DNA of 55,831 bases. Source: Promethearchaeota archaeon. Lineage in GTDB: Archaea > Asgardarchaeota > Lokiarchaeia > Sigyniarchaeales > SOKP01. Numbering within the stretch: position 1 is the first letter of the stretch; each line of letters begins with the position of its first letter. Shown here one piece after another: positions 1-55,831 of this stretch. Location of the stretch: assembly GCA_004524365.1 (NCBI GenBank), contig SDNL01000001.1:1-55831 (forward strand). The letters are read 5' to 3'. Both the position numbers and the translations under genes were made by a program. The notes below the pieces were generated by a model. That model was not told the origin of the DNA. It was given only the letters and a program-made list of their open reading frames with translations, and did not search any database.

Positions 1-63
1 TACAAAATCTTCTCAAAGTTCTTAGATCGTAAAAAATAATAAAATAGAAAATAAAATTGAAAT

Positions 64-480
64 TTATTCTAAATCCATTTTGAATTGATCATAAATTTTT
101 TTAACTCTACGAGCGGAGGGACCTTCTCCGCGAACGCCGTTCTCATCTACAACGATCTTCCCGTTTAATATTGATATTAGGTTTTGTTCCTCTTTGAATT
201 GTACATGTCCTTTGGAAAAAATTGTTGCTATTCTATCGGCTAATGCTTGCATCGGAAATGGTTCTTCCTCCATGACAACATATTGATAATAAGTATGATT
301 AATCAATATCTGTGGAAAAGATTGATTTTTCTCGTTTTTTGCATCTGCAAGGATTAAATCTAAGTCCTTAGAGACGCCTTTTAATGTTCCAACAAAAAAC
401 TTTTTTACATCAATATAGACTTTTACTATCTGATCTATTAGTTTTTGTAATTCTATATTATATACTCTCTCAATTGACAT
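64..480 (-). CDS. Sm-like (LSm) domain protein with C-terminal extension
   Basis: The N-terminal stretch LIDQIVKVYIDVKKFFVGTLKGVSKDLDLILADAKNE fits the Sm1 pattern (hydrophobic strand, G-x-L-x-G-x-D-x-x-x-N/D-L-x-L-x-D/A). The remaining ~80 aa have no recognised motif. By-eye call only. Confidence 0.45.
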   Translation of the reverse strand: MSIERVYNIELQKLIDQIVKVYIDVKKFFVGTLKGVSKDLDLILADAKNEKNQSFPQILINHTYYQYVVMEEEPFPMQALADRIATIFSKGHVQFKEEQNLISILNGKIVVDENGVRGEGPSARRVKKIYDQFKMDLE

Positions 481-517
481 TTTCTTAATTTCTTATATGT
501 TATATATCTTATAATCT

Positions 518-1192
518 TTATTTATCTAGATTCATAGCCTCCATTAATTCATCAATATTTTCACCAGTTGCGACACTTGTTGTGAAAACTTTAAGTTCAG
601 GGTTTATCTCCAATGCATCATCTACCATTTTTCCAAGATCTACATCTATTACATCCATAAGATCGATTTTATTAATCACAGCAATATCAGACATTTTAAA
701 TAGTAAGGGGTGTTTTCTTACAACCCATTCTCCCTCGGTAATCGAAACAACCACAATTCTTGTTTCTACTCCCAATATGAAATCAGAGGGGCAAATCAAA
801 TTTCCCACATTTTCTATCAATACAACTTCATAGTTTTCTATATCAATATTTTTGAGTACTTGGGAAATATGGTAGGAATTAAGTGCGCATTCTCGAGCCG
901 TATTAATCTGAATTGCTTTTGCACCACCCTTTTCAATTCTATCGGCATCTACTCTTGTCGCTACATCCCCATTAATAACAAGTATATTTTTATTTTTAGA
1001 AATCCTTTTGACTATTTCTTCCAAGATAGATGTTTTACCTGCTCCAATAGCGCCCACTATATCAAAAGATCGTATATTGTGATCCATAAATACTTTTTTA
1101 TTTTGCTCCGCCAATCTATCGTTATTTCTAATTAAATCCTCGTTTAGTTCAATTATTTTTCCTACATCTTCATTTGGAGACATCTTTTTCAT
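518..1192 (-). CDS. hypB: HypB-type nickel-incorporation GTPase (SIMIBI class; UreG not fully excluded)
   Basis: P-loop GAIGAGKTS, the ENVGNLICP motif typical of HypB/UreG, and an NKIDL G4 motif. Length is 224 aa. No other hyp genes are in the window. Confidence 0.8.
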   Translation of the reverse strand: MKKMSPNEDVGKIIELNEDLIRNNDRLAEQNKKVFMDHNIRSFDIVGAIGAGKTSILEEIVKRISKNKNILVINGDVATRVDADRIEKGGAKAIQINTARECALNSYHISQVLKNIDIENYEVVLIENVGNLICPSDFILGVETRIVVVSITEGEWVVRKHPLLFKMSDIAVINKIDLMDVIDVDLGKMVDDALEINPELKVFTTSVATGENIDELMEAMNLDK

Positions 1193-1347
1193 CTAAAATA
1201 TTTAAATAATGATTTTTAAATGACTAAATGAAATAAAGGAATTATTTTTTATGGTTTAATTCGACCATTTTTTAAATCTAATTTTGAATTCATATACTTA
1301 TCAGAAAAAGGTATTACTTCTTTATTCATTATGACTTCTTTTGATTA

Positions 1348-2283
1348 TTAATATAATCTAACTTTTTGTCTTGTCTTATATCTGAAAATTATATACGACC
1401 CAAGAATTCCGCCTAAATCAGGGATATACATAAGAAGGTAAATCAAAAAGTAATATGGATCAAATAATCCATTTAATAATGCCGGAATAAGTCTTAAAAG
1501 AATTAATAGCAGCAATATAGTTTTTCCCTTCATACGTATTGGAATAAAAAATAGAAGAAAAGTCATTTCTTGATTAAGACTGGAAAAAATTAAAAATGAA
1601 ATAATGCCCAAAAGTCCTGAATAGGCTAGACCCACATATATTGTATCAACAATCAAAGGCGAGTAAATAAATTGCACAGGAATTAATAAGAGGAAAAAAG
1701 TTACTCCCGCTACTAAACAAGAAAATAAAAATAATCCTAATAGGAACTTTGGTCCAAATCGTAATTCTATTATTTTAATTATATTATAAAATAATAATAT
1801 CAAGATTAAAAGAAAGAAGATACCAAAATAGTTGGTCGAATAATTAACGAACGGAGCTGTAATAAAGGTCCATAAGTAAAAACCAAAGAAACTATTATAA
1901 CTTAAACAAGTGAATTGAGGAATAAATAATGCGACAATAGAACTGATAAAAATAGCCATAATAAGATATGTTGCTATAGAAAAGGAATACATCCCTCCTC
2001 CCATGCTTTGGTTGAAGATGTTTCTGGCTCGTCTCTTTTTCCTTTTTTGACGACGTAATAATCTATCAATATTTGGAGCTCCATTAGATTTAATGGGCTT
2101 ATAGGTCTTATTTTTAGATCCTTCTGACCTACTAGGGCTTGGAGTTGTAGGAACATGTTTTTTATCAAACGAACATGCATGATTCTCGGGGAGACGATGC
2201 TCCTTACAAAAGGTTCCACCACAATATTTGCATTTAAAGGGTAGATACCCAATTTCTTTGCCACAAAATTCGCAATATACCAC
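1348..2283 (-). CDS. AN1-type zinc finger fused to a rhomboid-like polytopic membrane domain (possibly catalytically inactive)
   Basis: The N-terminus [34 protein letters not shown] matches the AN1 pattern C-x2-C-x10-C-x2-C-x4-C-x2-H-x5-H-x-C exactly. The C-terminal ~200 aa has about 6 hydrophobic helices, with WTFITAPF..., AYSG and PDLGGILG segments that align by eye to rhomboid TM2/TM4/TM6. Confidence 0.6.
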
Positions 2284-2433
2284 TAATTTTTTACCTCTAT
2301 GAATTATTTCTTTAATAAATTAAATGTAAGATTTGGAAATTTTCAATTCAATAGTATTATATTAATAAAAAGATGGATCCCTCATATTTCTTTTTATTTA
2401 AATTTTATAATGATAAATTATGAAGATTTTAAA

Positions 2434-3435
2434 TTAATAATAGATATAATATGGATTTGTTTCGGGGGGGAGATATATTATTATATAATTCGTTATAAGC
2501 AGAACAATCATAATCGACATAAGGATAAAATATACAGACTTTCTCCACTGAAAAATAGCTTTGCCATCTAATATTCCAAGGGGGATTAAATTAAACGCAC
2601 CGAGCATGAAGTTAATTGATGCAGAAATGCCAATAAAATAATTAACCGGAAAAACAGGAATAAAGAAGGATGCTGTTAATAAAATAATACCGTAAACAAG
2701 ATTGATGAAAGGTCCAGCAGCTTTGGTTAATCCAGTCCGCTTATCTATTGTATCTAACCCTAATACCACAACCGCCCCGGGAAGCGCTAAAGCGGGTAGA
2801 GCGGCGGATCCCGAAACTAATGAAATCAATCCCATCAAAAATCCGAATACCGTTATTATCATTCCAAACTTTAAAAGTCGAAATTTACTCTGAAGTCCAT
2901 AATGGATGGCAACTTGACGATGTCCTAATTCGTGAAAAAGAAAAGCGGTTGTATAAATTCCTGCAACCATAAAGATAATCCATCCATAGCCGAGAGTATT
3001 TAATATTTCTTGAGTTTGGGGATTATAAAATCCTAATAGTCCAATTAGATAGATCAATATCCCCCCAATAAGAAAATGAAGGATTTCTGACTTATGGGCA
3101 AATAATATACCTTTAAATTCAATTCCAGAATCAGGATCAAATGCGTTTTCAGGAATGTTTCTTTCCCTTCTATACCATATAAACTCTTGCGGCTTTTCTT
3201 GCATTTGTGAAGTTGATTGGGTTCCAGAAGGAGAAAGATTATAATTACTCTGAGAATAGGAAGAAACTTCTCTATTATATTGACTCTGTTGGTTTTGTTC
3301 AACCGCGATTTCTTCTTGTTTGAGTTTACACTCATGATCAATCGGTTCCTTATGAAAACGACAGTAATAATGTTGGCAATCTTCACAAAAATACAACTCA
3401 TCTGTTTCCCTTCCACAATGATAGCATCTACTCAT
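2434..3435 (-). CDS. AN1-type zinc finger fused to an M50 (site-2 protease family) intramembrane metalloprotease
   Basis: CYHCGRETDELYFCEDCQHYYCRFHKEPIDHEC fits the AN1 pattern. HELGH (HExxH) lies in a TM helix, and NLIPLGILDG matches the NxxPxxxLDG motif of M50 peptidases. Confidence 0.75.
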   Translation of the reverse strand: MSRCYHCGRETDELYFCEDCQHYYCRFHKEPIDHECKLKQEEIAVEQNQQSQYNREVSSYSQSNYNLSPSGTQSTSQMQEKPQEFIWYRRERNIPENAFDPDSGIEFKGILFAHKSEILHFLIGGILIYLIGLLGFYNPQTQEILNTLGYGWIIFMVAGIYTTAFLFHELGHRQVAIHYGLQSKFRLLKFGMIITVFGFLMGLISLVSGSAALPALALPGAVVVLGLDTIDKRTGLTKAAGPFINLVYGIILLTASFFIPVFPVNYFIGISASINFMLGAFNLIPLGILDGKAIFQWRKSVYFILMSIMIVLLITNYIIIYLPPETNPYYIYY

Positions 3436-3653
3436 AATTTATCATTTAAAGAATTATTTATTATTTTAGGTTATATCTTTATTATAAAAATGTCTATAAA
3501 AAAATTTATTGTAGTTTTTATATAAATTTTTTAGTTCAAATACTAATTAAACATAAGCATTCAAAAACCAATTAACAAACTATAAAAGGAATTAAAAAAT
3601 AAAATACTTAACTAAATTGATAGTTGCTCTATCTCCAATAAAACTTATTTCCA

Positions 3654-5270
3654 ATGACCAGTACGCCAACTAGTGTCAACGATGGCCCCTACTCTACAAA
3701 TTGCCTCGTCTCTCCCTTTTTCTTAATACTTCACTTTATCAATATTTGGGTTAGTGTATTTCTCTTATTCTCCACTTTTTTGATTTATTGGAACTTAACA
3801 AGAGATTTTTTTTATCTTTTTATTTTTATATTACCCTTAGAGGTCTTTTTGAGTTATTTTTTAATTGTTTTTACAGCTTTGTTTATCTCAAAATTATTCT
3901 TAATACTCGTTAATCTCGTCTATGAACCCCGAGAAGGTATTTTTAAACGAAAAAAAAGCAATAAGGATTATTATTTCTGGAGTCTACGGGCAGTAATAAA
4001 GAAGTGGCCAATCTGGCTTGCGAATCTAATTCCATCTTCTGTTCTTACTAATCTATTGCTTACTGTTTTTGGGATTAAAACTTCATTTTCAAATAGCATA
4101 AATAATGCAAATATAGATACAGAATTCATAGAAATTGGAAGGGATACCATCATTGGAAAAGGTAGTTTTATTAAATCTTCCATGATCTTCAAAGAATATT
4201 TGATAATTAGAAAAATAGTAATTGAAGATGGGGTTATAATTGCCCCTCATTCATATGTTTCACCTGGAACTGTGATAAAAGAAAATGCAACACTTAATAC
4301 GCTCTCAGTCACAAAATTAAACGATATTCTCCATAAAGATTCGATTTATTCAGGATATCCCGCAGAAAAGATTGGGATAAATTCAGAAAAAAAAGAAATT
4401 ATAATAGAAGATTATATGGAGATTCTAGTAGATAAAAGTACAAAATCCTCATATTCAAAATTAATAGAAAAAGAAAATGATTCCAACAAGTCATCAGAAC
4501 CTAAATTTGTAAAAAATTTTCCTTTATATCTCGGACTTTTTGCTTTTATTTATTTTTTCTCCTATTCTCTCCCTATATTTTGTTTTATTCTTTTTTTTAA
4601 AGAATTTTTCATCCCATATGTAATCGTTAGAACCTTCTATTCACATCTTACGGCTTTAATTCTAATCCTTACACCTACAATCTTTTTATCTCTCTATGGA
4701 TTCAATATTATATTGACGGTTTTTATTACTAAATTATGTTATCACATTATTTGCAATTTAAATGAGCCAAGGGAAGGTGTTTATCATTGGTCAGACAAAT
4801 CCAAAGAGTATAATTTTTATTTTCTTAGATCCTTTTTGCTACGTTATGCTAAATGGAAAGTGCAAAGAGGACCTTTTCCTTGGTTAATTAAATGGATATT
4901 TAATTTTATCGGTAGTTGTACCATTGGAAAGAATTGCGTTATTGAAGATTTATATTTATCAAAAGAGTTCAATGAAATAGGCAATAATGTATACATGGGT
5001 AAGATTTTACTCACAAACCAATTATGGGATCGAGAACTCACTGTTAAAGGGGTACATATCGGGGATAATGTGGTAATTTCTGACGGTTGTTGTATTGCAC
5101 CGGGAAATATTTTAGAAGAAAATATAACCATACTTCCCTTTTCTCTCACGTCAAAAGGGACTCATTTATCTTCAAACAACGTGTATTATGATGACCCTAT
5201 TAAAAAAGTTCAAAATGAAGAAGAATTAGTCGAATTATTGAATTTGAAGGTGGATCTCAACAATGAGTAA
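3654..5270 (+). CDS. Membrane protein with two copies of a TM-hairpin + left-handed beta-helix (hexapeptide repeat) module
   Basis: There are two hydrophobic blocks, each followed by a conserved (Y/N)EPREG(I/V) motif and hexapeptide-like runs (IGKGSFIKSSMIF..VIEDGVIIAPHSYVSPGTVIKENATL; IGKNCVIEDLYL..IGDNVVISDGCCIAPGNILEENITI). Confidence 0.55.
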   Translation: MTSTPTSVNDGPYSTNCLVSPFFLILHFINIWVSVFLLFSTFLIYWNLTRDFFYLFIFILPLEVFLSYFLIVFTALFISKLFLILVNLVYEPREGIFKRKKSNKDYYFWSLRAVIKKWPIWLANLIPSSVLTNLLLTVFGIKTSFSNSINNANIDTEFIEIGRDTIIGKGSFIKSSMIFKEYLIIRKIVIEDGVIIAPHSYVSPGTVIKENATLNTLSVTKLNDILHKDSIYSGYPAEKIGINSEKKEIIIEDYMEILVDKSTKSSYSKLIEKENDSNKSSEPKFVKNFPLYLGLFAFIYFFSYSLPIFCFILFFKEFFIPYVIVRTFYSHLTALILILTPTIFLSLYGFNIILTVFITKLCYHIICNLNEPREGVYHWSDKSKEYNFYFLRSFLLRYAKWKVQRGPFPWLIKWIFNFIGSCTIGKNCVIEDLYLSKEFNEIGNNVYMGKILLTNQLWDRELTVKGVHIGDNVVISDGCCIAPGNILEENITILPFSLTSKGTHLSSNNVYYDDPIKKVQNEEELVELLNLKVDLNNE

Positions 5271-6006
5271 TCAAAACAGCATAATTATTCGCGGGAATAA
5301 TTTTAAAGAGAGTCGTTTTTTCATTATTAAATTTATTATGATTTGGCCTTCTCTATTTTTAACCTCAGTATGGATTTTCAATTACATTGAGATATATCAT
5401 TCTCTATTTTGGCCATGGATATCTTTTTTTTTACTTCCATTCTTGGCTATTGCCTTTCTTGGAATTTTTTTATTGTCTGTGCTCCTCTTCGCTAAATTAT
5501 ATTTAATTTTAATTAATCTGATTTATAAACCAAAGGAGGGAATATTTGAAATGACACTTAAAAATAAAGACTATTTATTTTATTGCTTACGAAAAACGAT
5601 TAAAGAATTTATTTTACAACTTTACGATTTTTTTCCCCTTCCATGGTCTAAAATATTTGCTTTAAATGCGTTTAATGTCATTATTCCCCCAAGCGCAGGT
5701 ATCCTTGACAGCTATATCGATTCAGATTTTGTGAAATTTGGTGAAGAATCTATATTAGGAGAAGGGGCAGTCATTTTAAGCTCAATCATAATAAACGGAA
5801 ACTTACTTATTAAAAAAACCATTATCGGTGAAAGAGTTACTATTGGAGCCTATAGTGTAGTGGCTCCAGGAACAATAATAGAAAAAGGCACCATATTGGG
5901 AATGGGAAGTTATACTAAAATTAATCAGCGTCTTGAAAAAGGATGGATCTATGTTGGGCGTCCCGCGGAAAAATTAAAACCAATTAAACCAGATCTAAAA
6001 TCTTGA
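5263..6006 (+). CDS. Membrane protein with one TM-hairpin + left-handed beta-helix module (paralogue of 3654..5270)
   Basis: Same architecture as 3654..5270: TM helices, YKPKEGIF, then LGEGAVILSSIII..IGERVTIGAYSVVAPGTIIEKGTILGMGS. It overlaps the upstream gene by 8 nt, which suggests an operon. Confidence 0.55.
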   Translation: MSNQNSIIIRGNNFKESRFFIIKFIMIWPSLFLTSVWIFNYIEIYHSLFWPWISFFLLPFLAIAFLGIFLLSVLLFAKLYLILINLIYKPKEGIFEMTLKNKDYLFYCLRKTIKEFILQLYDFFPLPWSKIFALNAFNVIIPPSAGILDSYIDSDFVKFGEESILGEGAVILSSIIINGNLLIKKTIIGERVTIGAYSVVAPGTIIEKGTILGMGSYTKINQRLEKGWIYVGRPAEKLKPIKPDLKS

Positions 6007-6082
6007 TTTTTATATAGCTTTCTTAATTATTACATTTATAATAGCAAGTATTAATCATCATAAATAAGAGATTTGAGATAAT

Positions 6083-6313
6083 TTGACTAAAAAACATGTA
6101 TGGTGCCCGACATGCGAGCGTTATGTGAAGCTTAAATATAAATCTATGCCACACACATATCATGAGCTCTGGGCATTTTTTATATTTCTAACTTTTGGCA
6201 TTGGGATCATTATTTATCTTCTTATCCGTTATCATCAGCCAAAAAATCGATGCCCACACTGCGAACGGAAGTTTGATCTTGAAAAACCCTTACCTGAAGG
6301 ACCTAAGGGATAA
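6083..6313 (+). CDS. Small zinc-ribbon membrane protein (TTG start)
   Basis: CPTC...CPHC cysteine pairs flank one hydrophobic helix (WAFFIFLTFGIGIIIYLLI). No ATG is in frame near the start. Confidence 0.4.
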   Translation: MTKKHVWCPTCERYVKLKYKSMPHTYHELWAFFIFLTFGIGIIIYLLIRYHQPKNRCPHCERKFDLEKPLPEGPKG

Positions 6314-6351
6314 ATCAGTTTATAATCTCAATTTGAAAACCAAATTTATGA

Positions 6352-6660
6352 TTATATTTTCCTGATTTTCATTTCTGACTTACAACGAGGGCAAATCTTA
6401 TCTTGCTGTGTAAGCTCTCGTTTCATTAAGGTCTTTTTATACTGACATTTAGAATTAGAACAACTCAATAGATATTTTGATAACTTTGATACTATTGATT
6501 TCTTCTTTTCCGCCTCTTCTCTTTTCTCTTCTTGTTTTGAGGGAATAATTAAAGTCCTTTGCTCTGAATCTGCCTTTTCCTCTTTTGAGTCTAACTCATC
6601 CTCTACTTCTTCAGTCTCCTCCTCCTCTTCCTCTTTTCCAAGCCATTTATCCAAACTCAT
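6352..6660 (-). CDS. Small acidic protein with C-terminal zinc ribbon
   Basis: Glu-rich N-terminus (EEEEEETEEVEDE). C-terminal CSNSKC ... CPRC four-cysteine ribbon. Confidence 0.4.
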   Translation of the reverse strand: MSLDKWLGKEEEEEETEEVEDELDSKEEKADSEQRTLIIPSKQEEKREEAEKKKSIVSKLSKYLLSCSNSKCQYKKTLMKRELTQQDKICPRCKSEMKIRKI

Positions 6661-6894
6661 TATCTTATCTCTTCCTCGTAAAAATGATCTAATCTTTTCT
6701 ATACTATTAATAAAATTATCTTTTTTAAAATCTATATCTTCTTTTTTTGCATTAAATATCTTTATTTGTAAAAATTGAAATGATGAAAAAATTAAATAAC
6801 TAAAATTACCTAATTTTTTCTTAATTTACTTCAACGAATATAAATTTTTAAAAGGAAAAAAGAATAAAAAGAAAAGATATTTTCGAGGTTTTAT

Positions 6895-8124
6895 CTAGAA
6901 TACTTGTTCTTTTCCCTCAATCAATCGTCCTCGAAGCTCTATAATGTAGTCCTTGGTAAGCTTCTCCTCGACTACTCCATTTGCTATCTTTTCTATACTT
7001 GAAAAGTTTACATTATCCGCAGGGATTAAACTAATAGAAGTGACCCATGGATCATTAATAGGTCTTCCGATTTGTGAAAGTAATTTCACATGGGCTTCCT
7101 TGATATCTCCTCCACCACGCTCGTATATTTCTCGGGCCATGTTTGTTGCTAATACATTATATATCTTTCCAACGTGATTGATAGGGTTCTTTCCACATAC
7201 TGCTTCTAAAGACATTGTACGGCATGGTGTAATAAGACCATTGGATCTATTTCCACGTCCAACCTCTCCATCATCACCATTTTCCGCGCTAGTTCCCGTA
7301 ATCGTAAGATAATAGATATCTTGCTCAAGACTATCCCCTACATTCACATTCACATTCACATTACGCTCAGGAATTAATTCATTGGCTAATTCTAATGTTG
7401 AATCCTTAATTTGCTCACAGAAATTAATATATTCGTCTTTATCATGAATGAATTTACTTACCATAGCATTCGCGATGGTAATATCAACATCATTTCCAAG
7501 TCGCTGGCTCATAACTTTAATATCTTCTCCAGATCCAGGACATTTATCCTTAAATTTATCCGAATTAAGCAATCTCTCCGTTTCTAATGTAATTGTCTCG
7601 CAATCAGATAAGGGTGCATAGCCAACTCCAAAACTGGTATCATTTGCTAAGGGTACTTGTTCCATAGCGTCCGATTCCTCAAATACTCCTGTTAAATCAA
7701 TAGATCCAGGCTTTACTGCGTAATCAAATTGGATATCTTCCATCAAATCTAAGTTCCGAAACACATTCGAAACCACTGTACGACATGCATCTAAACATAT
7801 AGTCGCTACAGGTATATGTTTTATGGCATTTTCTTTAAATACTTGTTTGATTGCTCTCCCAACTATAAGGAAATACTGTGGTTCCAAGATTGTTCCCCCA
7901 CCAAGTTCGGGTCGGGCTATTCCACCGACAAGGGCTGCTTTATCAACGTTATGATGGAAAAACCTCCCGAATTTCTCGTAATAATACTTGCAGAGCATCC
8001 TTGAGCTTAAATCCGCAGCGGCATCGCACACAGAATCAGGATGACCGACGCCTTTTCGTTCACAGAGCTCTGGGAAGTCACTTTTTTCAATTTCTTTAAA
8101 ATCAGCTTTATCTATTTTTAACAT
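6895..8124 (-). CDS. mat: Archaeal-type S-adenosylmethionine synthetase (methionine adenosyltransferase)
   Basis: [13 protein letters not shown] near the N-terminus and a ~400 aa length are typical of the archaeal MAT family. The rest of the sequence is alignable to the archaeal MAT family throughout. Confidence 0.9.
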
Positions 8125-8408
8125 CTTTAAATCATTTCTTTATCTAAAAAACCTTCTTAAATTATTATATTTTTAAGTTAATATTCCATTATAAAAGAAT
8201 TTATGTTCTATTCCTAATAATTATTTTAAGATTATGAATTCATTTTCACTATTATCTTCAAGAAGAGACAAAAATTAGTCATAATATTTTAATTCACTTT
8301 TTAATAATTAATAATGAACAATAAAGCAAAATTAAATATAATAAATATGTATTTTTATCAATGATGTTAAATTATTTTATTTAGCAACAATAAAAACTAT
8401 GATTAAAA

Positions 8409-9215
8409 ATGCTCGAAAAGCGGGTACATATTGTATTTAACTCAAGAGAGAATGAAAGAATTACTCAGCCTATTATATCATATTCCCCCAATACATTATA
8501 TTATTTTATAGCGTATATAGAAGAAACTGGGCAAAATGATGAGAATATCGATTATTTTGAGGAAAATTATTCCCTATTAAAACAAAATTTACCTCAATTA
8601 GATATCATAAGAAAAAAAGTGGATTATACGGATTATATTCAAATAATTCAAAAAATCTCAAAAATTATTAAAGTGGAAAGAGAAAAGGATCCCAATACTA
8701 GAATTTTTATAAATGTGGGATCTGGGTCAAAGATGACGGCTATTGCATCAATAGAGGCTTCAAAACTCTGGGATTGTGATGTTTATTATGTATATTCCAC
8801 AAAATATGATCCTTCTGGCAAGGGCCCGGAACATAAAGGTGAAATGATCATTAAAACGCCGATTACCTTTCCAATTAAAAAACCAGATGATCAAATCATT
8901 AAAATCCTTCAATTTATACAGAATTTAATAGAAAATCGTTATAAAGGGAAGCAATATGATAAATCCAAACGGAAATTTATATATAAAAAAAATTTAGTTG
9001 AACAATTGTTTGAACAAGGACTTATTAGTTTAATTCATAAAAATAAAGAAGAACGTAAATTACAAGCAAGTAAATATATGAAATCTCAAAAATATTTAAA
9101 TCCTATGGAACAAGAACTTAAATTTATTGAAATTTCTAAAGATAAAAGGAATAAAAAGATATATATAACCGATTTGGGATATGAGATTTTAGAGATATTC
9201 AAATATCAAATTTAA
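8409..9215 (+). CDS. Putative transcriptional regulator with a CARF-like/Rossmann N-domain and C-terminal winged helix (HFX_2341/DUF6293-like)
   Basis: VHIVFNSRENERITQPII and INVGSGSKMTAIASIEA resemble the VHIVP.GF..ER...P and NI..mPR...A segments I recall for this family. The C-terminal region ends in a wHTH-like KKIYITDLGYEIL. This rests on memory, not a search. Confidence 0.4.
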   Translation: MLEKRVHIVFNSRENERITQPIISYSPNTLYYFIAYIEETGQNDENIDYFEENYSLLKQNLPQLDIIRKKVDYTDYIQIIQKISKIIKVEREKDPNTRIFINVGSGSKMTAIASIEASKLWDCDVYYVYSTKYDPSGKGPEHKGEMIIKTPITFPIKKPDDQIIKILQFIQNLIENRYKGKQYDKSKRKFIYKKNLVEQLFEQGLISLIHKNKEERKLQASKYMKSQKYLNPMEQELKFIEISKDKRNKKIYITDLGYEILEIFKYQI

Positions 9216-9270
9216 TATATATTATTAAAAATAAAAAAAAATTTTTTTAGTACGAAAAAATATATATTTA

Positions 9271-10332
9271 TTGAAAATGGATGGTATTAAAGCATTATAT
9301 TCCCAAGCAATAAAATTATTGCACGAGGCAGGCTTTAAATCATTTTATGTTAATAAGAATCAGCAAAATAACCGTTTCTGCTATGATTTTATTGTTAAAA
9401 AGAAAAATCTCTCCTTTATTTTGAAATTCTTCAAAAATATCGATAATATTAAAGAAGAAACGGTTGAGGGTATTAAGATACTCTCCAAATTATTTAATGC
9501 AAGCCCTTTATTAATTGGACTAAAAAATAGATATCAGGAAATTGAGGATAATACCATCTATATACGAGAAGAATTGCCTATTATCACAATTGGCACGTTA
9601 AAAAATATTTTAAAGCAAGATCTTTATCCCTTCATTCTTGTGCGTCGAGGTGGAGGCATTGTCTTTCTAAATGGAGAATTGATGAAAAAACTTCGAGAGG
9701 CTCGGAGAATCTCTAGAAAAGAATTATCCGAACAAATAGGTGTGACTAAACGAACCATTTGTTCTTATGAAAGTGAAAATATGCGACCATCCAAAGAAAT
9801 TGCAGATAAAATTCAAGATATTTTGGATCATAGTGAAATTTTTAGAAATATTAATGTATTAGATTGGAAATTTGAGTGTAATGTTAGAAAAACTGCCTTA
9901 AATGAGAAGGAATTAAGCCCCTTTGAAAACCATATTCAAGGTATTTTAGATGATATAGGCATTAGTTCTTATTGGTATAAAAAAGGGTATTTCCCGTTTG
10001 AAATGTGTATATCCTCAAAGAAAGAGAACCTAAAAGAAAACCATCCAAATATTTATCCCCTCTTATCAGAAGTTTCAGAGATGAAAAAACAACTAAAGGA
10101 AAAAACAATAAATGATTTACAATGTTTAAAGCAGTTATTAACACTTTTTCATAAACATGCATTATTTATAGTGGATAAGGAGTTAAAAAAGTCTCAATTT
10201 TTTGAGAATACAAACATTCCTGTAATCGATTTGAGAGATTTAGAAAAAATCTCTAATGAGAAACAATTTAGAAGCTACTTTTATCAAACGGAATCAGACA
10301 ATGAATCTGAAAAATCGAAATTGTTAAATTAG
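9271..10332 (+). CDS. Archaeal XRE-family HTH transcriptional regulator (COG1395-like)
   Basis: The central LREARRISRKELSEQIGVTKRTICSYESENMRPSKEIADKI is a canonical HTH_3/XRE motif. The flanking domains and ~350 aa length match the conserved archaeal regulator. The listed start is TTG; an in-frame ATG lies at 9277. Confidence 0.6.
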   Translation: MKMDGIKALYSQAIKLLHEAGFKSFYVNKNQQNNRFCYDFIVKKKNLSFILKFFKNIDNIKEETVEGIKILSKLFNASPLLIGLKNRYQEIEDNTIYIREELPIITIGTLKNILKQDLYPFILVRRGGGIVFLNGELMKKLREARRISRKELSEQIGVTKRTICSYESENMRPSKEIADKIQDILDHSEIFRNINVLDWKFECNVRKTALNEKELSPFENHIQGILDDIGISSYWYKKGYFPFEMCISSKKENLKENHPNIYPLLSEVSEMKKQLKEKTINDLQCLKQLLTLFHKHALFIVDKELKKSQFFENTNIPVIDLRDLEKISNEKQFRSYFYQTESDNESEKSKLLN

Positions 10333-10653
10333 AGAAGAGAAAGAGATATAAGAAAAAGTAAGAAGCTTTTTTTATTTTAAAAGAATTAGATCCTATCTTG
10401 TTGCATGCTGTGAATTTGTAAGTTAAGGGATTTCAAATTTATTCACTTCAACTTTTTCTCTTAATTAACTATATTAAAATCATTTAAATTAATATATAAA
10501 TAAATTCGAAATAGAATATAGAGAAATAAATAGATGTATAAAGTTCACAATCTTTTTTGAATCAAGTTACCTTATTAAATTTAAAAAGTTTAAACAATTA
10601 TTTATTTTGTTTTATTATTTTTAACCTAAATGATTCCTTAAAATTAGATATTT

Positions 10654-11325
10654 ATGTGTGATCCTTTAATCTGTGGTCTCGATGAGGCTGGTAGAGGGCC
10701 TGTTTTTGGACCAATGATTTTATGCGGTATTTGTTTTAGGAAATCCAAATTACATTATTTAATAGAGAATGATGTAAAAGATTCCAAGCGAGTTTCACCA
10801 AAAAGAAGGGCTAAATTATCAAAACTTTTGAAACAAAACTGCCATTCTTTTAAGTCTATTGAGCTTACACCCCAAGAAATTGATCAGAGAAAAGAAAAAA
10901 ATATTTCACTCAATCAACTTGAATTAATTAAATTCGTAGAGATCGTTAATGAATTAAAACCAGAACATATATTTATTGATGCGGCAGATATAGATGAGAT
11001 TAGATTTGGTAATAATCTCAAAACTAAGCTAAAATATAATCCAGAAAAGATTATTTCTAAACATAAAGCAGATGATATTTATCCCATTGTTGGGGCGGCA
11101 TCCATTATAGCAAAGGTAGAAAGGGATGAGATTATAGAAAAACTTAAAGAAAAATATGGCAATATTGGTTCAGGATATCCCTCTGACGAGAGAACAATTA
11201 GATTTCTACGGGAATGGATTCGAGAGAAAAGATCGCCTCCTATATTCGCAAGATTGACGTGGAAAACTACTAAATTTATTTTGGACACAGAAATTAACAA
11301 TAAAAAAATAACTCAATATTTCTAA
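10654..11325 (+). CDS. rnhB: Ribonuclease HII
   Basis: GLDEAGRGPVFGPM catalytic motif, DSK, and ADDIYPIVGAASIIAKVERD. Confidence 0.9.
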   Translation: MCDPLICGLDEAGRGPVFGPMILCGICFRKSKLHYLIENDVKDSKRVSPKRRAKLSKLLKQNCHSFKSIELTPQEIDQRKEKNISLNQLELIKFVEIVNELKPEHIFIDAADIDEIRFGNNLKTKLKYNPEKIISKHKADDIYPIVGAASIIAKVERDEIIEKLKEKYGNIGSGYPSDERTIRFLREWIREKRSPPIFARLTWKTTKFILDTEINNKKITQYF

Positions 11326-12012
11326 TTAGATTTTTTTAGCAATCAGAGCTAAATGATTTGATGCATAATTATGGATATTAATCGTTTCCACTATTTCTAA
11401 ACCTCCTTCTTTTAAGATTCTTTTCTCTTGAGAATATACTTTTTTGGATTTTTTTACAGAATCAATCGATTGCGATTTTATCAATAAGATTAGGATACCG
11501 TCATCACTTAAATAATACTGACTATTTTTTAAAGCAATTTCAGCTTGATTTGGTTGAGCTACATCCTGATAGAGTAAATCAATATTGGTGAATACGCTCT
11601 TTGCAAACTCAACAGGATAACGGGCATCGCCCAAGATAGGGATTATATTTTCCCTTTCTGATGTATTTTGAATGAATTGACGCATACTCCTTTCAGCAAA
11701 TTCAACAGAGTAAATTATTCCATTAATTAATATATCCGATAGATGAGATACAGTCGTCCCGGATGCTGCCCCCAAATAGAGACATTTTAATCCCTTCCTT
11801 AGAAGATGTGTTTCTGGATTATTAATTAAAATGGCAGCAAGTTTACTCTGATGTGGGTTCCACGTTCGGTACTCTATTCCATTTTCTGTTATTAATTTCT
11901 CTCCGTATATCTGATTTCCAACAGTTAAATTTTTAGTATACAGTTGTGGATTTTGTAAAGACCCAGAAACAAATACATTATAATATCTAGGATGGTTTCT
12001 AATTTTTCCCAT
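11326..12012 (-). CDS. flpA: Fibrillarin (C/D box sRNP 2'-O-methyltransferase)
   Basis: The LYLGAASGTTVSHLSDI SAM-binding motif, a ~228 aa length, and a position directly downstream of nop5, as in most archaea. Confidence 0.9.
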   Translation of the reverse strand: MGKIRNHPRYYNVFVSGSLQNPQLYTKNLTVGNQIYGEKLITENGIEYRTWNPHQSKLAAILINNPETHLLRKGLKCLYLGAASGTTVSHLSDILINGIIYSVEFAERSMRQFIQNTSERENIIPILGDARYPVEFAKSVFTNIDLLYQDVAQPNQAEIALKNSQYYLSDDGILILLIKSQSIDSVKKSKKVYSQEKRILKEGGLEIVETINIHNYASNHLALIAKKI

Positions 12013-12039
12013 AATATTTCACTTAATTATTTATTATTT

Positions 12040-13194
12040 TTACTTTTTTGGAGGGTTTGGATTCTCTTTCTTGAGTTTTTCTATCTTTTCTTCTATTTCT
12101 TTAGCATATTCATCGCCTATAAAATCCCCCGAGAAATAATCTATTTTAGCAGCAAGTCCTACTTTTCCAGCTATTAATCGAGCTATATTTCCTCTAATCC
12201 AAGGTGGATTCCCCCTAATCTGCTTCCATTGAAAAACTATACCGTGTTTCGGAAGTTTACTCCCCGTTTTAAGATGTCGGTATAGGGCTTTTTCTGCTCC
12301 TAATAGCTGTATTCGTGAGGATGGCATAAATGCTAACTTACGAAGACTTCCCGCTTCGGCTATTAATTTTGCGCCTACTAGTGATCCAATTATTGCTTTT
12401 ATATTGGGGGCCAATTTTTCCATAAGATCCTCAAGGTGGCTCTCTAATGTTTCTCTATATGTGTCAAGCGATAAAATCTCTTCTGCAAAGCGTCTAACCA
12501 TTTCTAAATCAATATCTGCACCCATAGATTTTGATGCAAGATTAATAATTAAGTCAATTTCTCTCTTGTCAAAGGGAAATCTCGATGTTAAACGGTCCCT
12601 TGTGTAATTCTTCCTATTTCCAAATTCAAAAACTAATTTTGCTAATAAAACTTCTTCTTCAATGAATTTATCTGTGATTTCTGGAAAATGAAGTCCATAC
12701 CATTCCTTCAAGCGGTTTGAAAATTTACTAATAGCGGGTTTTATAAAATCTAAGGTTTCAATTACCTGAATTACTCGTTTATCTTTCTTTTCCCCTGCTT
12801 CTTTGATTTTTTCCCGTATTAATTGATTATTCACTACTTTATATTTTTGTAAAAGTTCTTGCTCGGTTAATTCTAACCCTATATTCTTTAGCTTTTGAAT
12901 CAAATTAAAGCGAAAATTTTTAAATTCTAATGAAGACTGATCCAAATGGGTTTTTACTTCAAGTTGTTGGGAAGTTACAGCTTCTAATTTTTCGTTGTCA
13001 AATATAAATTCATAAGTTTCAAGTTCATTTAATAGTAATGTATATTCCTTAAGTAGCGTTCCACTTTCTAAATTAGAATAAAAATTTATCATTTTTTCAG
13101 GGTCCCCATTAAAATCTCTATAATTCAGAAAGTTCCCGGTATTTTCATCAATAGCAAATATCCCTGTCAGTGTATCTATAATATATGCTCTCAT
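12040..13194 (-). CDS. nop5: Nop5 (Nop56/58) C/D box sRNP core protein
   Basis: The Nop domain region LGAEKALYRHLKTGSKLPKHGIVFQ..., an N-terminal NOP5NT-like domain, a central coiled coil and a C-terminal KK tail. Confidence 0.9.
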   Translation of the reverse strand: MRAYIIDTLTGIFAIDENTGNFLNYRDFNGDPEKMINFYSNLESGTLLKEYTLLLNELETYEFIFDNEKLEAVTSQQLEVKTHLDQSSLEFKNFRFNLIQKLKNIGLELTEQELLQKYKVVNNQLIREKIKEAGEKKDKRVIQVIETLDFIKPAISKFSNRLKEWYGLHFPEITDKFIEEEVLLAKLVFEFGNRKNYTRDRLTSRFPFDKREIDLIINLASKSMGADIDLEMVRRFAEEILSLDTYRETLESHLEDLMEKLAPNIKAIIGSLVGAKLIAEAGSLRKLAFMPSSRIQLLGAEKALYRHLKTGSKLPKHGIVFQWKQIRGNPPWIRGNIARLIAGKVGLAAKIDYFSGDFIGDEYAKEIEEKIEKLKKENPNPPKK

Positions 13195-13294
13195 GCTTTT
13201 AAATTAGTAAAAATTCATTATATTAGATTTTATTTCTTTATTAGATTTAGAAATAATTATTATTATATTTAATTCTTAATTTTTTAATAAAATA

Positions 13295-14218
13295 ATGCTC
13301 AATGTAAAGATATCGGAATTAGAATTGAAAACACCTATTATCCTCGCATCAGGGATATTAGGAGTGTCCCAATATACATTAAGAAATGTAATTGAAGCAG
13401 GAGCTGGAGCAGTCACCACTAAATCTATTGGTCCTCGGCCACGTAAAGGATATAAAAACCCCTCAATATTTGAGCTCTTGCCCGAAACTTTCATCAACTC
13501 TGTTGGATTAGCCAATCCCGGTATAGATGAATTTGTTAACATTATCAGTAATCTCAAACAATACAAATTTCCTTTAATTGTAAGTATTTTTGGTGATACA
13601 GAACAATCATATATAGAGGTAGGAAAAAAAGCAGAGCAAGCGGGATGTGATGCCATTGAATTAAATATTTCTTGTCCTCATGCTGAAGTTTCTTCTATTG
13701 GAATAAGTCCTTCATTAACCAAATCTCTTGTAGAGAAGGTTTGTAAGGAAATTTCCATACCTATTTTAATTAAACTTAATCCTAATGTCACCGATATTAC
13801 AAAAATTGCTCTTGCAGCTGAGAAAGGGGGTGCAGATGCCGTAGTAGCAATAAATACAATGGCTGCGATGGCTATTGATATTAACGTGAGGAGACCAATT
13901 CTTTCTCACGGTAGTGGTGGTCTTTCTGGAAGATCTATCCATCCTATAGCAGTGAAAAAAGTCTATGATCTTTATAAGGAATTAAGTATCCCGATTATTG
14001 GATGCGGAGGAGTCTTCAATTTTGAAGATGTTGTTGAATTCTTTTTAGCGGGAGCTTCTGCCGTTCAGATTGGAACTGCATTATATAAAGGAGTTGATGT
14101 TATTGCCCAAATTAACAAGGATCTGAAAAATTATTTAGAAAAAAACGATTATAATAATATATCTGATTTAACTGGGTTAGCTCATCAATATAAAACTCAA
14201 GAGGTGTCCGATTATTGA
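13295..14218 (+). CDS. pyrD: Dihydroorotate dehydrogenase, class 1B catalytic subunit
   Basis: ASGILG, ELNISCPH, GLSG and GGV..G.DA.EF..AGASAVQIGTA motifs. Confidence 0.9.
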   Translation: MLNVKISELELKTPIILASGILGVSQYTLRNVIEAGAGAVTTKSIGPRPRKGYKNPSIFELLPETFINSVGLANPGIDEFVNIISNLKQYKFPLIVSIFGDTEQSYIEVGKKAEQAGCDAIELNISCPHAEVSSIGISPSLTKSLVEKVCKEISIPILIKLNPNVTDITKIALAAEKGGADAVVAINTMAAMAIDINVRRPILSHGSGGLSGRSIHPIAVKKVYDLYKELSIPIIGCGGVFNFEDVVEFFLAGASAVQIGTALYKGVDVIAQINKDLKNYLEKNDYNNISDLTGLAHQYKTQEVSDY

Positions 14219-15066
14219 CTAAAAATAAAATAAAAACTGTAAGAGTTCAAAAAATTAGGGAAGAATGTAAGGATATTAAAAGTTTCAGATTTAATGTTAT
14301 GGATTTGTTTAAGAATTATGAAGCTCCCTTACCAGGACAATTTATCATGGTTTGGGTTCCTGGTGTTGATGAAATACCAATGTCTTTATCTTCTGCGGAC
14401 TCTGAGGGTAATTGGATGATATCTGTAAAGAAAGTGGGAGAATGTACTAAAGCTTTACATAATCTATCTGAAGGGGATTATATTGGGATAAGGGGTCCTC
14501 TTGGAAATGCATTCAAAATTCCAAAAAATAAATCAAAGAACATATTTCTGATTGGCGGAGGAATTGGAACTGCGCCACTTGGATTTCTTGCTCAAGAACT
14601 CCATAAGAAGGGACACGAATTTACCTTTATTGAAGGTGTTAAACAGAGATCGGAACTTTTTTTAAATAAGAATTTAGAAGATCAATGTGGTGAAAATTCA
14701 AATTTGATTTTCTGTACCGATGATGGTAGCTATGGGGTTAAGGGGTTTGCTTCAACAATTTTTAGAAATATGATTCAAAAACTTACTGAGCGCGAAAATT
14801 TAAGAACTGTTGCTTATACTTGTGGACCTGAAATTATGATGTATGAAACATTTAAGATATGCGAAGAATTTAATATTCCCCTTCAAGCGAGTTTAGAAAG
14901 GATTATGAGATGTGGATGTGGTTTATGTGGTTTATGTGCTCTGGAACCACTGGGATTGTTAGTTTGCAAAGATGGACCAGTATTTCCTTCCAAAATACTA
15001 CGTCAAATTGATGATTTTGCTAAATATAAAATGGATTTTTCAGGGAAAAAAATATCTCTTTCCTAA
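14215..15066 (+). CDS. pyrK: Dihydroorotate dehydrogenase electron-transfer subunit
   Basis: FAD/NAD-binding ferredoxin-reductase-like domains (GGGIGTAPL) and a C-terminal CGCGLCGLC Fe-S cysteine cluster. TTG start overlaps the pyrD stop by 4 nt. Confidence 0.85.
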   Translation: MTKNKIKTVRVQKIREECKDIKSFRFNVMDLFKNYEAPLPGQFIMVWVPGVDEIPMSLSSADSEGNWMISVKKVGECTKALHNLSEGDYIGIRGPLGNAFKIPKNKSKNIFLIGGGIGTAPLGFLAQELHKKGHEFTFIEGVKQRSELFLNKNLEDQCGENSNLIFCTDDGSYGVKGFASTIFRNMIQKLTERENLRTVAYTCGPEIMMYETFKICEEFNIPLQASLERIMRCGCGLCGLCALEPLGLLVCKDGPVFPSKILRQIDDFAKYKMDFSGKKISLS

Positions 15067-15129
15067 AATAAACATAGCTATTTGGGATTTAACGAAATTG
15101 CGAAAGAAGTCTCCTCTCTTTATTTAGGT

Positions 15130-15590
15130 AGGGGATGAATTTCTCACAGTATACAAACATTTTAGCTCTTTTGAGATACGGGAAAATTTACTCTCTTAAG
15201 GGTGAGATAAATCGCATAGTAAGGTTTACTAATTAAGGGGCCTAATTGCTTTTAAATATAAGTGAGTCTATTCCAAAGTGCTCCAAATGACACTCAAAAG
15301 ACTCGGTAACAACTATAAATCATTCTTTAGTTTATGGAAAAATGGAGATAAAAACGCACGACCTCCAAAATACAAAGGAAAAAACTTCTTCACTACGTTA
15401 TGTTATAATCAAACATACTGGGAAAGTTTCTCACCTCCGATGAGCTATCGCATCAACCCTCTTTGAAGGAGGAATCCTTTCTCCACAAATGGAAGGGATT
15501 TGCTACGATACACAGCCCTAAGATATGTCCACCAGCCAATGCTTAGCGGACTCGTAGGAAACCCCCTCCTTCATTCAAGGCGGGGAGACT
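15130..15590 (+). pseudogene. Decayed IS200/IS605-family TnpB (OrfB) remnant
   Basis: The 62-aa ORF 15278..15466 reads (S)KVLQMTLKRLGNNYKSFFSLWKNGDKNARPPKYKGKNFFTT. This matches the conserved N-terminal TnpB segment (...Q.vl.rl..a+k.FF...k.g....PkfK.k..f...). Frame-broken fragments lie upstream. A further fragment ending KPPPSFKAGRLQ (about 15550..15590) resembles the typical archaeal TnpB C-terminal tail. Local GC is higher than the surroundings. Confidence 0.45.
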
Positions 15591-15647
15591 TCAATGATAA
15601 ATTCTCAAGATCCATAAAATATTTGTTCTATCGATTGCTTTTATGCA

Positions 15648-17303
15648 TTGAATCTTAATTTTAAAGTTCGCAATAATTTTATGATTTCTAAAGAAGAAAA
15701 AATCGCTTGTGAAACGGTTAGATATTTATTAGAACATCCTGATACTCCTCGAGCTAAAATTACTAATTTAAAGGGGAAATTTGCCAAGAGATTTAATTAT
15801 GATACAGTGATTAAAAATGCGCTCGTTTTAGAATTTGCCGAACAGATGGATCTCTCCCAAGAAGAAATGCGGCTGATAAATAAGAAATTAAGAAGAAGGA
15901 CGACCCGGAGTATTTCTGGTGTCTCAGTAATCGCTATAATGACTAAACCCTTAAAGTGTCCTGGCACATGTATTTATTGCCCTGGTGTAAAATCTCAGCC
16001 AGATGAGAAAGTGGCTCAATCGTATACGGGTAGAGAACCTGCTGCAATGAGATCTATACACTACAACTATGATCCTTATCTACAAGTAAAGAGTAGAATA
16101 GAAGATTTAGAAGCAATCGGCCACTCGGTTGATAAAATTGAATTAATAATTATGGGGGGTACATTTCTTTCTGCCGAAAAAGATTATCAAAAAAAGTTTG
16201 TTAAAGGCGCTCTTGAAGCAATTATTGACGAACGAGTTAATAGTCTTAAAATCGCAATTAAAAAAGCTGAAACTTCAAAACGTCGACTTATTGGAATCAC
16301 GATAGAAACAAGACCCGATTATTGTAAGGAAGATCATGTAGATATGATGCTAAATTATGGGACAACAAGAGTTGAAATTGGCATCCAGACGATATTTGAT
16401 GAGATCTATCGCATAGTAAAGAGAGGTCATACCACTGAAGATAGTATTGAAGCAATTCGAATTGCGAAAGATGCAGGACTAAAGATTAATGCCCATATTA
16501 TGCCTAATCTCCCAGGTTCGTCCATTGAAAAAGATCTGACTACCTTTGAAAATCTATTTTCAAATCCCGATTATCGCCCAGATATGCTTAAGATATATCC
16601 TTGTTTAGTTATAAAAGGAACTGAATTATATACTTGGTGGAAGAATGGAAAATACGAACCTTATTCGTTAGATGACTTGATCACCTTAATTGCTACTGCA
16701 AAGCAGAATCTCCCCCCATACGTAAGAATTCAAAGGATTATGCGCGATATCCCCGCCCCATTAATCCAAGCAGGATGCAAAAAAAGTAATTTAAGACAAT
16801 TAGTTCAAAATCGGTTGAAAGAATTAAATGCCAAATGCAATTGCATTCGATGCAGGGAATATGGAATACAACATCGAAAACAAGATCTTCAAAAGGATTC
16901 TATAAGGGATGTAAAGTTATATCGTAATGATTATAAGGCTTCTAAAGGAAAAGAAATCTTTTTATCTTATGAAAATAAAAATAAAGACTATTTAGTAGGA
17001 TATTTAAGGTTAAGAAAGCCTTCGTCATTTGCTCATCGCCCCGAACTTAATGATGGAAGAACTTTAGTTGTTAGAGAAATAAAAGTGGTTGGTGAGTTAG
17101 TCCCTAAAGATTTATCCCCTCATAAAAACACACAAGTACAACATCGAGGATTCGGAACATCTCTATTAGATGCCGCTGAAAAAATAAGTATAGAAGATTT
17201 TGATGCGAAAAAGATATCTGTTATTTCAGGCATCGGAGTAAGAGATTGGTTTTATAGCTTAGGTTATAAATTAGATGGACCCTATGTATCAAAAACTTTA
17301 TAA
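15648..17303 (+). CDS. elp3: Elp3 homologue (radical SAM + GNAT acetyltransferase; tRNA wobble-uridine modification)
   Basis: CPGTCIYCPG radical-SAM cluster motif and a C-terminal GNAT region (QHRGFGTSLLDAAE). The 551 aa length is typical. The listed start is TTG; an in-frame ATG lies at about 15681. Confidence 0.9.
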   Translation: MNLNFKVRNNFMISKEEKIACETVRYLLEHPDTPRAKITNLKGKFAKRFNYDTVIKNALVLEFAEQMDLSQEEMRLINKKLRRRTTRSISGVSVIAIMTKPLKCPGTCIYCPGVKSQPDEKVAQSYTGREPAAMRSIHYNYDPYLQVKSRIEDLEAIGHSVDKIELIIMGGTFLSAEKDYQKKFVKGALEAIIDERVNSLKIAIKKAETSKRRLIGITIETRPDYCKEDHVDMMLNYGTTRVEIGIQTIFDEIYRIVKRGHTTEDSIEAIRIAKDAGLKINAHIMPNLPGSSIEKDLTTFENLFSNPDYRPDMLKIYPCLVIKGTELYTWWKNGKYEPYSLDDLITLIATAKQNLPPYVRIQRIMRDIPAPLIQAGCKKSNLRQLVQNRLKELNAKCNCIRCREYGIQHRKQDLQKDSIRDVKLYRNDYKASKGKEIFLSYENKNKDYLVGYLRLRKPSSFAHRPELNDGRTLVVREIKVVGELVPKDLSPHKNTQVQHRGFGTSLLDAAEKISIEDFDAKKISVISGIGVRDWFYSLGYKLDGPYVSKTL

Positions 17304-17737
17304 TATAATTATTTATTCTAAATGATTTTATTTGAACTTAATATAAAAATATGATGGGAGGATTATGTCGCCCTCTTTTTTCCCTATCTTATATCCCCTA
17401 TTGCTTTTTGTCTTTTACTCTCCCCTTAAGTTATAGAGATTATAAGTAAGCAGCTCAAAAGAATTACTCATTCTTTCCCAATTTTATATATATCTTAAAA
17501 CAATTTTCTAATTTAAAGCCTACTCCTAAGTTTTTTATAATTCCATCTAGACTCTATGAAGGCTTTGAGAATAACCCTTCTTAGTTAATTAACTTGAATT
17601 GAAAATACTACAAATTGTTTCCCTAAAAGTTTCAGAAAGCTAACTATATTTCTACAAATTTTCCAAAACTTTATTAATTAAGTTTTTCAATATATTACAT
17701 ATACTTATAAATATACTTATAAATCCACTATTAAATC

Positions 17738-18823
17738 ATGACAAAAAAGAAATATTTATCCACCAAAAAAACATCTAGGCAAACGATTTCTATTTCCCCT
17801 GCTCTTAAAGATTGGGTAAAAAGATATCTTAACAAAATGAATTCTGAGAACCCAGAAGATGAACGCTACAAGAGTATCTCTGCTTTTTACACTTATGTTA
17901 TGGAAAAAGCAATGAATGCTTTTGAAAAAGGAAAAACTCTTGATGATTTTGAACATTTCGTTGACGGTGAAATATATGAATTTTATGACGAATATTCGTT
18001 TAAGGCACATAGACCAATGGTTGAAATGTCTGTGAGACCCCATAAGTATACAAATCTCGATTTAAATTTCATCACTCACTTTTTTAATGACTTTGTATTA
18101 ATATTAAAGAAAACATTTAGTTCAAAAAATGTAAAGAAATTACAAAAGTTTCTAGATCGAATATCATCTTATTTAAATTCAAACAAAATTGCGGATTATA
18201 TAAAGATTGAAGTGCTTAATCTTGAAGAGTTTAAGAAAACAAAAAAAGATCTCACTGTGATGATTGAAACCCGTTGCCCCTATGAACATATTTGCTATGA
18301 AAATAACAAACTTTACGCTGCTCTCTTTGCAATAGCTGGTATGAAGGTAATAAATTTTACATACTCCAAAAAAAATTCCTATTATAGATGGGAGGCAATT
18401 GCGACGGATCAGTTATTGAAAGAAGAACTTCTCGAAGAGGAAACAACAAAATTATTCAATCATAATATATCGTTTCTAACAAATTATAAAAGAGTCCTAG
18501 ATGACGAACATTTCTATTTGTGGATGAAATTAGCGAAAGATAAAGGGGTTTGGATCGATTTTGATAATAAATTTACTAGAGAACGATGGATAAAGGCTAT
18601 TGAAGATGATATAAAAAAATTTTCAGCTCGAGAAGATATTGGAACTTATATATTAAAATTTTTTGAAACACTTCATTGGATTGATATCGAACATGAAGAT
18701 AACCGTATTTTTACATTCCGTCTACCAAAAGCTGGCAATAATGAAAATAAAGAATCTCTATTGAAATATTTAGCAAAAGTTTCAACTATAAATCAAATTG
18801 ATGGAAAATATCAGTTAAAATAA
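17738..18823 (+). CDS. Hypothetical protein, paralogue A (possible ribbon-helix-helix N-terminus)
   Basis: It aligns clearly along its length with the protein encoded at 18929..19987 (for example RQTISISPALKDWVKRY..NPEDERYKSISAFYTYVMEKAMNAFEKGKTLDDFE). The beta-strand-then-helix start resembles RHH/CopG. Function unknown. Confidence 0.5.
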   Translation: MTKKKYLSTKKTSRQTISISPALKDWVKRYLNKMNSENPEDERYKSISAFYTYVMEKAMNAFEKGKTLDDFEHFVDGEIYEFYDEYSFKAHRPMVEMSVRPHKYTNLDLNFITHFFNDFVLILKKTFSSKNVKKLQKFLDRISSYLNSNKIADYIKIEVLNLEEFKKTKKDLTVMIETRCPYEHICYENNKLYAALFAIAGMKVINFTYSKKNSYYRWEAIATDQLLKEELLEEETTKLFNHNISFLTNYKRVLDDEHFYLWMKLAKDKGVWIDFDNKFTRERWIKAIEDDIKKFSAREDIGTYILKFFETLHWIDIEHEDNRIFTFRLPKAGNNENKESLLKYLAKVSTINQIDGKYQLK

Positions 18824-18928
18824 AACTATTTCATCCTTCAATTAAAAAAAATAATCTCATATTGAAATATGGATAAGATAAGTAGTTTAAATTTTGATAA
18901 AAGATAGATATAATTATATTAAGGTGAT

Positions 18929-19987
18929 TTAGATTATTAATTGGTATTGTGTCCCTAGGTTCTTAAGCTCTCCATACTCTGAGACTCTATCTAATACAAA
19001 CTCTCTTTCCTCCTTCCATTTATCAATAGAGAGAGAAAACTCAAAAACTAAATCTTCCTGGTTAATAATTGTTATCCAATTTATATTTTTAAAAAAATTA
19101 AGAACTCCTTTTGCTTTTGATTTCTGTGAGCTGGTAAATCTTTCAATATCTTGTTTTATTTTTGAAAACCATTCTTCCATTGCCATTGGGGATTTAAATT
19201 TCAAGGCGATATTATTATCCTTCGCCATTTTTATCCATAAATGACAAGAATTGTCATCCAAAATTCTGAAAAAATTAACCAATTCTTTAACATTCTTTTT
19301 CATTAATTCTTTTCTTTTCTCTAGTAGTAGGTCCTTCTTTCCAAATAGAGGTTTGGGTTCAATATCATATCGGATATAATTTTCTTTTTCGGAATATACA
19401 ATTTTGTTTATTTTAAATCCTAAAAAGCCTAAAATCCCTATAATTAATTTAGCATTATGAAAATGAAGGTTTTTATAATTACCGATATGTTCCACTGAAT
19501 AAGAGTCTCCCCTTACTTCAATATTAGACTTATTAATTATTCTATTGGATATAAAATACTTATTAAATTCTTTAAATAAATTATTCACATTTCCCTTCGA
19601 ATAGTCTTTTTTATCAATAAATAATTCTTTAGACCTTAGAAATAGTTGAGGGATTTGATCATATTCAGGGATTATATACTTATTTAAGGAGATACTTGTT
19701 TCAAGATCGGGAATTATAGCTTTGAATGTAATGTCATCGAAAAAACCACGAATATCTTTATGAGCGATTTTTTCAAGATCCTCAAGAGTTTTCCCACTCT
19801 TAAGAGCAGACAAAGTTTTGTCCATTACAAATGTAAAAAAGGCAGAGATACTTTTATATCGATCATCATTAGGATTATTTTCCTGCATATCCTCAATATA
19901 TGAAATAATTGCTTGTCGAAGTGCTGGAGAGATAGATATTGTTTGTCGTGTTATTTTTTTATCCGATAAAACTCTTTTATTAGTCAT
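18929..19987 (-). CDS. Hypothetical protein, paralogue B (possible ribbon-helix-helix N-terminus)
   Basis: RQTISISPALRQAIISY..NPNDDRYKSISAFFTFVMDKTLSALKSGKTLEDLE and a C-terminal HLWIKMAKDNN... align with paralogue A. The two genes are convergent. Confidence 0.5.
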   Translation of the reverse strand: MTNKRVLSDKKITRQTISISPALRQAIISYIEDMQENNPNDDRYKSISAFFTFVMDKTLSALKSGKTLEDLEKIAHKDIRGFFDDITFKAIIPDLETSISLNKYIIPEYDQIPQLFLRSKELFIDKKDYSKGNVNNLFKEFNKYFISNRIINKSNIEVRGDSYSVEHIGNYKNLHFHNAKLIIGILGFLGFKINKIVYSEKENYIRYDIEPKPLFGKKDLLLEKRKELMKKNVKELVNFFRILDDNSCHLWIKMAKDNNIALKFKSPMAMEEWFSKIKQDIERFTSSQKSKAKGVLNFFKNINWITIINQEDLVFEFSLSIDKWKEEREFVLDRVSEYGELKNLGTQYQLII

Positions 19988-20095
19988 ATTTACTAGACAA
20001 ATTCAATTTCTTATATTAAAAAAAATTAAGTTTTTATAAATTATTTATATAGTTTTAAAATAGATTTTAAAATAAATATTTACTATCTTAGATAT

Positions 20096-22012
20096 ATGAG
20101 TAAATATGATTACAACGAACTTGGCTTGAAATGTGGTTTAGAAATCCATCAACAACTTGATTCTGAAACAAAACTATTCTGTAGATGCCCTAATGGACTT
20201 CAAGGCACAAGAGAACCAGACTTTACTATAACGAGAGAAATGAGGCCAGTTTTAGGTGAGATGGGAACCTATGATAAGGCAATGCTCACAGAATATAAAA
20301 AGGGGATGAACATCGTTTACGAATGTTATAATGATGTAATATGTACTTATGAAATGGATGAGACTCCTCCTTTTAAATGTAACGAGGAAGCTAAACAAAT
20401 CGCGATAAAAATCGCCCTTCTGCTAAATTCGAATATTATTAAAGAAATGCATGTCTGTAGAAAGAATTATTTAGATGGTAGCGTACCATGTGGGTTTCAA
20501 CGAACGATGATTCTGGCAAAGGGTGGTTTTATAGAATTAGAAAAAGGAAAAAAGATTGGGATTGATATTGTATGTTTAGAAGAAGATGCAGCAAGAAGAA
20601 CGAAAAAGGAAAGAAAAACTAATTATTTTAGATTAGATAGGTTGGGTATACCTTTAGTCGAAATTACTACAAAACCAGATATTAATGATCCTGATGAATG
20701 TAGAGAATGTGCTGAGCGATTAGGAATGTTATTATGGTCCACAAAAGTTAAACGGATTTTAGGTTCAATTCGACAAGATATAAATGTAAGCATCAAAGAA
20801 GGTACTCGCATTGAAATAAAGGGAGTACAAAAATTGGATTGGATACCTATTTTAATTAATCATGAAGTTTCCAGACAGAAGGAACTAATTAAAATAAAAA
20901 AACAATTACAATCATTAAGTTTGAATAAGAATAAAGTATCAGGAAAACCGAAAGACCTATCAAAAGATTTAGCAAACACTCAATGCAAATTTATTGGAAA
21001 AGGAATAAAAAATGGAAAAAGGGTGTTTGGAATTAATTTTAAGAATTTTAAGGGTATTTTTGGAACTGAACTGATGCCAGACTACCGATTCGGTACAGAA
21101 GTTAGTAATAAGGTCCAATCCATTTCTGGATTGAAAGGATTAATTCATTCTGACGAAAATCTTCCGAAATATGGGTTTAGTAAGGAAGATATCACAAATA
21201 TAAAAAAAGGGTTAAATTCAACTAATAACGATTGCTTTATTTTAATTTTAGGTGATCAAAAAGAGATTAAAAGCGCTATTGAAGTTATTTTGGATCGTGT
21301 CGATTATGCATTTGAAGGAGTTCCCCCAGAAACCAGACGAGCGCTCGAAAATGGAAATACAGAATTCCTAAGGGAGCTTCACGGGGGTGCAAGACTATAT
21401 CCTGATACAGACTCTCAAGCTATTATCAATACTGATGATGAAATTAATAATATAAAATCTCAAGTTCCTGATTATCCATGGGAAATAATTAATTCATACT
21501 CCAATAAGTATCAAACAGAACAAAGAGTTATTAAAGATTTAATCTTCACCAATAAATTATCTTTATTCGAAGAACTTATTCAAATTTATCCAGAAGATCC
21601 AACTTTAATTTTTACAACATTATTAGAAACAACCACTGCCCTTCAACGTGATGGAAAAGAAATGGAGCATATAAAAGACAGAGATTTCATACATATTTTT
21701 AGATTGCTAGAAGAAAAGGAAATAGGTAAAGAAGCCATTGAGAATATACTTGCTTATAAAGCAGATAATCCCAAATTATCTATAGAAGAAGTAAAAGAAA
21801 AACTTCATCTTGAAAGTGTTGATAAAAACGAACTTAAAGAAATATTAACTAAAATAGCGAATAAAAATGAAAAATTAATAAAAGAACGCCAAATGGGGGC
21901 AATGGGTCCTTTAATGGGAGACGCAATGAAAGAATTACGTGGCAAAATAGATGGATCTATAATTTCAAAAGAATTGCAAAATATAATAAAAAATAAATTA
22001 AAGGAGATGTAA
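20096..22012 (+). CDS. gatE: Glutamyl-tRNA(Gln) amidotransferase subunit E
   Basis: LKCGLEIHQQL start, a GatB/E catalytic core with the archaeal insertion, a ~630 aa length, and an adjacent gatD. Confidence 0.9.
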   Translation: MSKYDYNELGLKCGLEIHQQLDSETKLFCRCPNGLQGTREPDFTITREMRPVLGEMGTYDKAMLTEYKKGMNIVYECYNDVICTYEMDETPPFKCNEEAKQIAIKIALLLNSNIIKEMHVCRKNYLDGSVPCGFQRTMILAKGGFIELEKGKKIGIDIVCLEEDAARRTKKERKTNYFRLDRLGIPLVEITTKPDINDPDECRECAERLGMLLWSTKVKRILGSIRQDINVSIKEGTRIEIKGVQKLDWIPILINHEVSRQKELIKIKKQLQSLSLNKNKVSGKPKDLSKDLANTQCKFIGKGIKNGKRVFGINFKNFKGIFGTELMPDYRFGTEVSNKVQSISGLKGLIHSDENLPKYGFSKEDITNIKKGLNSTNNDCFILILGDQKEIKSAIEVILDRVDYAFEGVPPETRRALENGNTEFLRELHGGARLYPDTDSQAIINTDDEINNIKSQVPDYPWEIINSYSNKYQTEQRVIKDLIFTNKLSLFEELIQIYPEDPTLIFTTLLETTTALQRDGKEMEHIKDRDFIHIFRLLEEKEIGKEAIENILAYKADNPKLSIEEVKEKLHLESVDKNELKEILTKIANKNEKLIKERQMGAMGPLMGDAMKELRGKIDGSIISKELQNIIKNKLKEM

Positions 22013-22016
22013 ATAC

Positions 22017-23375
22017 ATGGCTAAAAAACTCGAAGGATATAAAGGAAAAGCGAAAAATATCTTAGATAAGCAAAGCTTTGAAACTTGGGATATTTTAAAT
22101 ATCAAAACGGAGAAAACTGAATATCAAGGAATATTATTACCTCGCAATGAATATTCTAGACCTGAATTTATTGAGATAAAACTCAAAAATAACTATAATA
22201 TTGGTATTTATGTAGATGATATAATGGAAATCACAAAAATTGGGACTGAGAAGGCTGATTACAAAATACCTGAAAAAAAGTTTCCAAAAACAAAAGGGTT
22301 TCCCGAGGTTAAATTATTAGGTACAGGAGGTACAGTTGCATCACGCTTAGATTATACCACTGGGGCGGTTATTCCTGCATTTACACCCGGGGAACTCTTT
22401 AGTGCAGTTCCGGAATTGGCTGAAATCTGTAATTTAGAAACTGAAATATTGTTTAAGATCCTTTCGGAAAATATGAAACCCGAATATTGGAAAAAATTAG
22501 CAGAAAAAATCGCAGAAGAAGCAAATAATGGAAAAGATGGTATTATTATCGCCCACGGAACAGATACAATGGGTTATACCTCCGCAGCATTATCATTCAT
22601 GTTAAAAGATTTATCAATACCCGTCGTTCTTGTCGGGAGCCAGAGAAGTTCTGATCGTCCTTCTTCTGATGCTCCTTTAAATCTAATTAATGCCGCAACA
22701 GTTGCCACATCCAATATCGCAGAAGTTATGGTGGTTATGTTAGGCTCAACATCTCATGAATATGGTCTAATTCACAGAGGAACTCTTGTTAGAAAGATGC
22801 ATACATCCTATAGAAACACATTTAGAACTATCGATGATATACCAATGGGAATGGTAAAAAACCGCCAGATAAAAATGTTTAAAGAGGATTATAATGAAAA
22901 GAATAAGGGTAAAACCAAGGCTATGACCAATTTTGAAGAAAAAATCGCTCTAATTTATTCTTATCCGGGATTGACCGAGGATCAAATTAATTTTTATATA
23001 AAGAATGGATATAAGGGTATAGTTTTTGCAGGGACAGGGTTAGGTCATGTAAGTACTCAAGTTTACAGTGCGATAGAAAAAGCAATTGATGAAAATATAA
23101 TTGTATTAATGACCGCTGAACCTCTTCATGGTTTCACTGGTATGAACGTTTATTCTACAGGTAGGGAACTTTTAGATTTAGGTGTTATTCCCGGGAGAAA
23201 CATGATCCCCGAAGTGGGATATGTGAAATTAGGATGGGTTTTGGGACAAACAACTAATTTAAAAGACGCAAAAGAATTACTTTTAACAAACCTGGCAGGG
23301 GAATTCCTCCCCCGTGAAAAACCAATCGCCTTTAATTATGATATAGATTCTCTTCTTCGTAATGATAAATTATAA
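22017..23375 (+). CDS. gatD: Glutamyl-tRNA(Gln) amidotransferase subunit D (asparaginase-like)
   Basis: LGTGGTVASR and HGTDTMGYT asparaginase motifs. A GGAG sequence 10 nt upstream lies inside the gatE 3' end. Confidence 0.9.
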   Translation: MAKKLEGYKGKAKNILDKQSFETWDILNIKTEKTEYQGILLPRNEYSRPEFIEIKLKNNYNIGIYVDDIMEITKIGTEKADYKIPEKKFPKTKGFPEVKLLGTGGTVASRLDYTTGAVIPAFTPGELFSAVPELAEICNLETEILFKILSENMKPEYWKKLAEKIAEEANNGKDGIIIAHGTDTMGYTSAALSFMLKDLSIPVVLVGSQRSSDRPSSDAPLNLINAATVATSNIAEVMVVMLGSTSHEYGLIHRGTLVRKMHTSYRNTFRTIDDIPMGMVKNRQIKMFKEDYNEKNKGKTKAMTNFEEKIALIYSYPGLTEDQINFYIKNGYKGIVFAGTGLGHVSTQVYSAIEKAIDENIIVLMTAEPLHGFTGMNVYSTGRELLDLGVIPGRNMIPEVGYVKLGWVLGQTTNLKDAKELLLTNLAGEFLPREKPIAFNYDIDSLLRNDKL

Positions 23376-23584
23376 CTCAAATTTTCTATTTTTCTTTTTT
23401 GATTAAAAAGAATTAATTATATTCTTTTTTTTGAGAAATAAATTTAATAAGCTTATTTTTCTTGGATTTAATAGATAAAGTATAATTATATTATTGATAT
23501 GGGATCATTCAGTAATATAAAGACAAAATAATCCCGACTAAGAAAATATCTTAAAAAATTAAATCAATTACGGTTATAATACTA

Positions 23585-25057
23585 ATGGAGCATTTGAAAA
23601 GACAATTATCGAAGGAAAATAATTTAATGCAGATTTTATTTGAGGAAAATCCTTATATGATTAATTTACTTGATAAAGAAGGAAAGTTTTTATATGCCAA
23701 CCGAAAGTTCCTAAAAAGAATTGGGTTATCCTTCGAAAATATTAGGGAAAAAACGATTTTTGATTTATTTAACTTTCAACAACCGGAAAAAATAAGAAAA
23801 GCAAGAAGGAAATTAAAAAATGGAGAGACCATAAAGAATCTTAAGATTGAACTTAATACTAAAAATAAGGAAAATCGTTTTTTTAAAATATATGCATTTC
23901 CATTAGGGGAAAAACATAATTATTCTAGCTTTCTAATTGTAGTTACTGATATATCTCGTCGTGAAAAAGTAAAAAAACAATTAAAAGAGCTGTCAGACAT
24001 TACTCTAAATAGTGCAGATTCCATTATTAAGACAAATAAACAGTTTGAGATTACCTATATGAATCCGGCAGCAGAGGAACTATATGGGTGGAAATTGGAA
24101 GATGCTCGTGGAAAAACCCCTGCTATCTTTAATGCGGCCCCAAATGTAGAGACATTTCAAAATAAAATTTATAAAACAGTTAATTCAGGTCAAATATATA
24201 AGGGTACTTACTTAAATAAACGAAAAGATGGAACATTATTCTATTGTGAAATGAAAATATCGCCCCTGTTTGACGAAAAAGGGGATATATATGCATTCAC
24301 CAGCTCACAAAGAGACGTCACCCCGCGAATCCAAGCAGAGAAACATCTTAAGGAAGCTCTCGCTAAATCAGACTTTTATAGGGATTTACTTGCTCATGAT
24401 ATGGGTAATATACTCAACAACATTCAATCTTCAATACAATTACTCGAACTTTTAGATTCCAATCAAGAAATGTCTAAAGAAAAAAAGGATGCTATGAATA
24501 TTATTAAGAAACAAGTAAAACGGGGGTCTTCATTGATTTCAAATGTGCGAAAACTTTCAGATATAAATGGTATTGAACTTCCCCTAAAAACTATAGAGAT
24601 TAAAGGATTTATTACTAGTGCTTTTAAAGATATCTGCTCACGATTTCAAGAGAGGGAAGTAGAAGTGAGGAGAAATATTCCAAAAGACGCTATTAAGGTG
24701 GAAGCGGGAGATCTCCTACTAGATGTATTTGAAAACATATTAATTAATGGTTGTATACATAATGATTCCAAAAAAATTGAATTAGAGATTAATGTTTCTA
24801 AAATAAGAAAAAATGAAGAAAGGTACATTCAAGTGGAATTCAAGGATAATGGGATAGGGATTATTGATGAGAATAAAGAAAGTATATTCCAAAGAAGTAT
24901 TAAAAGAGGAAAGAGTAAAGGGGGAATGGGATTAGGTTTATCCTTAGTAAAAAGCATTATAGAACAATATAATGGAAAAATTTGGGTAGAGAACCGAATC
25001 GAGGGGGATTATACTCAAGGTAGCAATTTTATCATTCTTCTTAAAGAAGCTCTTTAA
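23585..25057 (+). CDS. PAS-PAS sensor histidine kinase (soluble)
   Basis: Two PAS-like blocks (for example ITYMNPAAEELYGW...GT..NKRKDGTLFYCEMKISP), the H-box LAHDMGNILNNI, the N-box NILINGCIHN, and G-boxes DNGIGI / GGMGLGLSLVKSI. Confidence 0.8.
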   Translation: MEHLKRQLSKENNLMQILFEENPYMINLLDKEGKFLYANRKFLKRIGLSFENIREKTIFDLFNFQQPEKIRKARRKLKNGETIKNLKIELNTKNKENRFFKIYAFPLGEKHNYSSFLIVVTDISRREKVKKQLKELSDITLNSADSIIKTNKQFEITYMNPAAEELYGWKLEDARGKTPAIFNAAPNVETFQNKIYKTVNSGQIYKGTYLNKRKDGTLFYCEMKISPLFDEKGDIYAFTSSQRDVTPRIQAEKHLKEALAKSDFYRDLLAHDMGNILNNIQSSIQLLELLDSNQEMSKEKKDAMNIIKKQVKRGSSLISNVRKLSDINGIELPLKTIEIKGFITSAFKDICSRFQEREVEVRRNIPKDAIKVEAGDLLLDVFENILINGCIHNDSKKIELEINVSKIRKNEERYIQVEFKDNGIGIIDENKESIFQRSIKRGKSKGGMGLGLSLVKSIIEQYNGKIWVENRIEGDYTQGSNFIILLKEAL

Positions 25058-25200
25058 ATCATAGTTCTATAATAATCTCTTTAATATTGTGTCTTCCAAA
25101 AAAAATCGTTTCTCTCTTCATTTTTCTTCTTTAAAAAAATATTTAAATATGATTGAATATTTAAATCTTAATCTCAATTATCAATGAAATGTGATCTCTA

Positions 25201-26097
25201 ATGGGCTTTAAAAAAATGAAAAAAGCATATAATGCATCTGCAAAAATAATGGAGAAACGGATGGAAAAGGAACGCCCAGAAGACTTTCAAATTTTAAAAA
25301 AAGTTTCTAAATCATCTATTGTGATAGTTAAAGGAACATACGATAAAGTGGAATTAGTTTTAGATCTTATTAATATTCCATATCTCTTAATAGATTCTAA
25401 TCAATTTAATCAAATTGAACTAAATCCTAACCAAATTCTAATAATTAACTGTCCCGGAAACGGTATGGAAGAAAGTCTTACTAAAATTAAGGATTTTGTT
25501 AAACAAGGAGGCTTCTTATTTACAACCGATTGGGCTTTATCAACAATTTTAGAACAAATCTTCCCTGATTTTTTAAAATATAATCAAAGACCAACGCAAG
25601 ATGATTGCGTCGCAGTTGAAATAGTTGATAAAAATAATAAATTTCTTGAGGGAATATTTAAAGCTGATGAAAAACCAATTTGGTGGTTAGAAAGTTCCTC
25701 CTATCCTATTCAAATATTAGATCCTAAAAAGGTTCAAATATTGGTCAAAAGCGAGGAAATGAAGCAAAAATATGGTCAAGATCCTATTGTTATTACTTTT
25801 AACTATGGAGATGGTGGGACCGTTTTACATATGACCAGCCACTACTATCTTCAGCGTTCTGAATTACGGACAAACCGTCATATGAAATCAGCTGCAGACT
25901 ATGCTATGGAGGAGATGGCTTTTTCAAAAGAAGAAGTAATGGAAATCGAAAAAGAACTTAATGGTGTGTCATTAGGAGAGGCTGAATCAGCATATTCTAC
26001 AACCCAGTTTCTCGGTAATGTTATTATTGAGCAACAGAAAAAAGTGAATAAACGATTGACTAAAAAGAAATCAGTTGAAAATAAAGAATCCAAATAA
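25201..26097 (+). CDS. Hypothetical protein (possibly a class-I glutamine-amidotransferase-like / ThuA-like fold)
   Basis: ILIINCPGNG...IKDFVKQGGFLFTTDWAL is reminiscent of GATase1-like folds, but I see no catalytic motif. The coding call rests on ORF length and position. Confidence 0.35.
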   Translation: MGFKKMKKAYNASAKIMEKRMEKERPEDFQILKKVSKSSIVIVKGTYDKVELVLDLINIPYLLIDSNQFNQIELNPNQILIINCPGNGMEESLTKIKDFVKQGGFLFTTDWALSTILEQIFPDFLKYNQRPTQDDCVAVEIVDKNNKFLEGIFKADEKPIWWLESSSYPIQILDPKKVQILVKSEEMKQKYGQDPIVITFNYGDGGTVLHMTSHYYLQRSELRTNRHMKSAADYAMEEMAFSKEEVMEIEKELNGVSLGEAESAYSTTQFLGNVIIEQQKKVNKRLTKKKSVENKESK

Positions 26098-26213
26098 TTC
26101 ACCTTTTTTTCTTTTCCTTAAGAAAATTGTATTAACGAAAAAGAAGATATAAAAAAACAAATATTATTATTATTTTTATAATCATACAATAAGTATTTTA
26201 TAATGATTTTAAT

Positions 26214-27773
26214 TTGCCCATCAAAGTCCTAATTGCTGAAGATTCTGCTTTTGTAAGAAAAAAAATTTCACAAATATTATCATCTAATAATTTAATAGAG
26301 GTTGTTGCAGCGGCAAAAAATGGAGAAGAAGCAGTCGAATTAACATTAAAGTATCTTCCCGATGTCCTAATCTTGGATCTATTAATGCCGAAGATGAATG
26401 GATTAGAAGCATTTAAGAGAATTATGAATGAATACACGGTTCCCACTATAATTTTATCTAGCATGGGACCTAGCAATTTAGATTCATCTATCCAAGCACT
26501 TATAATTGGTGCCTTTGATTATATAATGAAGCCGGGTACTCTTAAAGGGGAAAGTCTAACTCATTTCAAAGATATTTTAATTGATAAAGTAAAACTAGCA
26601 TCTAAATCCCACTTTAAAAGAGCAGATGATAAAAATGAGAAAAAATTTACCCAAATATCCCCCCGGCAAAAATTAGTCAATGAAATATTTGAATTTGGAC
26701 GATTTTTAAAAAAAATTGAGTCATCTGATAAGTCAAATTCAAAGACAAAACTCAAAAATATAGAAGATTTGAATTCAGTTCAAAAGAATGTCCCTCTTTC
26801 CGAATTTAAGCGTCATAAAAAGAATAAAAAAGAAAAAAAAAGAGTTCCAAAAAACATAGAAAAAGATTCTAAGGATGTAAAAAAACCTAAGAATAAAACA
26901 TCAATTAAGAATAAAAACGGGAAAAAGAAAGAATTATTAAAAAAAACCAAAACTTTTAAAGAAAGCGAAAACAATGCCAAAGAAAATAAGAATGGTAAAA
27001 GAAAATATGATAACTATTCTAAGTCTGTGAAGCAAACTTCAAAAGAAACTCCAATACTTAGTGGGAATTTAAAAAAATCTAATTTATACCCAGATCAAAT
27101 AAGTAAAGATATTAATTTAGAAAATAAAGATAAAAAAACATCTCTTACAGCGATTGATCTTCTCTCAAATAGAAATTTTCAAAAATCAAATATAAAAATA
27201 CATAGGAAATTAATAGTTATAGGTGCATCTGTGGGCGGCCCCCAAACAATTAAAACAATCCTAAAAAAACTCCCTAAGGATTATCCATTCCCAATTATCA
27301 TTGTGCAACATCTAAATTCAAAATTTATCAAACCATTTGCACAATCCATGGACGAATTATGTCCAATAAAGGTAAAGGTTGCTGAACACAATGAATTAAT
27401 AAAATCAAGTGTTGTATATATTGCCCCTGGAGAAAAGCATATTAAAGTATCCACAAAAAATCATTATCCAAGTATAAAAATATTTAATGATATTTCTATT
27501 AATTTTTGCAAACCTTCAATTGATATATTATTTATTTCGGCTTCACAAGTATATAAAAATCGGGTAGTAGGGATTTTACTAACAGGTATGGGTAAAGATG
27601 GGGTAAAAGGAATAAAATACATTTACAACAATAATGGATTTACGATATCTGAATCAGAAGAAACTGCTATTTTATATGGGATGCCAAAATTTGCAGTTGA
27701 AAAGGGTGTGGTAAACAAGAGCTTACCAATTGATAAAATTTCCGAATTACTAATTAGATATTCTAATACATAG
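26214..27773 (+). CDS. cheB: CheB methylesterase with receiver domain and an unusually long Lys-rich linker
   Basis: N-terminal REC domain (VLIAEDSAFVRK...LILDLLMPKMNG...). C-terminal esterase with GASVGGP (Ser), QHLN (His) and GMGKDG (Asp). About 200 aa of K/N/S-rich sequence lies between them. TTG start. Confidence 0.85.
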   Translation: MPIKVLIAEDSAFVRKKISQILSSNNLIEVVAAAKNGEEAVELTLKYLPDVLILDLLMPKMNGLEAFKRIMNEYTVPTIILSSMGPSNLDSSIQALIIGAFDYIMKPGTLKGESLTHFKDILIDKVKLASKSHFKRADDKNEKKFTQISPRQKLVNEIFEFGRFLKKIESSDKSNSKTKLKNIEDLNSVQKNVPLSEFKRHKKNKKEKKRVPKNIEKDSKDVKKPKNKTSIKNKNGKKKELLKKTKTFKESENNAKENKNGKRKYDNYSKSVKQTSKETPILSGNLKKSNLYPDQISKDINLENKDKKTSLTAIDLLSNRNFQKSNIKIHRKLIVIGASVGGPQTIKTILKKLPKDYPFPIIIVQHLNSKFIKPFAQSMDELCPIKVKVAEHNELIKSSVVYIAPGEKHIKVSTKNHYPSIKIFNDISINFCKPSIDILFISASQVYKNRVVGILLTGMGKDGVKGIKYIYNNNGFTISESEETAILYGMPKFAVEKGVVNKSLPIDKISELLIRYSNT

Positions 27774-27871
27774 CTATACAAAGTAAAGGAATTGAACGAT
27801 TTAAGATAAATCTCATATATATAACAAAAACATATGTTTTTAAGTATGTTCTATATTATTTTTGTAGAAAT

Positions 27872-29986
27872 ATGAGATACGAAATAATCGAAGGTGTTAA
27901 TATTATTCAACCCTTAGAAATGGATTCCGATATTTATGATAAAATCATTCTAAAATTGGAAACTGAGACTCATATCAAATTTAAGTATTATCAAAATAAT
28001 TATGTGATAAAAAGAATCAAATCAAGAATAAATTCTTTGAATTTATCTTCTGATGGAGCTTATTATGATTATTTAAAGAATCACCCAGATGAAATCGATC
28101 TTTTCTTAGATAATTTTACTATTAATTATTCTTACTTTTTTAGAAACTTTAACGTTTTTCAAGAAATAAAGAAATTGATAGAAAATGCGGGATTAACTCA
28201 ACAAGACACTATAAGAATATGGTCATGCCCTTGTGCTTCTGGTGAGGAGCCATATTCCTTGGCGATATTATTTGAAGAGTTAAAAAATGATAAGAAAAAT
28301 TTTCCTAATTATGAAATTATAGGTTCGGATATCAATCCAAACGCTATAAAAAAAGCAAGATTAGGAATTTACGGCGAACATGCTTTGAGTGAGATACCTG
28401 AAAAAATAAAGAAAAAGTACTTTGAAAGACTTTCAGAAAGTTCTTTAAAATATAAACTGATAAAAAAAATAAGAACTAAAGTAAGATTTATTAATGAAGA
28501 TATTACTTTAGGCCATCAAAAGTCTCAAAAATACGATATAATATTATGTAGAAACTTTATAATTTATATAGATAATATTTACCGAAAAGAACTCCTTAAG
28601 AATCTCAAAATGGTTTTAAAAGAGCAAGGTATATTAATACTAGGTAAAACCGAAAAAATTAGACAAGACAATGCTCTTGAAATCATTGATCCAATTAATC
28701 AATTTTATATCCATAATTCAGAAAATGTAAATGATAAATATCCATATAAATCTCTTTTATTTAAAAAAAATGAACAAAAAAGAATTTCAAAACCTCTAAA
28801 TCTAAAATTACAGAGTAGAGAATTCAAAACAAGAGAAAAATCAAATAAAAAACACCTACAAACAAGAAAAACTAAAAAACAAATTGAACAAAAGAGAGAG
28901 AAAAAGAATGATAAAAATGAAAATGATAATAAAAATTCAATAAAATTAATTAAACCTAATAAAGCCAAAGTCAAAAATGATAAAATTGTAGAATTAGAAC
29001 TAGAATCAGAACCCAATAAAACTACATATACATTAAATGAATTCAATGACAAATTTGCAAACCAAAAAATAAAAGGTTCTCAAGAAAAATTAGAAATCCA
29101 AGGTGAGTCTTCTGAACAAATCCAAGAGAATTTAAAAAAATTAAAAGAAAAGATTGATAAGGAAATCTTTTATCTTGACCAGCAGAGAGATGATTTAAAT
29201 AATAAAATATCAATTTTCCAAAAAAAACAAAAAGATTTTCAATTAGAAAAAGAACAATTTATTCGAAAAAAATTATTTTTTAAGCAACAAAAGAAACAAT
29301 ATGAAAAGGAATTAAAATGGTTTCAAAAACAAAAAAATCAGTTCGAGACTAATAGAGAACGATTTAAAGTTAAAAGAATTCAATTTTTAAAGGAGAAACG
29401 GAAATTTGAATCACGATTGCACAATAATAAAAAAAATAATGATAACATTAAAAAATTTGAAGAAAAAAAGAGATCTCTTAAGGAATATATATTACCTCTT
29501 GGGAGCCATATCTTACTTTCTCAAAATGATAATAGACTTGGAATAGGACTTTTAAGTTTATATGGGTTGGGAAGTAGCTATGTGTTAATTTTAGTTGATT
29601 CTGTTATCAAAGTATATAGCATGGCTCATATTTTATTTTCTAAACCAAAAAATAAAATACAAATGCCCGAGGAAGTATCAGCAATTGAAAAACCACATCA
29701 ATATGCTTCCCTATGTGTACCCTATTTGATAAAGAGAATGCTAGTGAAAGGGGCCTCAGAAAAAATGATCTCTGCTTATATTATTGGAGGTGCTCAGTTA
29801 TTCAATAAAAAATATGAGTCTATTATGGAAACTTATAATATTCTTAAAGAAAAATTGTCAGCATATAATATAGAACTTCTTAATTCAGATATAGGGGGAA
29901 AATCACGCCGTATGATAAAATATAACCTTAATGAAGAAAAATTATATTTAAGAACTGAGGATGAAAAATCCTTTAAACCCTTATAG
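27872..29986 (+). CDS. cheR: CheR methyltransferase fused, via a basic coiled-coil linker, to a CheD-like domain
   Basis: The N-terminal ~285 aa form a CheR domain (FFRN..., WSCPCASGEEPYSLAILF, ILCRNFIIY). The C-terminal ~170 aa align by eye to T. maritima CheD (GLGSSYVLIL..MAHILFS..IIGGAQLF..SDIGGKSRRMIKYNL..KLYLR). Confidence 0.8.
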   Translation: MRYEIIEGVNIIQPLEMDSDIYDKIILKLETETHIKFKYYQNNYVIKRIKSRINSLNLSSDGAYYDYLKNHPDEIDLFLDNFTINYSYFFRNFNVFQEIKKLIENAGLTQQDTIRIWSCPCASGEEPYSLAILFEELKNDKKNFPNYEIIGSDINPNAIKKARLGIYGEHALSEIPEKIKKKYFERLSESSLKYKLIKKIRTKVRFINEDITLGHQKSQKYDIILCRNFIIYIDNIYRKELLKNLKMVLKEQGILILGKTEKIRQDNALEIIDPINQFYIHNSENVNDKYPYKSLLFKKNEQKRISKPLNLKLQSREFKTREKSNKKHLQTRKTKKQIEQKREKKNDKNENDNKNSIKLIKPNKAKVKNDKIVELELESEPNKTTYTLNEFNDKFANQKIKGSQEKLEIQGESSEQIQENLKKLKEKIDKEIFYLDQQRDDLNNKISIFQKKQKDFQLEKEQFIRKKLFFKQQKKQYEKELKWFQKQKNQFETNRERFKVKRIQFLKEKRKFESRLHNNKKNNDNIKKFEEKKRSLKEYILPLGSHILLSQNDNRLGIGLLSLYGLGSSYVLILVDSVIKVYSMAHILFSKPKNKIQMPEEVSAIEKPHQYASLCVPYLIKRMLVKGASEKMISAYIIGGAQLFNKKYESIMETYNILKEKLSAYNIELLNSDIGGKSRRMIKYNLNEEKLYLRTEDEKSFKPL

Positions 29987-30096
29987 AAACAGTTTTTATA
30001 TTTTCTAATCTTCTTTTTACTTTTAAAATCTTAACATTCTCTTATTTGCATGTTCGCATTTACTAAGATTTAAATATAATTTTTATAATTATATTT

Positions 30097-30900
30097 TTGA
30101 TTTTAAAAATGGAATTACTTCAACAAGCAGAAAAGGATTATAAAAACTGGGGAAATTTTCTTGATATTTCGGGATTTATGGATAAAATAACGACAAATCT
30201 TTCCGAAAAAGGCTTTGAGCGTGGAAACTCCCGTCTTGTTTATAGTGTATGTCCTGATGATGTCAATAGATTGCAAGACTTAAATACAATAGAAAAAGCA
30301 CTTACAAGTGAATATAACAACGAATTTCATTTGGGCGGCCTAGGTGCATACCCTATGGGCGGAGTATCTGGGATAATTGCTGCAAGTCATCACCCTCCTG
30401 ATAGAATTCTAAATGGTGATAGGCGCGGCGGTAATTTAATCTTTTTTATAAGCCCTCATTTCGGTCTTATCGAAAAAGAGAATTACCTCTATGGAAAAAT
30501 TATCAGACCAGGTCAACAAAAAATTACAAGTTCATGTGGTGCAATGATGGGCTTTTTAGATGCTTTAAAAACAGCGGGTAGTCCAAATAATTTTGATATT
30601 ACGCCCGACCCACATACTTTAGACCCTACTCGGATGGTATTACACTCTGAACTCATCAATAATTACTCGGATTGGCTCAATAATATTCTTCAAATGGATG
30701 ATCCTAATGATCAGGTGATTGATCTCTTTAAGTTAAATTACGATTTAGTAATTAATAAGATAGATGAAATGATAGAGGAATTTTTAACATTAGAAGGGGA
30801 TCACTTCGAAGGTGATATCGCAGTAATCGGAGGAGTTACTGTCAATACAGTATCTGGTGACAATTTTATTCTAAAAGAAATTAAATTTCCCAAAATCTAA
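30097..30900 (+). CDS. Hypothetical protein; tentative LCIB/LCIC-like (beta-carbonic-anhydrase-fold) family member
   Basis: Candidate metal ligands are spaced like a beta-CA-type site: VCPDDVNR (Cys/Asp), SPHFG (His) and SSCGAM (Cys). This rests on recollection of the family only. TTG start; an ATG lies at 30109. Confidence 0.3.
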   Translation: MILKMELLQQAEKDYKNWGNFLDISGFMDKITTNLSEKGFERGNSRLVYSVCPDDVNRLQDLNTIEKALTSEYNNEFHLGGLGAYPMGGVSGIIAASHHPPDRILNGDRRGGNLIFFISPHFGLIEKENYLYGKIIRPGQQKITSSCGAMMGFLDALKTAGSPNNFDITPDPHTLDPTRMVLHSELINNYSDWLNNILQMDDPNDQVIDLFKLNYDLVINKIDEMIEEFLTLEGDHFEGDIAVIGGVTVNTVSGDNFILKEIKFPKI

Positions 30901-31053
30901 TTCATTTTTTTTTCTTTTAATTATTATTTTACAATTTAACACAAAAACTTTTTTGACTATAAAAATCATAAGAAAAGAATACATTTTTATAATAAATCTA
31001 TTATTGTATAATAAAAATATAAGGAATAATTTTTTTCTACCAAAGAAATAAAA

Positions 31054-32550
31054 ATGATAACTCAAGGCTTAGCGAAAATTATTGAATCAAGTTCTAATGA
31101 AATTAACTTATTTTATAAAAAAATTGATGAATATTTCAAAGGTAATATGTTAAAAAATATACAAAAATTACCTCTTAATGCTAATGATCCTAAAGAAGTA
31201 TTAAAATCTCTGGTTTCATTAATTTATGATATATTAAGAGATTTGAGTTTTTCAGAACAAGAAATAGAATGTCATTTTTCTTCACTTTGGAAAAGCAATA
31301 TAGAAGATCAGTTAGGAAATAAGAAGGAAATTATGGAGATATATGAGATTTTGTCGCCACTGCTTTATAAACTCTTCCTAGATAAAATCATTAATTACTT
31401 GGCGGATACAAAATCAAATTCTCATATGGCAAAATTAAAGTCTGAGAACTTCTTACCGATTGAATTTATAATAAAATTGAAAGAATTAAGAAAATTTTTT
31501 AATCAAAATTTGGAGAAAAAGGATAGATTACAAAAATATTTGCAAATACAAAATAAAATCTTACAAAAATTAATTAATAATCAAGAAAATATTGAGAAAT
31601 TTCAACAATTGAATGATCCAAGAGATAGAATCCAATTATCCTACATCATGTATCGTATCATAGAATTTTTCAATTTGGAAGGAATGTTTGATTTTTCTCC
31701 TATCCAGGATTACATTAAAGAACATCCGGAACAATGGTTGGATACAATCCCATTAGTTTCATTAAAAAATCCCGATATTTATTACTGTGGGATCTATCTC
31801 ATTAATAAACTTATTATTCCAATGGATATGAATGATGTAAAATACTTCCTTTTAAATATGTATGACGAATGCATTGACGAATTTGAAGCCCCACTCATAG
31901 AAGCTACAAATCAAGTTTATTTCTTTTTTAAGTCCTCTTGGATGGCAAGGCTAGAGCTTTCTAACAGACAAAATAAAGAACTACTCAAAGGAGATAAAGT
32001 TTATTATACCACATCCTATCTTAGAAATCTCGAAACTTCTCAATTAGTTCTAATTTTAAGAGTATATAATCATTTAGATTTATTTGATAAATTGGATCAA
32101 GATAAAATTAAGCCGATTACCAATGAAATAGAGAGAAGAGTCTCGGAAAAGGGGATTAAACAATTTCGGGATGGTTTTATCTCTGCAGAAGCTACATACC
32201 ATGTCTTATTTTATAAATATATGAGAAATAGTTTAGAAGGACTTCAAACCCAAAAGATTTTGGATAATATTATTTCTCGTATTTATAGAAATCTACAACT
32301 TATTGATTTTTCAGAAGATATTAATTATGACTTGCTCACTGAATTGTTTTATGCATGTCAGAGCCTTCAATTATTAAATTGTATCGAAAATGAGTCTATG
32401 GTGGAACTACTTGCTAAGCATCTTTTCCCAACAAGGGTCCTTCAAAAATTTATAGATTCTGATGAGACCCCTACTTTCAATAACTCAAAACTTTTTGAGC
32501 TCAAGATATCAAAAGATACAGGCGACCTTATTCATGAAATTAGGCACTGA
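31054..32550 (+). CDS. Hypothetical all-helical protein
   Basis: A long ORF (498 aa) with local codon usage. I recognise no catalytic motif. The C-terminal half has recurrent aromatic-rich helices (IYYCGIYLINKL, VYFFFKSS, ATYHVLFYKY, LFYACQSLQLL). Confidence 0.4.
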   Translation: MITQGLAKIIESSSNEINLFYKKIDEYFKGNMLKNIQKLPLNANDPKEVLKSLVSLIYDILRDLSFSEQEIECHFSSLWKSNIEDQLGNKKEIMEIYEILSPLLYKLFLDKIINYLADTKSNSHMAKLKSENFLPIEFIIKLKELRKFFNQNLEKKDRLQKYLQIQNKILQKLINNQENIEKFQQLNDPRDRIQLSYIMYRIIEFFNLEGMFDFSPIQDYIKEHPEQWLDTIPLVSLKNPDIYYCGIYLINKLIIPMDMNDVKYFLLNMYDECIDEFEAPLIEATNQVYFFFKSSWMARLELSNRQNKELLKGDKVYYTTSYLRNLETSQLVLILRVYNHLDLFDKLDQDKIKPITNEIERRVSEKGIKQFRDGFISAEATYHVLFYKYMRNSLEGLQTQKILDNIISRIYRNLQLIDFSEDINYDLLTELFYACQSLQLLNCIENESMVELLAKHLFPTRVLQKFIDSDETPTFNNSKLFELKISKDTGDLIHEIRH

Positions 32551-32585
32551 ATTTAAATAATATTGTTAAAAATTAAAAAAATATA

Positions 32586-33236
32586 TTAAATTGATTTGAT
32601 CTTTTTGACTACTTCTCGAAGTTGTAAACTTCCCATCCCTAATCTTATCTCTTTAGAGAAAATTAAAATGAGAATAACTTCATAATCTTCTGCTAAATTA
32701 GTAAAGATTGAACATACCTTTTGTTTGTTCTCTAACTCAAGAAACATTTTCCTAACCTTTATCAATTTTTTTTGATTTCTTACTTCAAATTCTTTAATAG
32801 TATTTAATAATGTCTTATGTGGGAGGGAAGAGTAGAGAACCTTACCTGTAACCGTTAATAAAGCACTTCCAATAACCTCTTTATCATCAACACACTCTCT
32901 TAAAATATATAAAATATCTTCGAAGATATCCAAGGAGTTGAGATTTTGATCCATCGAATTTACCGATTCTTGAGTTTTTCCTTCAAAAAATTCCATTTTT
33001 GAGAATTCAAAATCAATTTTTTGATATCCTCGAGGTACATAATTTTTATCAATATAAACCTGGAAGCTGTGCCCGCAAATCAATCCTTTCGGAACTGAAA
33101 CAGTCGTTAACTGCTTACTTTCATTAATTATTTTAGAGGGGATCATAAGATGATCCTTTTTATCACAAACAGGACATTTTATCAATGTCTCTGTATATTG
33201 ATTACCCTCTGTGCTTGTATCTTTTTCACTTATCAT
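32586..33236 (-). CDS. Zinc-ribbon protein with C-terminal Roadblock/LC7-like domain (paralogue of 50171..50782)
   Basis: CPVC...CGHSF ribbon followed by RGYQKIDF. The C-terminal EVIGSALLTVTGKVLYSSLP...EVILILIFSKEIRLG fits a Roadblock-like pattern by eye. Confidence 0.5.
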   Translation of the reverse strand: MISEKDTSTEGNQYTETLIKCPVCDKKDHLMIPSKIINESKQLTTVSVPKGLICGHSFQVYIDKNYVPRGYQKIDFEFSKMEFFEGKTQESVNSMDQNLNSLDIFEDILYILRECVDDKEVIGSALLTVTGKVLYSSLPHKTLLNTIKEFEVRNQKKLIKVRKMFLELENKQKVCSIFTNLAEDYEVILILIFSKEIRLGMGSLQLREVVKKIKSI

Positions 33237-33494
33237 CTTTTAAAAAAATATCTTAATTTTCTGAATAATAATTAATATGTAAAATCTCAAATCAGATAAT
33301 AATTTTTATCATATATAAGGTTTATCAAAAAAAAAGGGACTTTTTTTACAAAAATTCTGTTAGAAATAAATTTTTTCCTTTTTTTTTACAAAGATTTAAA
33401 TAAGAATTTTGAGATTGTTTTATCAAATAGTTATTTTGTGTGAATAAAAAGTAAATTAAAACAAAAAAAGGAATAATAAGGTGAAAAATTAGAA

Positions 33495-33809
33495 ATGGCA
33501 TTAGAGATAGGTGAACTAACAGGTCTCATCATGATTTCGGTGGCAGTCGTAATATTTATTATCTCAATGATTCTACAAAAATCATTGATTAAATATTTCC
33601 CTGGTATTATCTGTACCTGGTTTATCTTTCTATTTACAAATATAGAGGCACTTCCAGAGATTGCAACAGAATTGGCTGATTTATTTAACTTGTTTGAGCA
33701 TACATTCATTATGCTGTCCGCAATATGCTTCACTTTGGGAATTCTGTATGAATATTATTCCGGGTTTATTCGGAGTAAGCTTGATCATATGGCGAGAGGT
33801 GAAAAGTAA
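33495..33809 (+). CDS. Small three-helix membrane protein, or the detached N-terminal membrane part of the MCP
   Basis: Three hydrophobic helices. The stop lies 1 nt before the MCP ATG, and the MCP frame is also open across 33661..33810. Confidence 0.4.
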
Positions 33810-33810
33810 T

Positions 33811-34932
33811 ATGTTATTAATTGAAATAGTCGATTTAAGAGATGGAGGGCTTAATTTAATAGGAGTATTTTTCTTTATGATCGCTTTGATTTTAGCCTTG
33901 ATTCTCTATTATAGAGAACGAACCTTGACTCATATCTTTTTCTTCTTGATAATGTTTGGAGGTTTTATGTATGCTCTTGGAAATGTTTTAGATAAATGGG
34001 GTTTTTCGCAAGGAGAACTTATGTGGGATGTTATGGGTGAAACTTTTAGCATGTTTATGATCGCTTTGACGTTTGTTGTAGGGTTTGTTGATGTGCTAGA
34101 GGTACGAATTGAGCAGCATGAGCAAGATTTAGAAAGATTAATTGATCATGCGGAACAAACCGCTATTAATGTTGCAAATATATCAGCAGAATTAGAGGCT
34201 AGTGCAGAAGAGGTCGATAAAGCAATACATGGAGCAGATGATCACATCCATCAATTGGAAAAAGGAACATTAGGACAAGTTGAAGCGCTAAAAGAAGTAG
34301 AAAGACATGCAATATCTGTAGATGAGAATGCTCATGAGATTTTAGAACATACAGGAGATATTGATCAAGTAATGAAATTAATTGCTAGCATCTCGGAAGA
34401 AACAAACCTCTTAGCGTTAAACGCAAGTATTGAAGCAGGAAGGGCAGGAGAACACGGTAGGGGCTTTGCAGTAGTTGCTGATGAGGTCCGAAAGTTAGCG
34501 GAAGAATCAAGAAGTTCTGTTTCTCAATCTGGAGAAAAGATTCAATTTATAGAAAGACTAATTGAAACAACAGTCGAAGCAATAGATAATGTAACAAAGG
34601 AAATCCATGAAGCTGAAGAACACGAAGAGGAAAATGAGGTAGCATTGGAAGAGATTGAGGAAACTCTAGATCAACAAGTTGTTGCAATGGATGAAATTGT
34701 AGCAACCGCTCAGAGATTAGAATTGCTAGCAGAAGAATTGCAAGAAGAATTAGATATTCATAGAGGGGAAGAAGGAAAGAAAGCGATTCAAACTAAAAAG
34801 ACAAAACCTAGCCGACAGATAAAGACCGGAAAAAGCGAGAAGAAAGAACACAAACAGAGAATAAAAGTTGAGAAAGCAGAAATACCAGAAGAGGAAGTTA
34901 TAGAAAGCGAAAGTGTCATAAAGGTAGACTAA
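33811..34932 (+). CDS. Methyl-accepting chemotaxis protein (membrane-embedded sensor, short signalling domain)
   Basis: The canonical hairpin-tip motif [38 protein letters not shown]. About 4 N-terminal TM helices with very short loops. No recognisable HAMP domain or large extracytoplasmic domain. K/E-rich tail. I take the start at the ATG at 33811, in frame with listed ORF 33661..34932. Confidence 0.85.
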
Positions 34933-35021
34933 AATCAAAAATTTAAAGTGGTTTTTTTATTTCCACATTTTTTTCATTATTTTTAAAAAAAAAATAAAAC
35001 ATATATGTGTAGGCAAACAAC

Positions 35022-35840
35022 ATGATTGATATGAAAAAGTTTTCAAATATGAATAAACTACGAACAGGAAAGTCTCAATCCATATTAGGGTTTTGTATAT
35101 TAAAACTCGGGAATAATCAATCACTTAATGATTATGAATTGGTTTTTAAAAAAGGATTAAGAGACCCATTGATTCAAAATGTAATTGAATCAAATAAACA
35201 AGAAATTATGCAGAAGGAAAAAGGAAATTCAATCATTCCGCTAGATGAAGTTATGATTATTATTCACTTTTTTGAAGATTCCTATCAAAATAAAATTATT
35301 TTAATTTTTATGGACGATAAAGAGAGAGATATCAATTTTACTCAATTATACTTAATTTCAAAAGAAATTTTTAAAAAATTCAGTTCACAGATTAATCATA
35401 CTGAAATAAAAACATTTTGTAATGAAATAATAAAAATCCCTCAGAGTGAGGATCTTATTGGAATTTTTATTTTAAATCCCTCGGGAAGTCCTTATTTTAC
35501 AAAAATAAATAAGGAAAGGGCGGGTTTAGCTAATAAGGATGTACAAATTAGTGGATTTATTTCAGCAATCCTTACATTTTCAAAAGAGGTTATTTCACAA
35601 GATTCAGGAGGAAATTTAAAGGAAATCAATTTTGGAAATCAGAGGTTTTTTACAATTATCAGAAATAATGTAATATTTGCATATTTAGTTGAAAATGCAA
35701 ATAAATTATTTAAAAGATATATGCAAATCGTAGTTGATGAGTTTTTCAGCTCGTATAAGAAAGAGTTAGAACAATACAATGGAGATATTTCTCCGTTCAA
35801 AGGTTTTGAAAATACATTAAACAAATACTTTAAAATATAG
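35022..35840 (+). CDS. Tandem Roadblock/longin-like domain protein (tentative)
   Basis: Two alpha/beta-looking halves. The second (LIGIFILNPSGSPYFTK...ISGFISAILTFSKEV...LKEINFGNQRFFTIIRNNVIFAYLVE) fits the Roadblock/longin-type pattern. It ends 6 nt before cheW. Confidence 0.45.
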   Translation: MIDMKKFSNMNKLRTGKSQSILGFCILKLGNNQSLNDYELVFKKGLRDPLIQNVIESNKQEIMQKEKGNSIIPLDEVMIIIHFFEDSYQNKIILIFMDDKERDINFTQLYLISKEIFKKFSSQINHTEIKTFCNEIIKIPQSEDLIGIFILNPSGSPYFTKINKERAGLANKDVQISGFISAILTFSKEVISQDSGGNLKEINFGNQRFFTIIRNNVIFAYLVENANKLFKRYMQIVVDEFFSSYKKELEQYNGDISPFKGFENTLNKYFKI

Positions 35841-35846
35841 AAATAT

Positions 35847-36431
35847 GTGATTAAAAAAATGCAAAAAAATATTTATGAGAAAGAAAACATTTCAATTATT
35901 ATTTTTAATGTGGGCTGGGAAGAATTCGCGATCGATCTCTTAGATGTTAAAGAAATTATACAGGCAGGACAAGTAAGAAAACTTCCAAAAAGTATGGATT
36001 TTATCGATGGAATTTATAACTATCGCGGGGAAATCATCCACATTATTAATTTACGTAAAAAACTTAATTTGGATGAGTATAAATTATATAGATCCAAAAA
36101 GGAATTATATGAAAGTAAAAAAGAGGGAGAAACTGTTAGTGAAGAGCAAATAGGAGGTTCTAATGGGGGGACAGCAAAAAAATATATAATAATTGTTAAT
36201 GTTGATAACAAAAATATTGGATTTTATGCTGATAAAATTCATAATGTTTCTCAAATTAACAAGAGCGATATTATAGACCTCACTCCTATATTTCAAACAA
36301 GCGTGGATGTTAATTATATTAAAGGGGTTATTCGATTTGAGGATCGACCTCGAATCCTAATAAATCTTAGTAAAGTATTAACCGAAGCCGAAGCTCAAAT
36401 GATTCAAAAAGAATTAGATTCAAGAAAATAA
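35847..36431 (+). CDS. cheW: CheW coupling protein (with a ~35-aa insertion)
   Basis: FAIDLLDVKEIIQ...P......GIYNYRGEIIHIINLRKKL and a C-terminal IKGVIRFEDRPRILINL. GTG start; an ATG lies at 35859. Confidence 0.8.
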   Translation: MIKKMQKNIYEKENISIIIFNVGWEEFAIDLLDVKEIIQAGQVRKLPKSMDFIDGIYNYRGEIIHIINLRKKLNLDEYKLYRSKKELYESKKEGETVSEEQIGGSNGGTAKKYIIIVNVDNKNIGFYADKIHNVSQINKSDIIDLTPIFQTSVDVNYIKGVIRFEDRPRILINLSKVLTEAEAQMIQKELDSRK

Positions 36432-36446
36432 AATAAAAAAAAAGAG

Positions 36447-36845
36447 TTGATAAATTATATGCCAGAAAAGAAAAAAATACTTGTTGTAGATGATGCAGCC
36501 TTCACTCGTAATATGCTTAAAAAGATAATAGATAATGCAGACTATACAAAGGTAGTTGGAGAGGCATCAGATGGAAACGAAGCAATAAAACTTTACAAGC
36601 AGTTAAAACCTGATTTAGTTACGATGGATCTGGTCATGCCAGTTAAAGGTGGTATTGAAACAATAGAAGAAATTAAAAAATTTGATGATGGTGCCTTAAT
36701 CATCTGTGTATCTGCATTAGGTCAGGAAGCATTAGTACTAGAGGCTGCAAAAAAAGGGGCAAAGGATTTTATCCAAAAACCTTTTAAGAGCGATCAAGTA
36801 ACAGAAGTTCTAGAACGTACACTCCTAAATAATAAAGGCCATTAA
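36447..36845 (+). CDS. cheY: CheY response regulator
   Basis: KILVVDDAAF, DLVTMDLVMP (phospho-Asp), VSALG and IQKPF. A single REC domain of ~125 aa. TTG listed; ATG at 36459. Confidence 0.9.
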   Translation: MINYMPEKKKILVVDDAAFTRNMLKKIIDNADYTKVVGEASDGNEAIKLYKQLKPDLVTMDLVMPVKGGIETIEEIKKFDDGALIICVSALGQEALVLEAAKKGAKDFIQKPFKSDQVTEVLERTLLNNKGH

Positions 36846-36867
36846 AAATTGAAGGTGAAAATTAGCA

Positions 36868-38976
36868 ATGTCATCAAAAGAAGATAAAGATTTTAAACTA
36901 TTTGTGAAAGAAGCAGAAGAATTAATAAGAAAGATCGAAGAGAGTATATTAAATCTTGAAGAAAATTTTAAAAACAATGATCCTGTAGAACAACTTTACT
37001 TTTCATATCATAATCTTAAAGGAATGACTGGAATGGTTGGATTTGACAATTTCTCAAAACTTTGTCACAGCTTAGAAAATCTGTTAGACGAGATTAAGGA
37101 TTATGAAAAACGTGCAGAAAATAAAGGTCAATTGATTGGGTTATTATTTGAAAGTCATGATGTAATGAGAAATCTTATAAAGAAAATAAAAGAAAGCGAT
37201 AAAGAGGATTTAAATCGACAGATTTTAAAGGAATTCGAGAAGAGAATAAACAATCTAAAAACATCAACCACCACCAGTGATTATGATATTACCTTCTTTA
37301 AACCTCTTTCTAAGGAAGAATTTGAAAAAATTACTTCAAAAAGCAATTATAAATTTTTCAAGGTTTATATTGAAATTCAAGATACTTGTGTATTTAAGAA
37401 AGTAAGACTTTTCATCATCTTTCGTGCATTAGATGAGATTGGAAGGATATGTTCAAGCAGTCCGGAGCCAACTGTGTTAGAAAAGGGTGCGATAGATAAT
37501 GATTTCGAAATCTATTTTATGACGAAGGAATCTAAAAATGTGATATCTCATAGAATAGATGAAATCTTAGAAATAGAAAGCCGGAAAATAACGGAGATAA
37601 GTTCTGATGAATTTTATAATTTGATTAGCGAATATTGCGAAAAAATGCTTGATCAAATGGAAGGAAATAGTCTCCCTACAGAAGAATATTCTATTGACAG
37701 TACCCAAGAAAGTACAGTATCTTCTGTAATTGCGGACAACTTTGACGATCAGAATAAAATTACTTCAATTAAAGTAGATATTCAGACCTTGGAAACCCTT
37801 ATGGATTATTTCGGTGAGTTAGTAATCTTAAAAAATCAAATGTCCCAGATTCTCCAAAAAAATAGGGAAAGAGAAGGATCAAGATTATTTGATGACATGG
37901 ATAAACTTTTTTTAGAAATTCAAGAAATTATTTTTCAACTAAAACTTGTAAGAGTTGAAAAAACATTCCGACGATATCGAAGATTGGTTAGAGATGTTGC
38001 AAAGGAGACAGGAAAACAAATAAAATTTGTTCTAAAAGGATTAGATGTTGAAATAGATAGAAAGGTATTAGAAGAACTAAATAGTCCTTTAATTCATCTT
38101 CTAAGAAATGCCATATATCATGGGATTGAAAGTCCAGAAGAAAGAAATAAAAAGAATAAGGATATAGTTGGTACTTTAAGACTTGAATCCTATAGAAAGG
38201 CTGGATCAATATATATTAAAGTAAAAGATGATGGAAGAGGGTTAAATTATGAAGGAATTAGACGAAAAGCTATTAGAAATGGAATGTACTCACCTGAAGA
38301 GGCTGGAAAATTAACTAATGAACAACTTGAAAAAATTATTTTCCGCTCGGGCTTTTCGACACTTAGAGGAGCAGATCAGATATCTGGAAGAGGAATGGGT
38401 TTGGCGATTGTTTCAGAAAAGGTGGAAGAATTAGGTGGATCTGTAGAAGTTAACTCTGTAGAAGAGAAAGGAACAGAATTTATTTTAGATGTTCCCTTTA
38501 CAAGAGCGATCTTAAAAGCACAGATATTTTCAGTTGGGGGGGATCTATATGCTATTCCCATTGAAAATATAAAACAGATATACTTTTACAAAAGGGAAAA
38601 TCTGGATTATATAAAAGGAGTTGAACATTATAGACTTGATTCTGAATTGGTTCCACTAATTCGAGTGGACGAATATCTTGGTCTCTCTTCAGCTACTAAT
38701 AGTAATGAATTCTCTCTCGAAAAGTCTAACTCCTCCACAAAAATCGCAATTTGGTGTAAAAAGGATGAAGAAAATTCTGCAGTATTAGTAGTGGATGAAA
38801 TTTTACAACAAATGGAGGTTGTGATTAAGCCCTTTAAATCAAAATATTCTAAATTCCGTTCTGTTTTAGGTGTCACTATAACAGGAAGAGGAAAGATCTG
38901 TATGGTAATGGATGTAATGGATCTCATCTCTTCAATATCTAGAGAAGTTACAAAATCAATTAGTATCTCAAACTAA
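36868..38976 (+). CDS. cheA: CheA histidine kinase
   Basis: Hpt motif YHNLKGMTGMVGF (His codon 37009..37011), a dimerisation region, the HATPase domain (HLLRNAIYHGIE, DDGRGL, GRGMGLAIV) and a C-terminal CheW-like P5 domain. Confidence 0.9.
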   Translation: MSSKEDKDFKLFVKEAEELIRKIEESILNLEENFKNNDPVEQLYFSYHNLKGMTGMVGFDNFSKLCHSLENLLDEIKDYEKRAENKGQLIGLLFESHDVMRNLIKKIKESDKEDLNRQILKEFEKRINNLKTSTTTSDYDITFFKPLSKEEFEKITSKSNYKFFKVYIEIQDTCVFKKVRLFIIFRALDEIGRICSSSPEPTVLEKGAIDNDFEIYFMTKESKNVISHRIDEILEIESRKITEISSDEFYNLISEYCEKMLDQMEGNSLPTEEYSIDSTQESTVSSVIADNFDDQNKITSIKVDIQTLETLMDYFGELVILKNQMSQILQKNREREGSRLFDDMDKLFLEIQEIIFQLKLVRVEKTFRRYRRLVRDVAKETGKQIKFVLKGLDVEIDRKVLEELNSPLIHLLRNAIYHGIESPEERNKKNKDIVGTLRLESYRKAGSIYIKVKDDGRGLNYEGIRRKAIRNGMYSPEEAGKLTNEQLEKIIFRSGFSTLRGADQISGRGMGLAIVSEKVEELGGSVEVNSVEEKGTEFILDVPFTRAILKAQIFSVGGDLYAIPIENIKQIYFYKRENLDYIKGVEHYRLDSELVPLIRVDEYLGLSSATNSNEFSLEKSNSSTKIAIWCKKDEENSAVLVVDEILQQMEVVIKPFKSKYSKFRSVLGVTITGRGKICMVMDVMDLISSISREVTKSISISN

Positions 38977-39011
38977 AAAAAATAAAGTTAAAATAAATAA
39001 GAGGTAAAAAA

Positions 39012-42000
39012 ATGGGTTTTAAACGCGTTTCAAAGGAAGAATTAGAACAAAGTAAGGCTCCACCCTTCTTAGGTCCTCCTCTTCAAACTACTGAAAGATT
39101 AGAATTACTCGGAAAAGAAAGTTTGAAATCAAAAAAGCAATTTACTCATAAAGAATCAAATATATTCCTACTAGCACAAGAAAATTTTAAATTCGAATAT
39201 ACTAAAAATGGGGCCCTTGATAATTTCGAAGGAATTGGAGATATTACAATAGTAAATAACTCAGAAAAGAATCGTATATGGGATGTTAACCTAAGTTATT
39301 CCGGAACAGAGAACATTTTTGAATATTACACTTTTATTAATGAAGATAAAAAAACGAATTTAGGTAATTTTGAACCTCAAACAAATAAAAATCTTGATTA
39401 TAAAATAAAAGATACAAAAAATATTATAAATCCAATCAAAATATTTGAAAAAATTACGGTTTCAAATCTAAATAAGGAAAATTTGGGAACTAAAATAAAA
39501 AAGCGAAAGATTAGGAAACTTGAAAAAGAAATTCAGAAAAAAAAGGAGAAAACCAAAGTTCAAATTGAAGAAAAATATGGAAAAAAAATCAAGAGTCTAC
39601 AATCAGAAATAAAAAATAAAGATAATGATATAGATAAGGTTTTAGAAACTTTATCAAAACATACTAAGAAAAAAAATCAGCTTCAAAAAGATATAAATAC
39701 ACTAAAAAAAGTGATTAATAACCTTAAGAAAGAAAAAAAAGAAGAAAAATATGAAATCCTTGAACGATATCTCAAAAAGGAAGACCTAAATCGTAATATT
39801 AATGAATTATTAGAAGAAACCAAACAAAAACTTGAATCATTGAAATCTAAAATTCCTGAGATCAAGAAGAATTATTCTAATAAACAAAAGATGATTAAAA
39901 ATGAGATTGAAGAGAAATATAATCAGAAAATAACTCAAGCTAATAAAGAAGTAGAAAAAAGAGAAGATGAATTGGCAAGAGCCTATAAGAAAGAAGAAGA
40001 GTGGACTAAAAAAGAGGATAGACTAGAAAATGTAGTTGGAAAAATTGAAGATAGATTAAAATCTTTAGAAGATAAATTTAAGATCAAAAAGGCTGAAACC
40101 GAACTTAAGGAAAAAGAAGGTCAATATAAAAAAGCAGAAGAAAAAGCCGATAAATTCGCTGATAAGGTTAAATCACTTAAAAAAAGTATTAAAAATCTTA
40201 AAAAAGATATTAAATCATATAAAAAGAATAAAAATAAAGAATTGGATTCCCAATTAGAGAATCTTACAGATGAAGAAGAAAATAAAATTGAAGAATATAT
40301 GGATAAAATTGACAAAAATAAGGGACTTCTTAAAGGAATTCAGAATATAATTGAAAAATATGAAGAAGATCTAAAGGAATATAGAGAAAAATTGAAGGAA
40401 CATCAAGTAAAACTATTAGATACAGGAAAAGAAATAGAAAATTGGATGGAGAAGAAAGAAGAAATTAGATTAAAAATTAATGGATTACAAGATGAAGTTG
40501 AAAGACTAGAAAAATTAAAGGAAAAAGAACTTAAAAAGGAAATATCAAGGATTAAAAAGAAGAAAGAAAAAAGAGAGCAAAGAATCTTAGATGGGTATGA
40601 TGATATGATTGGAGAAAAATTAAGAGATAACTATTATCTTTTATTTAATACACAAAATATGCTCAACTATTCAATAAATATTGAAAATGACTCAGAAAAT
40701 AAAGTAAAAGAAGTTAAATTAGCAAAACAATTCTCTGATGAATTTAGTGATTTTAAATATGAAAGTTCTTCTGTTTCTGATGTAAATATTAATAAAAACA
40801 CAATAATTTTTTCAATCCCATCCTTAGATCCTGGGGAAAAAGCTGAGATTACCATACATACATCTATAAAGCCTATTGAGAGAAAAATTATCGGAACAGG
40901 AAATATTCAACTCTCATATATATATGAAAATCGTCTTATTTCCGGTTTAAAATTTGAAGAATTAAATGGATATTCGCATGCAATGCATGCTATGAAAATT
41001 AAAGAAAAGGAAACAGCTCCTAATAAATGGACTTGTCAGATGATTTTTAAAAATAATAGCGATATCAATATGAAATTAAATTCTATTTTAGTGCTGGATA
41101 AAGAGAAAAGAAATAAATATTTGGACTTAGACTTTAATTCAGATAAAGATGGGAAACTAGTAAAACCCCAAGAAACATTTTTCAGCGAAAAATGGGAAGT
41201 TGAAGATAAAAATGAACCAAAATTTTATCGAAAATTAAATTATTCTATTACTCATAAAACTGAGAAGAAGAGTCTTATGAATCTTAATTTGGAAGAATCA
41301 ATTTTTGAGATCATTGATTTATCCGTGGAGAAAAAGTTTACAAAATCGAAGATTAAATCATATGAGGGATCCGATCTTAGTTGCACTCTTACTCTTAAAA
41401 ACACAGGTACAATACCAATTAAGGGAATGGTCGTTAAAGAGATAATTCCAAAAGATTTTCTTCCCCCTCAAGATCTTTCCAGTTTTTCAATCGCAACCTC
41501 ATCTGGAAAGGATATTGCGGATAAAGTTCAAATTGAAATCTTGCCAGACGATCAAGATGCTTCAAGCTCTCATGAAATAAGTATTAGGGTTAATTTAGAA
41601 AATATCAAACCATTAGAATTAATCAATGTGAATGAGAATATTAAAATAACTTATCCATTTAAGGCAATTAAACCTGATCATACAAAAGAATACAATTTCC
41701 CGCTTAATTTCACTTCTTATTATCCTAAAGAGAAGAAAAGTCCCGAAGATTTCTATTATATTTCAGGAACACTTCCTGCTCAAAAGCTTCCAAATTTAGA
41801 CGTGATCCATCAAAGACGGAATTTATTAATCGCAAAAGAGATCTTTCCTGGACGAAATGTGGATGAATTTGCAATCAGTCTTATAGTAAATAATAGCTCG
41901 AATATAGAAATAACAGATATCAAGATTGATGATACATTACCAAATTCTATAGAAGTGGTGTCCTCTAATAAGGAATACAATATCCTCGATTCTGATCTTG

Positions 42001-42134
42001 AGAGAGCTGATACTATTTCATTTACAATTGAGAGTATTTTACCTTTCCAAGAAGAGGAAATAAGATATTATGTAAGAAGTAAAGGAGATGAAACCTTAGA
42101 TCAAGAAAAATTAGAATCATATTTATTAACTTAA
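39012..42134 (+). CDS. Large cytoplasmic protein: N-terminal beta module, ~380-aa K/E coiled coil, then several Ig-like (CARDB/DUF11-like) beta-sandwich modules
   Basis: No signal peptide or TM segment. The central region (about 39490..40630) is heptad-rich and K/E-rich. A recurrent motif of type x-(I/L)-x-(V/I)-x-N-x-S/G-x-x-x-I-x-(D/E)-(V/I) appears at least five times (ITIVNNSEKNRIWDVNL, INIENDSENKVKEVKL, MIFKNNSDINMKLNSIL, LTLKNTGTIPIKGMVV, LIVNNSSNIEITDIKI). Confidence 0.5.
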   Translation: MGFKRVSKEELEQSKAPPFLGPPLQTTERLELLGKESLKSKKQFTHKESNIFLLAQENFKFEYTKNGALDNFEGIGDITIVNNSEKNRIWDVNLSYSGTENIFEYYTFINEDKKTNLGNFEPQTNKNLDYKIKDTKNIINPIKIFEKITVSNLNKENLGTKIKKRKIRKLEKEIQKKKEKTKVQIEEKYGKKIKSLQSEIKNKDNDIDKVLETLSKHTKKKNQLQKDINTLKKVINNLKKEKKEEKYEILERYLKKEDLNRNINELLEETKQKLESLKSKIPEIKKNYSNKQKMIKNEIEEKYNQKITQANKEVEKREDELARAYKKEEEWTKKEDRLENVVGKIEDRLKSLEDKFKIKKAETELKEKEGQYKKAEEKADKFADKVKSLKKSIKNLKKDIKSYKKNKNKELDSQLENLTDEEENKIEEYMDKIDKNKGLLKGIQNIIEKYEEDLKEYREKLKEHQVKLLDTGKEIENWMEKKEEIRLKINGLQDEVERLEKLKEKELKKEISRIKKKKEKREQRILDGYDDMIGEKLRDNYYLLFNTQNMLNYSINIENDSENKVKEVKLAKQFSDEFSDFKYESSSVSDVNINKNTIIFSIPSLDPGEKAEITIHTSIKPIERKIIGTGNIQLSYIYENRLISGLKFEELNGYSHAMHAMKIKEKETAPNKWTCQMIFKNNSDINMKLNSILVLDKEKRNKYLDLDFNSDKDGKLVKPQETFFSEKWEVEDKNEPKFYRKLNYSITHKTEKKSLMNLNLEESIFEIIDLSVEKKFTKSKIKSYEGSDLSCTLTLKNTGTIPIKGMVVKEIIPKDFLPPQDLSSFSIATSSGKDIADKVQIEILPDDQDASSSHEISIRVNLENIKPLELINVNENIKITYPFKAIKPDHTKEYNFPLNFTSYYPKEKKSPEDFYYISGTLPAQKLPNLDVIHQRRNLLIAKEIFPGRNVDEFAISLIVNNSSNIEITDIKIDDTLPNSIEVVSSNKEYNILDSDLERADTISFTIESILPFQEEEIRYYVRSKGDETLDQEKLESYLLT

Positions 42135-42135
42135 A

Positions 42136-42140
42136 GGAGG
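42136..42140 (+). promoter_or_regulatory. Shine-Dalgarno-like GGAGG, 6 nt upstream of the ATG at 42147
   Basis: The sequence aaaGGAGGaaaaaaATG lies in the 12-nt gap after the preceding stop. This is consistent with an internal ribosome-binding site in a polycistronic mRNA. Confidence 0.45.
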
Positions 42141-42146
42141 AAAAAA

Positions 42147-43004
42147 ATGAATTATCAATATTACAAAACATTAATGGACAAATCTGAGGAGAATTTATTT
42201 TTCTTAATTGAGAAAATAGTACCTGCACCTTTAAAGGAAGAATTAGGTCTTTTTTTAGAAGGATTTAACCTTGGAAAAATTAAAAAATCTTCTCTTGAAG
42301 AGAATTTTATTCAGATTAATCCATTAAACAAAAATTATGCTGACTTATCTAAACTCAATTCCCAACAATTAAAGGAAATATACGAAACTTTCATTAGTAG
42401 AGAAAAAAACGATAAAAAGGCGGTAAAATGGAGATTGCTCCGGTATTTGAGAATTCAAAAAGATATACAATTAGAAACACTTCACATTAATGTTGATATG
42501 AATGAAGATAATGCAGTGGATATAATCTTCGAAACTAAAAATCATAAGTATTACTTTATAAATTGTAGTTATATTCTAGAAAAGGAATATTATTACAATT
42601 TAATAGAAAAACTTATCGCCTTTTCTAAAAAAATTAACCTTAAACCTGAAAAAATCGTATTTTCTGCTCATAAAACCTATAGAGATATTCCTTATAAAGA
42701 AGATATTCAAGTAGGTAATATAAAATATGAGATAGAAAAAGAAATCTGGGTAGAATGGACAGAATTAGAAAAACCTTTTAATGGGGAAGATCTTCTTCTA
42801 ATCCTGAGTAATAATGAAAAAGATTTAGAACTTGCGGGATTTAATTTTACCAGCATCCAAACATTGTTGGATTATGTGTATAGATATTCTAAAGGAGGAC
42901 AAATTGCTATATATAAACAGCCTGGGTTTTTCTCGGCAAAAAGTAATGAAAATCCTCAAATTGAATTAATTTGGAAAGGAATTATGTTAAAAAATAAAAT
43001 TTAA
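42147..43004 (+). CDS. Hypothetical protein between cheA and cheC (CheF-like role possible but not recognised)
   Basis: A 285-aa ORF with a Shine-Dalgarno motif and tight operon spacing. I could identify no motif. Confidence 0.45.
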   Translation: MNYQYYKTLMDKSEENLFFLIEKIVPAPLKEELGLFLEGFNLGKIKKSSLEENFIQINPLNKNYADLSKLNSQQLKEIYETFISREKNDKKAVKWRLLRYLRIQKDIQLETLHINVDMNEDNAVDIIFETKNHKYYFINCSYILEKEYYYNLIEKLIAFSKKINLKPEKIVFSAHKTYRDIPYKEDIQVGNIKYEIEKEIWVEWTELEKPFNGEDLLLILSNNEKDLELAGFNFTSIQTLLDYVYRYSKGGQIAIYKQPGFFSAKSNENPQIELIWKGIMLKNKI

Positions 43005-43033
43005 ACATATTTTAAACAAAGAATAAAAATGAG

Positions 43034-44977
43034 ATGAGAAATATGGTAGAGACATTATCTGACAGTAAAAATATAAATGTTGTAATAATTGGAATAAAAA
43101 GTGAGAAATATCTAATAAAAGTAGAAAAAGTAAAGGAAATATATGTTCCAAAGGATAATATAGTACCTATCCCATTAGCAGATAAAACAATTACAGGTGT
43201 AATCGATATTAGGGGAGAAGTCTATTCTATTTTATCTTTGAGAAAAAAAATATATGATGAGGAAAATCTCCATCATATTCATAAAGATAATCGAGTGCTA
43301 TTATTAGAAACTAATGGTGTAAATCTTTCAATACTTGTTGATGAAGTAATAGGCGTTAAAGAAATTCCAACTTCGGTTTTTAATCATGGTGCGCCAATTA
43401 TTGAAACCGATCTTGATATAAAATTCATTGAATCCGTTGCAATTATTGAAGAAAATACCTATATTCTATTAGATATCGATGCCTTCATTAAAAGTTTCAA
43501 TATTGATTTAAACTATAATAGGATTGAACCAATTTCGCCTTCGCGAAAAGAAACTAAGGGAGGAAGTTCCAATATAAGTATTGAAACAAAAAGACCGGAT
43601 ACATCTCCCATATCCTCTAGTGAAACTTACGAAATAGGAGGAAAATTATCTGAATTAAAAGATAAAATTAAATTAAATCCTGAACAAGAGGATATGCTTA
43701 AAGAGATTGGAAATATTGGCTCAGGAAATGCAGTGACTGCACTTTCTCGATTGATTAAGAAGAAAATTGATATCGATTTAACTAATGTTGGAATTGTTTC
43801 CTTTGACAATTTGACGGATCAATTTGGAGGTCCAATGGAAAAAGTATGCGGAATATTCTCCCAAATTAAGGGGGCGCCCCAATCATCGATCCTCCAAGCT
43901 TTTGAGCTGAAACCGCTAATGAAATTGATTTCATCTTTAATTGGTGATGATTCTCAAATAGATCCAGAAAATGTATCATCTAAAAAGGATCTTGATGACT
44001 TTGCGATCTCAACTATTACTGAAATGGGAAATATATTAGCGGGTCATTATGCATCTGCTTTAGCAGATTTGACGGGAACTAAAATGATGATCAATGTCCC
44101 TGAGTTTTCTGTTAGTGATATCGGTTCAATTGGGAAATTTTTAAGCCAAGAATTAAAAACAATCTATACATATATAGTGGTCATAAAAACATCAATTAAG
44201 GTTGTAGACTATGAATTAAATGGAGTATTTCTTTTCATTCCTGGCTTGGATACACTTTATAAATTCTTTGATCAGTTGGGAATCAATTATAAACCACAAG
44301 AATCATCAAGAAAATTCCATAAGAAATCTTTAAATTCGGATAATTTAGAACTTACAGAAATTCAAAGAGATGCTCTTCAAGAAATTGGTAATATTGGTTC
44401 TGGTAATGCCGCAAATGCTTTAGCTAAAATGGTGAATCAAAAAGTAACAATTGCTATTCCAAAGGTAGAAATGATGACTATTGATAAATTTTCTAAGAAG
44501 TTACAAACAAATGATAACCTATATACATCTTGGAGTAATGTAAAAGGGAAAACTCGCGCAACGGTGTTAACAATTTTCCAAATATCTGATATCATTGAAA
44601 TAACTGCTATTCTAACTGATGATAAGAAGAAAAAACAATTGGATCTCAGAAAAAAGTATGATAGCGTGGAAAAGTTCCCCGAAATGTATCAAAGTGCTAT
44701 GAGTGAGCTAGGAAATATTCTAGCTTCAAATTACGTATCCTCGCTCGGAGATCTCTTAGATATTCGATTAATGACGGACCCTCCTGATATGATCATAGAT
44801 ACGAAAGAACAGTTATTTACAAATTTAAGAGACCAAATTGGATTTCTAGAAAAATTATCTTTAGTAATAACTACTGCTGTTATAATCACTGATATCAAAA
44901 TAGAAGGAGCCTTTTTATTTGTTCCTGAAATAGAAACTCTACATGAACTTCTAAAAGCGCTTGAAAAGTTCTATTAA
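43034..44977 (+). CDS. cheC: CheW-like domain fused to two CheC-type phosphatase domains
   Basis: N-terminal CheW-like domain (YLIKVEKVKEIYVP...ITGVIDIRGEVYSILSLRKKI). Then two CheC units, each with LKEIGNIGSGNAVTAL / LQEIGNIGSGNAANAL and E-x2-N-x22-P-type sites (TEMGNILAGHYASALADLTGTKMMINVPEF; SELGNILASNYVSSLGDLLDIRLMTDPPDM). Confidence 0.75.
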   Translation: MRNMVETLSDSKNINVVIIGIKSEKYLIKVEKVKEIYVPKDNIVPIPLADKTITGVIDIRGEVYSILSLRKKIYDEENLHHIHKDNRVLLLETNGVNLSILVDEVIGVKEIPTSVFNHGAPIIETDLDIKFIESVAIIEENTYILLDIDAFIKSFNIDLNYNRIEPISPSRKETKGGSSNISIETKRPDTSPISSSETYEIGGKLSELKDKIKLNPEQEDMLKEIGNIGSGNAVTALSRLIKKKIDIDLTNVGIVSFDNLTDQFGGPMEKVCGIFSQIKGAPQSSILQAFELKPLMKLISSLIGDDSQIDPENVSSKKDLDDFAISTITEMGNILAGHYASALADLTGTKMMINVPEFSVSDIGSIGKFLSQELKTIYTYIVVIKTSIKVVDYELNGVFLFIPGLDTLYKFFDQLGINYKPQESSRKFHKKSLNSDNLELTEIQRDALQEIGNIGSGNAANALAKMVNQKVTIAIPKVEMMTIDKFSKKLQTNDNLYTSWSNVKGKTRATVLTIFQISDIIEITAILTDDKKKKQLDLRKKYDSVEKFPEMYQSAMSELGNILASNYVSSLGDLLDIRLMTDPPDMIIDTKEQLFTNLRDQIGFLEKLSLVITTAVIITDIKIEGAFLFVPEIETLHELLKALEKFY

Positions 44978-45088
44978 TATAATGAAGCATTTATTTCCAA
45001 TGAAAAAGTAGCTTAAAAATCTTTATTTTTTTATCAATTTTATTAGAAATTACAATTAAATAATCCAAAAATATCATGAAAAAATAAC

Positions 45089-45613
45089 ATGCCAAATATT
45101 AAATATAGAGAAAAAATATTTCAAGTGGTTGGAGAAAATATAAAGCCAAATCCAAAAACCATTTTTAATCCTGAGGAAGTTTATCTATTTATTGATGAAA
45201 ACCTTAATGTGATATGGATCTGGGCTGGTGAGAAATCAAAACTATTTCATAGATACATTGCATCCTCATGGGCTGGTAAATTAAAGAGTAAAAAACAGTA
45301 TTTTAATTACAATTATGAACTTGTGAAACAAGGAAGGGAACCAAAAAAATTCAAAGTAATTATTGATGAAGTAGAAGAAGGAAGATCAGATCTGAATTAT
45401 CCCGGAGAATCTAGGACTCTTGAAATTAGTGTCAAATCCAAATCTAAAAATGATTTACATTCAAATCGATATTCACAAAAAATACCAAATAAAAAGGTTG
45501 CTAAAATTACAGCCATTCTCTCTGAAGTTCAAGAAATGCAAAGTCATATTAGATATTCTCTAGAACATATAGGAAAGCGCATTAGAAAGATAGATGAAAT
45601 TTTGAATAGTTAA
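45089..45613 (+). CDS. Single gelsolin-domain protein with C-terminal helical tail
   Basis: FQVVGENIKP......EVYLFIDENLNVIWIWAGEKSKLFHRYIASSWAGKLKS....ELVKQGREPKKF follows the gelsolin-repeat pattern (l..v.g....v...l.s.d.yiLd....iy.W.G..as..e...a...a..l......i..v.eg.Ep..F). Confidence 0.55.
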   Translation: MPNIKYREKIFQVVGENIKPNPKTIFNPEEVYLFIDENLNVIWIWAGEKSKLFHRYIASSWAGKLKSKKQYFNYNYELVKQGREPKKFKVIIDEVEEGRSDLNYPGESRTLEISVKSKSKNDLHSNRYSQKIPNKKVAKITAILSEVQEMQSHIRYSLEHIGKRIRKIDEILNS

Positions 45614-45672
45614 TTAAAAAATTTCTAATTAACTAAAATTTAGAAAAGAAAATAGAAAAAAATAACTTAAAA

Positions 45673-46626
45673 ATGATAAATTCATCACTTTTAGATACTT
45701 TACTTGAAAATTTTCTAAATCAAGTTAATGATTTAACTGCCGTGTTGGTTGTCGATGCAGATGGACTTATAATCGCTCAAGAATCAACCAAAGACTTTGA
45801 TGAACAAATAATCGCTGCCATTATGGCTATTCTGGATCAAACAATAAATAAGATTAAGAAATATGCCGAAACTTCCTTTGGGAGTGGGACTCTAGATACT
45901 AATGAATTCCGCTTGTTTTATTTAGAATTAGGAGGAGATTTCCCTGTTATATTCGTAATAGTAACCGATTCGTACACAAATATCGATAAATACATCCCTT
46001 ATTCATACCTAGTCGCCGAAAAAGTATCTCTCTTAATAAATAATACAAATGATATTAATGTTAGACTTCCAGAACTCCTTGAAAATGGAGAATTAAGATT
46101 TAATTCTTGCAAGAGTTCTAACAAACGTACCAAGAATTATATTTTGGTAATTGGTCCTCAAAAAGTAGGGAAAACGGCATTAGTAAATAAATATACAAAT
46201 AATGCATTTATTGAACATTATAAACCAACTATAGGATTATCAATAGTTAAAAAAGAACTTCAAATCTCTAAGAAAATTCAATCTATTCTTTATCTATTTG
46301 ATATGGGTGGATTTAAGGCATTTGGTAAAGTAAGGAAGCATTTTTATGAATCGATTGATATTAAAACAATAGTACTTGTTTTTGATTATTCCAAAGAATC
46401 TACTTTAGATAAAATTAATGATTGGTTTTATGAAGTCAATTTATTTAATAAACAAGAAAGCATTCAATATGTTTTAGTTGGAAATAAAATTGATAAAATT
46501 GATTATAGAGAGGAAATTAGAAAAAAAGCTGAGAATATAGCAAATGAATATAATTGTAGGTTATATGAGACATCCGCTCTTACAGGACAGGGTATTGATG
46601 AACTATTTATGAATATAGCCTTTTAA
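45673..46626 (+). CDS. Roadblock/LC7 domain fused to a Ras/Rab-like small GTPase
   Basis: The N-terminal VNDLTAVLVVDADGLIIAQES...IAAIMAILDQT...FPVIFVIVTD is a classic Roadblock/MglB-like pattern. The C-terminal G domain has G1 GPQKVGKT (46153..46176), G2 PTIG, G3 DMGGF (46300..46314), G4 GNKID and G5 ETSA. Confidence 0.75.
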   Translation: MINSSLLDTLLENFLNQVNDLTAVLVVDADGLIIAQESTKDFDEQIIAAIMAILDQTINKIKKYAETSFGSGTLDTNEFRLFYLELGGDFPVIFVIVTDSYTNIDKYIPYSYLVAEKVSLLINNTNDINVRLPELLENGELRFNSCKSSNKRTKNYILVIGPQKVGKTALVNKYTNNAFIEHYKPTIGLSIVKKELQISKKIQSILYLFDMGGFKAFGKVRKHFYESIDIKTIVLVFDYSKESTLDKINDWFYEVNLFNKQESIQYVLVGNKIDKIDYREEIRKKAENIANEYNCRLYETSALTGQGIDELFMNIAF

Positions 46627-46674
46627 TTATAATATTTTCTCTAATTTTAAGTTAAAATGCAATGAAAATTTGAA

Positions 46675-48756
46675 TTGATGCCAATAAAGATGAATAAAAA
46701 AATTAACGCCGTGAAAGCCAAGTTTATTAATCCAATAAAAGAACTTAGTATTCCAACTTTCATTATTGACTCAAATCATAACGTAATTGAATGGAATAAA
46801 GCCATTAAGAACTTGACAGGAGTAAGGCGAAAGGAGATACTTGGCACTTCTAATGCTTGGAAGGCCTTTTATTCAGAAAAGCGCCCTACTTTAGCAGATC
46901 TCTTACTGGATGGAAAGATAGAAGAGATAGAAACATATTTTCAAAACTTTTCAAAGGCAAAGCATTGTCTTAGAGGTTATACTGCTGAGAAATGGCTTGA
47001 AATAAATTATGAGAGATTATATCTTATCATGACTGCTACCGCAATTCTGGATAAAAAAGGGGAGATCATTCAAATTATACAAACAATTGAAGATAGGACA
47101 GAATCAAAACATATAAAGGATAGAAAAGAGTTTTTAAATTCAATATTTCGGCATGATGCAAATAATATGATAAATGTATGCCACGGGTTTCTCAAATTAT
47201 TGGAAAAAACTGAATTAACAGAAGTGCAGAAGGACTATCTTCAAGAAGCTATTAATGCTTCGCGTGGAGTAATCAGCATCATTGAAAAAGTAAGTAAACT
47301 TCAAAAAGTTGGAAGGGAAGAGACTCAAGACCTGTCATTAGGGGATTTAATTCAAGAAATTGTAAATAAAAATCAATTCCAAGCAAAGGAAAAAGGTATT
47401 ACGATTGAAGTATGTCTTCCAGAATTTAGCTCAAATGTCCAAGCAGGGGAATTGCTTGAAGATGTGTTTATTAATATAATTGGAAATTCATTGCAACATA
47501 GTCAATGCGACAAAATTAAAATCTCGGGAAGAGAAAGTAAGGATGCAATTATTTGTTGTATTGAAGATAATGGAAAGGGAATAAAAGAAGAAGATAAAGA
47601 AATGATATTTAATCAAGGATTTAAGAGAGGAAAAAGTGCTGGATCAGGATTGGGGTTATTTCTTGTTAAAAAGATTACTAATAATTATGGGGCGAAAGTT
47701 TATGTAAAGGATTCTCAACTTGGTGGTGTGAAATTCGAAGTTCAATTAAAGAAGAGTAAAGGAAGACCAGAAAAAAGAAGAAATTCATTATCTCAAATTG
47801 AAAATGATTTTCATCTCACAGAAGATTCTTTACTTAATAATGAACATCATCTCCAAAATTTAATTGTTGTGGTCGATGATAATTTACAATTTTTAACCTA
47901 TATGAAAGTTTTACTAGAAAATTATGATTACAAAGTGGAAACTTTTAGAAGTGCTGTAAATGCCTTATCATATATTGAAAATCAGGACTATCACTCTATT
48001 CCTGATCTTATTATTTCTGATATACGCATGCCAGAACTCTCAGGATATGAATTCTTTAAGAATCTTTCTTCTAATCCAAAATTAAATCGCATTCCTTTTA
48101 TATTCCTTTCTGGGTTGAGCTCGAAGGATGATATTAGATTAGGAAAATATCTTGGAGCTGATGATTATATTACCAAACCGGTTTATGAAGAAGATATCCT
48201 TGCTTCGATTAAAGGAAAACTCCGTAGAAAAAAAGCAGGGAGCGTGTTTGAAACGGAAATTGATAAATATTTAAATTTAGAACAAAAGCGAGACAATAAA
48301 CTTGAAAATATGAAGTTTGATGAGGAAATCGTTCTTTTTTTGATATTTTGGGATGATAAAAAAGGTCCAAAATTAATTGAACAATATCCTGAGAAAAGCA
48401 GAATTTCACTTTCTGTTGATAAACTTGGTACTCAAATATTTCAAGCAATCGTTCCAATATATGGGCAATCAAAAAATATTGTAAATGCGGAAGATGTATT
48501 ATTTAGAATCGAAAATATCAATAAACATGCGTATCTTTACTTTGATGCATTTTATGATGAGTCAAAGCGATCTAAACAGACAGAATTTATGCTTTCAGTA
48601 ATCGCTCCAACGATAAGTTATTTTGAATCATTAAAATTAAAAAAAATATTATCTAATCTCTCAAATATATTAAAAGAAGATAACGACACGAAAAAAATAA
48701 ATTTCAGGCAGTATTGGAAAGACATTTTAGGCATTTTAAGTAAATTTGAAAATTAA
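46675..48756 (+). CDS. Hybrid sensor kinase: PAS - HisKA - HATPase - REC - extra C-terminal alpha/beta domain (longin/Roadblock-like, tentative)
   Basis: H-box FRHDANNMINV, N-box NIIGNSLQHS, G-boxes EDNGKGI / GSGLGLFLVKKI. REC domain (VVVDDN...LIISDIRMPELSGY...ITKPV). The final ~150 aa (IVLFLIFWDDKKGPKLIEQYPE...) have no kinase-related motif. TTG listed; ATG at 46678. Confidence 0.8.
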   Translation: MMPIKMNKKINAVKAKFINPIKELSIPTFIIDSNHNVIEWNKAIKNLTGVRRKEILGTSNAWKAFYSEKRPTLADLLLDGKIEEIETYFQNFSKAKHCLRGYTAEKWLEINYERLYLIMTATAILDKKGEIIQIIQTIEDRTESKHIKDRKEFLNSIFRHDANNMINVCHGFLKLLEKTELTEVQKDYLQEAINASRGVISIIEKVSKLQKVGREETQDLSLGDLIQEIVNKNQFQAKEKGITIEVCLPEFSSNVQAGELLEDVFINIIGNSLQHSQCDKIKISGRESKDAIICCIEDNGKGIKEEDKEMIFNQGFKRGKSAGSGLGLFLVKKITNNYGAKVYVKDSQLGGVKFEVQLKKSKGRPEKRRNSLSQIENDFHLTEDSLLNNEHHLQNLIVVVDDNLQFLTYMKVLLENYDYKVETFRSAVNALSYIENQDYHSIPDLIISDIRMPELSGYEFFKNLSSNPKLNRIPFIFLSGLSSKDDIRLGKYLGADDYITKPVYEEDILASIKGKLRRKKAGSVFETEIDKYLNLEQKRDNKLENMKFDEEIVLFLIFWDDKKGPKLIEQYPEKSRISLSVDKLGTQIFQAIVPIYGQSKNIVNAEDVLFRIENINKHAYLYFDAFYDESKRSKQTEFMLSVIAPTISYFESLKLKKILSNLSNILKEDNDTKKINFRQYWKDILGILSKFEN

Positions 48757-48908
48757 AATCTAATTAATCAATAATTTCAACAATAGGGTTAAAAATTAAA
48801 TATCAGCTTTAAGGAGTTTATTTTTTTAGTTAAAATTAAATAGAAAAACTATATTAAATAAATACACACTATTTATAAAAATAAAAATGTATTAAAAACA
48901 TAAATTAA

Positions 48909-49844
48909 TTGATTCAAACTATGAAAAGTCTAAAGCTAATAATTGCAGGTTTAGATTATGCTGGGAAGACAAGTTCCATTATTGCTCTTAGAGAAAAATA
49001 TAATTTTTACGAAAAAGTGGAAAATTTGAAGCCCACGGTCAAGATTGAATATAGTAGTTTCAACTTTCTCAATCAATGGGAAGTTAATATTTGGGATATG
49101 GGTGGACAAGAGAAGTATAGACAAATTTATTTAGATAAACCAGAATATTTCGCAGATACAAATTATTTCTATTATTATATTGATATTCAAGATGAAAAAA
49201 AGATCTCCGAATCAATTAATTATTTTGAAGAATTATTAACAATTTTGAAAGATTTTAATTATTCTAATAAAATAATAATCTGTTTTCACAAATATGACCC
49301 AAAATTAAGAAGAAATAAAGATATTCTTGAAAGAATTACAAGTGTAAAGAAAAAACTTAAACAAAATGAACATTTTGAGTTTAAATTCTTTAGAACTTCA
49401 ATTTTTGATATTTCAACTCTTTCTAAAGCAATCTCATATTCATTAAATAGCTTAATTGATTTTAGTGTTTTAAAGCTAATTTTAAAGGGATTAATTCGAA
49501 AATTTAATGGAAATTATGCAATTTTATATACTGATTCAGGTGTGATACTTGTTGATTTTTATAAAGAAATTTTAGATTCGATTGAATATGAAGAGAAAGT
49601 ACGTCAATCAATTAACCGTGACCTTGTACTCATTCAAAAATTGAAGGATGATAATGTTGAATTCAATGAACGAGTAGATTATGATGAAGAGATTAAATAT
49701 TTAAAAAAATATGAGATTGGGGACAATATTTTCTTTCTAAAGATGAACGCTCCAAAAATGAGAGAGGAAAAAATACAATTATTGAAAAATAACTTTCAAA
49801 ATTTCGAAAACGACCTCCAAGAGATATTTTCAAATAATTCGTAA
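48909..49844 (+). CDS. Rag/Gtr-like (Arf-related) small GTPase with C-terminal Roadblock-like domain
   Basis: G1 GLDYAGKTS, G2 PTV, G3 WDMGGQEKYR (49092..49109). G4 is HKYD (49287..49298), the HKxD variant characteristic of Rag/Gtr GTPases rather than NKxD. The C-terminal ~125 aa (GNYAILYTDSGVILVDFYKE...) look Roadblock-like. The 311 aa length is close to eukaryotic RagA. TTG listed; ATG at 48921. Confidence 0.65.
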   Translation: MIQTMKSLKLIIAGLDYAGKTSSIIALREKYNFYEKVENLKPTVKIEYSSFNFLNQWEVNIWDMGGQEKYRQIYLDKPEYFADTNYFYYYIDIQDEKKISESINYFEELLTILKDFNYSNKIIICFHKYDPKLRRNKDILERITSVKKKLKQNEHFEFKFFRTSIFDISTLSKAISYSLNSLIDFSVLKLILKGLIRKFNGNYAILYTDSGVILVDFYKEILDSIEYEEKVRQSINRDLVLIQKLKDDNVEFNERVDYDEEIKYLKKYEIGDNIFFLKMNAPKMREEKIQLLKNNFQNFENDLQEIFSNNS

Positions 49845-49853
49845 GGAGTTTGC

Positions 49854-49910
49854 TTTTTTTATTTTAATTATTTTTATCTCATTTTTATCTCATTTTTATC
49901 TCATTTTTAT
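49854..49910 (+). terminator. Oligo-T tracts downstream of the Rag-like gene (probable archaeal intrinsic terminator region)
   Basis: A T7 run at 49854..49860 lies 10 nt after the stop codon, followed by four T5 runs within an 11-bp tandem repeat. Archaeal RNA polymerase terminates at oligo-dT stretches. Confidence 0.4.
49870..49910. repeat. 11-bp tandem repeat, ATTTTTATCTC x about 3.7
   Basis: Read directly: atttttatctc atttttatctc atttttatctc atttttat. Confidence 0.85.
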
Positions 49911-50156
49911 TGCTCTGCTATTTCTTCTTCCTCATAGTCTGGAGATTACATTGGTAGAACAAATATCATATCTTTTAACCATTTATTAGTAATCATAAAT
50001 GATTTTTTGTTTTGCTCAGATTTAAAAACAAAGACTATTATTAATTATTCTGAATTGACCAGTTAAAACTGTTGATATTTATTACAAATAATACACCAAA
50101 AAATTTTTAATATTAATTATGTGTCAATTCACAACTATTATAAGGGTTATTAATAA

Positions 50157-50162
50157 AGGAGG
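50157..50162 (+). promoter_or_regulatory. Shine-Dalgarno-like AGGAGG, 8 nt upstream of the ATG at 50171
   Basis: The sequence aataaAGGAGGtattcttaATG. Confidence 0.45.
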
Positions 50163-50170
50163 TATTCTTA

Positions 50171-50782
50171 ATGTTGGTAAATATTTTATGTCCGTATTGT
50201 AAGAAAATGTTTCGAAAGGAAATTACAAATACAAAAAAATCTGGGACTCTTTATTCCACACTAATAAAGGCCCAAGATGGACATGAAGGATGTGGTGCAT
50301 TTTTAGCATTTATCGATAATAACGGAATGCATCGGGGCTCTCAAAAAATTGATCATATTGAAGAAGCACATTCCGAAAATGAAACTTATATTAATCAAGC
50401 ACTTAAAAATATAAATGAATTGGATGAAAAAATTAGATTCTATCATCTTAAAATCCCTAAAACAAAATTCAAACGTTCCTTTGAGTATAAAGTGGCCAGC
50501 GTAAAGGATAGGGCATTTATGAGTTCACGCACTTATAAAGGCTTATTTAATTTTGTTAAAGATTGTAGGAATGATAATATGTTTGGAATGCTTTCTTTAG
50601 ATTCGGATGCTGAACTTGATGGCTCATTAGTCTATGGAAAATATATGGGGTTACTCTATGTTCTCTATTGGAATAATCAAAAAAAAATAAGAAATAGTTC
50701 TTGGGATGAAATCAAAGGCTATACCAATCTTACTGTTGAAAAACTTATTGAGTTGTACGAATTGATCGATTTATTCTTTTAA
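50171..50782 (+). CDS. Zinc-ribbon protein, paralogue of 32586..33236
   Basis: CPYCKKMF...GCGAFLAFIDNNGMHRGSQKIDH aligns with CPVCDKKD...CGHSFQVYIDKNYVPRGYQKIDF. The C-terminal alpha/beta region is possibly Roadblock-like. Confidence 0.5.
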   Translation: MLVNILCPYCKKMFRKEITNTKKSGTLYSTLIKAQDGHEGCGAFLAFIDNNGMHRGSQKIDHIEEAHSENETYINQALKNINELDEKIRFYHLKIPKTKFKRSFEYKVASVKDRAFMSSRTYKGLFNFVKDCRNDNMFGMLSLDSDAELDGSLVYGKYMGLLYVLYWNNQKKIRNSSWDEIKGYTNLTVEKLIELYELIDLFF

Positions 50783-51003
50783 ATCAAAATATGATATCAT
50801 AATGCTTTTCCTTTGATTTGTTAACTTGATTACCTTATACTGAAATTTAATTCTATAAAACAGTTGTTTGAACTTACTTGACTTCATTTTTCTATAAGAA
50901 TGTCTAATTGTAAAATTTTTAGGCAAACCATAAAAAATTTTAAGAAAAGAGTATTTCTCATTATAATATTAAAATAATTATTTAACGAAGTGTTATTTGA
51001 AAA

Positions 51004-51759
51004 ATGGGCAAGAGAATATTGGTACAGAGAAAAGGACAAGGTCATATTTGGGCTCGCTCACCTAGTCATCGCCATGTAGGGAGTGTAAAATACAGACCGT
51101 TCAAAGAAGGCGAGGATAGCTTTTCATTTAAGATTATTGATTTGATTCACTCTCCTGGCAGAGGTGCACCAGTGGCAAAGGTTCAATATCATGACAACAC
51201 AAAAGGATTATATTTACCACCAGAAGGTGTATATGTCGGTGATACATTTGTCCAAACCAGATTAGATATTAATCAATTGGAAGATATGGACGAAAAAAAG
51301 GATATGATCACCGTGGGCAATATTGTACCTTTGAAAAATTTAGCTTTAGGTTCGTTAATATTTAATATCGAAAATAACCCGCAAGATGGGGGTAAGTTTG
51401 CTCGCTCATCGGGAATTGCAGCAAGAATTACAGAAAAGTCAGGGAATAAAGTACGGGTGTTATTCTCCTCTAAAAAACGTAAATGGGTAAATGAAAATTG
51501 TCTTTGTACCATTGGCGCCGTAGCAGGCGGAGGTCGTACGGATAAACCCTTCTTGAAGGCAGGTAATAAGTATTATTATGTTAGATCGAAGGCAAAGAAA
51601 TGGCCGGTTGTTCGTGGGGTTGCAATGAATGCCTGCTCCCATCCCTTTGGTGGCGGGGCACATAAGTCTCCACATAGACCAGCTTCCACTGCCCGTAATG
51701 CCCCTCCTGGACGTAAAGTTGGACAGATTGCATCGCGACGAACAGGTCATAGAAATTAA
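51004..51759 (+). CDS. rpl2: 50S ribosomal protein uL2 (L2P)
   Basis: MGKRILVQRKGQG..., GNIVPL, GGKFARSSG, GAVAGGGRTDKPFLKAG, VRGVAMNACSHPFGGG and APPGRKVGQIASRRTG. Confidence 0.9.
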   Translation: MGKRILVQRKGQGHIWARSPSHRHVGSVKYRPFKEGEDSFSFKIIDLIHSPGRGAPVAKVQYHDNTKGLYLPPEGVYVGDTFVQTRLDINQLEDMDEKKDMITVGNIVPLKNLALGSLIFNIENNPQDGGKFARSSGIAARITEKSGNKVRVLFSSKKRKWVNENCLCTIGAVAGGGRTDKPFLKAGNKYYYVRSKAKKWPVVRGVAMNACSHPFGGGAHKSPHRPASTARNAPPGRKVGQIASRRTGHRN

Positions 51760-51947
51760 ATTGACTTAAACTTGATTTTTTTAACTCATTGTTTATTAAT
51801 ATTTCTCTTTAAATCTGCTTAAGAATTATTTCAACCTTATGTATACTCCAGAGAAAAAATATTATTGATTCGATTTGCGAATTAGCATAAAATTATTTTA
51901 ACTATAGGAAACTCTTATTTTTAAACAAGGGCTATTCTTACATAACA

Positions 51948-53066
51948 ATGAAACCATTTCAATTGCTAATAAAACCTGTCTCCTATGATTGTAATTTAAG
52001 ATGTGAATATTGTTTCTATTTGAGAATAGGAGATGAACTATACCAAGATATAACTCGACCTCGGATGAGCGAAGAAGTGCTTGAGGCAATGATCTCGCAA
52101 CTTTTAAGTTATAGGTTTCCGGAGTCAATTTTTGGGTGGCAAGGAGGCGAGCCTACTCTAGCGGGCTTGGATTTTTTTATGAAAGTTGTATCCCTTCAGC
52201 AAAAATATGGAGAATCGGGGCAAGTAGTTGGTAATGCATTTCAAACAAATGGAGTTCTAATAGATGAGAATTGGGCGAAATTTTTATATAAATATCGATT
52301 TTTAGTAGGACTATCACTCGACGGTCCAAAGCAAATACATGATAGATATCGACATAGTATAGGGGGAAAATCGGTATGGAAGAAAGTTATGAGGGCTGCT
52401 GAACTCTTTCAACGCTATAATGTACAATTTAATATTTTGTGCGTAATTAGTAGGGCGAATGTGAATCGAGTTGAGGAAGTGTATAAATTCTTTCTTAAAC
52501 AGGGGTTTAATCATATGCAATTCATTCCTGCTCTTGAATCTGATGAAAAAGGGAATAAAGCACCGTTTTCAGTTAATCCTAATCAATACGGAACATTTTT
52601 ATGCCGTTTATTTGATATTTGGAAACAAAATCCAAATAGGGCATCCGTCCGGATGTTTGATGCCGTACTTTCTTATTATTTGGGATATCCTAAAGGGGAA
52701 TGCACCTTTGAGAAAAAATGTGCCGAATATCTACTCGTCGAACATAACGGTGATGTATATCCATGCGATTTTTTTGTTCAAGATAAATATAAATTAGGTA
52801 ATCTTTTAGAAACACCGCTTTCAGAATTAAAACAAAGACGTGCCTCCTCCTTTGAAAAGAGAAAGGTAACCCTCTCAGAAGATTGTAAAAATTGTAAATG
52901 GTTGGAATTATGTTTTGGAGGGTGCATAAAGGATCGAATCTTTCAAGCAAATCCTCATCCCGAAAAAACCTATTTCTGTGATGCGTATAAACAGTTTTTC
53001 GATCATGCTGCTAATTGGTTCCAAAGTCAAGCTCGTCAAATTCGTCTCATGAATAAAAGAAGATAA
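51948..53066 (+). CDS. Radical SAM/SPASM enzyme, anaerobic sulfatase-maturating-enzyme-like
   Basis: CNLRCEYC (CxxxCxxC) near the N-terminus, GGEPTL, and the C-terminal SPASM motif CKNCKWLELCFGGC. Confidence 0.75.
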   Translation: MKPFQLLIKPVSYDCNLRCEYCFYLRIGDELYQDITRPRMSEEVLEAMISQLLSYRFPESIFGWQGGEPTLAGLDFFMKVVSLQQKYGESGQVVGNAFQTNGVLIDENWAKFLYKYRFLVGLSLDGPKQIHDRYRHSIGGKSVWKKVMRAAELFQRYNVQFNILCVISRANVNRVEEVYKFFLKQGFNHMQFIPALESDEKGNKAPFSVNPNQYGTFLCRLFDIWKQNPNRASVRMFDAVLSYYLGYPKGECTFEKKCAEYLLVEHNGDVYPCDFFVQDKYKLGNLLETPLSELKQRRASSFEKRKVTLSEDCKNCKWLELCFGGCIKDRIFQANPHPEKTYFCDAYKQFFDHAANWFQSQARQIRLMNKRR

Positions 53067-53114
53067 AAAGAAGAAAATATTAAAAAATTTATTGATTGTT
53101 CATTTTTGTAAGGA

Positions 53115-54017
53115 TTAATAATTAAGTTTCAGATTTTTTAATAAATCTTTATAACGGGATCTCAAAGTAACCTCTGTCACTCCTACTAATTGTGAGATTT
53201 CTTTTTGGCTTATCTTAATGTTTTTAAATTTTGCAACCAGGTATATTACCCCTGCACAAAACCCTTTCGGATCCTTGCCACAAATATTATGTGTTTTATA
53301 ATATTCTTTTAGAATTTTTATACACGCCTTTTCTACCTCTACCGGAAGTCCTAAATCAGCACAAAAACGTGGTATTAAATATATCGGGTCCAAATTATGA
53401 GTATTTAAACCAAGTTGTTTCACTAACACTTTAAAACATTTTTTGATGATCTTTTCATTAATTGCACTTTCATCTAAGATCTCTTGGAGAGTTATTGGGA
53501 TCTTTTCCTCTTTACATTTATAATACGCACATGCAGTAATCATTCCCTTAATTGAACGACCCCGTAATAAATCTCTTTCAAACACTTTTTTATATAGCTT
53601 AACTGCTGCCTTTTTAACACGTTCAGGAAAATTAAGAATACTCCCGATACGTTTTAGTTCGGTAATGGCGATGAGCATATTTCTATTTTCCCATGATAAA
53701 TGAGTACTCCACTTCGCAGCTCTCTTTAGATCCTGATTCTTTATCTCTGACGGGTCTATTACAGTTGCTAAGCCAATATCAGGAACTAAAATAGAAATCG
53801 GACATCCAGTCCTACTCTTTCTTTCTTTTTCTTGCTTAGTATAAGCTCGAATACCACTATGAGAAAGATCAATTAACCGATCTCTCACAATTAATCCACA
53901 ACCCTTACAAACAGTCTCCCCTTTTTCATAAATATCTATAGTAGCACTTCCACACTCCGGGCATCTGTTTAAATCTTGCGTTACTGTCTCATTTTTAATT
54001 TCTACCATATTTTTCAA
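53115..54017 (-). CDS. tfb: Transcription initiation factor B (TFIIB homologue)
   Basis: N-terminal zinc ribbon CPECGS...CKGCGLIV, a B-linker, two cyclin-fold repeats, and a 300 aa length. Confidence 0.9.
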   Translation of the reverse strand: MKNMVEIKNETVTQDLNRCPECGSATIDIYEKGETVCKGCGLIVRDRLIDLSHSGIRAYTKQEKERKSRTGCPISILVPDIGLATVIDPSEIKNQDLKRAAKWSTHLSWENRNMLIAITELKRIGSILNFPERVKKAAVKLYKKVFERDLLRGRSIKGMITACAYYKCKEEKIPITLQEILDESAINEKIIKKCFKVLVKQLGLNTHNLDPIYLIPRFCADLGLPVEVEKACIKILKEYYKTHNICGKDPKGFCAGVIYLVAKFKNIKISQKEISQLVGVTEVTLRSRYKDLLKNLKLNY

Positions 54018-54416
54018 TATACCCCAAAAGTTATTTTTTTACTTTTTGTACAAAAAAGCATAAGATTTATATTTTAGGTCTTATGTTTTACACAAAAATC
54101 CAACCGTATGTAATAAATAATATAATGACACAATCATATTTAAATGTTTCGTTGTTTGTTATAAAAAATGGAAGCTCCATATAGAAAGTTATAAAAACCA
54201 TTTTAGATGAGATCTTAATTTAGTTGATCTTTTATTTATTATGATAACAAAAGAGGTATTAATTCTTTTAAAAATTTCTGATTTGTATTAATATTCAATA
54301 ATCGTTATAAAAAAATATGATAAAAAAGTTTTTTAATAGAATCTTTTTTTTTAAATTATAAAAAAATAATTCTCATTATAACCTTAATACTTCTTCTAGC
54401 AATATTTATTATAAAA

Positions 54417-55831
54417 ATGATTATGGAAGCATTAAAAGAATATTTTCTTCGAGGTGAAACAGCGATCTCGTTAAGTGGGAAGGTAACCCCATATGCGGTT
54501 AAAAAGGAAATACGCCATTTGCTTAAGGAATATGTGGAAGAACCGAGTACAAGTTCTCGGAAAAAGGAAGGGTATGAACTAATAGAGTATTTAGAGCTTG
54601 ATAAGGAGGTGCATAAATATAAGATTGAACAAGGAGATTTAGATAGTCTGGTAAGGTTTTTCTCGGATTATTATAAGCATGGTGAAATTACCGATAAAAT
54701 GCGACTCCCAAACTTTATATATTCGATGGTTTTTAAACGCTCTGTAGTAACCGGGGCGTACTACAAAAATCCATCGTATCAAGACATAAAATCCTTAGCC
54801 GAAGAGAAGTACGGATATACACTGGTCGGTAAGCTCGGCTTTTGGTTGGAGCAAGTATTTACCAGCAAGAGTACAGAAATAAGCGATCTTCAGTTTATTG
54901 TATCAAAAGGCCTAGACTTAATTTCGAAATCCATTAGAGAGCTGCATATTGAGTATGTAGCGGAGCAACAAAGGTTATACAACGAGATCAGAGAAATGAG
55001 AAGAGAAGGAAGCCATGAATCTCAAGAATTTCAAGAGTTAATGGACGAAATACAAGCCCGTTTCGACAGTTTTGCTGAACGGCGGACGGGGGCGATGATG
55101 GCGGAACTTACCGGTATCCCCCTTTCCCATGTGGTTACAAAACACGATGAATTCCAAACACGAGTCCCCGTCACGAGCGTGTTTCAAACAGAGCTAAAGA
55201 GAAGATACGACATGCTCCTCAAGCTCAAGCTCGGAAACCTGATGAAAAATCTTAATGATATCGGGATCCTCCGAGAGAAAATTTGGCGAGACCTTAACAA
55301 CCCCGCATCCGCGACGCAAAAGAATCTGGGGCTCGAGACGGAGAGCGACCACGACCAGCATTGGCGCTCCGGCAAGGAATTCTTAACATGTAAATATCTC
55401 TTATTCGAGATCCCCGAGGCGGATATAGAGGATTACAGCGATATAGAGAGTATCGACGCCGCCATCAACCGCTACGGCAAGGAGCACAAGCTAAAACACG
55501 AGCTTCTCGACCCCGAGACGGAGTTCTGGGGGCATTGCTCCAACCTACAGGCGTGGACAGAAAACAGCTACGATACACGCCTCCTCGACAAACGGCTAGC
55601 ATTCCCGCTCTTATGGGCGCTCGCAGACGAGGGCGACCCGCAGGCAAAAAAAGCATTCAAGGAGGAGATCGCCCGCCGCCTCGAAAACGGCACCCCCACC
55701 GTCAGAACCTACTTGCTGAGGGAAGGGTACTTGGAATATTTAACGGAAGAGGAGCTGGATACCATTACAACTGCGTGGGTCAAATATAAGGGCGAGCGGA
55801 TACCGGTGATTAAAAATTCGCTATTCTTAAA
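54417..55831 (+). CDS. Partial CDS (3' end truncated by the window edge), unknown function, compositionally foreign
   Basis: My own translation from the ATG at 54417 stays open for 471 codons to the end of the window. It is not in the ORF track because it has no stop codon. GC and codon usage (CTC, GAC, GGC, CGC) differ strongly from the rest of the window. The terminal segment PLLWALADEGDPQAKKAFKEEIARRLENGTPTVRTYLLREGYLEYLTEEEL resembles a module I recall preceding LRR regions in some archaeal proteins, but I could not verify this. Confidence 0.6.
   Translation, partial: MIMEALKEYFLRGETAISLSGKVTPYAVKKEIRHLLKEYVEEPSTSSRKKEGYELIEYLELDKEVHKYKIEQGDLDSLVRFFSDYYKHGEITDKMRLPNFIYSMVFKRSVVTGAYYKNPSYQDIKSLAEEKYGYTLVGKLGFWLEQVFTSKSTEISDLQFIVSKGLDLISKSIRELHIEYVAEQQRLYNEIREMRREGSHESQEFQELMDEIQARFDSFAERRTGAMMAELTGIPLSHVVTKHDEFQTRVPVTSVFQTELKRRYDMLLKLKLGNLMKNLNDIGILREKIWRDLNNPASATQKNLGLETESDHDQHWRSGKEFLTCKYLLFEIPEADIEDYSDIESIDAAINRYGKEHKLKHELLDPETEFWGHCSNLQAWTENSYDTRLLDKRLAFPLLWALADEGDPQAKKAFKEEIARRLENGTPTVRTYLLREGYLEYLTEEELDTITTAWVKYKGERIPVIKNSLFL

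Follow-up and report, generated by a model that had tools for sequence, protein, structure and literature searches.

Gene content of the chemotaxis locus

The stretch of DNA analyzed here (the window) is a 55.8-kb contig from a Promethearchaeota (Asgard) MAG. A Pfam family scan of 39 window ORFs essentially bore out the gene content and order proposed in an earlier note on this DNA. The window encodes a complete bacterial-style chemotaxis gene set in a Loki-type Asgard archaeon, comprising MCP, CheW, CheA, CheY, CheB, a CheR-CheD fusion, and a CheW-CheC-CheC fusion. All genes described below lie on the plus strand unless stated otherwise.

CheB (26214..27773; CheB_methylest E 5e-56, Response_reg E 1e-21) has a Lys-rich linker of ~200 aa between its REC domain and methylesterase. 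The ORF at 25201-26097, with which the interval of the earlier note begins, is not cheB and had no family match. The CheR-CheD fusion (27872..29986) runs from a methyltransferase (CheR E 3e-44, CheR_N) through a K/E-rich linker to a CheD deamidase domain (E 1e-13, aa 604-694) and is also found in MAG BC1. The MCP (33811..34932) was listed as ORF 33661-34932; its start is probably the ATG at 33811, as judged from where the preceding ORF stops and from orthologue gene calls. Its N-terminal ~150 aa are hydrophobic by eye, and Pfam found no family in it besides MCPsignal (E 2e-29). Downstream lie CheW (35847..36431; E 2.5e-25), CheY, a single-domain response regulator (36447..36845; Response_reg E 1e-26), and CheA with all five domains (36868..38976; Hpt, P2, H-kinase_dim, HATPase_c, and CheW). 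The CheW-CheC-CheC protein (43034..44977; CheW E 2e-19, CheC E 3e-41 in four stretches, and CheX) joins a coupling domain to two CheY-P phosphatase modules.

Three upstream neighbors were absent from the earlier gene list. The first, an LCIB-type beta-carbonic-anhydrase-like protein (30097..30900; LCIB_C_CA E 4e-32), is kept in the clade of the window, in the same place in loci L003/L005 and L006 and 5 kb upstream in L008. The second is a 498-aa protein (31054..32550) with no Pfam match; it adjoins the array and is conserved in this clade (orthologues at E ~1e-180 in L003/L005 and L006). The third, a hydrophobic 104-aa ORF (33495..33809) identified from its translation and by eye as a putative membrane protein, lies directly 5' of the MCP gene, and equivalents of 92-117 aa precede the MCP in BC1, BC3, and WJIN.

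A conserved array with four noncanonical proteins

The array combines, on one strand and with tight spacing, Che genes and four conserved noncanonical proteins: a tandem-longin protein, a DUF11 beta-sandwich protein, a 285-aa protein of orphan fold, and a one-domain gelsolin protein. The eight-gene colinear array longin-CheW-CheY-CheA-DUF11-u285-CheW/CheC-gelsolin across Asgard genomes is reported here as new. A literature search found no published account of a Che/longin/gelsolin/GTPase arrangement, in agreement with the earlier statement that none was known to have been characterized. Among 79 species-representative Asgard genomes, we found 36 Che-linked loci: 25 contain the complete colinear array, contig ends truncate 10, and the remaining 1 deviates. 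With the truncated loci left out, the longin and gelsolin-domain proteins are thus conserved in the Che array in 25/26 assessable loci. Colinearity in dozens of genomes puts the arrangement far beyond chance. The assignments of GTPase, longin/Roadblock, and gelsolin domains were upheld by profile and structure tests.

R272 (35022..35840) is encoded by the gene that opens the tight Che unit, with cheW starting 6 nt later. Members of the R272 family are about 270 aa long and occur Asgard-wide. This protein had been described as tandem Roadblock-like; the tandem arrangement stands, but the topology is of longin type. The AlphaFold2 (AF2) model (pLDDT 85.5) contains two domains, each with the order beta-beta-alpha-beta-beta-beta-alpha-alpha, and Foldseek matches (E 3e-5 to 2e-3) include MON1A-CCZ1, Fuzzy-Inturned, TRAPP, AP sigma/mu, the Loki Roadblock-Longin structure 8yqg, and LAMTOR. 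Both domains match the fold found in Mon1-Ccz1, Fuzzy-Inturned, TRAPP, and Ragulator-Rag, and the top matches are multi-longin GEF subunits. R272 has two longin domains, compared with three in the tri-longin RabGEFs, and it matches the eukaryotic longin regulators with low overall TM-scores (0.2-0.36 on the query) and 7-18% sequence identity. As in the Ragulator-Rag theme, genes for a Rag-family GTPase and a Roadblock-GTPase fusion lie close by; the window contains one Rag gene only, so a Rag heterodimer is not evident. R272 paralogues adjoin an MCP and a HisKA-REC protein in about 12 genomes, and in about 6 genomes they adjoin a REC-kinase, a single longin protein, a Rag-like G domain, and a Ras GTPase.

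D1040 (39012..42134; DUF11 E 5e-14) is a 1,040-aa DUF11/coiled-coil protein. A conserved N-terminal domain (aa 1-150) is followed by a K/E-rich coiled-coil insert (aa ~155-535), which domain mapping against ~670-aa orthologues identified as clade specific, and by a ~500-aa array of DUF11-type beta-sandwich domains. DUF11 was detected in all orthologues (23/23). No signal peptide or transmembrane segment was seen in D1040 by eye. The adjacent u285 (42147..43004) is Asgard-only and always lies between the DUF11 protein and CheW-CheC. It gave no Pfam or PDB sequence match, and 61 representatives were found among 1.84 billion proteins. Its AF2 model (pLDDT 87.9, pTM 0.86) resembles no solved structure: the best Foldseek PDB match had an E value of 0.05, without a recognizable fold relative, and CheF was not among the top matches. 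Of five distant relatives looked up, four were in Che operons and the fifth was on a 1-kb contig without context. Both u285 and the DUF11 protein were seen in Che operons only, these four distant ones included. Just downstream in 3/4 of the distant operons is a gene of ~150 aa, two of which matched the R272 longin domain.

The gelsolin claim of the earlier note was confirmed by matches of Gel174 (45089..45613; 174 aa) to solved Asgard gelsolins, CapG, and villin. In phmmer searches of the PDB, the protein matched 7whf (E 1.8e-6), ProGel 7c2f (E 1.6e-5), and CapG (E 1.9e-4); the family profile retrieved 7c2f at E 8e-7, as well as villin and CapG. Pfam missed the domain in Gel174, and PF00626 was found on one family member. 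In the protein, a variable linker connects the gelsolin domain (aa ~20-100) with a conserved amphipathic helix at the C terminus (aa ~135-174); the family alignment (A2) has 63% mean column identity, and the gene closes the conserved eight-gene array. Over one gelsolin/cofilin-fold domain, Gel174 is significantly similar in sequence to the Asgard proteins ProGel, 1DGelX, and 2DGel, of which ProGel is the best profile match. It departs from them in its makeup, a single domain followed by a variable short linker and a conserved helix of ~40 aa, and is far smaller than 1DGelX; it lacks a second domain and on reading of the sequence shows no LKDV WH2-like motif. Its location in a Che operon likewise sets it apart, as no such location is mentioned by Akil et al. 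(2020, 2022). ProGel binds actin very weakly, and a gelsolin fold is no proof of actin binding (PMC7444086); single-domain gelsolins do coprecipitate with Lokiactin (bioRxiv 10.1101/2025.11.30.690169). In L087 and L089, the two distant Che operons examined with it, the Gel174 profile detected no homologue, which confines the gelsolin link to the Loki-type array.

Two zinc-ribbon paralogues bracket the cluster, as had been proposed, and have an N-terminal module in common (BLASTP E 3e-8, 27% identity over 135 aa). ZnA216 (32586..33236, minus strand) has an N-terminal CxxC...CxH zinc ribbon and a conserved alpha/beta domain at the C terminus; in the family alignment (A5; 64% mean column identity), C21, C24, C54, and H56 are invariant. 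Only weak matches were obtained for this family (CpXC in 10/24 members and MglB at E ~1). In most other Che-linked loci, its gene sits directly 5' of the longin gene and is transcribed divergently (19/33 loci, <1.5 kb from the longin gene); here, the two are separated by the MCP and 104-aa ORF genes. ZnB203 (50171..50782) has a 201-aa counterpart in the same place in BC1. A zinc-ribbon gene is also present in 2/4 of the distant Che operons, L087 and L089, where genes of ~193 aa adjoin the longin gene.

Clade-limited GTPases and transcription units

Directly after the gelsolin gene lies RobRas (45673..46626), in which an N-terminal Roadblock/LC7 domain (Robl_LC7 E 8e-6; 25.9 bits against a cutoff of 23) is fused to a Rab/Ras-like GTPase (Ras E 3e-31). 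The G1, G4, and G5 motifs are intact, the switch II motif (DMGGF) is without the catalytic Gln, and PDB matches include Rab12, a Thor Rab, and Rab7 (E 1e-20 to 1e-18). It is followed by a hybrid sensor kinase (46675..48756; PAS-HisKA-HATPase-REC by Pfam) with a ~160-aa C terminus, which gave no PDB or longin-profile match, and by the Rag/Gtr-type GTPase Rag311 (48909..49844; Gtr1_RagA E 1e-23). The latter has a C-terminal extension and the G4 motif HKYD, as in RagA/Gtr1, and matches 8yl2 (E 6e-26), human RagA (E 2e-13), and yeast Gtr1 (E 2e-11).

These genes were part of what the earlier note called a supercluster. The conserved core, including the longin and gelsolin genes, stands, but the remainder is clade limited; thus, the supercluster consists of a conserved core and recent additions. 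RobRas follows the gelsolin gene only in the close clade of the window (the same position in L001, BC1, BC3, and WJIN), and the hybrid kinase, the Rag GTPase, and the second zinc-ribbon gene are common to the window and BC1 only, the kinase and Rag311 each having their sole same-place orthologue there. The RobRas/kinase/Rag/ZnB203 part is ~60% identical at the protein level between these two. In BC3 and WJIN, RobRas alone precedes the ancestral LMWPc-BacA flank, and in other genomes, CheR and CheB stand where RobRas, the kinase, and Rag stand in the window. Most genomes with the conserved array lack the GTPases and hybrid kinase, which therefore cannot be its general output.

Between 35022 and 48756, the gaps are 6-111 nt, and GGAGG/GAGG motifs precede several starts, both essentially as noted earlier. 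From the longin gene to CheW-CheC, the gaps are 6-35 nt without T5 runs; from the gelsolin gene to the kinase, the genes are on the same strand with gaps of 48-59 nt and no T-runs. T7 runs precede both the gelsolin gene and the Rag gene, which suggests separate transcripts and at least three transcription units rather than one.

Candidate outputs of the pathway

Our best reading is of an Asgard-specific chemosensory pathway, here in its Loki-clade form, with accessory proteins that would couple CheY signaling to a longin/GTPase switch and to actin regulation. We infer this with a probability of roughly 0.4, the output side being guilt by association. Receptor arrays would control CheA, which would phosphorylate CheY. 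CheY-P would then dock on CheF at an archaellum not at all, or not solely. The array-associated accessory proteins would be acted on by CheY-P and, in the clade of the window, by the hybrid kinase through its REC domain as well. Longin and Roadblock modules may serve as a platform or a GEF- or GAP-like regulator of small GTPases, and the gelsolin-domain protein may locally alter Lokiactin filaments; chemical gradients would in this way bias how actin-filled protrusions grow or retract (crawling or chemotropism). Signal termination and adaptation would proceed through CheC, CheD, CheB, and CheR, as usual.

An output onto GTPase/Roadblock proteins and actin regulators had been suggested in the earlier note. 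The clade-limited RobRas, kinase, and Rag genes speak against it in that form, but the GTPase link recurs independently: a pair of Rag-like genes closes the distant L087 Che operon, and Ras/Rag genes and REC-kinases lie beside the R272 paralogues mentioned above. Chemoreceptor arrays have been seen in L. ossiferum, and 27/97 Asgard MAGs were reported to contain Che genes, the paper naming no output (PMC9834061). Crawling on protrusions that depend on actin is reported for Loki and Hod archaea (bioRxiv 10.1101/2025.11.30.690169).

Among the closest parallels is the Frz-MglA/MglB system of Myxococcus xanthus, which likewise combines a Che-type phosphorelay, a small Ras-superfamily GTPase, and Roadblock-fold regulators, and is implicated in surface motility and not swimming (a proposed role in the present case). 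In Myxococcus, frz and mglBA are separate loci linked by the response regulators FrzX, FrzZ, and RomR, whereas the longin/Roadblock genes here lie within the Che array or at its end. Further differences are the gelsolin-domain protein and the GTPases, which, as far as their genes tell, are Rab/Ras- and Rag-like rather than MglA-like. Asgard archaea are known to have fusions of longin with two-component domains (bioRxiv 10.1101/2020.10.19.343400). In the NPRL2-like fusions of Liu et al. (2020/2021), a eukaryote-type longin is similarly tied genetically to prokaryotic phospho-signaling; those cases are domain fusions in a nutrient-sensing context, while the link here runs through an operon that has a full chemotaxis pathway and a gelsolin-domain protein, and the kinase C terminus gave no longin-profile match.

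A serious rival, only somewhat less probable, is an ordinary motility pathway aimed at an archaellum or a different type-IV-filament machine with genes elsewhere. Gel174, u285, and the longin and DUF11 proteins would then be Asgard-specific adaptors replacing CheF between CheY-P and the motor, and the GTPase genes unrelated neighbors. Archaeal Che systems normally act via CheF and ArlCDE (PMC9680633), and the Euryarchaeal system has the same MCP, CheW, CheA, CheY, CheB, CheR, CheC, and CheD components. CheF (DUF439) was found neither in the window nor in the examined loci, where the operon instead has the four accessory proteins, so this reading needs another adaptor. No cytoskeletal domain occurs in the most deeply conserved triad, DUF11-u285-CheW/CheC, which fits such a role. 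Preprints report archaellum machinery in the Che-bearing L. ossiferum and in Nerearchaeum, which also has chemotaxis machinery, and Ig-like S-layer-type proteins are known beside archaellum loci (TFF preprint). However, no archaellum gene was detected among the 39 window ORFs, as the earlier note had stated, no archaellum family turned up twice or more across 86 flanking ORFs of other loci, and none was found near the array in any locus examined. In Euryarchaeota, che and arl genes are often adjacent. Such machineries are also rare in Asgard genomes (TFF preprint), whereas the array occurs in at least 36 species-level genomes. The cryo-ET paper on L. ossiferum mentions archaella 0 times (PMC9834061), the motility observed in that organism is actin-dependent crawling (bioRxiv 10.1101/2025.11.30.690169), and no role at archaella is known for gelsolin or longin domains.

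It is less probable still that the accessory proteins are structural or localization parts of the chemoreceptor array, perhaps anchoring it in protrusions or the actin cortex, the output being a diffusible CheY that acts elsewhere, or else the regulation of genes or enzymes. The longin gene 6 nt upstream of cheW, R272 paralogues immediately after MCP genes, and a coiled-coil insert that varies by clade, as often in scaffolds, are consistent with this, as is the LAMTOR match of R272; longin and Roadblock proteins are commonly membrane-anchored platforms, e.g., Ragulator. This explanation nevertheless accounts neither for the recurrent GTPase neighbors nor for the use of a filament-regulating fold rather than a simple anchor, and it supplies no target for the pathway.

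We likewise consider it improbable that the 3' part (RobRas, kinase, Rag GTPase, and ZnB203) is a recent, functionally independent two-component/GTPase module that landed beside the Che array: its clade-limited distribution, the T-runs setting the Rag gene apart, and the very many small GTPases of Asgard genomes (literature), which make chance adjacency plausible, agree with this, but the shared strand and short T-run-free gaps from the gelsolin gene to the kinase, its retention between the window and BC1, and the GTPase genes of L087 and the longin paralogues argue against it.

For the preferred reading, an Asgard-specific chemosensory pathway directed at GTPases and actin, most of the arrangement recurs in dozens of related genomes, which makes the longin, gelsolin, and GTPase proteins concrete candidates for steering actin-based movement.

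Che core and organization of the cluster

The window brings together genes for a five-domain CheA, CheW, a protein with an MCP signalling domain, and a single-domain CheY (Pfam, all above curated cut-offs), and Pfam also shows adaptation and termination enzymes to be present, comprising CheB, a CheR-CheD fusion, and a CheW-CheC-CheC fusion. The same DNA carries archaeal markers (TFIIB, GatD/E, fibrillarin, and archaeal SAM synthetase) and has a G+C content of ~30%. ORF listing and Pfam upheld nearly all assignments of the earlier note, namely, CheB, CheR-CheD, MCP, CheW, CheY, CheA, CheW-CheC-CheC, a Robl_LC7+Ras protein, a hybrid kinase (PAS-HisKA-HATPase-REC with an additional C-terminal region), and a Gtr1/RagA protein. 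The first ORF of the interval (25201-26097) matches no family and has no conserved position, and a reading of it as cheB was discarded. Three genes had been omitted from the note's list: one for an LCIB-type carbonic anhydrase, one for a protein of 498 aa without a known family, and a membrane ORF of 104 aa directly 5' of the MCP gene. The MCP most likely starts at 33811.

Several features accompany the core. The LCIB-type beta-carbonic-anhydrase-like gene (30097-30900; Pfam LCIB_C_CA, E 4e-32) sits 3' of cheR-cheD and 5' of the MCP gene, a position kept in the related MAGs BC1 and BC3, and places a CO2/bicarbonate-related enzyme within a chemosensory cluster. Charged low-complexity linkers rich in Lys, Glu, and Asn span ~200 aa of CheB (26214-27773) and ~300 aa of CheR-CheD (27872-29986). 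Together with an insert in the DUF11 protein, these look like a lineage-specific expansion across the whole cluster. A PAS-PAS-HisKA-HATPase sensor kinase is encoded just 5' of the cluster (23585-25057), and PAS kinases also border the Che array in at least seven other genomes.

The tight spacing described previously was confirmed, with intergenic gaps of 6-111 nt across 35022-48756 and GGAGG or GAGG upstream of several starts in this stretch. From the longin gene to the CheW-CheC gene, successive genes are 6-35 nt apart, with no T5 run between them. T7 runs, taken here as no more than an approximate sign of terminators, occur in four places: 3' of the MCP gene, in the 111-nt gap 5' of the gelsolin gene, in the 152-nt gap 5' of the Rag gene, and repeatedly 3' of the Rag gene. 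Given this placement, we expect at least three transcription units, predicted to run from longin to CheW-CheC, through gelsolin, Roadblock-Ras, and the kinase, and over Rag. Just 3' of the Rag stop codon, an 11-nt unit, TTTTTATCTCA, is present in three tandem copies (49871-49910) inside a T-rich 326-nt intergenic region.

Conservation across Asgard genomes

A profile scan with the tandem-longin protein R272 (35022-35840), at one genome per species, retrieved 79 loci, and the titles of nearly all of them name Asgard MAGs. All ORFs in these loci, called mechanically, were translated and searched with the window proteins; the homologues all derive from MAGs and carry submitter taxonomy. Che genes were linked in 36/79 loci. 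The full colinear array of eight genes (longin-CheW-CheY-CheA-DUF11-u285-CheW/CheC/CheC-gelsolin) was found in 25 of these 36, with 10 cut by contig ends and 1 deviating. A divergent gene for the Zn-ribbon protein ZnA216 (32586-33236, minus strand) precedes the array in 19/33 loci, and in most genomes cheR(-cheD) and cheB come after the gelsolin gene. An Asgard-specific Che gene array exists, with longin, DUF11, u285, and Zn-ribbon proteins as conserved members, joined in Loki-type genomes by a gelsolin-domain protein; some lineages have gained GTPases as well.

The supercluster proposed in the earlier note was borne out in part. The eight-gene array is conserved, but the Roadblock-Ras gene behind the gelsolin gene is restricted to the window, one Logan contig, and the MAGs BC1, BC3, and WJIN01, and the hybrid kinase (46675-48756), Rag GTPase, and second Zn-ribbon protein (ZnB203, 50171-50782, plus strand) come next only in the window and BC1. 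Elsewhere, the array is flanked by PAS kinases and genes for inositol-phosphate metabolism, BacA, low-molecular-weight (LMW) phosphatase, and isochorismatase.

In most other Asgard genomes (L004/L011, 1-8000; L084-L086, 14500-17000), the flank set comprises inositol-1-phosphate synthase, two Ins(1,3,4)P3 5/6-kinase-like ATP-grasp genes, BacA, LMW phosphatase, isochorismatase, and two DUF998 genes. Asgard profilin is regulated by PIP lipids, and inositol-phosphate genes beside a gelsolin-containing operon may be of interest for that reason.

More distant Che operons retain a triad of DUF11 protein, u285-like protein, and CheW/CheC. Their u285 relatives are ~260-320 aa long and have no Pfam match. 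A ~150-aa gene lies just 3' in three of four such operons, and two of its products match the longin domain of R272: that of L089 by phmmer (E 7e-8) and by hhalign to the second domain (89% probability, E 2e-6), and that of L087 by a common motif read in the sequence. A ~193-aa Zn-ribbon gene is present in two of the four. A profile test found no homologue of the gelsolin-domain protein in the distant operons L087 and L089.

Accessory proteins and GTPases

Structures of two proteins, R272 and u285, were examined as predictions. The AF2 model of R272 (pLDDT 85.5, from an alignment of 49 homologues) contains the order beta-beta-alpha-beta-beta-beta-alpha twice, which corresponds to two longin domains. 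Of the 25 Foldseek matches at E <= 1e-3, nearly all are to longin or Roadblock proteins; matches at E 3e-5 to 2e-3 included MON1A-CCZ1, Fuzzy-Inturned, TRAPP subunits, AP sigma/mu, a Lokiarchaeal Roadblock-Longin protein, and LAMTOR/MP1-p14. Over the whole chain, a different arrangement of the domains keeps TM-scores low. R272 has no Pfam match. The model places R272 in the longin/Roadblock (LC7) fold superfamily, which is defined by an alpha/beta sandwich of five antiparallel strands. The earlier description of a tandem Roadblock-like protein was right as to the tandem domains, and their strand order is of the longin type. Mon1-Ccz1-type RabGEFs have three consecutive longin domains per subunit and form heterodimers, whereas the 272 aa of R272 fit two; with a target-normalised TM of ~0.2, a tri-longin RabGEF assignment was rejected, and no partner subunit for such a heterodimer was identified.

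Paralogues of R272 recur in two further gene contexts in Asgard loci. The first (L056, 7829-14982, and about 12 other loci) joins the tandem-longin paralogue to a small MCP of 277 aa and a HisKA-REC protein of 296 aa; a gene for a 175-aa Zn-ribbon protein lies 3.6-8.5 kb 3' of this cluster. In the second (L068, 8447-12642; also L044, L049, L062, L063, and L065), a divergent REC-HisKA-HATPase kinase accompanies the tandem-longin paralogue, along with a single longin protein, a Rag-like G domain of 129 aa, and a Ras-family GTPase of 175 aa. With such neighbours, the longin family repeatedly adjoins phospho-signalling proteins and small GTPases. Fusions of longin domains with two-component domains are already known in Asgard archaea (bioRxiv 10.1101/2020.10.19.343400). 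On a complete 3.3-Mb Asgard chromosome (CP070831.1; L002/L070, 6805-10777), a tandem-longin paralogue lies two genes 3' of an actin-family gene and adjoins a leucine-rich-repeat protein gene, with no che genes within 10 kb.

The 174-aa protein Gel174 (45089-45613) has a single gelsolin domain, followed by a linker that varies and a C-terminal helix that is strongly conserved. In phmmer searches of the PDB it matched the Asgard gelsolins 7whf (E 1.8e-6) and ProGel 7c2f (E 1.6e-5), as well as CapG; phmmer and profile matches overall (7whf, 7c2f, 7c2g/h, CapG, and villin) fell at E 1e-6 to 1e-4. The profile built from 25 orthologues found ProGel (E 8e-7), 2DGel3, villin, and CapG. Pfam PF00626 is on record for one family member, and the window protein falls below Pfam detection. 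These matches place Gel174 in the gelsolin/villin superfamily through a gelsolin-repeat domain detectable by sequence. Lokiactin co-precipitates single-domain gelsolins in L. ossiferum (10.1101/2025.11.30.690169); protein searches returned no L. ossiferum orthologue of Gel174 that would link it to the co-precipitated B35_Gel1/2.

The 285-aa protein u285 (42147-43004) gave a confident AF2 model (pLDDT 87.9, pTM 0.86) with no meaningful structural neighbour (best Foldseek E 0.05, to nuclease-like folds) and no sequence match in Pfam or PDB; on these results a CheF-like identity was rejected. The family is small, with 61 representatives among 1.84 billion proteins. In the DUF11 protein D1040 (39012-42134), a conserved N-terminal domain is followed by a K/E coiled-coil insert of ~380 aa confined to the window's clade and then by DUF11-type beta-sandwich repeats over ~500 aa. 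Matches to Alpha_adaptinC2 (4/23 members) and Adap_comp_sub (1 member) were weak, and we do not claim an adaptin-like identity. The two Zn-ribbon proteins bracketing the cluster are paralogous, as proposed, in a common N-terminal module (BLASTP E 3e-8). The conserved C-terminal domain of ZnA216 gave no significant Roadblock match (MglB, E ~1), and hhalign put its relation to the longin family at 0.2% probability.

Rag311 (48909-49844) scored 84 bits against Pfam Gtr1_RagA (cut-off 22), had RagA and Gtr1 among its best PDB matches, and has an HKxD-type G4 motif (HKYD) in its translation; its G domain is of the RagA/Gtr1 type. Similarity to PDB entries reaches aa ~248 of 311. In Rag/Gtr GTPases, a C-terminal Roadblock domain mediates obligate heterodimerization with a second Rag; the window has one Rag gene, whereas the Che operon of L087 has two Rag-like genes in tandem. 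RobRas (45673-46626) combines a partially covered Robl_LC7 domain at aa 10-54 (25.9 bits, just over the cut-off of 23) with a Pfam Ras domain at aa 157-316 (109 bits). Its closest PDB matches are Rab12, Rab7, and a Thor Rab; MglA is not the best match. Judged by these domains, RobRas fits the Asgard RB-GTPase architecture, an N-terminal Roadblock/LC7 domain with a Ras-superfamily G domain (Tran et al. 2024, PMC10933270). Its switch II reads DMGGF and lacks the catalytic glutamine, so GTP hydrolysis would probably need a partner. Comparison of the C-terminal 163 aa of the hybrid kinase with the PDB and a longin profile did not support a longin identity.

Candidate outputs of the array

Putative chemoreceptor arrays have been described in L. 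ossiferum, and a Che gene set in 27/97 Asgard MAGs, with the output unnamed (PMC9834061). Crawling by means of actin-filled protrusions was recently demonstrated for cultivated Asgard archaea. In a 2025 preprint, Loki- and Hodarchaea show actin-dependent crawling, and gelsolin-homology proteins co-precipitate with Lokiactin; chemotaxis is not mentioned (10.1101/2025.11.30.690169). We favour, at a probability of roughly 40%, a reading in which the accessory proteins form an output or coupling layer, through which CheY-P would act on a longin/GTPase switch and actin remodelling. A more doubtful proposition is that a bacterial-type chemoreceptor array steers a eukaryote-like GTPase/gelsolin layer all the way to directed protrusions and crawling: CheY-P would engage the operon-encoded longin, Zn-ribbon, DUF11, and u285 proteins, these would set the state of the Rag/Rab-like GTPases and the dedicated gelsolin, and that state would govern the direction of Lokiactin-driven protrusion growth and crawling.

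The accessory proteins may instead be adaptors that replace CheF for an archaellum or another filament machine, which we regard as somewhat unlikely. Two preprints report genes for archaellum machinery in both L. ossiferum and Nerearchaeum, which counts against a purely non-archaellar view. Neither CheF (DUF439) nor ArlCDE or other archaellum genes were found among the 39 window ORFs scanned, in agreement with the earlier note, and the gene lists of related loci contain none. A pooled Pfam scan of 86 flank ORFs, which showed families with at least two ORFs, likewise revealed no archaellum families near the array. An archaellum-coupled Che system with CheF and ArlCDE was thus found neither in the window nor in the loci examined. 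That the accessory proteins are array scaffolds is improbable. An independent insertion of the 3' GTPase/kinase block is an equally slim prospect and is compatible with the other readings.

With respect to an output layer formed by the accessory proteins, Che-like pathways with non-flagellar outputs are known, so this kind of system is not new. Frz-MglA/MglB is the nearest analogue among them, and the likeness of MglA/MglB to the longin/GTPase locus is one of analogy, not membership. Literature on Asgard gelsolins, small GTPases and Roadblock proteins (PMC10933270), and ESP neighbourhoods does not mention a Che link. As the earlier note supposed of the arrangement, we could not find a description of the eukaryote-like accessory set, of the orphan-fold family confined to Che operons, or of the conserved gelsolin member.

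The locus and its conserved relatives bear on what Asgard chemoreceptor arrays control and how actin is directed, and they supply a candidate list: R272, the DUF11 protein, u285, Gel174, the Zn-ribbon proteins, and the Roadblock-Ras and Rag GTPases. If the accessory proteins are archaellum adaptors, they would represent a CheF-independent switch mechanism in archaea. If the array does steer the GTPase/gelsolin layer, an actin cytoskeleton under chemosensory control would be known for the first time from a prokaryote, and eukaryotic chemotaxis based on GTPases may have had its forerunner in such a system. A true CheY-GTPase-actin link would tie prokaryotic two-component sensing to the GTPase/cytoskeleton logic of eukaryotic cell migration.

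Follow-up and report, generated by a model that had tools for sequence, protein, structure and literature searches.

The best explanation for the gene cluster described here is a lineage-specific chemosensory system of Lokiarchaeia-type Asgard archaea with five integral components from outside the Che families: a protein of two tandem longin domains, a protein with DUF11 and coiled-coil regions, a 285-aa protein resembling PD-(D/E)XK folds, a gelsolin of one domain and a Roadblock-Ras GTPase. The cluster lies at positions 25201–50782 of a 55,831-nucleotide stretch of a Promethearchaeota archaeon (assembly GCA_004524365.1, contig SDNL01000001.1, 1–55,831), hereafter the window. We also propose, with about an even chance of being right, that the Che pathway has as its output a module of GTPase, longin and gelsolin proteins that acts on actin. 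Chemoreceptor arrays and che genes of Asgard archaea have been reported with no output named (PMC9834061), and our literature search found no paper describing a Che arrangement with GTPase, longin and gelsolin genes. Compared genomes and assemblies are labelled from G000 onwards, with L042, L043 and L059–L061 in addition; G000, G001 and G004 are three congeneric species.

Gene content of the cluster

All genes between 26214 and 50782 are on the forward strand with the sole exception of 32586–33236, and the intergenic gaps between 35022 and 48756 are 6–111 nt, which bears out the near-single-strand, closely spaced layout described in the initial annotation. From the longin gene to the CheW-CheC-CheC gene the gaps are 6–35 nt, and those separating the gelsolin, GTPase and kinase genes are 59 and 48 nt; oligo-T runs are absent from both stretches. 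The internal GGAGG-type sites noted earlier were also found, with the Shine-Dalgarno-like AAGGAGG upstream of 42147 and 50171 and the weaker motifs GAAGGTGA and AAGAGGT upstream of 36868 and 39012, respectively. The gene order given earlier held overall, except that three genes between cheR-cheD and the MCP gene had been skipped (30097–30900, 31054–32550 and, on the reverse strand, 32586–33236). The ORF at 25201–26097 is not a Che gene and does not encode a zinc ribbon, and the clusters of relatives contain no counterpart.

Pfam searches confirmed all the Che identities assigned earlier, each gene being on the forward strand. CheB (26214–27773; Response_reg 1e-21, CheB_methylest 5e-56) has about 200 aa of Lys-rich, low-complexity linker between its REC and methylesterase domains, and a CheR-CheD fusion of methyltransferase and CheD follows (27872–29986; CheR 3e-44, CheR_N, CheD 1e-13). 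Further downstream are a methyl-accepting chemotaxis protein with a hydrophobic N-terminal stretch (33661–34932; MCPsignal 2e-29), CheW (35847–36431; CheW 3e-25), CheY (36447–36845; Response_reg 1e-26), CheA with P1 to P5 (36868–38976; Hpt, P2, H-kinase_dim, HATPase_c, CheW) and a CheW-CheC-CheC fusion (43034–44977; CheW 2e-19, CheC 3e-41 in four stretches, CheX). In CheY the acidic pocket, the phospho-acceptor Asp and the Ser and Lys residues are all canonical, and an alignment showed D15, D16, D61, S89 and K111 to be invariant. By domain content, the CheW-CheC-CheC protein combines an array-coupling domain with CheY-P phosphatase domains, and the Che core is complete, including adaptation (CheB, CheR-CheD) and signal termination (CheW-CheC-CheC).

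The first gene of the tightly packed operon (35022–35840, +) encodes a 272-aa protein whose AF2 model (pLDDT 85.5, pTM 0.79) runs twice through the strand/helix order bbabbba. Foldseek matched this model to Mon1/Ccz1, TRAPP, AP sigma, LAMTOR, MglB (6izw, 6hjm), the Asgard Roadblock 9jq8 and the Loki longin 8yqg. As modelled, the protein folds as two longin/Roadblock domains, in agreement with the tandem Roadblock-like assignment made earlier. Downstream of CheA, a 1040-aa protein (39012–42134, +; DUF11 5e-16 in three stretches, DUF7507) consists of a conserved N-terminal domain, a coiled coil of variable length that matches SMC and myosin, and C-terminal DUF11/CARDB-like beta-sandwich repeats; inspection by eye revealed no signal peptide. 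The neighbouring 285-aa protein (42147–43004, +) belongs to a small Asgard-only family with only 60 representatives among 1.84 billion proteins. Structure searches with its AF2 model (pLDDT 93, pTM 0.90) returned Mrr-type and restriction-endonuclease-like folds (E 4e-4 to 7e-3, Z 5–6.9), and the modelled core resembles a PD-(D/E)XK fold that lacks the catalytic motif.

The 174-aa protein at 45089–45613 (+) has one gelsolin domain followed by a linker and a C-terminal segment that is conserved and taken to be helical. It gave no match to the Pfam Gelsolin model, but a profile of 9 orthologues searched against PDB sequences matched Asgard ProGel (7c2f_B, E=6e-7), CapG (2e-5), Loki 2DGel (7whg, 1e-4), villin and gelsolin, gelsolin-family proteins making up 13 of the 16 matches. 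By this profile the protein is a divergent gelsolin domain, and the earlier gelsolin claim stands. The Roadblock-Ras fusion proposed earlier was likewise recognised by Pfam (45673–46626, +; Ras 3e-31, Robl_LC7 8e-6). Its G1–G5 motifs are intact and conserved across 10 orthologues, and a hydrophobic residue occupies the position of the Ras catalytic Gln after DxxG.

Conservation of the accessory genes with the Che core

The arrangement tandem-longin, CheW, CheY, CheA, DUF11 protein, 285-aa protein, CheW-CheC-CheC, gelsolin was found in 13 assemblies (G000–G004, G011, G012, G014, G022, G031 and L059–L061). The gelsolin gene is directly 3' of CheW-CheC-CheC in all 13, and the tandem-longin gene is inside the cluster in 12, being absent from that of G014. 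Full-length Roadblock-Ras orthologues (43–75% identity) adjoin che-cluster genes in 11 of the 13. They lie directly 3' of the gelsolin gene in G000, G001, G002 and G004, between CheC and CheB in L059–L061 (with a gap of 6 nt from CheC in two of these assemblies), and directly 5' of CheB in G003, G012, G014 and G031; in the last four and in L059–L061 this CheB is the long form. The cluster-bearing genomes G011 and G022 have no Roadblock-Ras orthologue that we could find, so the GTPase is not obligatory. The linkage of longin, gelsolin and Roadblock-Ras genes is kept even where CheA is about 50% identical and the gene order is rearranged. The adjacency of these three to che genes, first seen in the window, thus recurs in related genomes, and because of the synteny in 13 assemblies the association of all five accessory genes with the cluster exceeds chance.

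Presence and absence gave a similar picture. CheA, the 285-aa protein and the gelsolin-domain protein have orthologues in the identical 10 of 41 related genomes, which span 6 genera and 2 families, and gelsolin orthologues are confined to these. Four Che-less genomes (G005–G008) contain only Roadblock-Ras paralogues of 32–35% identity and no orthologue; tandem-longin paralogues also occur outside Che clusters, Che-less genomes included. The four accessory genes covered by genome-wide searches (tandem-longin, 285-aa, gelsolin and Roadblock-Ras) track the presence or absence of the Che core across relatives. These sequence comparisons support the view that the longin, gelsolin and Roadblock-Ras genes belong to a conserved Che gene set and are not chance neighbours.

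Conserved linkage could also arise if this were an 'alternative cellular function' Che system that governs something unrelated (for instance metabolism, gene expression, or pili and other surface structures) and the gelsolin, longin and GTPase genes were co-regulated passengers that take no part in signalling. Bacterial Che-like systems with non-motility outputs are well known. Two further genes are conserved beside the cluster, indicating that non-signalling genes can travel with it. One encodes an LCIB-type beta-carbonic-anhydrase-like protein (30097–30900, +; LCIB_C_CA 4e-32), with orthologues of 60–67% identity that neighbour either the Che cluster or the paired Roadblock-Ras and CheB genes in G002, G004, G012, G014 and G031; the other encodes a 498-aa protein of no family and no Pfam match (31054–32550, +), with orthologues of 40–56% identity adjoining the cluster in the same five genomes. 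However, passengers would not be expected to stay tightly linked through rearranged order and about 50% divergence, nor to be lost jointly with CheA, and with gaps of 6–35 nt in the window the genes for the longin, DUF11 and 285-aa proteins fall within the operon. We regard this reading as improbable.

CheA has its most deeply conserved partners in the 1040-aa DUF11 protein and the 285-aa protein, a feature missed in the initial annotation. The pair is kept where CheA is only 27–31% identical (G026, G039, L042, L043 and a Logan contig), and the DUF11 gene is always between CheA (or CheD) and the 285-aa gene. Since the pair stands beside CheA in every cluster version with sufficient contig reach, we propose it as a candidate adaptor, a stand-in for CheF. 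The distant cluster versions have no recognisable gelsolin gene, so any real link to actin would have been added later.

The position of this pair can also be read from the input side. The accessory proteins might build, position or anchor the chemoreceptor array, possibly tethering it to the actin cytoskeleton or a cell pole via the coiled-coil protein, the gelsolin domain and a polarity GTPase (compare ParC/ParP and other systems that position arrays), with something else as the output of CheY. In every cluster version the DUF11 and 285-aa genes sit between the array components CheA and CheW-CheC, the coiled-coil length varies as in a spacer or scaffold, and the cell poles of Myxococcus are defined by pairs of small GTPase and Roadblock proteins. 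We nevertheless consider a purely array-related role rather unlikely: no other output was found, neither CheF nor archaellin having turned up in the cluster-bearing genomes, and the partners of the Roadblock-Ras gene are CheB and CheC, enzymes of adaptation and termination, and not scaffold genes.

Proposed output and the genus-specific tail

The initial annotation had recognised neither archaellum genes nor CheF in the window. We extended this to whole draft genomes with two or three Pfam models, which recovered none of CheF, archaellin and ArlD/E from the window's genome (62% complete) and neither CheF nor archaellin from nine cluster-bearing relatives (72–97% complete). A CheF-domain match was found on a separate small contig of G039, which has a distant cluster. 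With no swimming-motor genes seen and the GTPase, longin and gelsolin genes conserved, the cluster may steer the cell skeleton and not a rotary motor.

In the proposed scheme, receptor arrays would set CheA activity and CheY~P levels. The DUF11 and 285-aa proteins would read either CheY~P or the array directly, and the signal would change the nucleotide state or location of the Roadblock-Ras GTPase, for which the tandem-longin protein may be a GEF- or GAP-type platform. The gelsolin-domain protein would then locally sever, cap or nucleate lokiactin filaments, and the cellular response would be growth or retraction of protrusions (chemotropism or crawling) and not swimming. Asgard gelsolins act on actin in vitro (PMC7444086).

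An output onto a GTPase/Roadblock switch had been suggested for the whole region, but the comparisons support it only in part: the longin, gelsolin and Roadblock-Ras linkage is conserved, whereas that of the hybrid kinase and the Rag-like GTPase is limited to one genus. The domain assignments of both proteins were nonetheless correct. The kinase (46675–48756, +) has PAS, HisKA, HATPase and REC domains in Pfam and about 170 further residues, longin-like at about 540–693. An ESM-Atlas model of this C-terminal part aligned with SMCR8/folliculin, NPR2, C9orf72, Avl9 and Asgard longin-GTPase fusions (TM 0.61–0.71), and the domain looks, in the model, like a folliculin/SMCR8-type longin; the literature searched contained no description of a receiver-longin fusion. 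The Rag/Gtr-like GTPase (48909–49844, +; Gtr1_RagA 1e-23, 84 bits) has the motifs GLDYAGKT, DMGGQ and HKYD.

We lean slightly towards the view that the tail of the region (46675–50782) is an independent two-component/GTPase module outside the Che pathway, situated beside the cluster in one genus. Only in G000, G001 and G004 do the kinase, Rag-like and zinc-ribbon genes lie next to the cluster, and they are missing from that position in G002, so that cluster membership of the kinase and the Rag-like GTPase, as originally claimed, was not upheld. Rag-like orthologues of G002 (67% identity) and G012 (63%) are elsewhere in the genome, with no che genes within 1.5 kb on either side. Standalone REC-longin genes (42–50% identical) have both a small GTPase and a kinase as neighbours in G002 and G006, and in the 3.9 kb covered of G005 a small GTPase is the only such neighbour; G005 and G006 are Che-less. 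Ras-family genes occur about once per 51 kb in the window's genome, so adjacency of the kinase and Rag-like genes is by itself weak evidence, and an oligo-T run separates the two. On the other hand, no such run lies in the 48 nt between the Roadblock-Ras and kinase genes, the che genes of the distant cluster L042 are again followed by a longin-like 139-aa gene and two Rag-like GTPases, and a Rag/Arf-like GTPase is about 7 kb from another distant cluster. If the tail does belong to the Che system, the PAS-kinase-REC-longin protein and the Rag-like GTPase may add a genus-specific second input to the same switch.

Two zinc-ribbon-like genes had been described as bracketing the cluster. They are indeed paralogues (BLASTP E=3e-8) but what lies between them runs only from the MCP gene to the Rag-like gene, and is not the whole region. 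The 216-aa protein (32586–33236, −) has an N-terminal CxxC...C.H zinc-ribbon-like module, and its C-terminal half gave no significant match to MglB (E about 0.4); orthologues are upstream of the longin gene and divergent from it in G002, G022, L059 and L061, with one more in G011. The gene of the 203-aa paralogue (50171–50782, +) is kept 3' of the Rag-like gene in G001 and G004.

Comparison with known systems

A close likeness is to the Frz pathway of Myxococcus xanthus and its MglA/MglB/RomR switch, which also combines a Che-type pathway lacking flagellar output with a Ras-superfamily GTPase and Roadblock-fold regulators. There, receiver-domain proteins connect phosphorelay and GTPase switch, as proposed here by analogy, and the tandem-longin model matches MglB structures, a likeness that carries no claim of orthology to MglA, MglB or RomR. 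The frz and mglBA genes of Myxococcus are at separate loci, whereas the Asgard GTPase bears its own Roadblock domain and sits among che genes; the Gln found after DxxG in Ras is replaced by a hydrophobic residue. The Asgard set further adds gelsolin-domain, DUF11/coiled-coil and PD-(D/E)XK-like proteins, in an archaeon with eukaryote-like actin.

Archaeal chemotaxis through CheF and ArlCDE to the archaellum shares the same Che core, including CheC and CheD of archaeal/Bacillus type. It differs in the genes not found here (CheF, archaellin and ArlD/E in the window's genome, CheF and archaellin in the cluster-bearing relatives), and our cluster has fusions of CheW with two CheC domains and of CheR with CheD, as well as five extra conserved genes.

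The Asgard gelsolins ProGel, 1DGelX and 2DGel (Akil et al. 2020, PMC7444086) are detectable homologues of the 174-aa protein, with ProGel 7c2f_B as the best PDB match, and 1DGelX likewise has one domain and a C-terminal extension. The 174-aa protein is much shorter, falls under the Pfam Gelsolin threshold and makes up a separate group of orthologues, which in the 41 genomes searched occur only where this Che cluster is present.

Among eukaryotic complexes, Mon1-Ccz1, the TRAPP core, Ragulator-Rag, FLCN-FNIP and C9orf72-SMCR8 resemble the modelled folds of the 272-aa protein and the kinase C-terminal domain, and the Rag-like GTPase has the Rag-type HKxD motif. The Asgard platform has two longin domains per chain, not three, and its GEF or GAP role is putative. 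If the proposed output is correct, the cluster would follow the same logic as eukaryotic gradient sensing through Ras/Rac-family GTPases, from receptor to small GTPase switch to actin-filament regulator, but with a histidine-aspartate phosphorelay and methylation-based adaptation upstream in place of a GPCR and heterotrimeric G protein.

Gene content and layout of the che cluster

The genome that holds the window is a draft of 1.89 Mb in 166 contigs, 62% complete and with a GC content of ~30%, and the flanks of the window carry housekeeping genes (GatD/E, dihydroorotate dehydrogenase, fibrillarin/Nop5, uL2, TFIIB). By ORF calling and Pfam searches, nearly all the gene assignments of the initial annotation were borne out. 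The results showed that the window encodes a Che-type system with an MCP (33661-34932), a CheW (35847-36431), a five-domain CheA with P1-P5 (36868-38976) and a CheY with the phospho-acceptor Asp (36447-36845), all above the Pfam cut-offs; D15, D16, D61, S89, and K111 of CheY are invariant in alignment A6. Pfam also identified a complete set of adaptation and termination enzymes, consisting of CheB (26214-27773), a CheR-CheD fusion (27872-29986), and a CheW-CheC-CheC fusion (43034-44977). The remaining Pfam assignments were a 1040-aa protein of DUF11 repeats and a long coiled coil (39012-42134), a protein with Robl_LC7 and Ras domains (Roadblock-Ras; 45673-46626), a PAS-HisKA-HATPase-REC kinase with an extra domain (46675-48756), and a Gtr1_RagA-like GTPase (48909-49844). 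For the 272-, 285-, 174-, 498- (31054-32550), 298-, 216-, and 203-aa proteins, Pfam gave nothing significant even at E up to 5.

The gene order proposed from the sequence held for the genes that it listed, and it left out three genes between cheR-cheD and the MCP gene. The two zinc-ribbon paralogues said to bracket the cluster were identified as 32586-33236 on the minus strand (216 aa) and 50171-50782 (203 aa). The start of the region at 25201 was not retained, as the ORF there (25201-26097, 298 aa) is unrelated to the che cluster and not part of it. It has no counterpart beside the clusters of relatives, and is one of four ORFs of 298-471 aa without a Pfam match (the others being 17738-18823, 18929-19987 on the minus strand, and 54417-55829). 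The genes upstream of 25201 were considered as motility genes and rejected, being GatE, GatD, and a PAS kinase. A Roadblock domain in the 216-aa zinc-ribbon protein was likewise unsupported, with MglB matches at E ~0.4 and a negative hhalign comparison.

The tight spacing noted between 35022 and 48756 was recovered with gaps of 6-111 nt, and the GGAGG-type ribosome-binding sites were seen as AAGGAGG upstream of two start codons. No oligo-T run was found among the seven genes of 35022-44977 or between the gelsolin, Roadblock-Ras, and kinase genes; one T7 run lies upstream of the gelsolin gene and another upstream of the Rag-like gene. From these gaps and oligo-T runs we infer the operon structure.

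The insert of ~200 aa between the receiver and the methylesterase of CheB was considered as an extra folded domain and rejected, because this linker is of low complexity and rich in Lys, Asn, and Ser. An LCIB-type β-carbonic-anhydrase-like gene (30097-30900; Pfam LCIB_C_CA 4e-32) accompanies the che genes. It also occurs in the related genomes G002, G004, G012, G014:C7 (locus L063), and G031:C315 (locus L065), directly adjoining a Roadblock-Ras/CheB pair in G014 and G031, and it may be linked to the sensing of CO2 or bicarbonate.

Conservation of the cluster and its accessory proteins

The initial annotation had proposed that synteny be checked in related genomes, and we fetched CheA loci from eight relatives and then from five more. 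The results showed that the order tandem-longin, CheW, CheY, CheA, DUF11, 285-aa, CheW-CheC-CheC, gelsolin is conserved in 13 assemblies (without the longin gene in G014), across which the CheA identity to the window falls from 76% to 48%. More distant clusters, with a CheA only 27-31% identical (genomes G026 and G039, loci L042 and L043, and one Logan contig), keep CheA, CheD, DUF11-like, 285-aa-like, and CheW-CheC-CheC genes where the contig reaches. The DUF11 and 285-aa proteins have therefore accompanied this CheA class the longest. Exactly the same 10 of 41 related genomes have an orthologue of CheA (E<1e-190), the 285-aa protein (E<1e-100), and an orthologue of the gelsolin (E<1e-70); these 10 span six genera and two families, and in the genus of the window the distribution is patchy. 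Of 201 genomes sampled evenly across the phylum, 6 have the 285-aa protein, all from one family.

The 174-aa protein (45089-45613), which had been annotated as a gelsolin-domain protein, is not reached by Pfam PF00626 (Gelsolin). A profile of nine orthologues compared with PDB sequences matched the Asgard ProGel 7c2f_B (6e-7), CapG (2e-5), and the Asgard 2DGel (6e-5 to 1e-3), with weaker matches to villin, gelsolin, and adseverin. Because 13 of the 16 matches belong to the gelsolin family and ProGel 7c2f_B is the best of them, the protein is predicted to be a divergent gelsolin domain, in agreement with the annotation. Beyond this domain there are a linker and a conserved C-terminal segment, which we take to be a helix, and the layout is loosely similar to that of the Asgard gelsolin 1DGelX (Akil et al., PMC7444086).

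The 272-aa protein (35022-35840) had been read as a tandem Roadblock-like protein, and its AF2 model (pLDDT 85.5, pTM 0.79) upheld this reading, with the strand/helix order bbabbba appearing twice, which in the predicted structure is the order of longin domains. Foldseek returned 54 PDB matches at E<=1e-3, and almost all of the 50 listed were longin or Roadblock proteins, including Mon1/Ccz1, Fuzzy/Inturned, TRAPP Bet5/Trs23, AP sigma/mu, LAMTOR, MglB, and two Asgard Roadblock/longin structures. Tandem-longin paralogues (36-38% identity) also occur outside Che operons at loci L034:10001-11881 (CP070831.1), L035, and L036, each followed by a 118-aa uncharacterized gene and a 160-aa Zn_Ribbon_1 protein. 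Just upstream of the paralogue in one complete genome lie an actin gene and an LRR protein gene, and upstream of the other two lie genes of an MCP and a REC/HisKA protein.

Against PDB sequences, the DUF11 protein gave only generic coiled-coil matches. The 285-aa protein (42147-43004; model pLDDT 93) belongs to a tiny family: a search of 1.84 billion proteins gave 60 representatives, and there are 155 clusters at the 90% identity level, all the listed names of which are 'hypothetical'. Four independent structure searches were dominated by PD-(D/E)XK or Mrr-type nucleases, matched over residues ~90-204 at modest scores (Foldseek PDB E 0.02-0.06, AFDB E 4e-4 to 7e-3, VIA Z 5-6.9, Atlas TM ~0.4). 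The catalytic D...(D/E)xK is absent from the family, which has no conserved ExK, the third core strand reading INCSY or ITCVD. The conserved residues (A92, K94, R96, E203, D215, N233, F234, G251, W276, and G278) appear, by our placement on the model, to lie away from the presumed position of the nuclease site, and we read the protein as a non-catalytic binding module.

GTPases and the hybrid kinase

The assignment of a Ras-like GTPase with a Roadblock domain was supported by the Robl_LC7 and Ras matches (Ras 3e-31) and by the G1-G5 motifs GxxxxGK(T/S), PTIG, DxxG, NKxD, and ES(A/T/S), which are conserved in 10 Roadblock-Ras orthologues. Conservation of the N-terminal Roadblock domain equals or exceeds that of the GTPase domain. 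In all 10 orthologues (alignment A10) the catalytic Gln after DxxG is replaced by F, L, K, I, V, or M, which implies that GTP hydrolysis would be slow or GAP-dependent.

In the window and in G001 and G004 of the same genus, the gelsolin gene is followed by the Roadblock-Ras, kinase, Rag-like, and zinc-ribbon genes, and in G002 by Roadblock-Ras alone. The adjacency to GTPases was first suggested to be a genus-level feature only, and for Roadblock-Ras this was overturned by wider sampling. A full-length orthologue with 49-55% identity lies between CheC and the long-form CheB inside the cluster at loci L059, L060, and L061, starting 6 nt after CheC in two of them. In G003, G012, G014, and G031, an orthologue (43-51% identity) immediately precedes the long-form CheB; G012 and G014 have it on the cluster contig, ~14 kb beyond the gelsolin gene. 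The Che-less genomes G005-G008 hold only Roadblock-Ras paralogues (32-35% identity). No orthologue was found in the cluster-bearing G011 and G022. Linked to these clusters and not found in G011 and G022, Roadblock-Ras thus belongs to the conserved gene set without being universal in it. The long-form CheB is the CheB that is paired with Roadblock-Ras in other genomes; the L059 and L060 clusters also hold a short canonical CheB, and L061 a shorter second copy.

The Rag/Gtr-like assignment was likewise confirmed, by a Gtr1_RagA domain (PF04670, 84 bits against a cut-off of 22) and an HKxD-type G4 motif, present as the HKYD variant. Orthologues of this GTPase lie at other loci in G002 and G012, and Ras-family genes in the window's genome have a density of ~1 per 51 kb. 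The window holds one Gtr1_RagA-like gene, and two follow the distant L042 cluster. There (L042:12374-16600, GCA_054386715.1), a CheA 30% identical to that of the window is followed by CheC, a 139-aa protein, a 193-aa protein, two adjacent Gtr1_RagA-like GTPases, and a 309-aa uncharacterized protein. The two GTPases are 31% identical to the Rag-like GTPase of the window and may be a Rag-like heterodimer pair. The 139-aa and 193-aa proteins were examined as gelsolins and rejected as not gelsolin-like; for the 139-aa protein, hhalign gave a weak longin match (E=3e-4, probability 40%). That a weakly longin-like gene and two Rag-like GTPases follow the che genes here argues against pure chance for the adjacency of the Rag-like and kinase genes in the window.

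The C-terminus of the hybrid kinase (residues ~540-693) was analyzed in an ESM-Atlas model (whole-protein pLDDT 0.73), and aligned to the longin-carrying families SMCR8/folliculin, NPR2, C9orf72, and Avl9 with TM 0.61-0.71, and also to longin domains fused to Asgard Arf/Ras GTPases. Comparing the profile of this domain to that of the 272-aa family gave no significant match (E=0.27). The model gives a lead, not a proof, that the domain is a longin of the folliculin/SMCR8/NPRL type. Standalone receiver-longin proteins of ~300 aa, 42-50% identical to kinase residues 390-693, are encoded at L044 (G005:C6), L046 (G002:C33), and L047 (G006:C25), where their genes adjoin a small GTPase of ~185 aa, and a histidine kinase too in G002 and G006; G005 and G006 have these genes yet no Che cluster. 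Such neighbourhoods suggest a general module that places a GTPase under two-component control, and no paper describing it was found among open-access papers and bioRxiv.

Motor genes and a candidate output of the Che system

The initial annotation had called for a genome-wide search for cheF and archaellum genes. Our search was confined to CheF, archaellin, and ArlD/E, as the Pfam families of ArlI, ArlJ, and ArlH include proteins of pili as well. The CheF search (PF04283) was negative for the window's genome (62% complete) and for the nine cluster-bearing relatives G001-G004, G011, G012, G014, G022, and G031 (72-97% complete), and it recovered CheF in three named control genomes. None of the 41 genomes gave an archaellin match (PF01917), the family being recovered in the named control genomes, and neither archaellin nor ArlD/E (PF04659) was found in the genome of the window. 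Among the 41 relatives, the sole CheF-domain match above the Pfam cut-off was L057 (G039:C334:4317-5573, 71 bits), at one end of a separate contig of 5.6 kb, whose GC content is 37% versus 31-33% in the Che contigs of G039; it may belong to another system, be contamination, or be part of the same system as the che genes of G039.

In relatives, a block of genes close to the cluster (350, 106, 106, 240, 607, 460, and 216 aa) was considered as an archaellum operon and rejected, since Pfam identified an A/V-type ATPase operon whose gene sizes mimic those of the archaellum. Its genes adjoin the Che cluster in five relatives, not in the window (L020:928-7613 in G012, L028 in G014, L025 in G031, L017 in G004, and L019 in G002), and include subunits c, C, F, E, A, B, and D wherever enough sequence was retrieved.

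A complete Che system thus stands in these genomes together with conserved tandem-longin, DUF11/coiled-coil, PD-(D/E)XK-like, gelsolin, and usually Roadblock-Ras proteins, and no CheF or archaellin was found in them. From this we infer that the accessory proteins are the output path of the Che system. The main rival explanation is that the same conserved proteins instead position or anchor the receptor array. If they do form the output path, the DUF11 and 285-aa proteins would act as an adaptor close to CheY~P or to the array, Roadblock-Ras and the longin protein as a switch, and the gelsolin protein as an actin effector, leading to gradient-guided remodelling of the lokiactin cytoskeleton. 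The full proposal, in which a chemoreceptor array and a His-Asp phosphorelay steer eukaryote-like actin through a small-GTPase/longin switch and a gelsolin effector, with the DUF11 and 285-aa proteins as a new CheY-to-effector adaptor replacing CheF, is put forward tentatively, and we would sooner expect some part of it to fail than the whole to hold. In our judgement this is a chemosensory system whose output is probably not a motor, and interest in it would be high should the actin and GTPase link be confirmed.

A published study describes chemoreceptor arrays in a cultured Asgard archaeon and che genes in many Asgard genomes, and names no output (PMC9834061). This output now becomes testable, as the cluster supplies a short conserved list of candidate output proteins suited to expression and assay (tandem longin, DUF11/coiled-coil, 285-aa, gelsolin, and Roadblock-Ras). 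In strain MK-D1, GTPase genes are generally not in operons with Roadblock or longin genes, and their partners are hard to predict (PMC10933270); here synteny ties one particular GTPase to a longin protein and to an actin regulator, a rare genomic pairing of a GTPase with regulators. If the actin link is real, it would reveal how eukaryotic-type control of the cytoskeleton came to be connected to prokaryotic sensing. The proposal, if true, would mean that Asgard archaea grow protrusions or crawl along gradients by combining sensing of the bacterial type with execution of the eukaryotic type, which could be an evolutionary bridge to the chemotaxis of eukaryotes.

Among open-access papers and bioRxiv, searches on Asgard Che with gelsolin, actin, GTPase, or a receiver-longin fusion turned up no earlier account of the arrangement. 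The nearest relatives of its parts are the Asgard gelsolins (PMC7444086) and the Asgard Roadblock/longin proteins and Rag-like GTPases (PMC10933270), and the nearest working analogue is the Frz pathway of Myxococcus, which acts on MglA/MglB/RomR.

Follow-up and report, generated by a model that had tools for sequence, protein, structure and literature searches.

A complete chemosensory signalling core in Lokiarchaeia, consisting of MCP, CheW, CheA, CheY, a tethered CheC phosphatase, and CheR, CheB and CheD, is accompanied by five non-Che genes: g08 at the 5' border, g12, g13, the gelsolin-domain gene g15 and the Roadblock-GTPase gene g16. The genomic linkage of the Che core with the gelsolin-domain protein and the GTPase is strong. 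From this observed linkage we infer, with a probability of roughly 0.45, that the cassette may encode chemosensory signalling of the Frz/MglA type, with a GTPase switch and an actin regulator as its output. The window (the entire stretch of 55,831 nucleotides analysed, contig SDNL01000001.1 of assembly GCA_004524365.1) was compared with about 45 related genomes, and orthologues were surveyed across 135 genomes of the family. The original prediction of a che/GTPase/cytoskeleton supercluster drew on a largely real association of che genes with GTPase, Roadblock, and gelsolin neighbours: the Che core is tied physically and phyletically to g15, g16 and the border gene g08, but the hybrid kinase, the Rag-like GTPase and a 203-aa protein that had also been included are unlinked.

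The layout of the region was described accurately for the most part (Table 1). The open reading frames (ORFs) have the coordinates originally given and all lie on the + strand except g06, the intergenic gaps between 35022 and 48756 measure 6-111 nt, and Shine-Dalgarno-like motifs (GGAGG/GAGGT/GGTG) precede g13, g12, CheA, g19, and the MCP start, as had been proposed for several internal starts. Pfam agrees with the assignment of all the che genes, of the Roadblock-GTPase, of the Rag/Gtr-like GTPase and of the PAS-HK-REC kinase with its extra domain, a tail of about 165 aa; the tandem Roadblock-like protein is upheld by an AlphaFold model and Foldseek matches, and the gelsolin-domain protein by sequence and orthologue-profile searches. 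The proposed gene order omitted four genes between CheR-CheD and MCP, namely the carbonic anhydrase, the 498-aa protein, the minus-strand Zn-ribbon gene, and the 104-aa ORF. Two Zn-ribbon paralogues were said to bracket the cluster; g06 and the 203-aa protein are indeed paralogous, but the protein at the left border (25201-26097) lacks a CxxC motif and was rejected as a Zn-ribbon protein.

Table 1. Genes of the che region, in window coordinates, with the basis of each assignment.
Feature	Coordinates	Strand	Basis
CheB	26214-27773	+	Pfam Response_reg 1.2e-21, CheB_methylest 5e-56
CheR-CheD fusion, adaptation enzymes	27872-29986	+	Pfam CheR_N, CheR 2.6e-44, CheD 1.1e-13
LCIB-type beta-carbonic anhydrase	30097-30900	+	ORF and Pfam analysis
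498-aa protein	31054-32550	+	ORF list
g06, 216-aa Zn-ribbon protein	32586-33236	-	CPVC...CGH motif
104-aa ORF, about three hydrophobic stretches by eye	33495-33809	+	ORF list
MCP, membrane-bound, about 373 aa	33811-34932	+	Pfam MCPsignal 1.8e-29
g08, tandem longin/Roadblock-fold, 272 aa, opens cassette	35022-35840	+	AlphaFold and Foldseek
CheW	35847-36431	+	Pfam CheW 2.5e-25
CheY	36447-36845	+	Pfam Response_reg 1.2e-26
CheA, Hpt-P2-dimerisation-HATPase-CheW	36868-38976	+	Pfam
g12, cytoplasmic, 1040 aa	39012-42134	+	Pfam DUF11 5e-14
g13, 285 aa, cassette marker gene	42147-43004	+	AF2 model, family survey
CheW-CheC-CheC/X fusion	43034-44977	+	Pfam CheW 2e-19, CheC 2.9e-41, CheX 1.2e-14; NCBIfam CheC 3.5e-67
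g15, gelsolin-domain protein	45089-45613	+	PDB sequence and profile searches
g16, Roadblock and Rab/Ras-like GTPase	45673-46626	+	Pfam Robl_LC7 8e-6, Ras 2.7e-31
PAS-HK-REC hybrid kinase	46675-48756	+	Pfam PAS-HisKA-HATPase-REC
Rag-like GTPase	48909-49844	+	Pfam Gtr1_RagA 1e-23
203-aa Zn-ribbon protein	50171-50782	+	BLASTP to g06, 3e-8

The cassette is confined to Lokiarchaeia among the genomes compared and runs in the order tandem-Roadblock, CheW, CheY, CheA, DUF11 protein, 285-aa protein, CheW-CheC-CheC, gelsolin-domain protein, (CheR/B/D/C), Roadblock-GTPase, CheB. The order from g08 to g15 is common to nine relatives spanning five genera and two families, recurs at a further 20 and 41 loci, and is maintained even where protein identity is 40-55 %, in different genera, in different families and in a second order (represented by the Helarchaeales-labelled G169). 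On the complete chromosome of G201 the cluster is split, yet g15 and g16 remain with the adaptation genes. Distribution is patchy (22 of the 54 species of one genus), and losses appear to have removed the cassette in a single block, after which g06-g08 and a 3' fragment of CheB remain. A complete 6.04-Mb genome of the same order carries three other Che loci, all of which are devoid of these accessory genes.

Synteny in relatives extends to the cassette but not to the genes 3' of it, where adjacency is confined to the genus. The hybrid kinase and the 203-aa protein are cluster neighbours in just two genomes of the same genus, and the Rag-like GTPase, which had been counted as a cluster member, has orthologues in 53 of the 135 family genomes irrespective of Che and is encoded on a separate contig in both G002 and G012. 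Because their adjacency is genus-limited or the genes themselves are widespread, these three, together with the beta-carbonic anhydrase and the 498-aa protein (near-universal in the family), are neighbours and not components. The divergently transcribed g06, a distant paralogue of the 203-aa gene, lies upstream on the opposite strand at about 20 of 41 loci and still adjoins g08 where the cassette has been deleted.

Within the Che core, CheB is composed of a REC domain, an insert of about 220 aa and the methylesterase, and is the orthologue of the long 'CheB2' that closes the canonical cassette in other genera (full-length matches of 41-42 % at loci L041, L045, and L046). CheR and CheD are unfused in other genera and positioned 3' of the gelsolin-domain gene (L037, L038). 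The MCP has a hydrophobic N-terminus (hydropathy maximum 2.89) and no large extracellular domain; its ORF could be extended to a TTG at 33661, but GAGGTG precedes the ATG at 33811 and orthologues align from about residue 52, making 33811 the likely true start. The stop codon of the 104-aa ORF abuts this start, indicative of translational coupling. ORFs 39-54 % identical to it lie 5' of the MCP in G001-G004, with the same two-ORF layout in G001, and its product could be a membrane protein that partners the receptor. A single MCP is present in three of the five carriers examined, a number that points to a dedicated alternative-function pathway more than to broad chemotaxis; some carriers have 4-10. 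CheY possesses the phospho-acceptor Asp and acidic pocket, and its target-binding alpha4-beta5-alpha5 face (residues 88-114) is invariant in an alignment of 12 orthologues, suggesting a functional protein. CheA orthologues in cassette carriers are 47-76 % identical, and the CheW-CheC-CheC/X fusion is a predicted CheY-P phosphatase tethered via its CheW domain.

The accessory proteins most tightly bound to Che are g12 and g13, whose folds are uninformative. At every locus the two genes separate CheA from the phosphatase, and g12 is in place even at divergent loci. The g12 protein has a conserved N-terminal region (residues 1-160), a variable coiled coil (about 160-540) that is missing from orthologues of about 670 aa, and DUF11-type beta-sandwich repeats (540-1040), with no strongly hydrophobic segment in its hydropathy profile; orthologues range from 675 to 1064 aa. 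No sequence match to g13 was found in Pfam, NCBIfam, or PDB; the central domain of its AF2 model (pLDDT 87.3) weakly resembles the restriction-endonuclease (PD-(D/E)xK) fold (VIA Z 6.6-7.1). The g13 family occurs in 46 of 400 genomes of the phylum, all of one class, and in 6 of 36,145 genera, all Lokiarchaeia; its approximately 190 database clusters are all unnamed and labelled Asgard. The g08 protein gave no match in a Pfam search, and its confident AF2 model (pLDDT 81.6) matches Mon1/Ccz1/Fuzzy-Inturned longin proteins, LAMTOR/Ragulator subunits, and the Loki Roadblock-Longin protein 8yqg (Foldseek E 2e-5 to 6e-4). Nearly every locus has g08 beside CheW. It is less firmly tied to Che, since orthologues survive in at least three genomes where the remainder of the cassette has gone and paralogues are widespread.

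The g15 protein comprises one gelsolin-homology domain (about residues 1-110), a variable linker, and a C-terminal helix conserved in the alignment (about 138-172). Its single sequence matches Heimdall 2DGel (1.8e-6) and Thor ProGel (1.6e-5), and the orthologue profile retrieved solely gelsolin-superfamily chains from PDB (ProGel, 5.7e-7). Identity to ProGel is about 30 % over 66 residues, a similarity that makes g15 a candidate actin-binding protein. The gene lies directly 3' of CheW-CheC-CheC in 33 of 35 informative loci. Its orthologues (E<=1e-40, with other gelsolin paralogues at E>=1e-14) are found in 38 of the 40 cassette carriers among the 135 family genomes and in one further genome, G207, a fragmented carrier with CheA fragments; in the two apparent exceptions, G177 and G224, the contigs stop inside g12. 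It is a cassette-specific, divergent paralogue of canonical Asgard gelsolins. It resembles ProGel and 2DGel in sequence, and its arrangement of one gelsolin-homology domain, linker, and C-terminal helical segment is like that of the single-domain-plus-X Asgard form 1DGelX/GelX (Akil et al., 2020, PMC7444086; Radler et al., 2025, preprint); g15 is a distinct paralogue confined to the che cassette. Thor 1DGelX, with one gelsolin domain and a predicted coiled coil, severs and nucleates actin (PMC7444086), and Lokiactin co-precipitates gelsolin-homology proteins (bioRxiv 10.1101/2025.11.30.690169). No published report of a gelsolin within a che operon was found.

In g16 the Roadblock domain is N-terminal to the GTPase, an architecture described for Asgard RB-GTPases (Tran et al., 2024, PMC10933270). 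The G1-G5 GTP-binding motifs are intact and conserved in 21 of 21 orthologues, which suggests a functional protein; a hydrophobic residue occupies the position of the Ras catalytic Gln61, and Rab12, Rab7, and Thor-Rab are its nearest relatives of known structure. At 21 of 30 loci the gene falls within the cassette, between CheC and the final CheB, and in G012 and G014 it lies on the cassette contig about 14 kb away. Of the 40 carriers, 30 have a tier-1 orthologue, as does G207, and the remaining 94 family genomes have none. Since a quarter of the carriers have no g16 orthologue, the GTPase could not be the sole output.

In canonical archaeal chemotaxis, CheY-P acts through CheF on ArlCDE and hence the archaellum. 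The cassette shares CheA (with P2), CheW, CheY, CheB, CheR, CheC, CheD, and MCP with that system; however, five lineage-specific genes stand in the operon instead of its output components, and searches of the source MAG gave no CheF, archaellins, ArlCDE (Arch_fla_DE) or ArlJ-type platform (T2SSF). The absence of CheF and archaellum genes noted originally for the window extends to ten carriers from five genera, 93-100 % complete, in which CheF, archaellin, and the T2SSF platform were not found, while positive-control genomes gave matches. It is very improbable that the pathway's target is a conventional archaellum or type IV pilus whose genes lie elsewhere and were missed in the MAGs, even though the source MAG (G000) is 61.7 % complete and some Asgard lineages have both chemotaxis and archaellum genes (bioRxiv 10.1101/2025.07.22.663070). 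A T2SSE-like ATPase does exceed the Pfam cut-off in four of five relatives, at best 76 bits (G003) and 62 bits (G014), but most matches are weak, about 27 bits, with no adjoining platform protein.

The closest parallel is found in Myxococcus xanthus, in which the single-receptor Frz pathway controls motility and the polarity module of MglA, a Ras-like GTPase, and MglB, a Roadblock GAP. Both systems link a Che-type phosphorelay to a Ras-superfamily GTPase and Roadblock-fold proteins and not to a rotary motor switch, have few receptors, and have control of cell polarity or direction as the known or presumed outcome. In the cassette, unlike Frz, the GTPase lies within the che operon, carries a Roadblock domain in the same polypeptide and is Rab/Ras-like instead of MglA-like; a gelsolin-domain protein is included, with actin as the presumed effector; and neither genes for a type IV pilus or gliding nor extra response regulators of the FrzZ/FrzX/RomR type were identified. 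Mon1-Ccz1 is a eukaryotic longin-domain GEF that acts with Rab7, to which g16 is also akin, and the modelled two-domain fold of g08 would resemble that of Mon1-Ccz1 and Ragulator. A Ragulator-Rag system differs in that the one GTPase of the window that is truly Rag-like is unlinked to the cassette. GTPase genes of MK-D1 are generally not in operons with RB/longin genes (PMC10933270), whereas here the two occur together inside a che operon.

Under the Frz/MglA-like reading, the receptor would modulate CheA, which would then phosphorylate CheY. With a rotary motor absent, CheY-P would target cassette-specific proteins, g12 and g13 being the likeliest adaptor, and would thereby set the nucleotide state or location of g16, for which Roadblock/longin modules (the N-terminal domain of g16 and perhaps g08) might form a GAP or GEF platform. 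The pathway would also control g15, causing local severing, capping, or nucleating of Lokiactin filaments, and the outcome would be biased growth and retraction of actin-filled protrusions, steering shape change or crawling.

Chemosensory arrays in bacteria have positioning components such as ParC/ParP and FrzB, and the accessory proteins might likewise serve array structure or positioning, with g12 and g13 as scaffold, g15 as actin tether, g16/g08 as determinants of the assembly site, and something else as the true output. The universal placement of g12 and g13 between CheA and a CheW-domain protein, the long, length-variable coiled coil of g12, and a phosphatase whose own CheW domain implies elaborate array architecture are all compatible with this. 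Nonetheless, we consider it unlikely, as no recognisable output would be left where CheF, archaellum, and pilus platform genes are absent, and intact motifs in a conserved GTPase suggest a switch more than a scaffold. In favour of the structural reading, putative chemoreceptor arrays in L. ossiferum, which has che genes, were seen in just 2 tomograms (PMC9834061).

Sec23/24 contain a gelsolin-homology domain that is a protein-interaction module unrelated to actin. By analogy, the cassette might serve an alternative cellular function and not movement, with CheY-P and a Rab-like GTPase regulating membrane trafficking or remodelling, syntrophic cell-cell contact, or development. The lone MCP of most carriers examined, the lack of an extracellular domain in that of the window, the Rab affinity of g16, the Rab-GEF longin proteins among the best fold matches of g08, and the divergence of g15 from canonical gelsolins would suit this proposal. 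It is nevertheless doubtful, given that every significant PDB match of g15 is an actin-binding gelsolin-superfamily protein, its architecture is like that of actin-severing 1DGelX (PMC7444086), motility-controlling Frz is likewise single-receptor, and other carriers have several MCPs. Far less credible still is a functionally meaningless linkage in which the gelsolin-domain and GTPase genes are passengers of a mobile or often-lost che island: patchiness and apparent block loss would suit it, but gene order persists across deep protein divergence, the che-less genomes among the 135 searched yielded no orthologue of either gene, both genes stay with the adaptation genes in the split cluster of G201, and the proteins are under clear purifying selection.

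Lokiarchaeia have recently been reported to crawl via actin-dependent protrusions (bioRxiv 10.1101/2025.11.30.690169), and the Frz/MglA-like reading would fit this actin-driven crawling. In Lokiarchaeia without detected archaellum or pilus genes, the cassette offers a testable candidate for how a prokaryotic sensory pathway could be coupled to the actin cytoskeleton.

Twenty ORFs lie within 25201-50782, 19 of them on the + strand, and they include a CheA-CheW-CheY-MCP core with CheB/CheR adaptation whose members all score above their Pfam cut-offs (see table). The original prediction had treated this entire interval as a candidate supercluster of che, GTPase, Roadblock and gelsolin genes. Domain and fold searches found its description mostly accurate, but it passed over four genes that separate CheR-CheD from the MCP, and its left-border protein is not a Zn-ribbon. 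The tight packing it reported for 35022-48756 is real, with spacers of 6-111 nt and GGAGG-like motifs before several starts. The G+C content is ~30 % for the window and 10-26 % for the spacers, so that T-runs and TATA-like words occur everywhere in the latter. The window is contig C128 of a metagenome-assembled genome (G000; 1.89 Mb, 166 contigs, 61.7 % complete), and its nearest relatives carry Promethearchaeota/Lokiarchaeota labels, BAJALOKI bins among them. Sequencing runs matching 36868-46626 are sediment metagenome DNA, one of these runs being the probable source, with no RNA run listed. Nothing meaningful was returned from Pfam (E up to 10), NCBIfam or the PDB for g08, the 285-aa protein g13, the Zn-ribbon proteins g06 and g19 (203 aa), g05, g01 or the N-terminus of g12.

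Features of the che region, with coordinates in the window and the basis of each assignment
Feature	Coordinates	Strand	Basis
CheB	26214-27773	+	Pfam
CheR-CheD fusion	27872-29986	+	Pfam
LCIB-type beta-carbonic anhydrase	30097-30900		Pfam
g05, 498-aa protein	31054-32550		
104-aa hydrophobic ORF	33495-33809	+	
MCP	33811-34932 (ORF listing: from 33661)	+	Pfam + start-site reading
g08, 272 aa, two longin/Roadblock units	35022-35840	+	AF2 + Foldseek
CheW	35847-36431	+	Pfam
CheY	36447-36845	+	Pfam
CheA	36868-38976	+	Pfam
g12, DUF11 protein, 1040 aa	39012-42134	+	Pfam
CheW-CheC-CheC/X	43034-44977	+	Pfam
g15, 174 aa, gelsolin domain	45089-45613	+	no Pfam match; PDB sequence + orthologue-profile matches
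g16, Robl_LC7 + Ras	45673-46626	+	Pfam
g17, PAS-HisKA-HATPase-REC kinase	46675-48756		Pfam
g18, Gtr1/RagA GTPase	48909-49844		Pfam

Gene order was compared using CheA and then g13 as anchors, across 9 relatives, 20 further genomes, 41 species-representative loci (overlapping genomes already fetched) and 2 database contigs. The usual order of the cassette is (g06, opposite strand)-g08-CheW-CheY-CheA-g12-g13-CheW-CheC-CheC-g15-[CheR-CheB-CheD-CheC]-g16-CheB. The gelsolin-domain gene g15 follows CheW-CheC-CheC in 33 of the 35 loci with sequence at that point, and the GTPase gene g16 falls within the cassette in 21/30 loci, with two further genomes carrying it on the same contig ~14 kb away. In the window's genus this order is rearranged: the adaptation genes lie upstream, CheR is fused to CheD, and g16 comes straight after g15. 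The fusion is a single 704-aa protein in G000, G002 and G004, the genomes of this genus in which the region is seen, and the two genes are separate outside it. The sole CheB of the window corresponds to the canonical cassette's second CheB, the terminal one, and carries an unassigned insert of ~220 aa between its REC and methylesterase domains. A natural experiment is provided by the complete chromosome CP070831 (G201), where the cassette is split, CheY-CheA-g12-g13 being found at about 0.36 Mb, and where g15 and g16 have stayed together, 4 kb apart at about 1.44 Mb.

Three loci without the cassette (L106, G191:C419; L107, G239:C52; L105, G204:C52) nevertheless retain g06 and g08. At L106 and L107 a 3' fragment of CheB, 60-77 residues long, comes immediately after these two genes, a layout that looks like deletion of the entire CheW...CheB block, and at L105 g06 is broken into two pieces. 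Another recurrent neighbour, often present on the opposite strand immediately upstream of g06 and g08, is a multi-PAS histidine kinase (L065, L070, L076, L083, L087, L091, L094 and L095; L037 and L038); it has only distant similarity to window 23585-25057 and could be a second input or regulator.

The phyletic distribution was assessed in 135 genomes of the family, the 40 that encode g13 being defined as carriers; since these genomes are kin and not independent, counts are given in place of P-values. Orthologues of g15 occur in 38/40 carriers and in one other genome, G207 (58 % complete, with CheA fragments), and they are separated at E<=1e-40 from all other gelsolin paralogues of the family genomes (E>=1e-14). 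The g16 orthologues proper (tier 1, ~320 aa) are present in 30/40 carriers and G207 and in 0/94 of the remaining genomes, which leaves a quarter of carriers without one. Paralogues of g16 are widespread and form a tier of ~440-460 aa with a C-terminal extension and 41-48 % identity, which some genomes devoid of the cassette possess, and a tier of ~340 aa with about 33 % identity, found in nearly all family genomes. The pattern of g08 is intermediate: its best-scoring orthologues adjoin CheW and also survive, with g06 and the CheB 3' remnant, where the rest is deleted, and lower-scoring paralogues are common. Two seeming CheA carriers without g13 were discounted, as their contigs stop inside g12. 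At a wider scale, the g13 family was found in 46/400 Asgard genomes, all within one class, and, in a census across genera, in 6 of 36,145 prokaryotic genera, every one Lokiarchaeia.

These comparisons also set the limits of the unit. Conservation across genera holds for 35022-46626, but the hybrid kinase g17, the Rag-like GTPase g18 and g19 adjoin it within the window's genus only, where they follow the cassette in just two genomes. The supercluster idea therefore survives in a narrower and better supported form, with the kinase and the Rag GTPase excluded. The match of g18 to Gtr1_RagA is genuine; it adjoins the cassette only in G001 and G004, and its orthologues, in 53/135 family genomes, are unrelated to Che, so that the likeness to the Rag/Gtr-Ragulator nutrient module is to a Rag-like protein that is not conserved with the che cassette. 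The 498-aa protein g05 is similarly distributed without relation to Che (120/135); it and the beta-carbonic anhydrase turn up close to the cassette in more than one genus and are probably unrelated to Che. The unit is thus 35022-46626 together with the MCP, the 104-aa ORF, the displaced CheB and CheR-CheD, and the hybrid kinase, Rag GTPase and flanking genes are outside it. At the C-terminus of g17 (window 48262-48753), a domain of ~165 aa without a Pfam match follows REC, and its stretch '...FLIFWDDKKGPKLIEQYPE...' recalls, by eye, longin/uDENN-type starts.

The receptor of the window is membrane-bound and lacks a large outer domain, and five carriers examined for MCP genes have 1, 1, 4, 10 and 1. 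In this genus the MCP is preceded by the 104-aa membrane ORF, whose stop codon abuts the MCP start; this ORF was masked in the ORF listing by a TTG-extended MCP ORF and, since it is conserved upstream of the MCP in G001-G004 (39-54 % identity), it may encode a sensor partner of the receptor. A frameshift in the MCP, suspected from two overlapping frames that both match relatives, was rejected because the two ORFs are separate in G001 too, again with abutting stop and start. The alpha4-beta5-alpha5 face of CheY is invariant among orthologues, a degree of constraint that fits a conserved partner. A complex prediction of g08, g13 and g15, in which CheY was the partner scored, returned 0.00 and no verdict; with four chains outside calibration and no controls, it counts neither for nor against binding. 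The DUF11 protein g12 has a conserved N-terminal domain, then a coiled coil that is dispensable, then DUF11 repeats; it lacks a strongly hydrophobic segment and matches only other archaeal DUF11 proteins in the ESM Atlas. The model of g13 is confident (AF2 pLDDT 87.3) and found no Foldseek match at E<=0.001. A weak likeness to PD-(D/E)xK nuclease-like folds (VIA-align Z about 7; ESM Atlas) is accompanied by an invariant D125, an E/D145 and no conserved Lys; because the fold match is weak and the D...(D/E)xK motif usual for catalysis is not kept, g13 is not called a nuclease.

The gelsolin assignment of g15 was upheld by phmmer matches to solved Asgard gelsolins (1.8e-6 and 1.6e-5) and by an orthologue profile that matched ProGel at 5.7e-7 and gelsolin-superfamily chains exclusively (8/8). 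Its strongly conserved gelsolin domain, variable linker and conserved C-terminal helix parallel the actin-severing and actin-nucleating Thor 1DGelX (PMC7444086), the likeness of the tails being one of architecture only. Sequence thus places a gelsolin-homology domain of the Asgard gelsolin/cofilin superfamily (ProGel, 1DGelX, 2DGel) in g15, and actin binding is putative.

The Roadblock and GTPase assignments of the original prediction likewise stand for g08, g16 and g18. Motifs G1-G5 of g16 are intact in 21/21 orthologues, among which conservation is higher in the Roadblock domain than in the GTPase domain. After DxGG, at the Ras Gln61 position, nearly all of the 21 have Leu, Ile or Phe, and this hydrophobic residue suggests that GTP hydrolysis by g16 may depend on a partner. 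MglA, like Ras, has a catalytic Gln at this position. The closest solved relatives of g16 are Rab12, Rab7 and Thor-Rab, and its 60 best are Rab/Ras/Rap proteins with no MglA among them. The cassette resembles the Frz-MglA/MglB system in that a che-type pathway is genetically coupled to a Ras-superfamily GTPase, but g16 stands outside the MglA family; the Roadblock fold is present in the Robl_LC7 domain of g16 and in g08, both of them candidate GAP/GEF regulators. The g08 model (AF2 pLDDT 81.6) consists of two alpha-beta-alpha sandwich units of Roadblock/longin type and matches Mon1/Ccz1 with Foldseek probabilities of 0.99-1.0, LAMTOR subunits with TM values (normalised to target) of 0.55-0.75, and also Fuzzy/Inturned and a Lokiarchaeal Roadblock-Longin protein; its profile matches dynein LC7 weakly (E 0.3). 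The idea of a Roadblock-like C-terminal half in g06 is unsupported, hhalign of the g06 and g16 profiles against g08 giving no signal (Neff about 2).

Conventional Che outputs appear to be missing from carriers, since CheF (PF04283), archaellin (PF01917) and ArlJ-type T2SSF (PF00482) were found neither in G000 (62 % complete) nor in 10 carriers of five genera (93-100 % complete) by searches that detected control genomes, three control archaea in the case of CheF. Arch_fla_DE (ArlC/D/E, PF04659) had no match in G000. Archaellum genes and cheF, originally not recognised in the window, were likewise not found in these genomes, and the cassette shares with the archaeal CheF/archaellum-coupled system its CheA-CheW-CheY-MCP core and CheB/CheR but not, in these genomes, CheF or the archaellum genes. 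A conventional motor encoded elsewhere and missed is accordingly very improbable; its nearest trace is a T2SSE-like ATPase above the Pfam cut-off in 4/5 relatives (best 76 and 62 bits, others about 27), and no platform gene accompanies any of these matches. It is just as hard to credit that g15 and g16 travel as passengers on a mobile che island; the cassette seems to have been deleted from some genomes, but where it is split, in G201, g15 and g16 stay together. Simpler Che loci do exist in the same order. G171 (single contig, 6,035,313 bp) has three separate ones (L100-L102), with CheA 26-33 % identical to that of the window and no orthologue of g12, g13, g15 or g16 beside them; these loci are of another type and are entered as a caveat to the cassette reading. 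In one of them a Ras-like GTPase lies about 4 kb from CheA, and a second shows a weak Roadblock-like match.

The analysis shows a complete and conserved cassette that was found in Lokiarchaeia alone; g15 and g16 are specific to it, and no known motor was found in carrier genomes. It represents a variant chemosensory pathway for which a GTPase/actin output is a candidate. The boldest reading, to which a probability of roughly 0.3 is given, is that in a subset of Lokiarchaeia bacterial-type chemotaxis may be wired directly to eukaryote-like regulators, with CheY-P controlling g16 and g15 and so steering actin protrusions. On the favoured reading, rated somewhat below even odds, CheY-P would act via cassette proteins on a GTPase switch and on actin turnover, and this control would bias protrusion dynamics. 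Such a route fits the che genes and putative chemoreceptor arrays known from L. ossiferum/Lokiarchaeia (PMC9834061) and the actin-dependent crawling reported for Lokiarchaeia (bioRxiv 10.1101/2025.11.30.690169). As candidate regulators of actin the latter lists gelsolins, profilins and an Arf GTPase, and it leaves chemotaxis unmentioned; neither source makes a connection between chemotaxis genes and gelsolins or GTPases, and no paper was found that ties Lokiarchaeal che genes to gelsolin, Roadblock or GTPase genes. Against the CheY-P-to-GTPase/actin reading stand the carriers without g16, the several with a single receptor and the simpler Che loci of G171. Two other explanations are rather unlikely: that the accessory proteins serve to scaffold or position the chemosensory array, to be set beside the putative arrays on the one hand and the intact GTPase motifs of g16 on the other, and, rated no higher, that the pathway serves a non-motility function, with the single receptors of some carriers in its favour.

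The cassette offers conserved candidates for a Che-to-actin link, namely g12, g13, g15 and g16, which are testable in vitro without a genetic system, each step being accessible with recombinant proteins. Should the wiring be wrong, a chemosensory cassette restricted to Lokiarchaeia, with two new conserved protein families, would still have been delimited. If the wiring is right, it would join a sensory front end of prokaryotic type to a eukaryote-style motility back end running from GTPase to actin. Beside flagella/archaella and type IV pili/MglA, Che systems would then have a third kind of output, and the 'eukaryotic signature' GTPases and Roadblock proteins of Asgard archaea would for the first time have a defined physiological pathway. 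The wiring would also constitute the first molecular route by which the archaea closest to eukaryotes could crawl in a directed, chemotactic way, and would mean that a small-GTPase switch and actin remodelling were already coupled to gradient sensing in archaea.

Follow-up and report, generated by a model that had tools for sequence, protein, structure and literature searches.

A chemosensory operon associated with longin, GTPase and gelsolin genes in one family of Asgard archaea

Introduction

In canonical archaeal chemotaxis, the Che proteins signal through CheY~P-CheF to the ArlCDE switch of the archaellum. In Myxococcus xanthus, frz lies at a different locus from mglBA, and the Frz pathway acts via response regulators on the motility machines. 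In bacteria, Che-like pathways that control processes other than motility are also established.

The Asgard gelsolin 1DGelX was shown to nucleate, cap and sever actin filaments, in a report that does not refer to operons or to chemotaxis (Akil et al. 2020, PMC7444086). In MK-D1, GTPase genes are reported to lie generally outside the operons of Roadblock/longin genes (Tran et al., PMC10933270). In REC-NitrOD3, a response regulator of Thaumarchaeota, the output domain is related to Roadblock (Galperin et al. 2018, PMC5847659). Chemoreceptor arrays were observed in a Lokiarchaeon, but their output was not named (PMC9834061). No published description of a Che operon with gelsolin, longin and GTPase genes was found in the literature.

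Results

Layout of the locus

The window, that is, the whole stretch of 55,831 nucleotides analysed, had been interpreted from its letters as a che operon interleaved with GTPase, Roadblock and gelsolin genes. That gene list was essentially right: the domain identities were upheld by Pfam, by sequence matches in the PDB and by AlphaFold models of two proteins, and profile and structure searches of the ORFs confirmed the GTPase, gelsolin and Che assignments (Table 1). As had been claimed, nearly all genes share one strand, since every ORF between 20096 and 53066 is on the plus strand except that of ZnR1, and the gaps between 35022 and 48756, put at 6-112 nt, measured 6, 15, 22, 35, 12, 29, 111, 59 and 48 nt. 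The GGAGG-type ribosome-binding sites noted at several starts were found as AGGAGG before 42147 and 50171; GAGGT precedes 39012, GGTGA precedes 36868, and most remaining starts have no such motif. The proposed gene order held for the genes listed, but the LCIB-like, 498-aa, ZnR1 and 104-aa genes, all four situated between cheR-cheD and the MCP gene, had been left out. Because oligo-T runs lie 3' of the MCP, cheW-cheC2, hybrid kinase and Rag genes, several transcripts are possible.

Table 1. Features of the che locus and its neighbours
Feature	Position	Strand	Evidence or description
CheB	26214..27773	+	REC, long linker, methylesterase; Pfam CheB_methylest 189.6 bits, Response_reg 77.4 bits
CheR-linker-CheD fusion	27872..29986	+	Pfam CheR 151 bits, CheR_N, CheD 51.8 bits
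LCIB-like beta-carbonic-anhydrase homologue	30097-30900	+	Pfam LCIB_C_CA 111.7 bits
498-aa all-alpha protein	31054-32550	+	
ZnR1	32586..33236	-	CPxC...(C)H zinc ribbon and further C-terminal domain; divergent from operon
104-aa predicted multi-pass membrane protein	33495..33809	+	Stop one base 5' of MCP start
MCP, 373 aa	33811..34932	+	Pfam MCPsignal 103 bits
Di-longin, 272 aa	35022..35840	+	Two longin/Roadblock-fold domains; first gene of conserved core
CheW	35847..36431	+	Pfam CheW 89 bits
CheY	36447..36845	+	Pfam Response_reg 93.5 bits; canonical phospho-acceptor pocket
CheA (P1-P5)	36868..38976	+	Pfam Hpt, P2, dimerisation, HATPase and CheW domains
CC1040, 1040 aa	39012..42134	+	K/E-rich coiled coil and DUF11 beta-sandwich repeats; Pfam DUF11 53 bits
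U285, 285 aa	42147..43004	+	Confident fold; AF2 pLDDT 92.1, pTM 0.90
CheW-CheC-CheC fusion	43034..44977	+	Pfam CheW 70 bits, CheC 139.6 bits in 4 stretches, CheX
Single-domain gelsolin	45089..45613	+	Conserved C-terminal helical tail, 1DGelX-like architecture
Roadblock-Ras (Rab-like) small GTPase	45673..46626	+	Pfam Ras 108.8 bits, Robl_LC7 25.9 bits
PAS-HisKA-HATPase-REC hybrid kinase	46675-48756	+	Pfam; about 170 additional C-terminal (X) residues with no domain match
Rag/Gtr-like GTPase	48909-49844	+	Pfam Gtr1_RagA 84 bits
ZnR2	50171-50782	+	Zinc-ribbon protein

Che proteins

The operon encodes a complete Che set, consisting of MCP, CheW, CheA, CheY, CheW-CheC-CheC, CheR, CheB and CheD. In the MCP, a hydrophobic N-terminus is followed by the signalling domain with no large sensor domain; a start at 33661 was rejected in favour of ATG 33811 on the basis of tblastn with relatives and alignment. 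Residues D15, D16, D61, S89 and K111 of CheY were invariant among 25 orthologues (mean column identity 78%). CheA carries the phospho-histidine motif HNLKG and is only 26-27% identical to the CheA proteins of other Asgard families. Three [DS]xxxExxN...P motifs were found in CheW-CheC-CheC, which is probably an array-tethered CheY~P phosphatase. The best match of CheB was the "second CheB" located 3' of the GTPase gene in other loci (L050:18080-19468, 41%, full-length), and CheR and CheD are separate genes in most relatives, L050 among them. The locus shares CheA, CheW, CheY, CheB, CheR, CheC, CheD and an MCP with canonical archaeal chemotaxis and differs from it in the CheW-CheC-CheC and CheR-CheD fusions and in five non-Che genes within the operon.

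Non-Che proteins of the operon

The five dedicated non-Che proteins are di-longin, CC1040, U285, a gelsolin of the 1DGelX type and Roadblock-Ras, the last of these in most lineages. Di-longin had been described as a tandem Roadblock protein. Both halves do have the longin/Roadblock fold (Z 10.8-12.1), and the protein is now better called a tandem longin. When its AF2 model (pLDDT 80.8, pTM 0.75) was superposed, residues 144-272 gave Z 12.1 with the Sec22b longin, 11.8 with Fuzzy and 10.4 with MglB, and residues 19-140 gave Z 10.8 with both Lst4 and the Lokiarchaeal longin 8yqg. Foldseek matched Mon1, Ccz1, Fuzzy, LAMTOR and the Lokiarchaeal Roadblock-Longin 8yqg with a probability of ~1.0. A tandem longin fold with a Rab-like GTPase gene alongside recalls Mon1-Ccz1, Fuzzy-Inturned, Ragulator-Rag, TRAPP and Asgard Roadblock/longin proteins (PMC10933270); di-longin differs in having two longin domains rather than three. 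The pairing of GTPase and longin genes in one operon, tied to Che, is an exception to the MK-D1 pattern.

The best PDB hits of Roadblock-Ras were Rab12, Thor-Rab and Rab7. Motifs G1-G5 are present and the Gln after DxxG is absent, as read in 15 orthologues.

The gelsolin assignment was confirmed by phmmer matches to the solved Asgard gelsolins 7whf (E 1.8e-6) and 7c2f (1.6e-5) and to CapG (1.9e-4); Pfam, including its gelsolin model, gave no match. As in Thorarchaeal 1DGelX, a single gelsolin/cofilin-type domain precedes a helical C-terminal extension, whereas the Che gelsolin forms a distinct orthologue group that is embedded in the che operon and confined to CheA-positive genomes (PMC7444086 for 1DGelX). 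Its binding to actin is assumed from this relationship; actin homologues were found in G000 and relatives.

CC1040 consists of a conserved N-terminal part of ~155 aa, a variable K/E-rich coiled coil (residues ~160-540) and a C-terminal DUF11-type region. Matches in most relatives were confined to residues 1-155 and 540-1040, and the L050 orthologue has 675 aa. Neither a signal peptide nor a membrane segment was evident when its N-terminal sequence was inspected by eye. Foldseek returned zero matches for U285 at E<=1e-3, and its core bears a weak resemblance to PD-(D/E)xK folds of a degenerate type (best VIA, Z 6.8). With 59 representatives in 1.8 billion proteins, the family is small, and judged by these searches U285 is a member of a new one.

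Conservation of the operon

Synteny was followed in 32 species-level loci anchored on U285, with denominators that vary by gene. CheA was present in 25/25, CheY and CheW each in 24/24, di-longin in 22/24, CheW-CheC-CheC in 30/31 and gelsolin in 26/27. The conserved core is thus di-longin, CheW, CheY, CheA, the DUF11/coiled-coil protein, U285, CheW-CheC-CheC and gelsolin. Roadblock-Ras was in the cluster in 14/21 loci, among cheR/B/D/C and usually 3' of the core, in many loci with cheC on one side and a second cheB on the other; in two further genomes it lies ~14 kb downstream on the same strand. L050 has 14 genes on one strand with gaps of 7-122 nt, the gelsolin gene lying between cheW-cheC2 and cheR and the GTPase gene between cheC and cheB2. 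In G332, the cluster is split into parts 1.08 Mb apart, yet the gelsolin and Roadblock-Ras genes are still found among cheR/B/D/C. The synteny expected by the sequence-only reading was therefore observed: almost all related loci have di-longin, CC1040, U285 and gelsolin within the che operon, and these are not chance neighbours of che genes.

This did not extend to the Rag/Gtr-like GTPase, the hybrid kinase and ZnR2. The kinase adjoins the cluster in 2/23 loci and Rag in 2/21, and all three do so only in the window's genus; the proposed "supercluster" is therefore smaller than first drawn, and these genes are recent neighbours outside the core. The best PDB hits of the Rag-like protein (G4 motif HKYD) were 8yl2, 8zla and RagA, and its orthologues occupy unrelated contexts in G002 and G012 and also occur in CheA-negative genomes. 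ZnR1 and ZnR2 are indeed paralogues (blastp 3e-8) and bracket the core, but not the whole interval as had been suggested; the left-edge ORF 25201-26097 lacks a Zn ribbon and is no paralogue of the pair. ZnR1, with C21, C24 and H56 invariant in alignment, is encoded upstream in at least 10/23 loci, on the strand opposite to the operon; a match to MglB is a weak lead (E 0.2). The LCIB-like gene and the 498-aa gene, the latter with no match in Pfam, NCBIfam or PDB, both recur next to the cluster in several relatives, and their operon membership is uncertain. The 104-aa ORF is kept upstream of the MCP gene in G001-G004 (tblastn 39-54% identity).

Co-occurrence was determined in 91 genomes of the window's family, 28 CheA-positive and 63 CheA-negative. 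These, like the synteny set, are mutually related MAGs, so that counts do not equal independent events, and the orthologue score cut-offs were set after score gaps had been seen. Che-type gelsolin was found in 25/28 versus 0/63 genomes, Che-type di-longin in 24/28 versus 2/63 and Roadblock-Ras in 17/28 versus 0/63; paralogous di-longin is common in CheA-negative genomes. The 14 family genomes with U285 were also those with CheA, and U285 was found in 0/233 sampled genomes outside the family. All five extra genes were absent from the che clusters of G281 and G090, whose families carry T2SSF. The chemosensory link to a longin/GTPase/gelsolin module is well supported by this genomic association. 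Because Roadblock-Ras is missing from the cluster in about one-third of loci and from 11/28 CheA-positive genomes, it cannot be the obligatory output.

Archaellum genes not detected

Profile searches bore out the earlier statement that neither CheF nor an archaellum gene is present in the window, and the wider search proposed with it gave the same result: no archaellin, CheF or T2SSF was found in five relatives that are 93-97% complete. A T2SSF/ArlJ/PilC-type platform gene was detected in 0/68 genomes of the window's family, many 95-100% complete, and in 0/7 of the sister family, as against 169/301 across the phylum. The CheF Pfam model had no match in 301 Asgard genomes, including families with both CheA and T2SSF, so CheF-type adaptors can escape it. 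This, together with a completeness of just 61.7% for the window's own MAG, is what could favour ordinary chemotaxis, with a motility organelle too divergent or unassembled to detect and the extra genes retained as passengers by operon inertia. We consider this very improbable, given the T2SSF counts and the lack of archaellin in near-complete relatives; moreover, passengers would not follow CheA at 25/28 versus 0/63 or remain embedded through rearrangements such as that in G332. A non-archaellar role is plausible, since the platform gene is missing from the family and archaellin and CheF from the five relatives.

Discussion

A close parallel is Frz-MglA/MglB, where a Che-type phosphorelay is likewise tied to a Ras-superfamily GTPase and Roadblock-fold regulators with no rotary-motor switch, and MglB superposes on the C-domain of di-longin. 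In the Asgard family, however, the Che, GTPase and longin genes share one operon that also includes gelsolin, pili and gliding genes are not known there, and the GTPase, unlike MglA, is Rab/Ras-like, lacks the catalytic Gln after DxxG and carries a Roadblock domain of its own in the same chain. REC-NitrOD3 is an archaeal precedent for phosphorelay input to a Roadblock-fold module (PMC5847659), but as a single fused protein without Che, GTPase or gelsolin, instead of separate genes in one operon.

The extra proteins might serve to assemble or place the chemoreceptor array instead of being its target, with the true output lying elsewhere. CC1040, U285 and di-longin would then be scaffold, and the GTPase and gelsolin would place the array at membrane sites such as actin-filled protrusions, much as ParC/ParP or FlhF-type systems do in bacteria. 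The extra genes are interleaved with cheW, cheA and cheW-cheC2 rather than set at the operon end, the CC1040 coiled coil is long and length-variable, as is typical of scaffolds, and the GTPase is dispensable in one-third of loci. We nevertheless hold this to be unlikely, though the strongest of the alternatives: we know of no array-positioning system with longin, Roadblock or gelsolin-type folds, and in these genomes, which lack archaella and pili, no candidate would be left as a target of CheY~P. Characterised gelsolins, furthermore, remodel actin and do not anchor to it (PMC7444086).

The longin/GTPase pair might instead let the Che system control a non-cytoskeletal process, for example membrane trafficking, gene expression or contact between cells, with gelsolin minor or indirect; this would resemble the "alternative cellular function" pathways of bacterial Che systems. 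Trafficking is classically regulated by longin/Roadblock proteins and Rab-like GTPases, the fold matches of di-longin are Mon1-Ccz1, TRAPP, AP sigma and Sec22, and the GTPase is nearest to Rab12 and Rab7. Among the ESP-like genes, however, gelsolin has the tightest co-distribution with che, above that of the GTPase, and the cluster has no conserved transcription-factor or trafficking-coat gene; this explanation seems improbable to us.

The sequence-only reading, in which Che signals to a GTPase/Roadblock switch and actin regulators, gained from the conserved association, the CheA co-occurrence and the lack of a motor gene, and lost Rag and the hybrid kinase. In its revised form, to which we give about an even chance, this reading holds that the window encodes a chemosensory system peculiar to one Asgard (Promethearchaeota/Lokiarchaeia-like) family, which signals to longin, GTPase and gelsolin proteins and to actin. 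Receptor-controlled CheA would phosphorylate CheY, and CheY~P, with no CheF or archaellum to bind, would act on a longin/Roadblock platform that determines either the nucleotide state of the Ras-like GTPase or its location; since Gln61 has no counterpart in this GTPase, the GAP or GEF activity would come from a longin or Roadblock partner. The platform or GTPase, together with gelsolin, would then change actin-filament nucleation, severing or capping locally, and protrusion growth or cell polarity would be biased toward or away from the stimulus. We infer Che signalling to actin, and in this family the output of the Che system may be the cytoskeleton instead of a rotary motor.

Chemosensory relay proteins of the window

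The five-domain CheA encoded in the window was found by Pfam to carry Hpt, dimerisation, HATPase and CheW-like domains and contained the HNLKG phospho-histidine motif; CheW, an MCP signalling domain and CheY were detected in the same way. CheY was a single-domain protein in which D15, D16, D61, S89 and K111 (acidic pocket, Thr/Ser and Lys) were invariant. The adaptation and phosphatase set of CheR, CheB, CheD and CheC was complete (Pfam), and the CheW-CheC-CheC fusion protein had three intact CheC active-site (phosphatase) motifs. Considering the invariant CheY pocket, the CheA phospho-histidine motif and the three phosphatase motifs, the Che relay is apparently complete and functional, as judged from these residues. 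CheR and CheD, which were encoded by separate genes in most relatives, were fused in the window through a linker of ~330 residues with no assigned domain, and in CheB a linker of ~225 residues separated the REC domain from the methylesterase domain.

All domains named in an earlier sequence-only reading of this DNA were recovered from the window, mostly by Pfam, with gelsolin recovered by PDB sequence matches and the 272-aa di-longin protein by its AlphaFold model. The gene gaps and Shine-Dalgarno motifs agreed with that description; the gene order that it gave skipped four genes that separate cheR-cheD from the MCP gene.

The start of the MCP gene lay directly after a conserved ORF for a membrane protein of 104 aa, which was also present 5' of the MCP gene in four relatives (G001-G004). 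This protein may be a sensor partner of the MCP. In a mechanical ORF list the MCP gene began at TTG 33661, which is 150 nt upstream of the corrected start. The region holds two adjacent genes, and a frameshifted MCP gene was rejected.

Features of the window and its che cluster (whole-stretch coordinates)
Feature	Position	Strand	Remark
PAS-PAS-HisKA-HATPase kinase	23585-25057		directly upstream of cluster
Left-border ORF	25201-26097		
CheB	26214-27773		
CheR-CheD fusion	27872-29986		
LCIB-type beta-carbonic-anhydrase homologue	30097-30900		
498-aa all-alpha protein	31054-32550		no database match
Zn-ribbon protein ZnR1	32586-33236	-	
104-aa hydrophobic ORF	33495-33809	+	stop one base before MCP start codon
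MCP	33811-34932	+	no large sensor domain
Di-longin	35022-35840		272 aa
CC1040	39012-42134		DUF11/coiled-coil protein
U285	42147-43004		285 aa
Gelsolin	45089-45613		174 aa; no Pfam match; identity from solved Asgard gelsolins and CapG
Roadblock-Ras GTPase	45673-46626		
Hybrid kinase	46675-48756		
Rag-like GTPase	48909-49844		
Zn-ribbon protein ZnR2	50171-50782	+	
Ribosomal protein L2	51004-51759		downstream of cluster

Conservation of the cluster

In a first comparison, the window proteins were mapped onto the surroundings of CheA orthologues in nine relatives. Close relatives are deposited as MAGs under Promethearchaeota, Lokiarchaeota or Hermodarchaeota. For the main comparison, 185,579 species genomes were scanned with an alignment of U285, the 285-aa protein of the cluster, which yielded 32 loci with 10-kb flanks. 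The common order was ZnR1 (minus strand), di-longin, CheW, CheY, CheA, CC1040, U285, CheW-CheC-CheC and gelsolin, followed by CheR, CheB, CheD, CheC, the Roadblock-Ras GTPase and a second CheB. The Roadblock-Ras gene had seemed genus-specific from the nine relatives, a view overturned by the wider scan; in two more genomes its orthologue was located on the same strand ~14 kb further downstream.

Presence of cluster genes at loci reaching far enough for each gene, and of Che-linked orthologues in CheA-positive and CheA-negative genomes of the window's family
Gene	Loci	Score cut-off	CheA-positive	CheA-negative
CheA	25/25			
CheY	24/24			
CheW	24/24			
Di-longin	22/24	>=355 bits	24/28	2/63
CheW-CheC-CheC	30/31			
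Gelsolin	26/27	>=135 bits (paralogues <=71)	25/28	0/63
Roadblock-Ras	14/21	>=440 bits (paralogues <=400)	17/28	0/63
ZnR1	>=10/23			
Hybrid kinase	2/23			
Rag-like GTPase	2/21			

At the locus L050 (Loki_b32), 14 genes were arranged on one strand with 7-122 nt between them (Pfam-confirmed), the gelsolin gene standing between cheW-cheC2 and cheR and the Roadblock-Ras gene between cheC and the second cheB. The cluster of G332, a genome in a single contig, was split into halves 1.08 Mb apart, CheY-CheA-CC-U285 (L085, G332:C1:346000-365900) and CheWCC-Gel-CheR-CheB-CheD-CheC-RblRas-CheB2 (L086, 1434000-1452000), and gelsolin and the GTPase were still located among cheR, cheB, cheD and cheC. All that was left at the break was a CheW fragment, the Che-type di-longin being absent. 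In the genus of the window, cheB and the fused cheR-cheD were shifted upstream, so that gelsolin adjoins the GTPase, and the genes that come next are those of the hybrid kinase, the Rag-like GTPase and ZnR2.

The Rag-like GTPase had been counted as part of the cluster, which the locus scan did not bear out: its orthologues in G002 and G012 were in unrelated contexts, and more distant Rag orthologues were present in CheA-negative genomes. Because adjacency was so rare for the Rag gene and the hybrid kinase, and the Rag gene occurred elsewhere, both were regarded as recent neighbours and not parts of the system.

In an evenly drawn sample of 301 genomes of the phylum, U285 was confined to the Lokiarchaeia-like family of the window (f1) and was present in exactly the 14 f1 genomes with a CheA dimerisation domain. 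The f1 sample comprised 91 genomes, 28 CheA-positive (including that of the window) and 63 CheA-negative; its counts refer to related MAGs and not to independent events, and the orthologue cut-offs were set after gaps between score tiers were seen. The presence of CheA was patchy inside f1 genera (for example, 4/6, 4/10 and 11/26), and therefore the set seems to have been gained or lost together. Five dedicated partner genes (di-longin, CC1040, U285, gelsolin and Roadblock-Ras) are tightly linked to the Che relay. G277 (97% complete) had a Che-type di-longin at 434 bits and a marginal U285 match (7e-4); orthologues of CheA, gelsolin and the GTPase were absent from this genome in the f1 sample search, and its di-longin may be a leftover of a lost cluster.

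A second, independent adjacency of a Che module with an actin-family gene is present at L083 (G012:C39:15000-27147, 5065-9646) and L084 (G003:C290, 5173-9536). There, a kinase-less CheA paralogue (564 aa, with an Hpt-like N-terminus and two P2 CheY-binding domains) was divergent from a conserved operon for an actin-family protein (396 aa, Pfam Actin 176 bits), unknown proteins of 861, 253 and 177 aa and an ACT-domain protein. Eight genes were syntenic between these loci, which belong to different genera; orthologues were found in G014 and G018 and not in G000-G002, the window's own genome and two relatives.

Absence of a type-IV-filament motor

The sequence-only reading had recognised neither archaellum genes nor CheF in the window, and the search was extended beyond it with the same outcome. 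The window (contig C128, GC ~30%) belongs to a MAG of 1.9 Mb in 166 contigs that is only 61.7% complete, and the weight of motor absence was therefore placed on relatives. CheF (PF04283) was not detected in this genome, in five cluster-carrying relatives or in 301 Asgard genomes. Since the Pfam model had no match in 301/301 Asgard genomes, the absence of CheF was discarded as uninformative within the phylum, and the platform protein T2SSF (ArlJ/PilC type, PF00482) and archaellin (PF01917) were relied on instead. Neither was found in the five relatives, which are 93-97% complete. In the phylum sample, T2SSF was present in 169/301 genomes, in 0/68 of f1 and in 0/7 of its sister family; nearly all genomes of the other CheA-bearing Asgard families were positive (10/11, 20/21, 3/3 and 27/28). 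All of f1 thus seems to be devoid of type-IV-filament machinery. That a conventional motor is present and was missed, for which the incompleteness of the window's own MAG leaves room, is unlikely given these counts.

The canonical archaeal Che-archaellum pathway needs CheF and an archaellum, and neither was found here. In two T2SSF-bearing families, by comparison, the che clusters (G281 and G090) were conventional, with no extra gene nearby, and their CheA proteins were only 26-27% identical to that of the window. Actin homologues were present in the window's genome (Lokiactin on G000:C26) and its relatives.

Proteins linked to the relay

The di-longin protein had no sequence match to any solved protein. 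An AlphaFold (AF2) model built from 49 homologues (pLDDT 80.8, pTM 0.75) gave both halves a beta-beta-alpha-beta-beta-beta-alpha sandwich of the longin/Roadblock fold. Residues 144-272 reached VIA Z 12.1 to Sec22b (121 aligned, rmsd 3.1), 11.8 to Fuzzy and 10.4 to MglB, and residues 19-140 reached 10.8 to Lst4 and to the Lokiarchaeal Roadblock-Longin protein 8yqg; PAS/Cache folds also appeared among the whole-chain Foldseek rows, at lower probability. The tri-longin RabGEFs (Mon1-Ccz1, Fuzzy-Inturned and BLOC-3) have three domains in a heterodimer, whereas two are present here, and the whole-chain TM to Mon1/Ccz1/Fuzzy was only 0.16-0.26. From the modelled fold and the operon linkage, the di-longin may serve as a GAP or GEF for the Roadblock-Ras GTPase. 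A di-longin paralogue (220-330 bits) was widespread in f1.

The Roadblock-Ras protein was Rab/Ras-like (Pfam Ras 108.8 bits), and its G motifs GPQKVGKT, PTIG, DMGG, NKID and ETSA were conserved in 15 orthologues. The catalytic Gln (Ras Q61 position) was absent, being replaced by F, L, I or A after DxxG in 15/15 orthologues (alignment A8); therefore hydrolysis, if any, would need a partner residue in trans. MglA did not occur among the best 60 of 735 PDB matches, which included Rab12, Thor-Rab, Rab7, other Rabs, Rap and KRas. MglA has a TxxGQ-type G3 and a separate MglB partner, whereas G3 is DxGG here; the protein may thus work like MglA/MglB without being a member of the MglA type. Each f1 genome also had 8-10 paralogous full-length Roadblock-Ras fusions. 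The Rag-like GTPase, with PF04670 at 84.3 bits (cut-off 22), an HKYD G4 motif, best PDB matches to 8yl2, 8zla, RagA and Gtr1 and a putative C-terminal Roadblock-type dimerisation region, has the sequence features of the Rag/Gtr family.

The gelsolin protein was not matched by the Pfam gelsolin model even at E<=10, and its fold rests on phmmer matches of residues ~23-97 to 7whf (1.8e-6), 7c2f (1.6e-5), 7c2g (8e-5) and CapG (1.9e-4). One gelsolin domain was followed by a conserved C-terminal helix, as in the '1DGelX' architecture described by Akil et al. Thor 1DGelX binds actin and alters its dynamics (PMC7444086), and by homology the Che-linked gelsolin is a putative actin regulator.

For U285, the AlphaFold model was very confident (pLDDT 92.1, pTM 0.90) and gave no Foldseek match at E<=1e-3. 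Its resemblance to the PD-(D/E)xK nuclease superfamily was weak: the best VIA Z values (6.8-6.0), to restriction-endonuclease-like chains, were in the range of common arrangements; at the position of the D...(D/E)xK motif there was no conserved Lys, D125 was not conserved across the wider family, and the protein-atlas leads PDDEXK_3 and DUF234 were weak. As it lacked a catalytic motif and any clear match in fold, U285 was dropped as an active nuclease or CheF analogue. Its family had 59 representatives among 1.8 billion proteins. CC1040 combined a K/E-rich coiled coil with DUF11 repeats; an N-terminal domain of ~155 residues and a C-terminal beta-sandwich region of ~500 residues were conserved, and coiled-coil length differed by ~365 residues between lineages (1040 aa in the window, 675 aa in L050, 7932-9959).

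Two Zn-ribbon paralogues were indeed present, as had been proposed, at the positions of ZnR1 and ZnR2; the left-border ORF was unrelated to both and was rejected as the second copy. Their C-terminal domain gave MglB as a single lead (E 0.2), and hhalign detected no relation to the alignments of Roadblock-Ras and di-longin. The hybrid kinase was PAS-HisKA-HATPase-REC with ~170 extra C-terminal residues; a longin-like domain, suggested by their sequence pattern, was not supported (no PDB match, hhalign probability 0.4).

Flanking genes

Housekeeping genes, including those of GatE, GatD, fibrillarin/Nop5 and SAM synthetase, lay 5' of the cluster. A PAS kinase similar (23-26% identity) to that directly upstream of the cluster was found beyond ZnR1 in L042, L047, L050, L053, L060 and L063 (Pfam-confirmed in L050); this may reflect either a recurring neighbour or merely an abundant gene family. 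The carbonic-anhydrase homologue and the 498-aa protein recurred beside the che cluster in G002, G004, G012, G014, G031 and L040, with varying position and orientation. The L2 gene also lay 3' of ZnR2 in G001 (L034:364-1116). Because the examined ORFs beside it gave no ribosomal-protein match, L2 is apparently not in a ribosomal-protein cluster.

Possible output of the relay

The cluster is classed with the Che-like pathways whose output is not flagellar, a kind of pathway already known. In function it comes closest to the Frz pathway of Myxococcus, which acts on MglA/MglB; the GTPase here is no MglA, and the regulators are of the longin type. That a phosphorelay can feed into this fold has a precedent in Thaumarchaeota, where REC domains are fused to a Roadblock-related output domain (PMC5847659).

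A mechanism leading from the chemosensory relay through longin and GTPase to gelsolin and actin is proposed as the most likely one. The target of CheY~P would be the longin/Roadblock platform and, through it, the Ras-like GTPase, which together with gelsolin would locally alter actin assembly and so bias protrusion or polarity behaviour. The full form of this proposal is tentative and rather doubtful: a bacterial-type receptor-CheA-CheY relay would steer actin via a longin-regulated Ras-like GTPase and gelsolin, amounting to prokaryotic cytoskeletal chemotaxis or chemotropism, with U285 and CC1040 as new CheY-output adaptors replacing CheF. The main rival of the mechanism is that the extra proteins scaffold or position the chemoreceptor array and are not signal receivers; complex predictions of CheY with di-longin, U285 and gelsolin scored 0.00, were made without controls and speak neither way. 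Another rival is that the output is trafficking or a different non-cytoskeletal process.

Chemoreceptor arrays were described in the cultured Lokiarchaeon L. ossiferum, with che genes in 27/97 Loki/Heimdall MAGs and no output named (PMC9834061); its supplementary tables give no gene order. Operons and chemotaxis are both absent from the paper on Asgard gelsolins (PMC7444086). Asgard small GTPases and Roadblock/longin genes are generally not in shared operons, and because of this rarity the GTPases could not be matched to their regulators (PMC10933270). No description of an Asgard che operon linked to gelsolin, longin or GTPase was found in open-access full-text papers and preprints.

The operon bears on the unnamed output of the Asgard arrays and che genes (PMC9834061). 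It offers a specific, testable pairing in which a single GTPase is set beside a single di-longin, gelsolin and CheY, and two new protein families encoded in it are candidate adaptors. Asgard archaea are the closest prokaryotic relatives of eukaryotes. If the actin link is true, an Asgard lineage would have had receptor-to-GTPase-to-actin control of cell shape with a prokaryotic phosphorelay as its basis, which would bear on eukaryogenesis.
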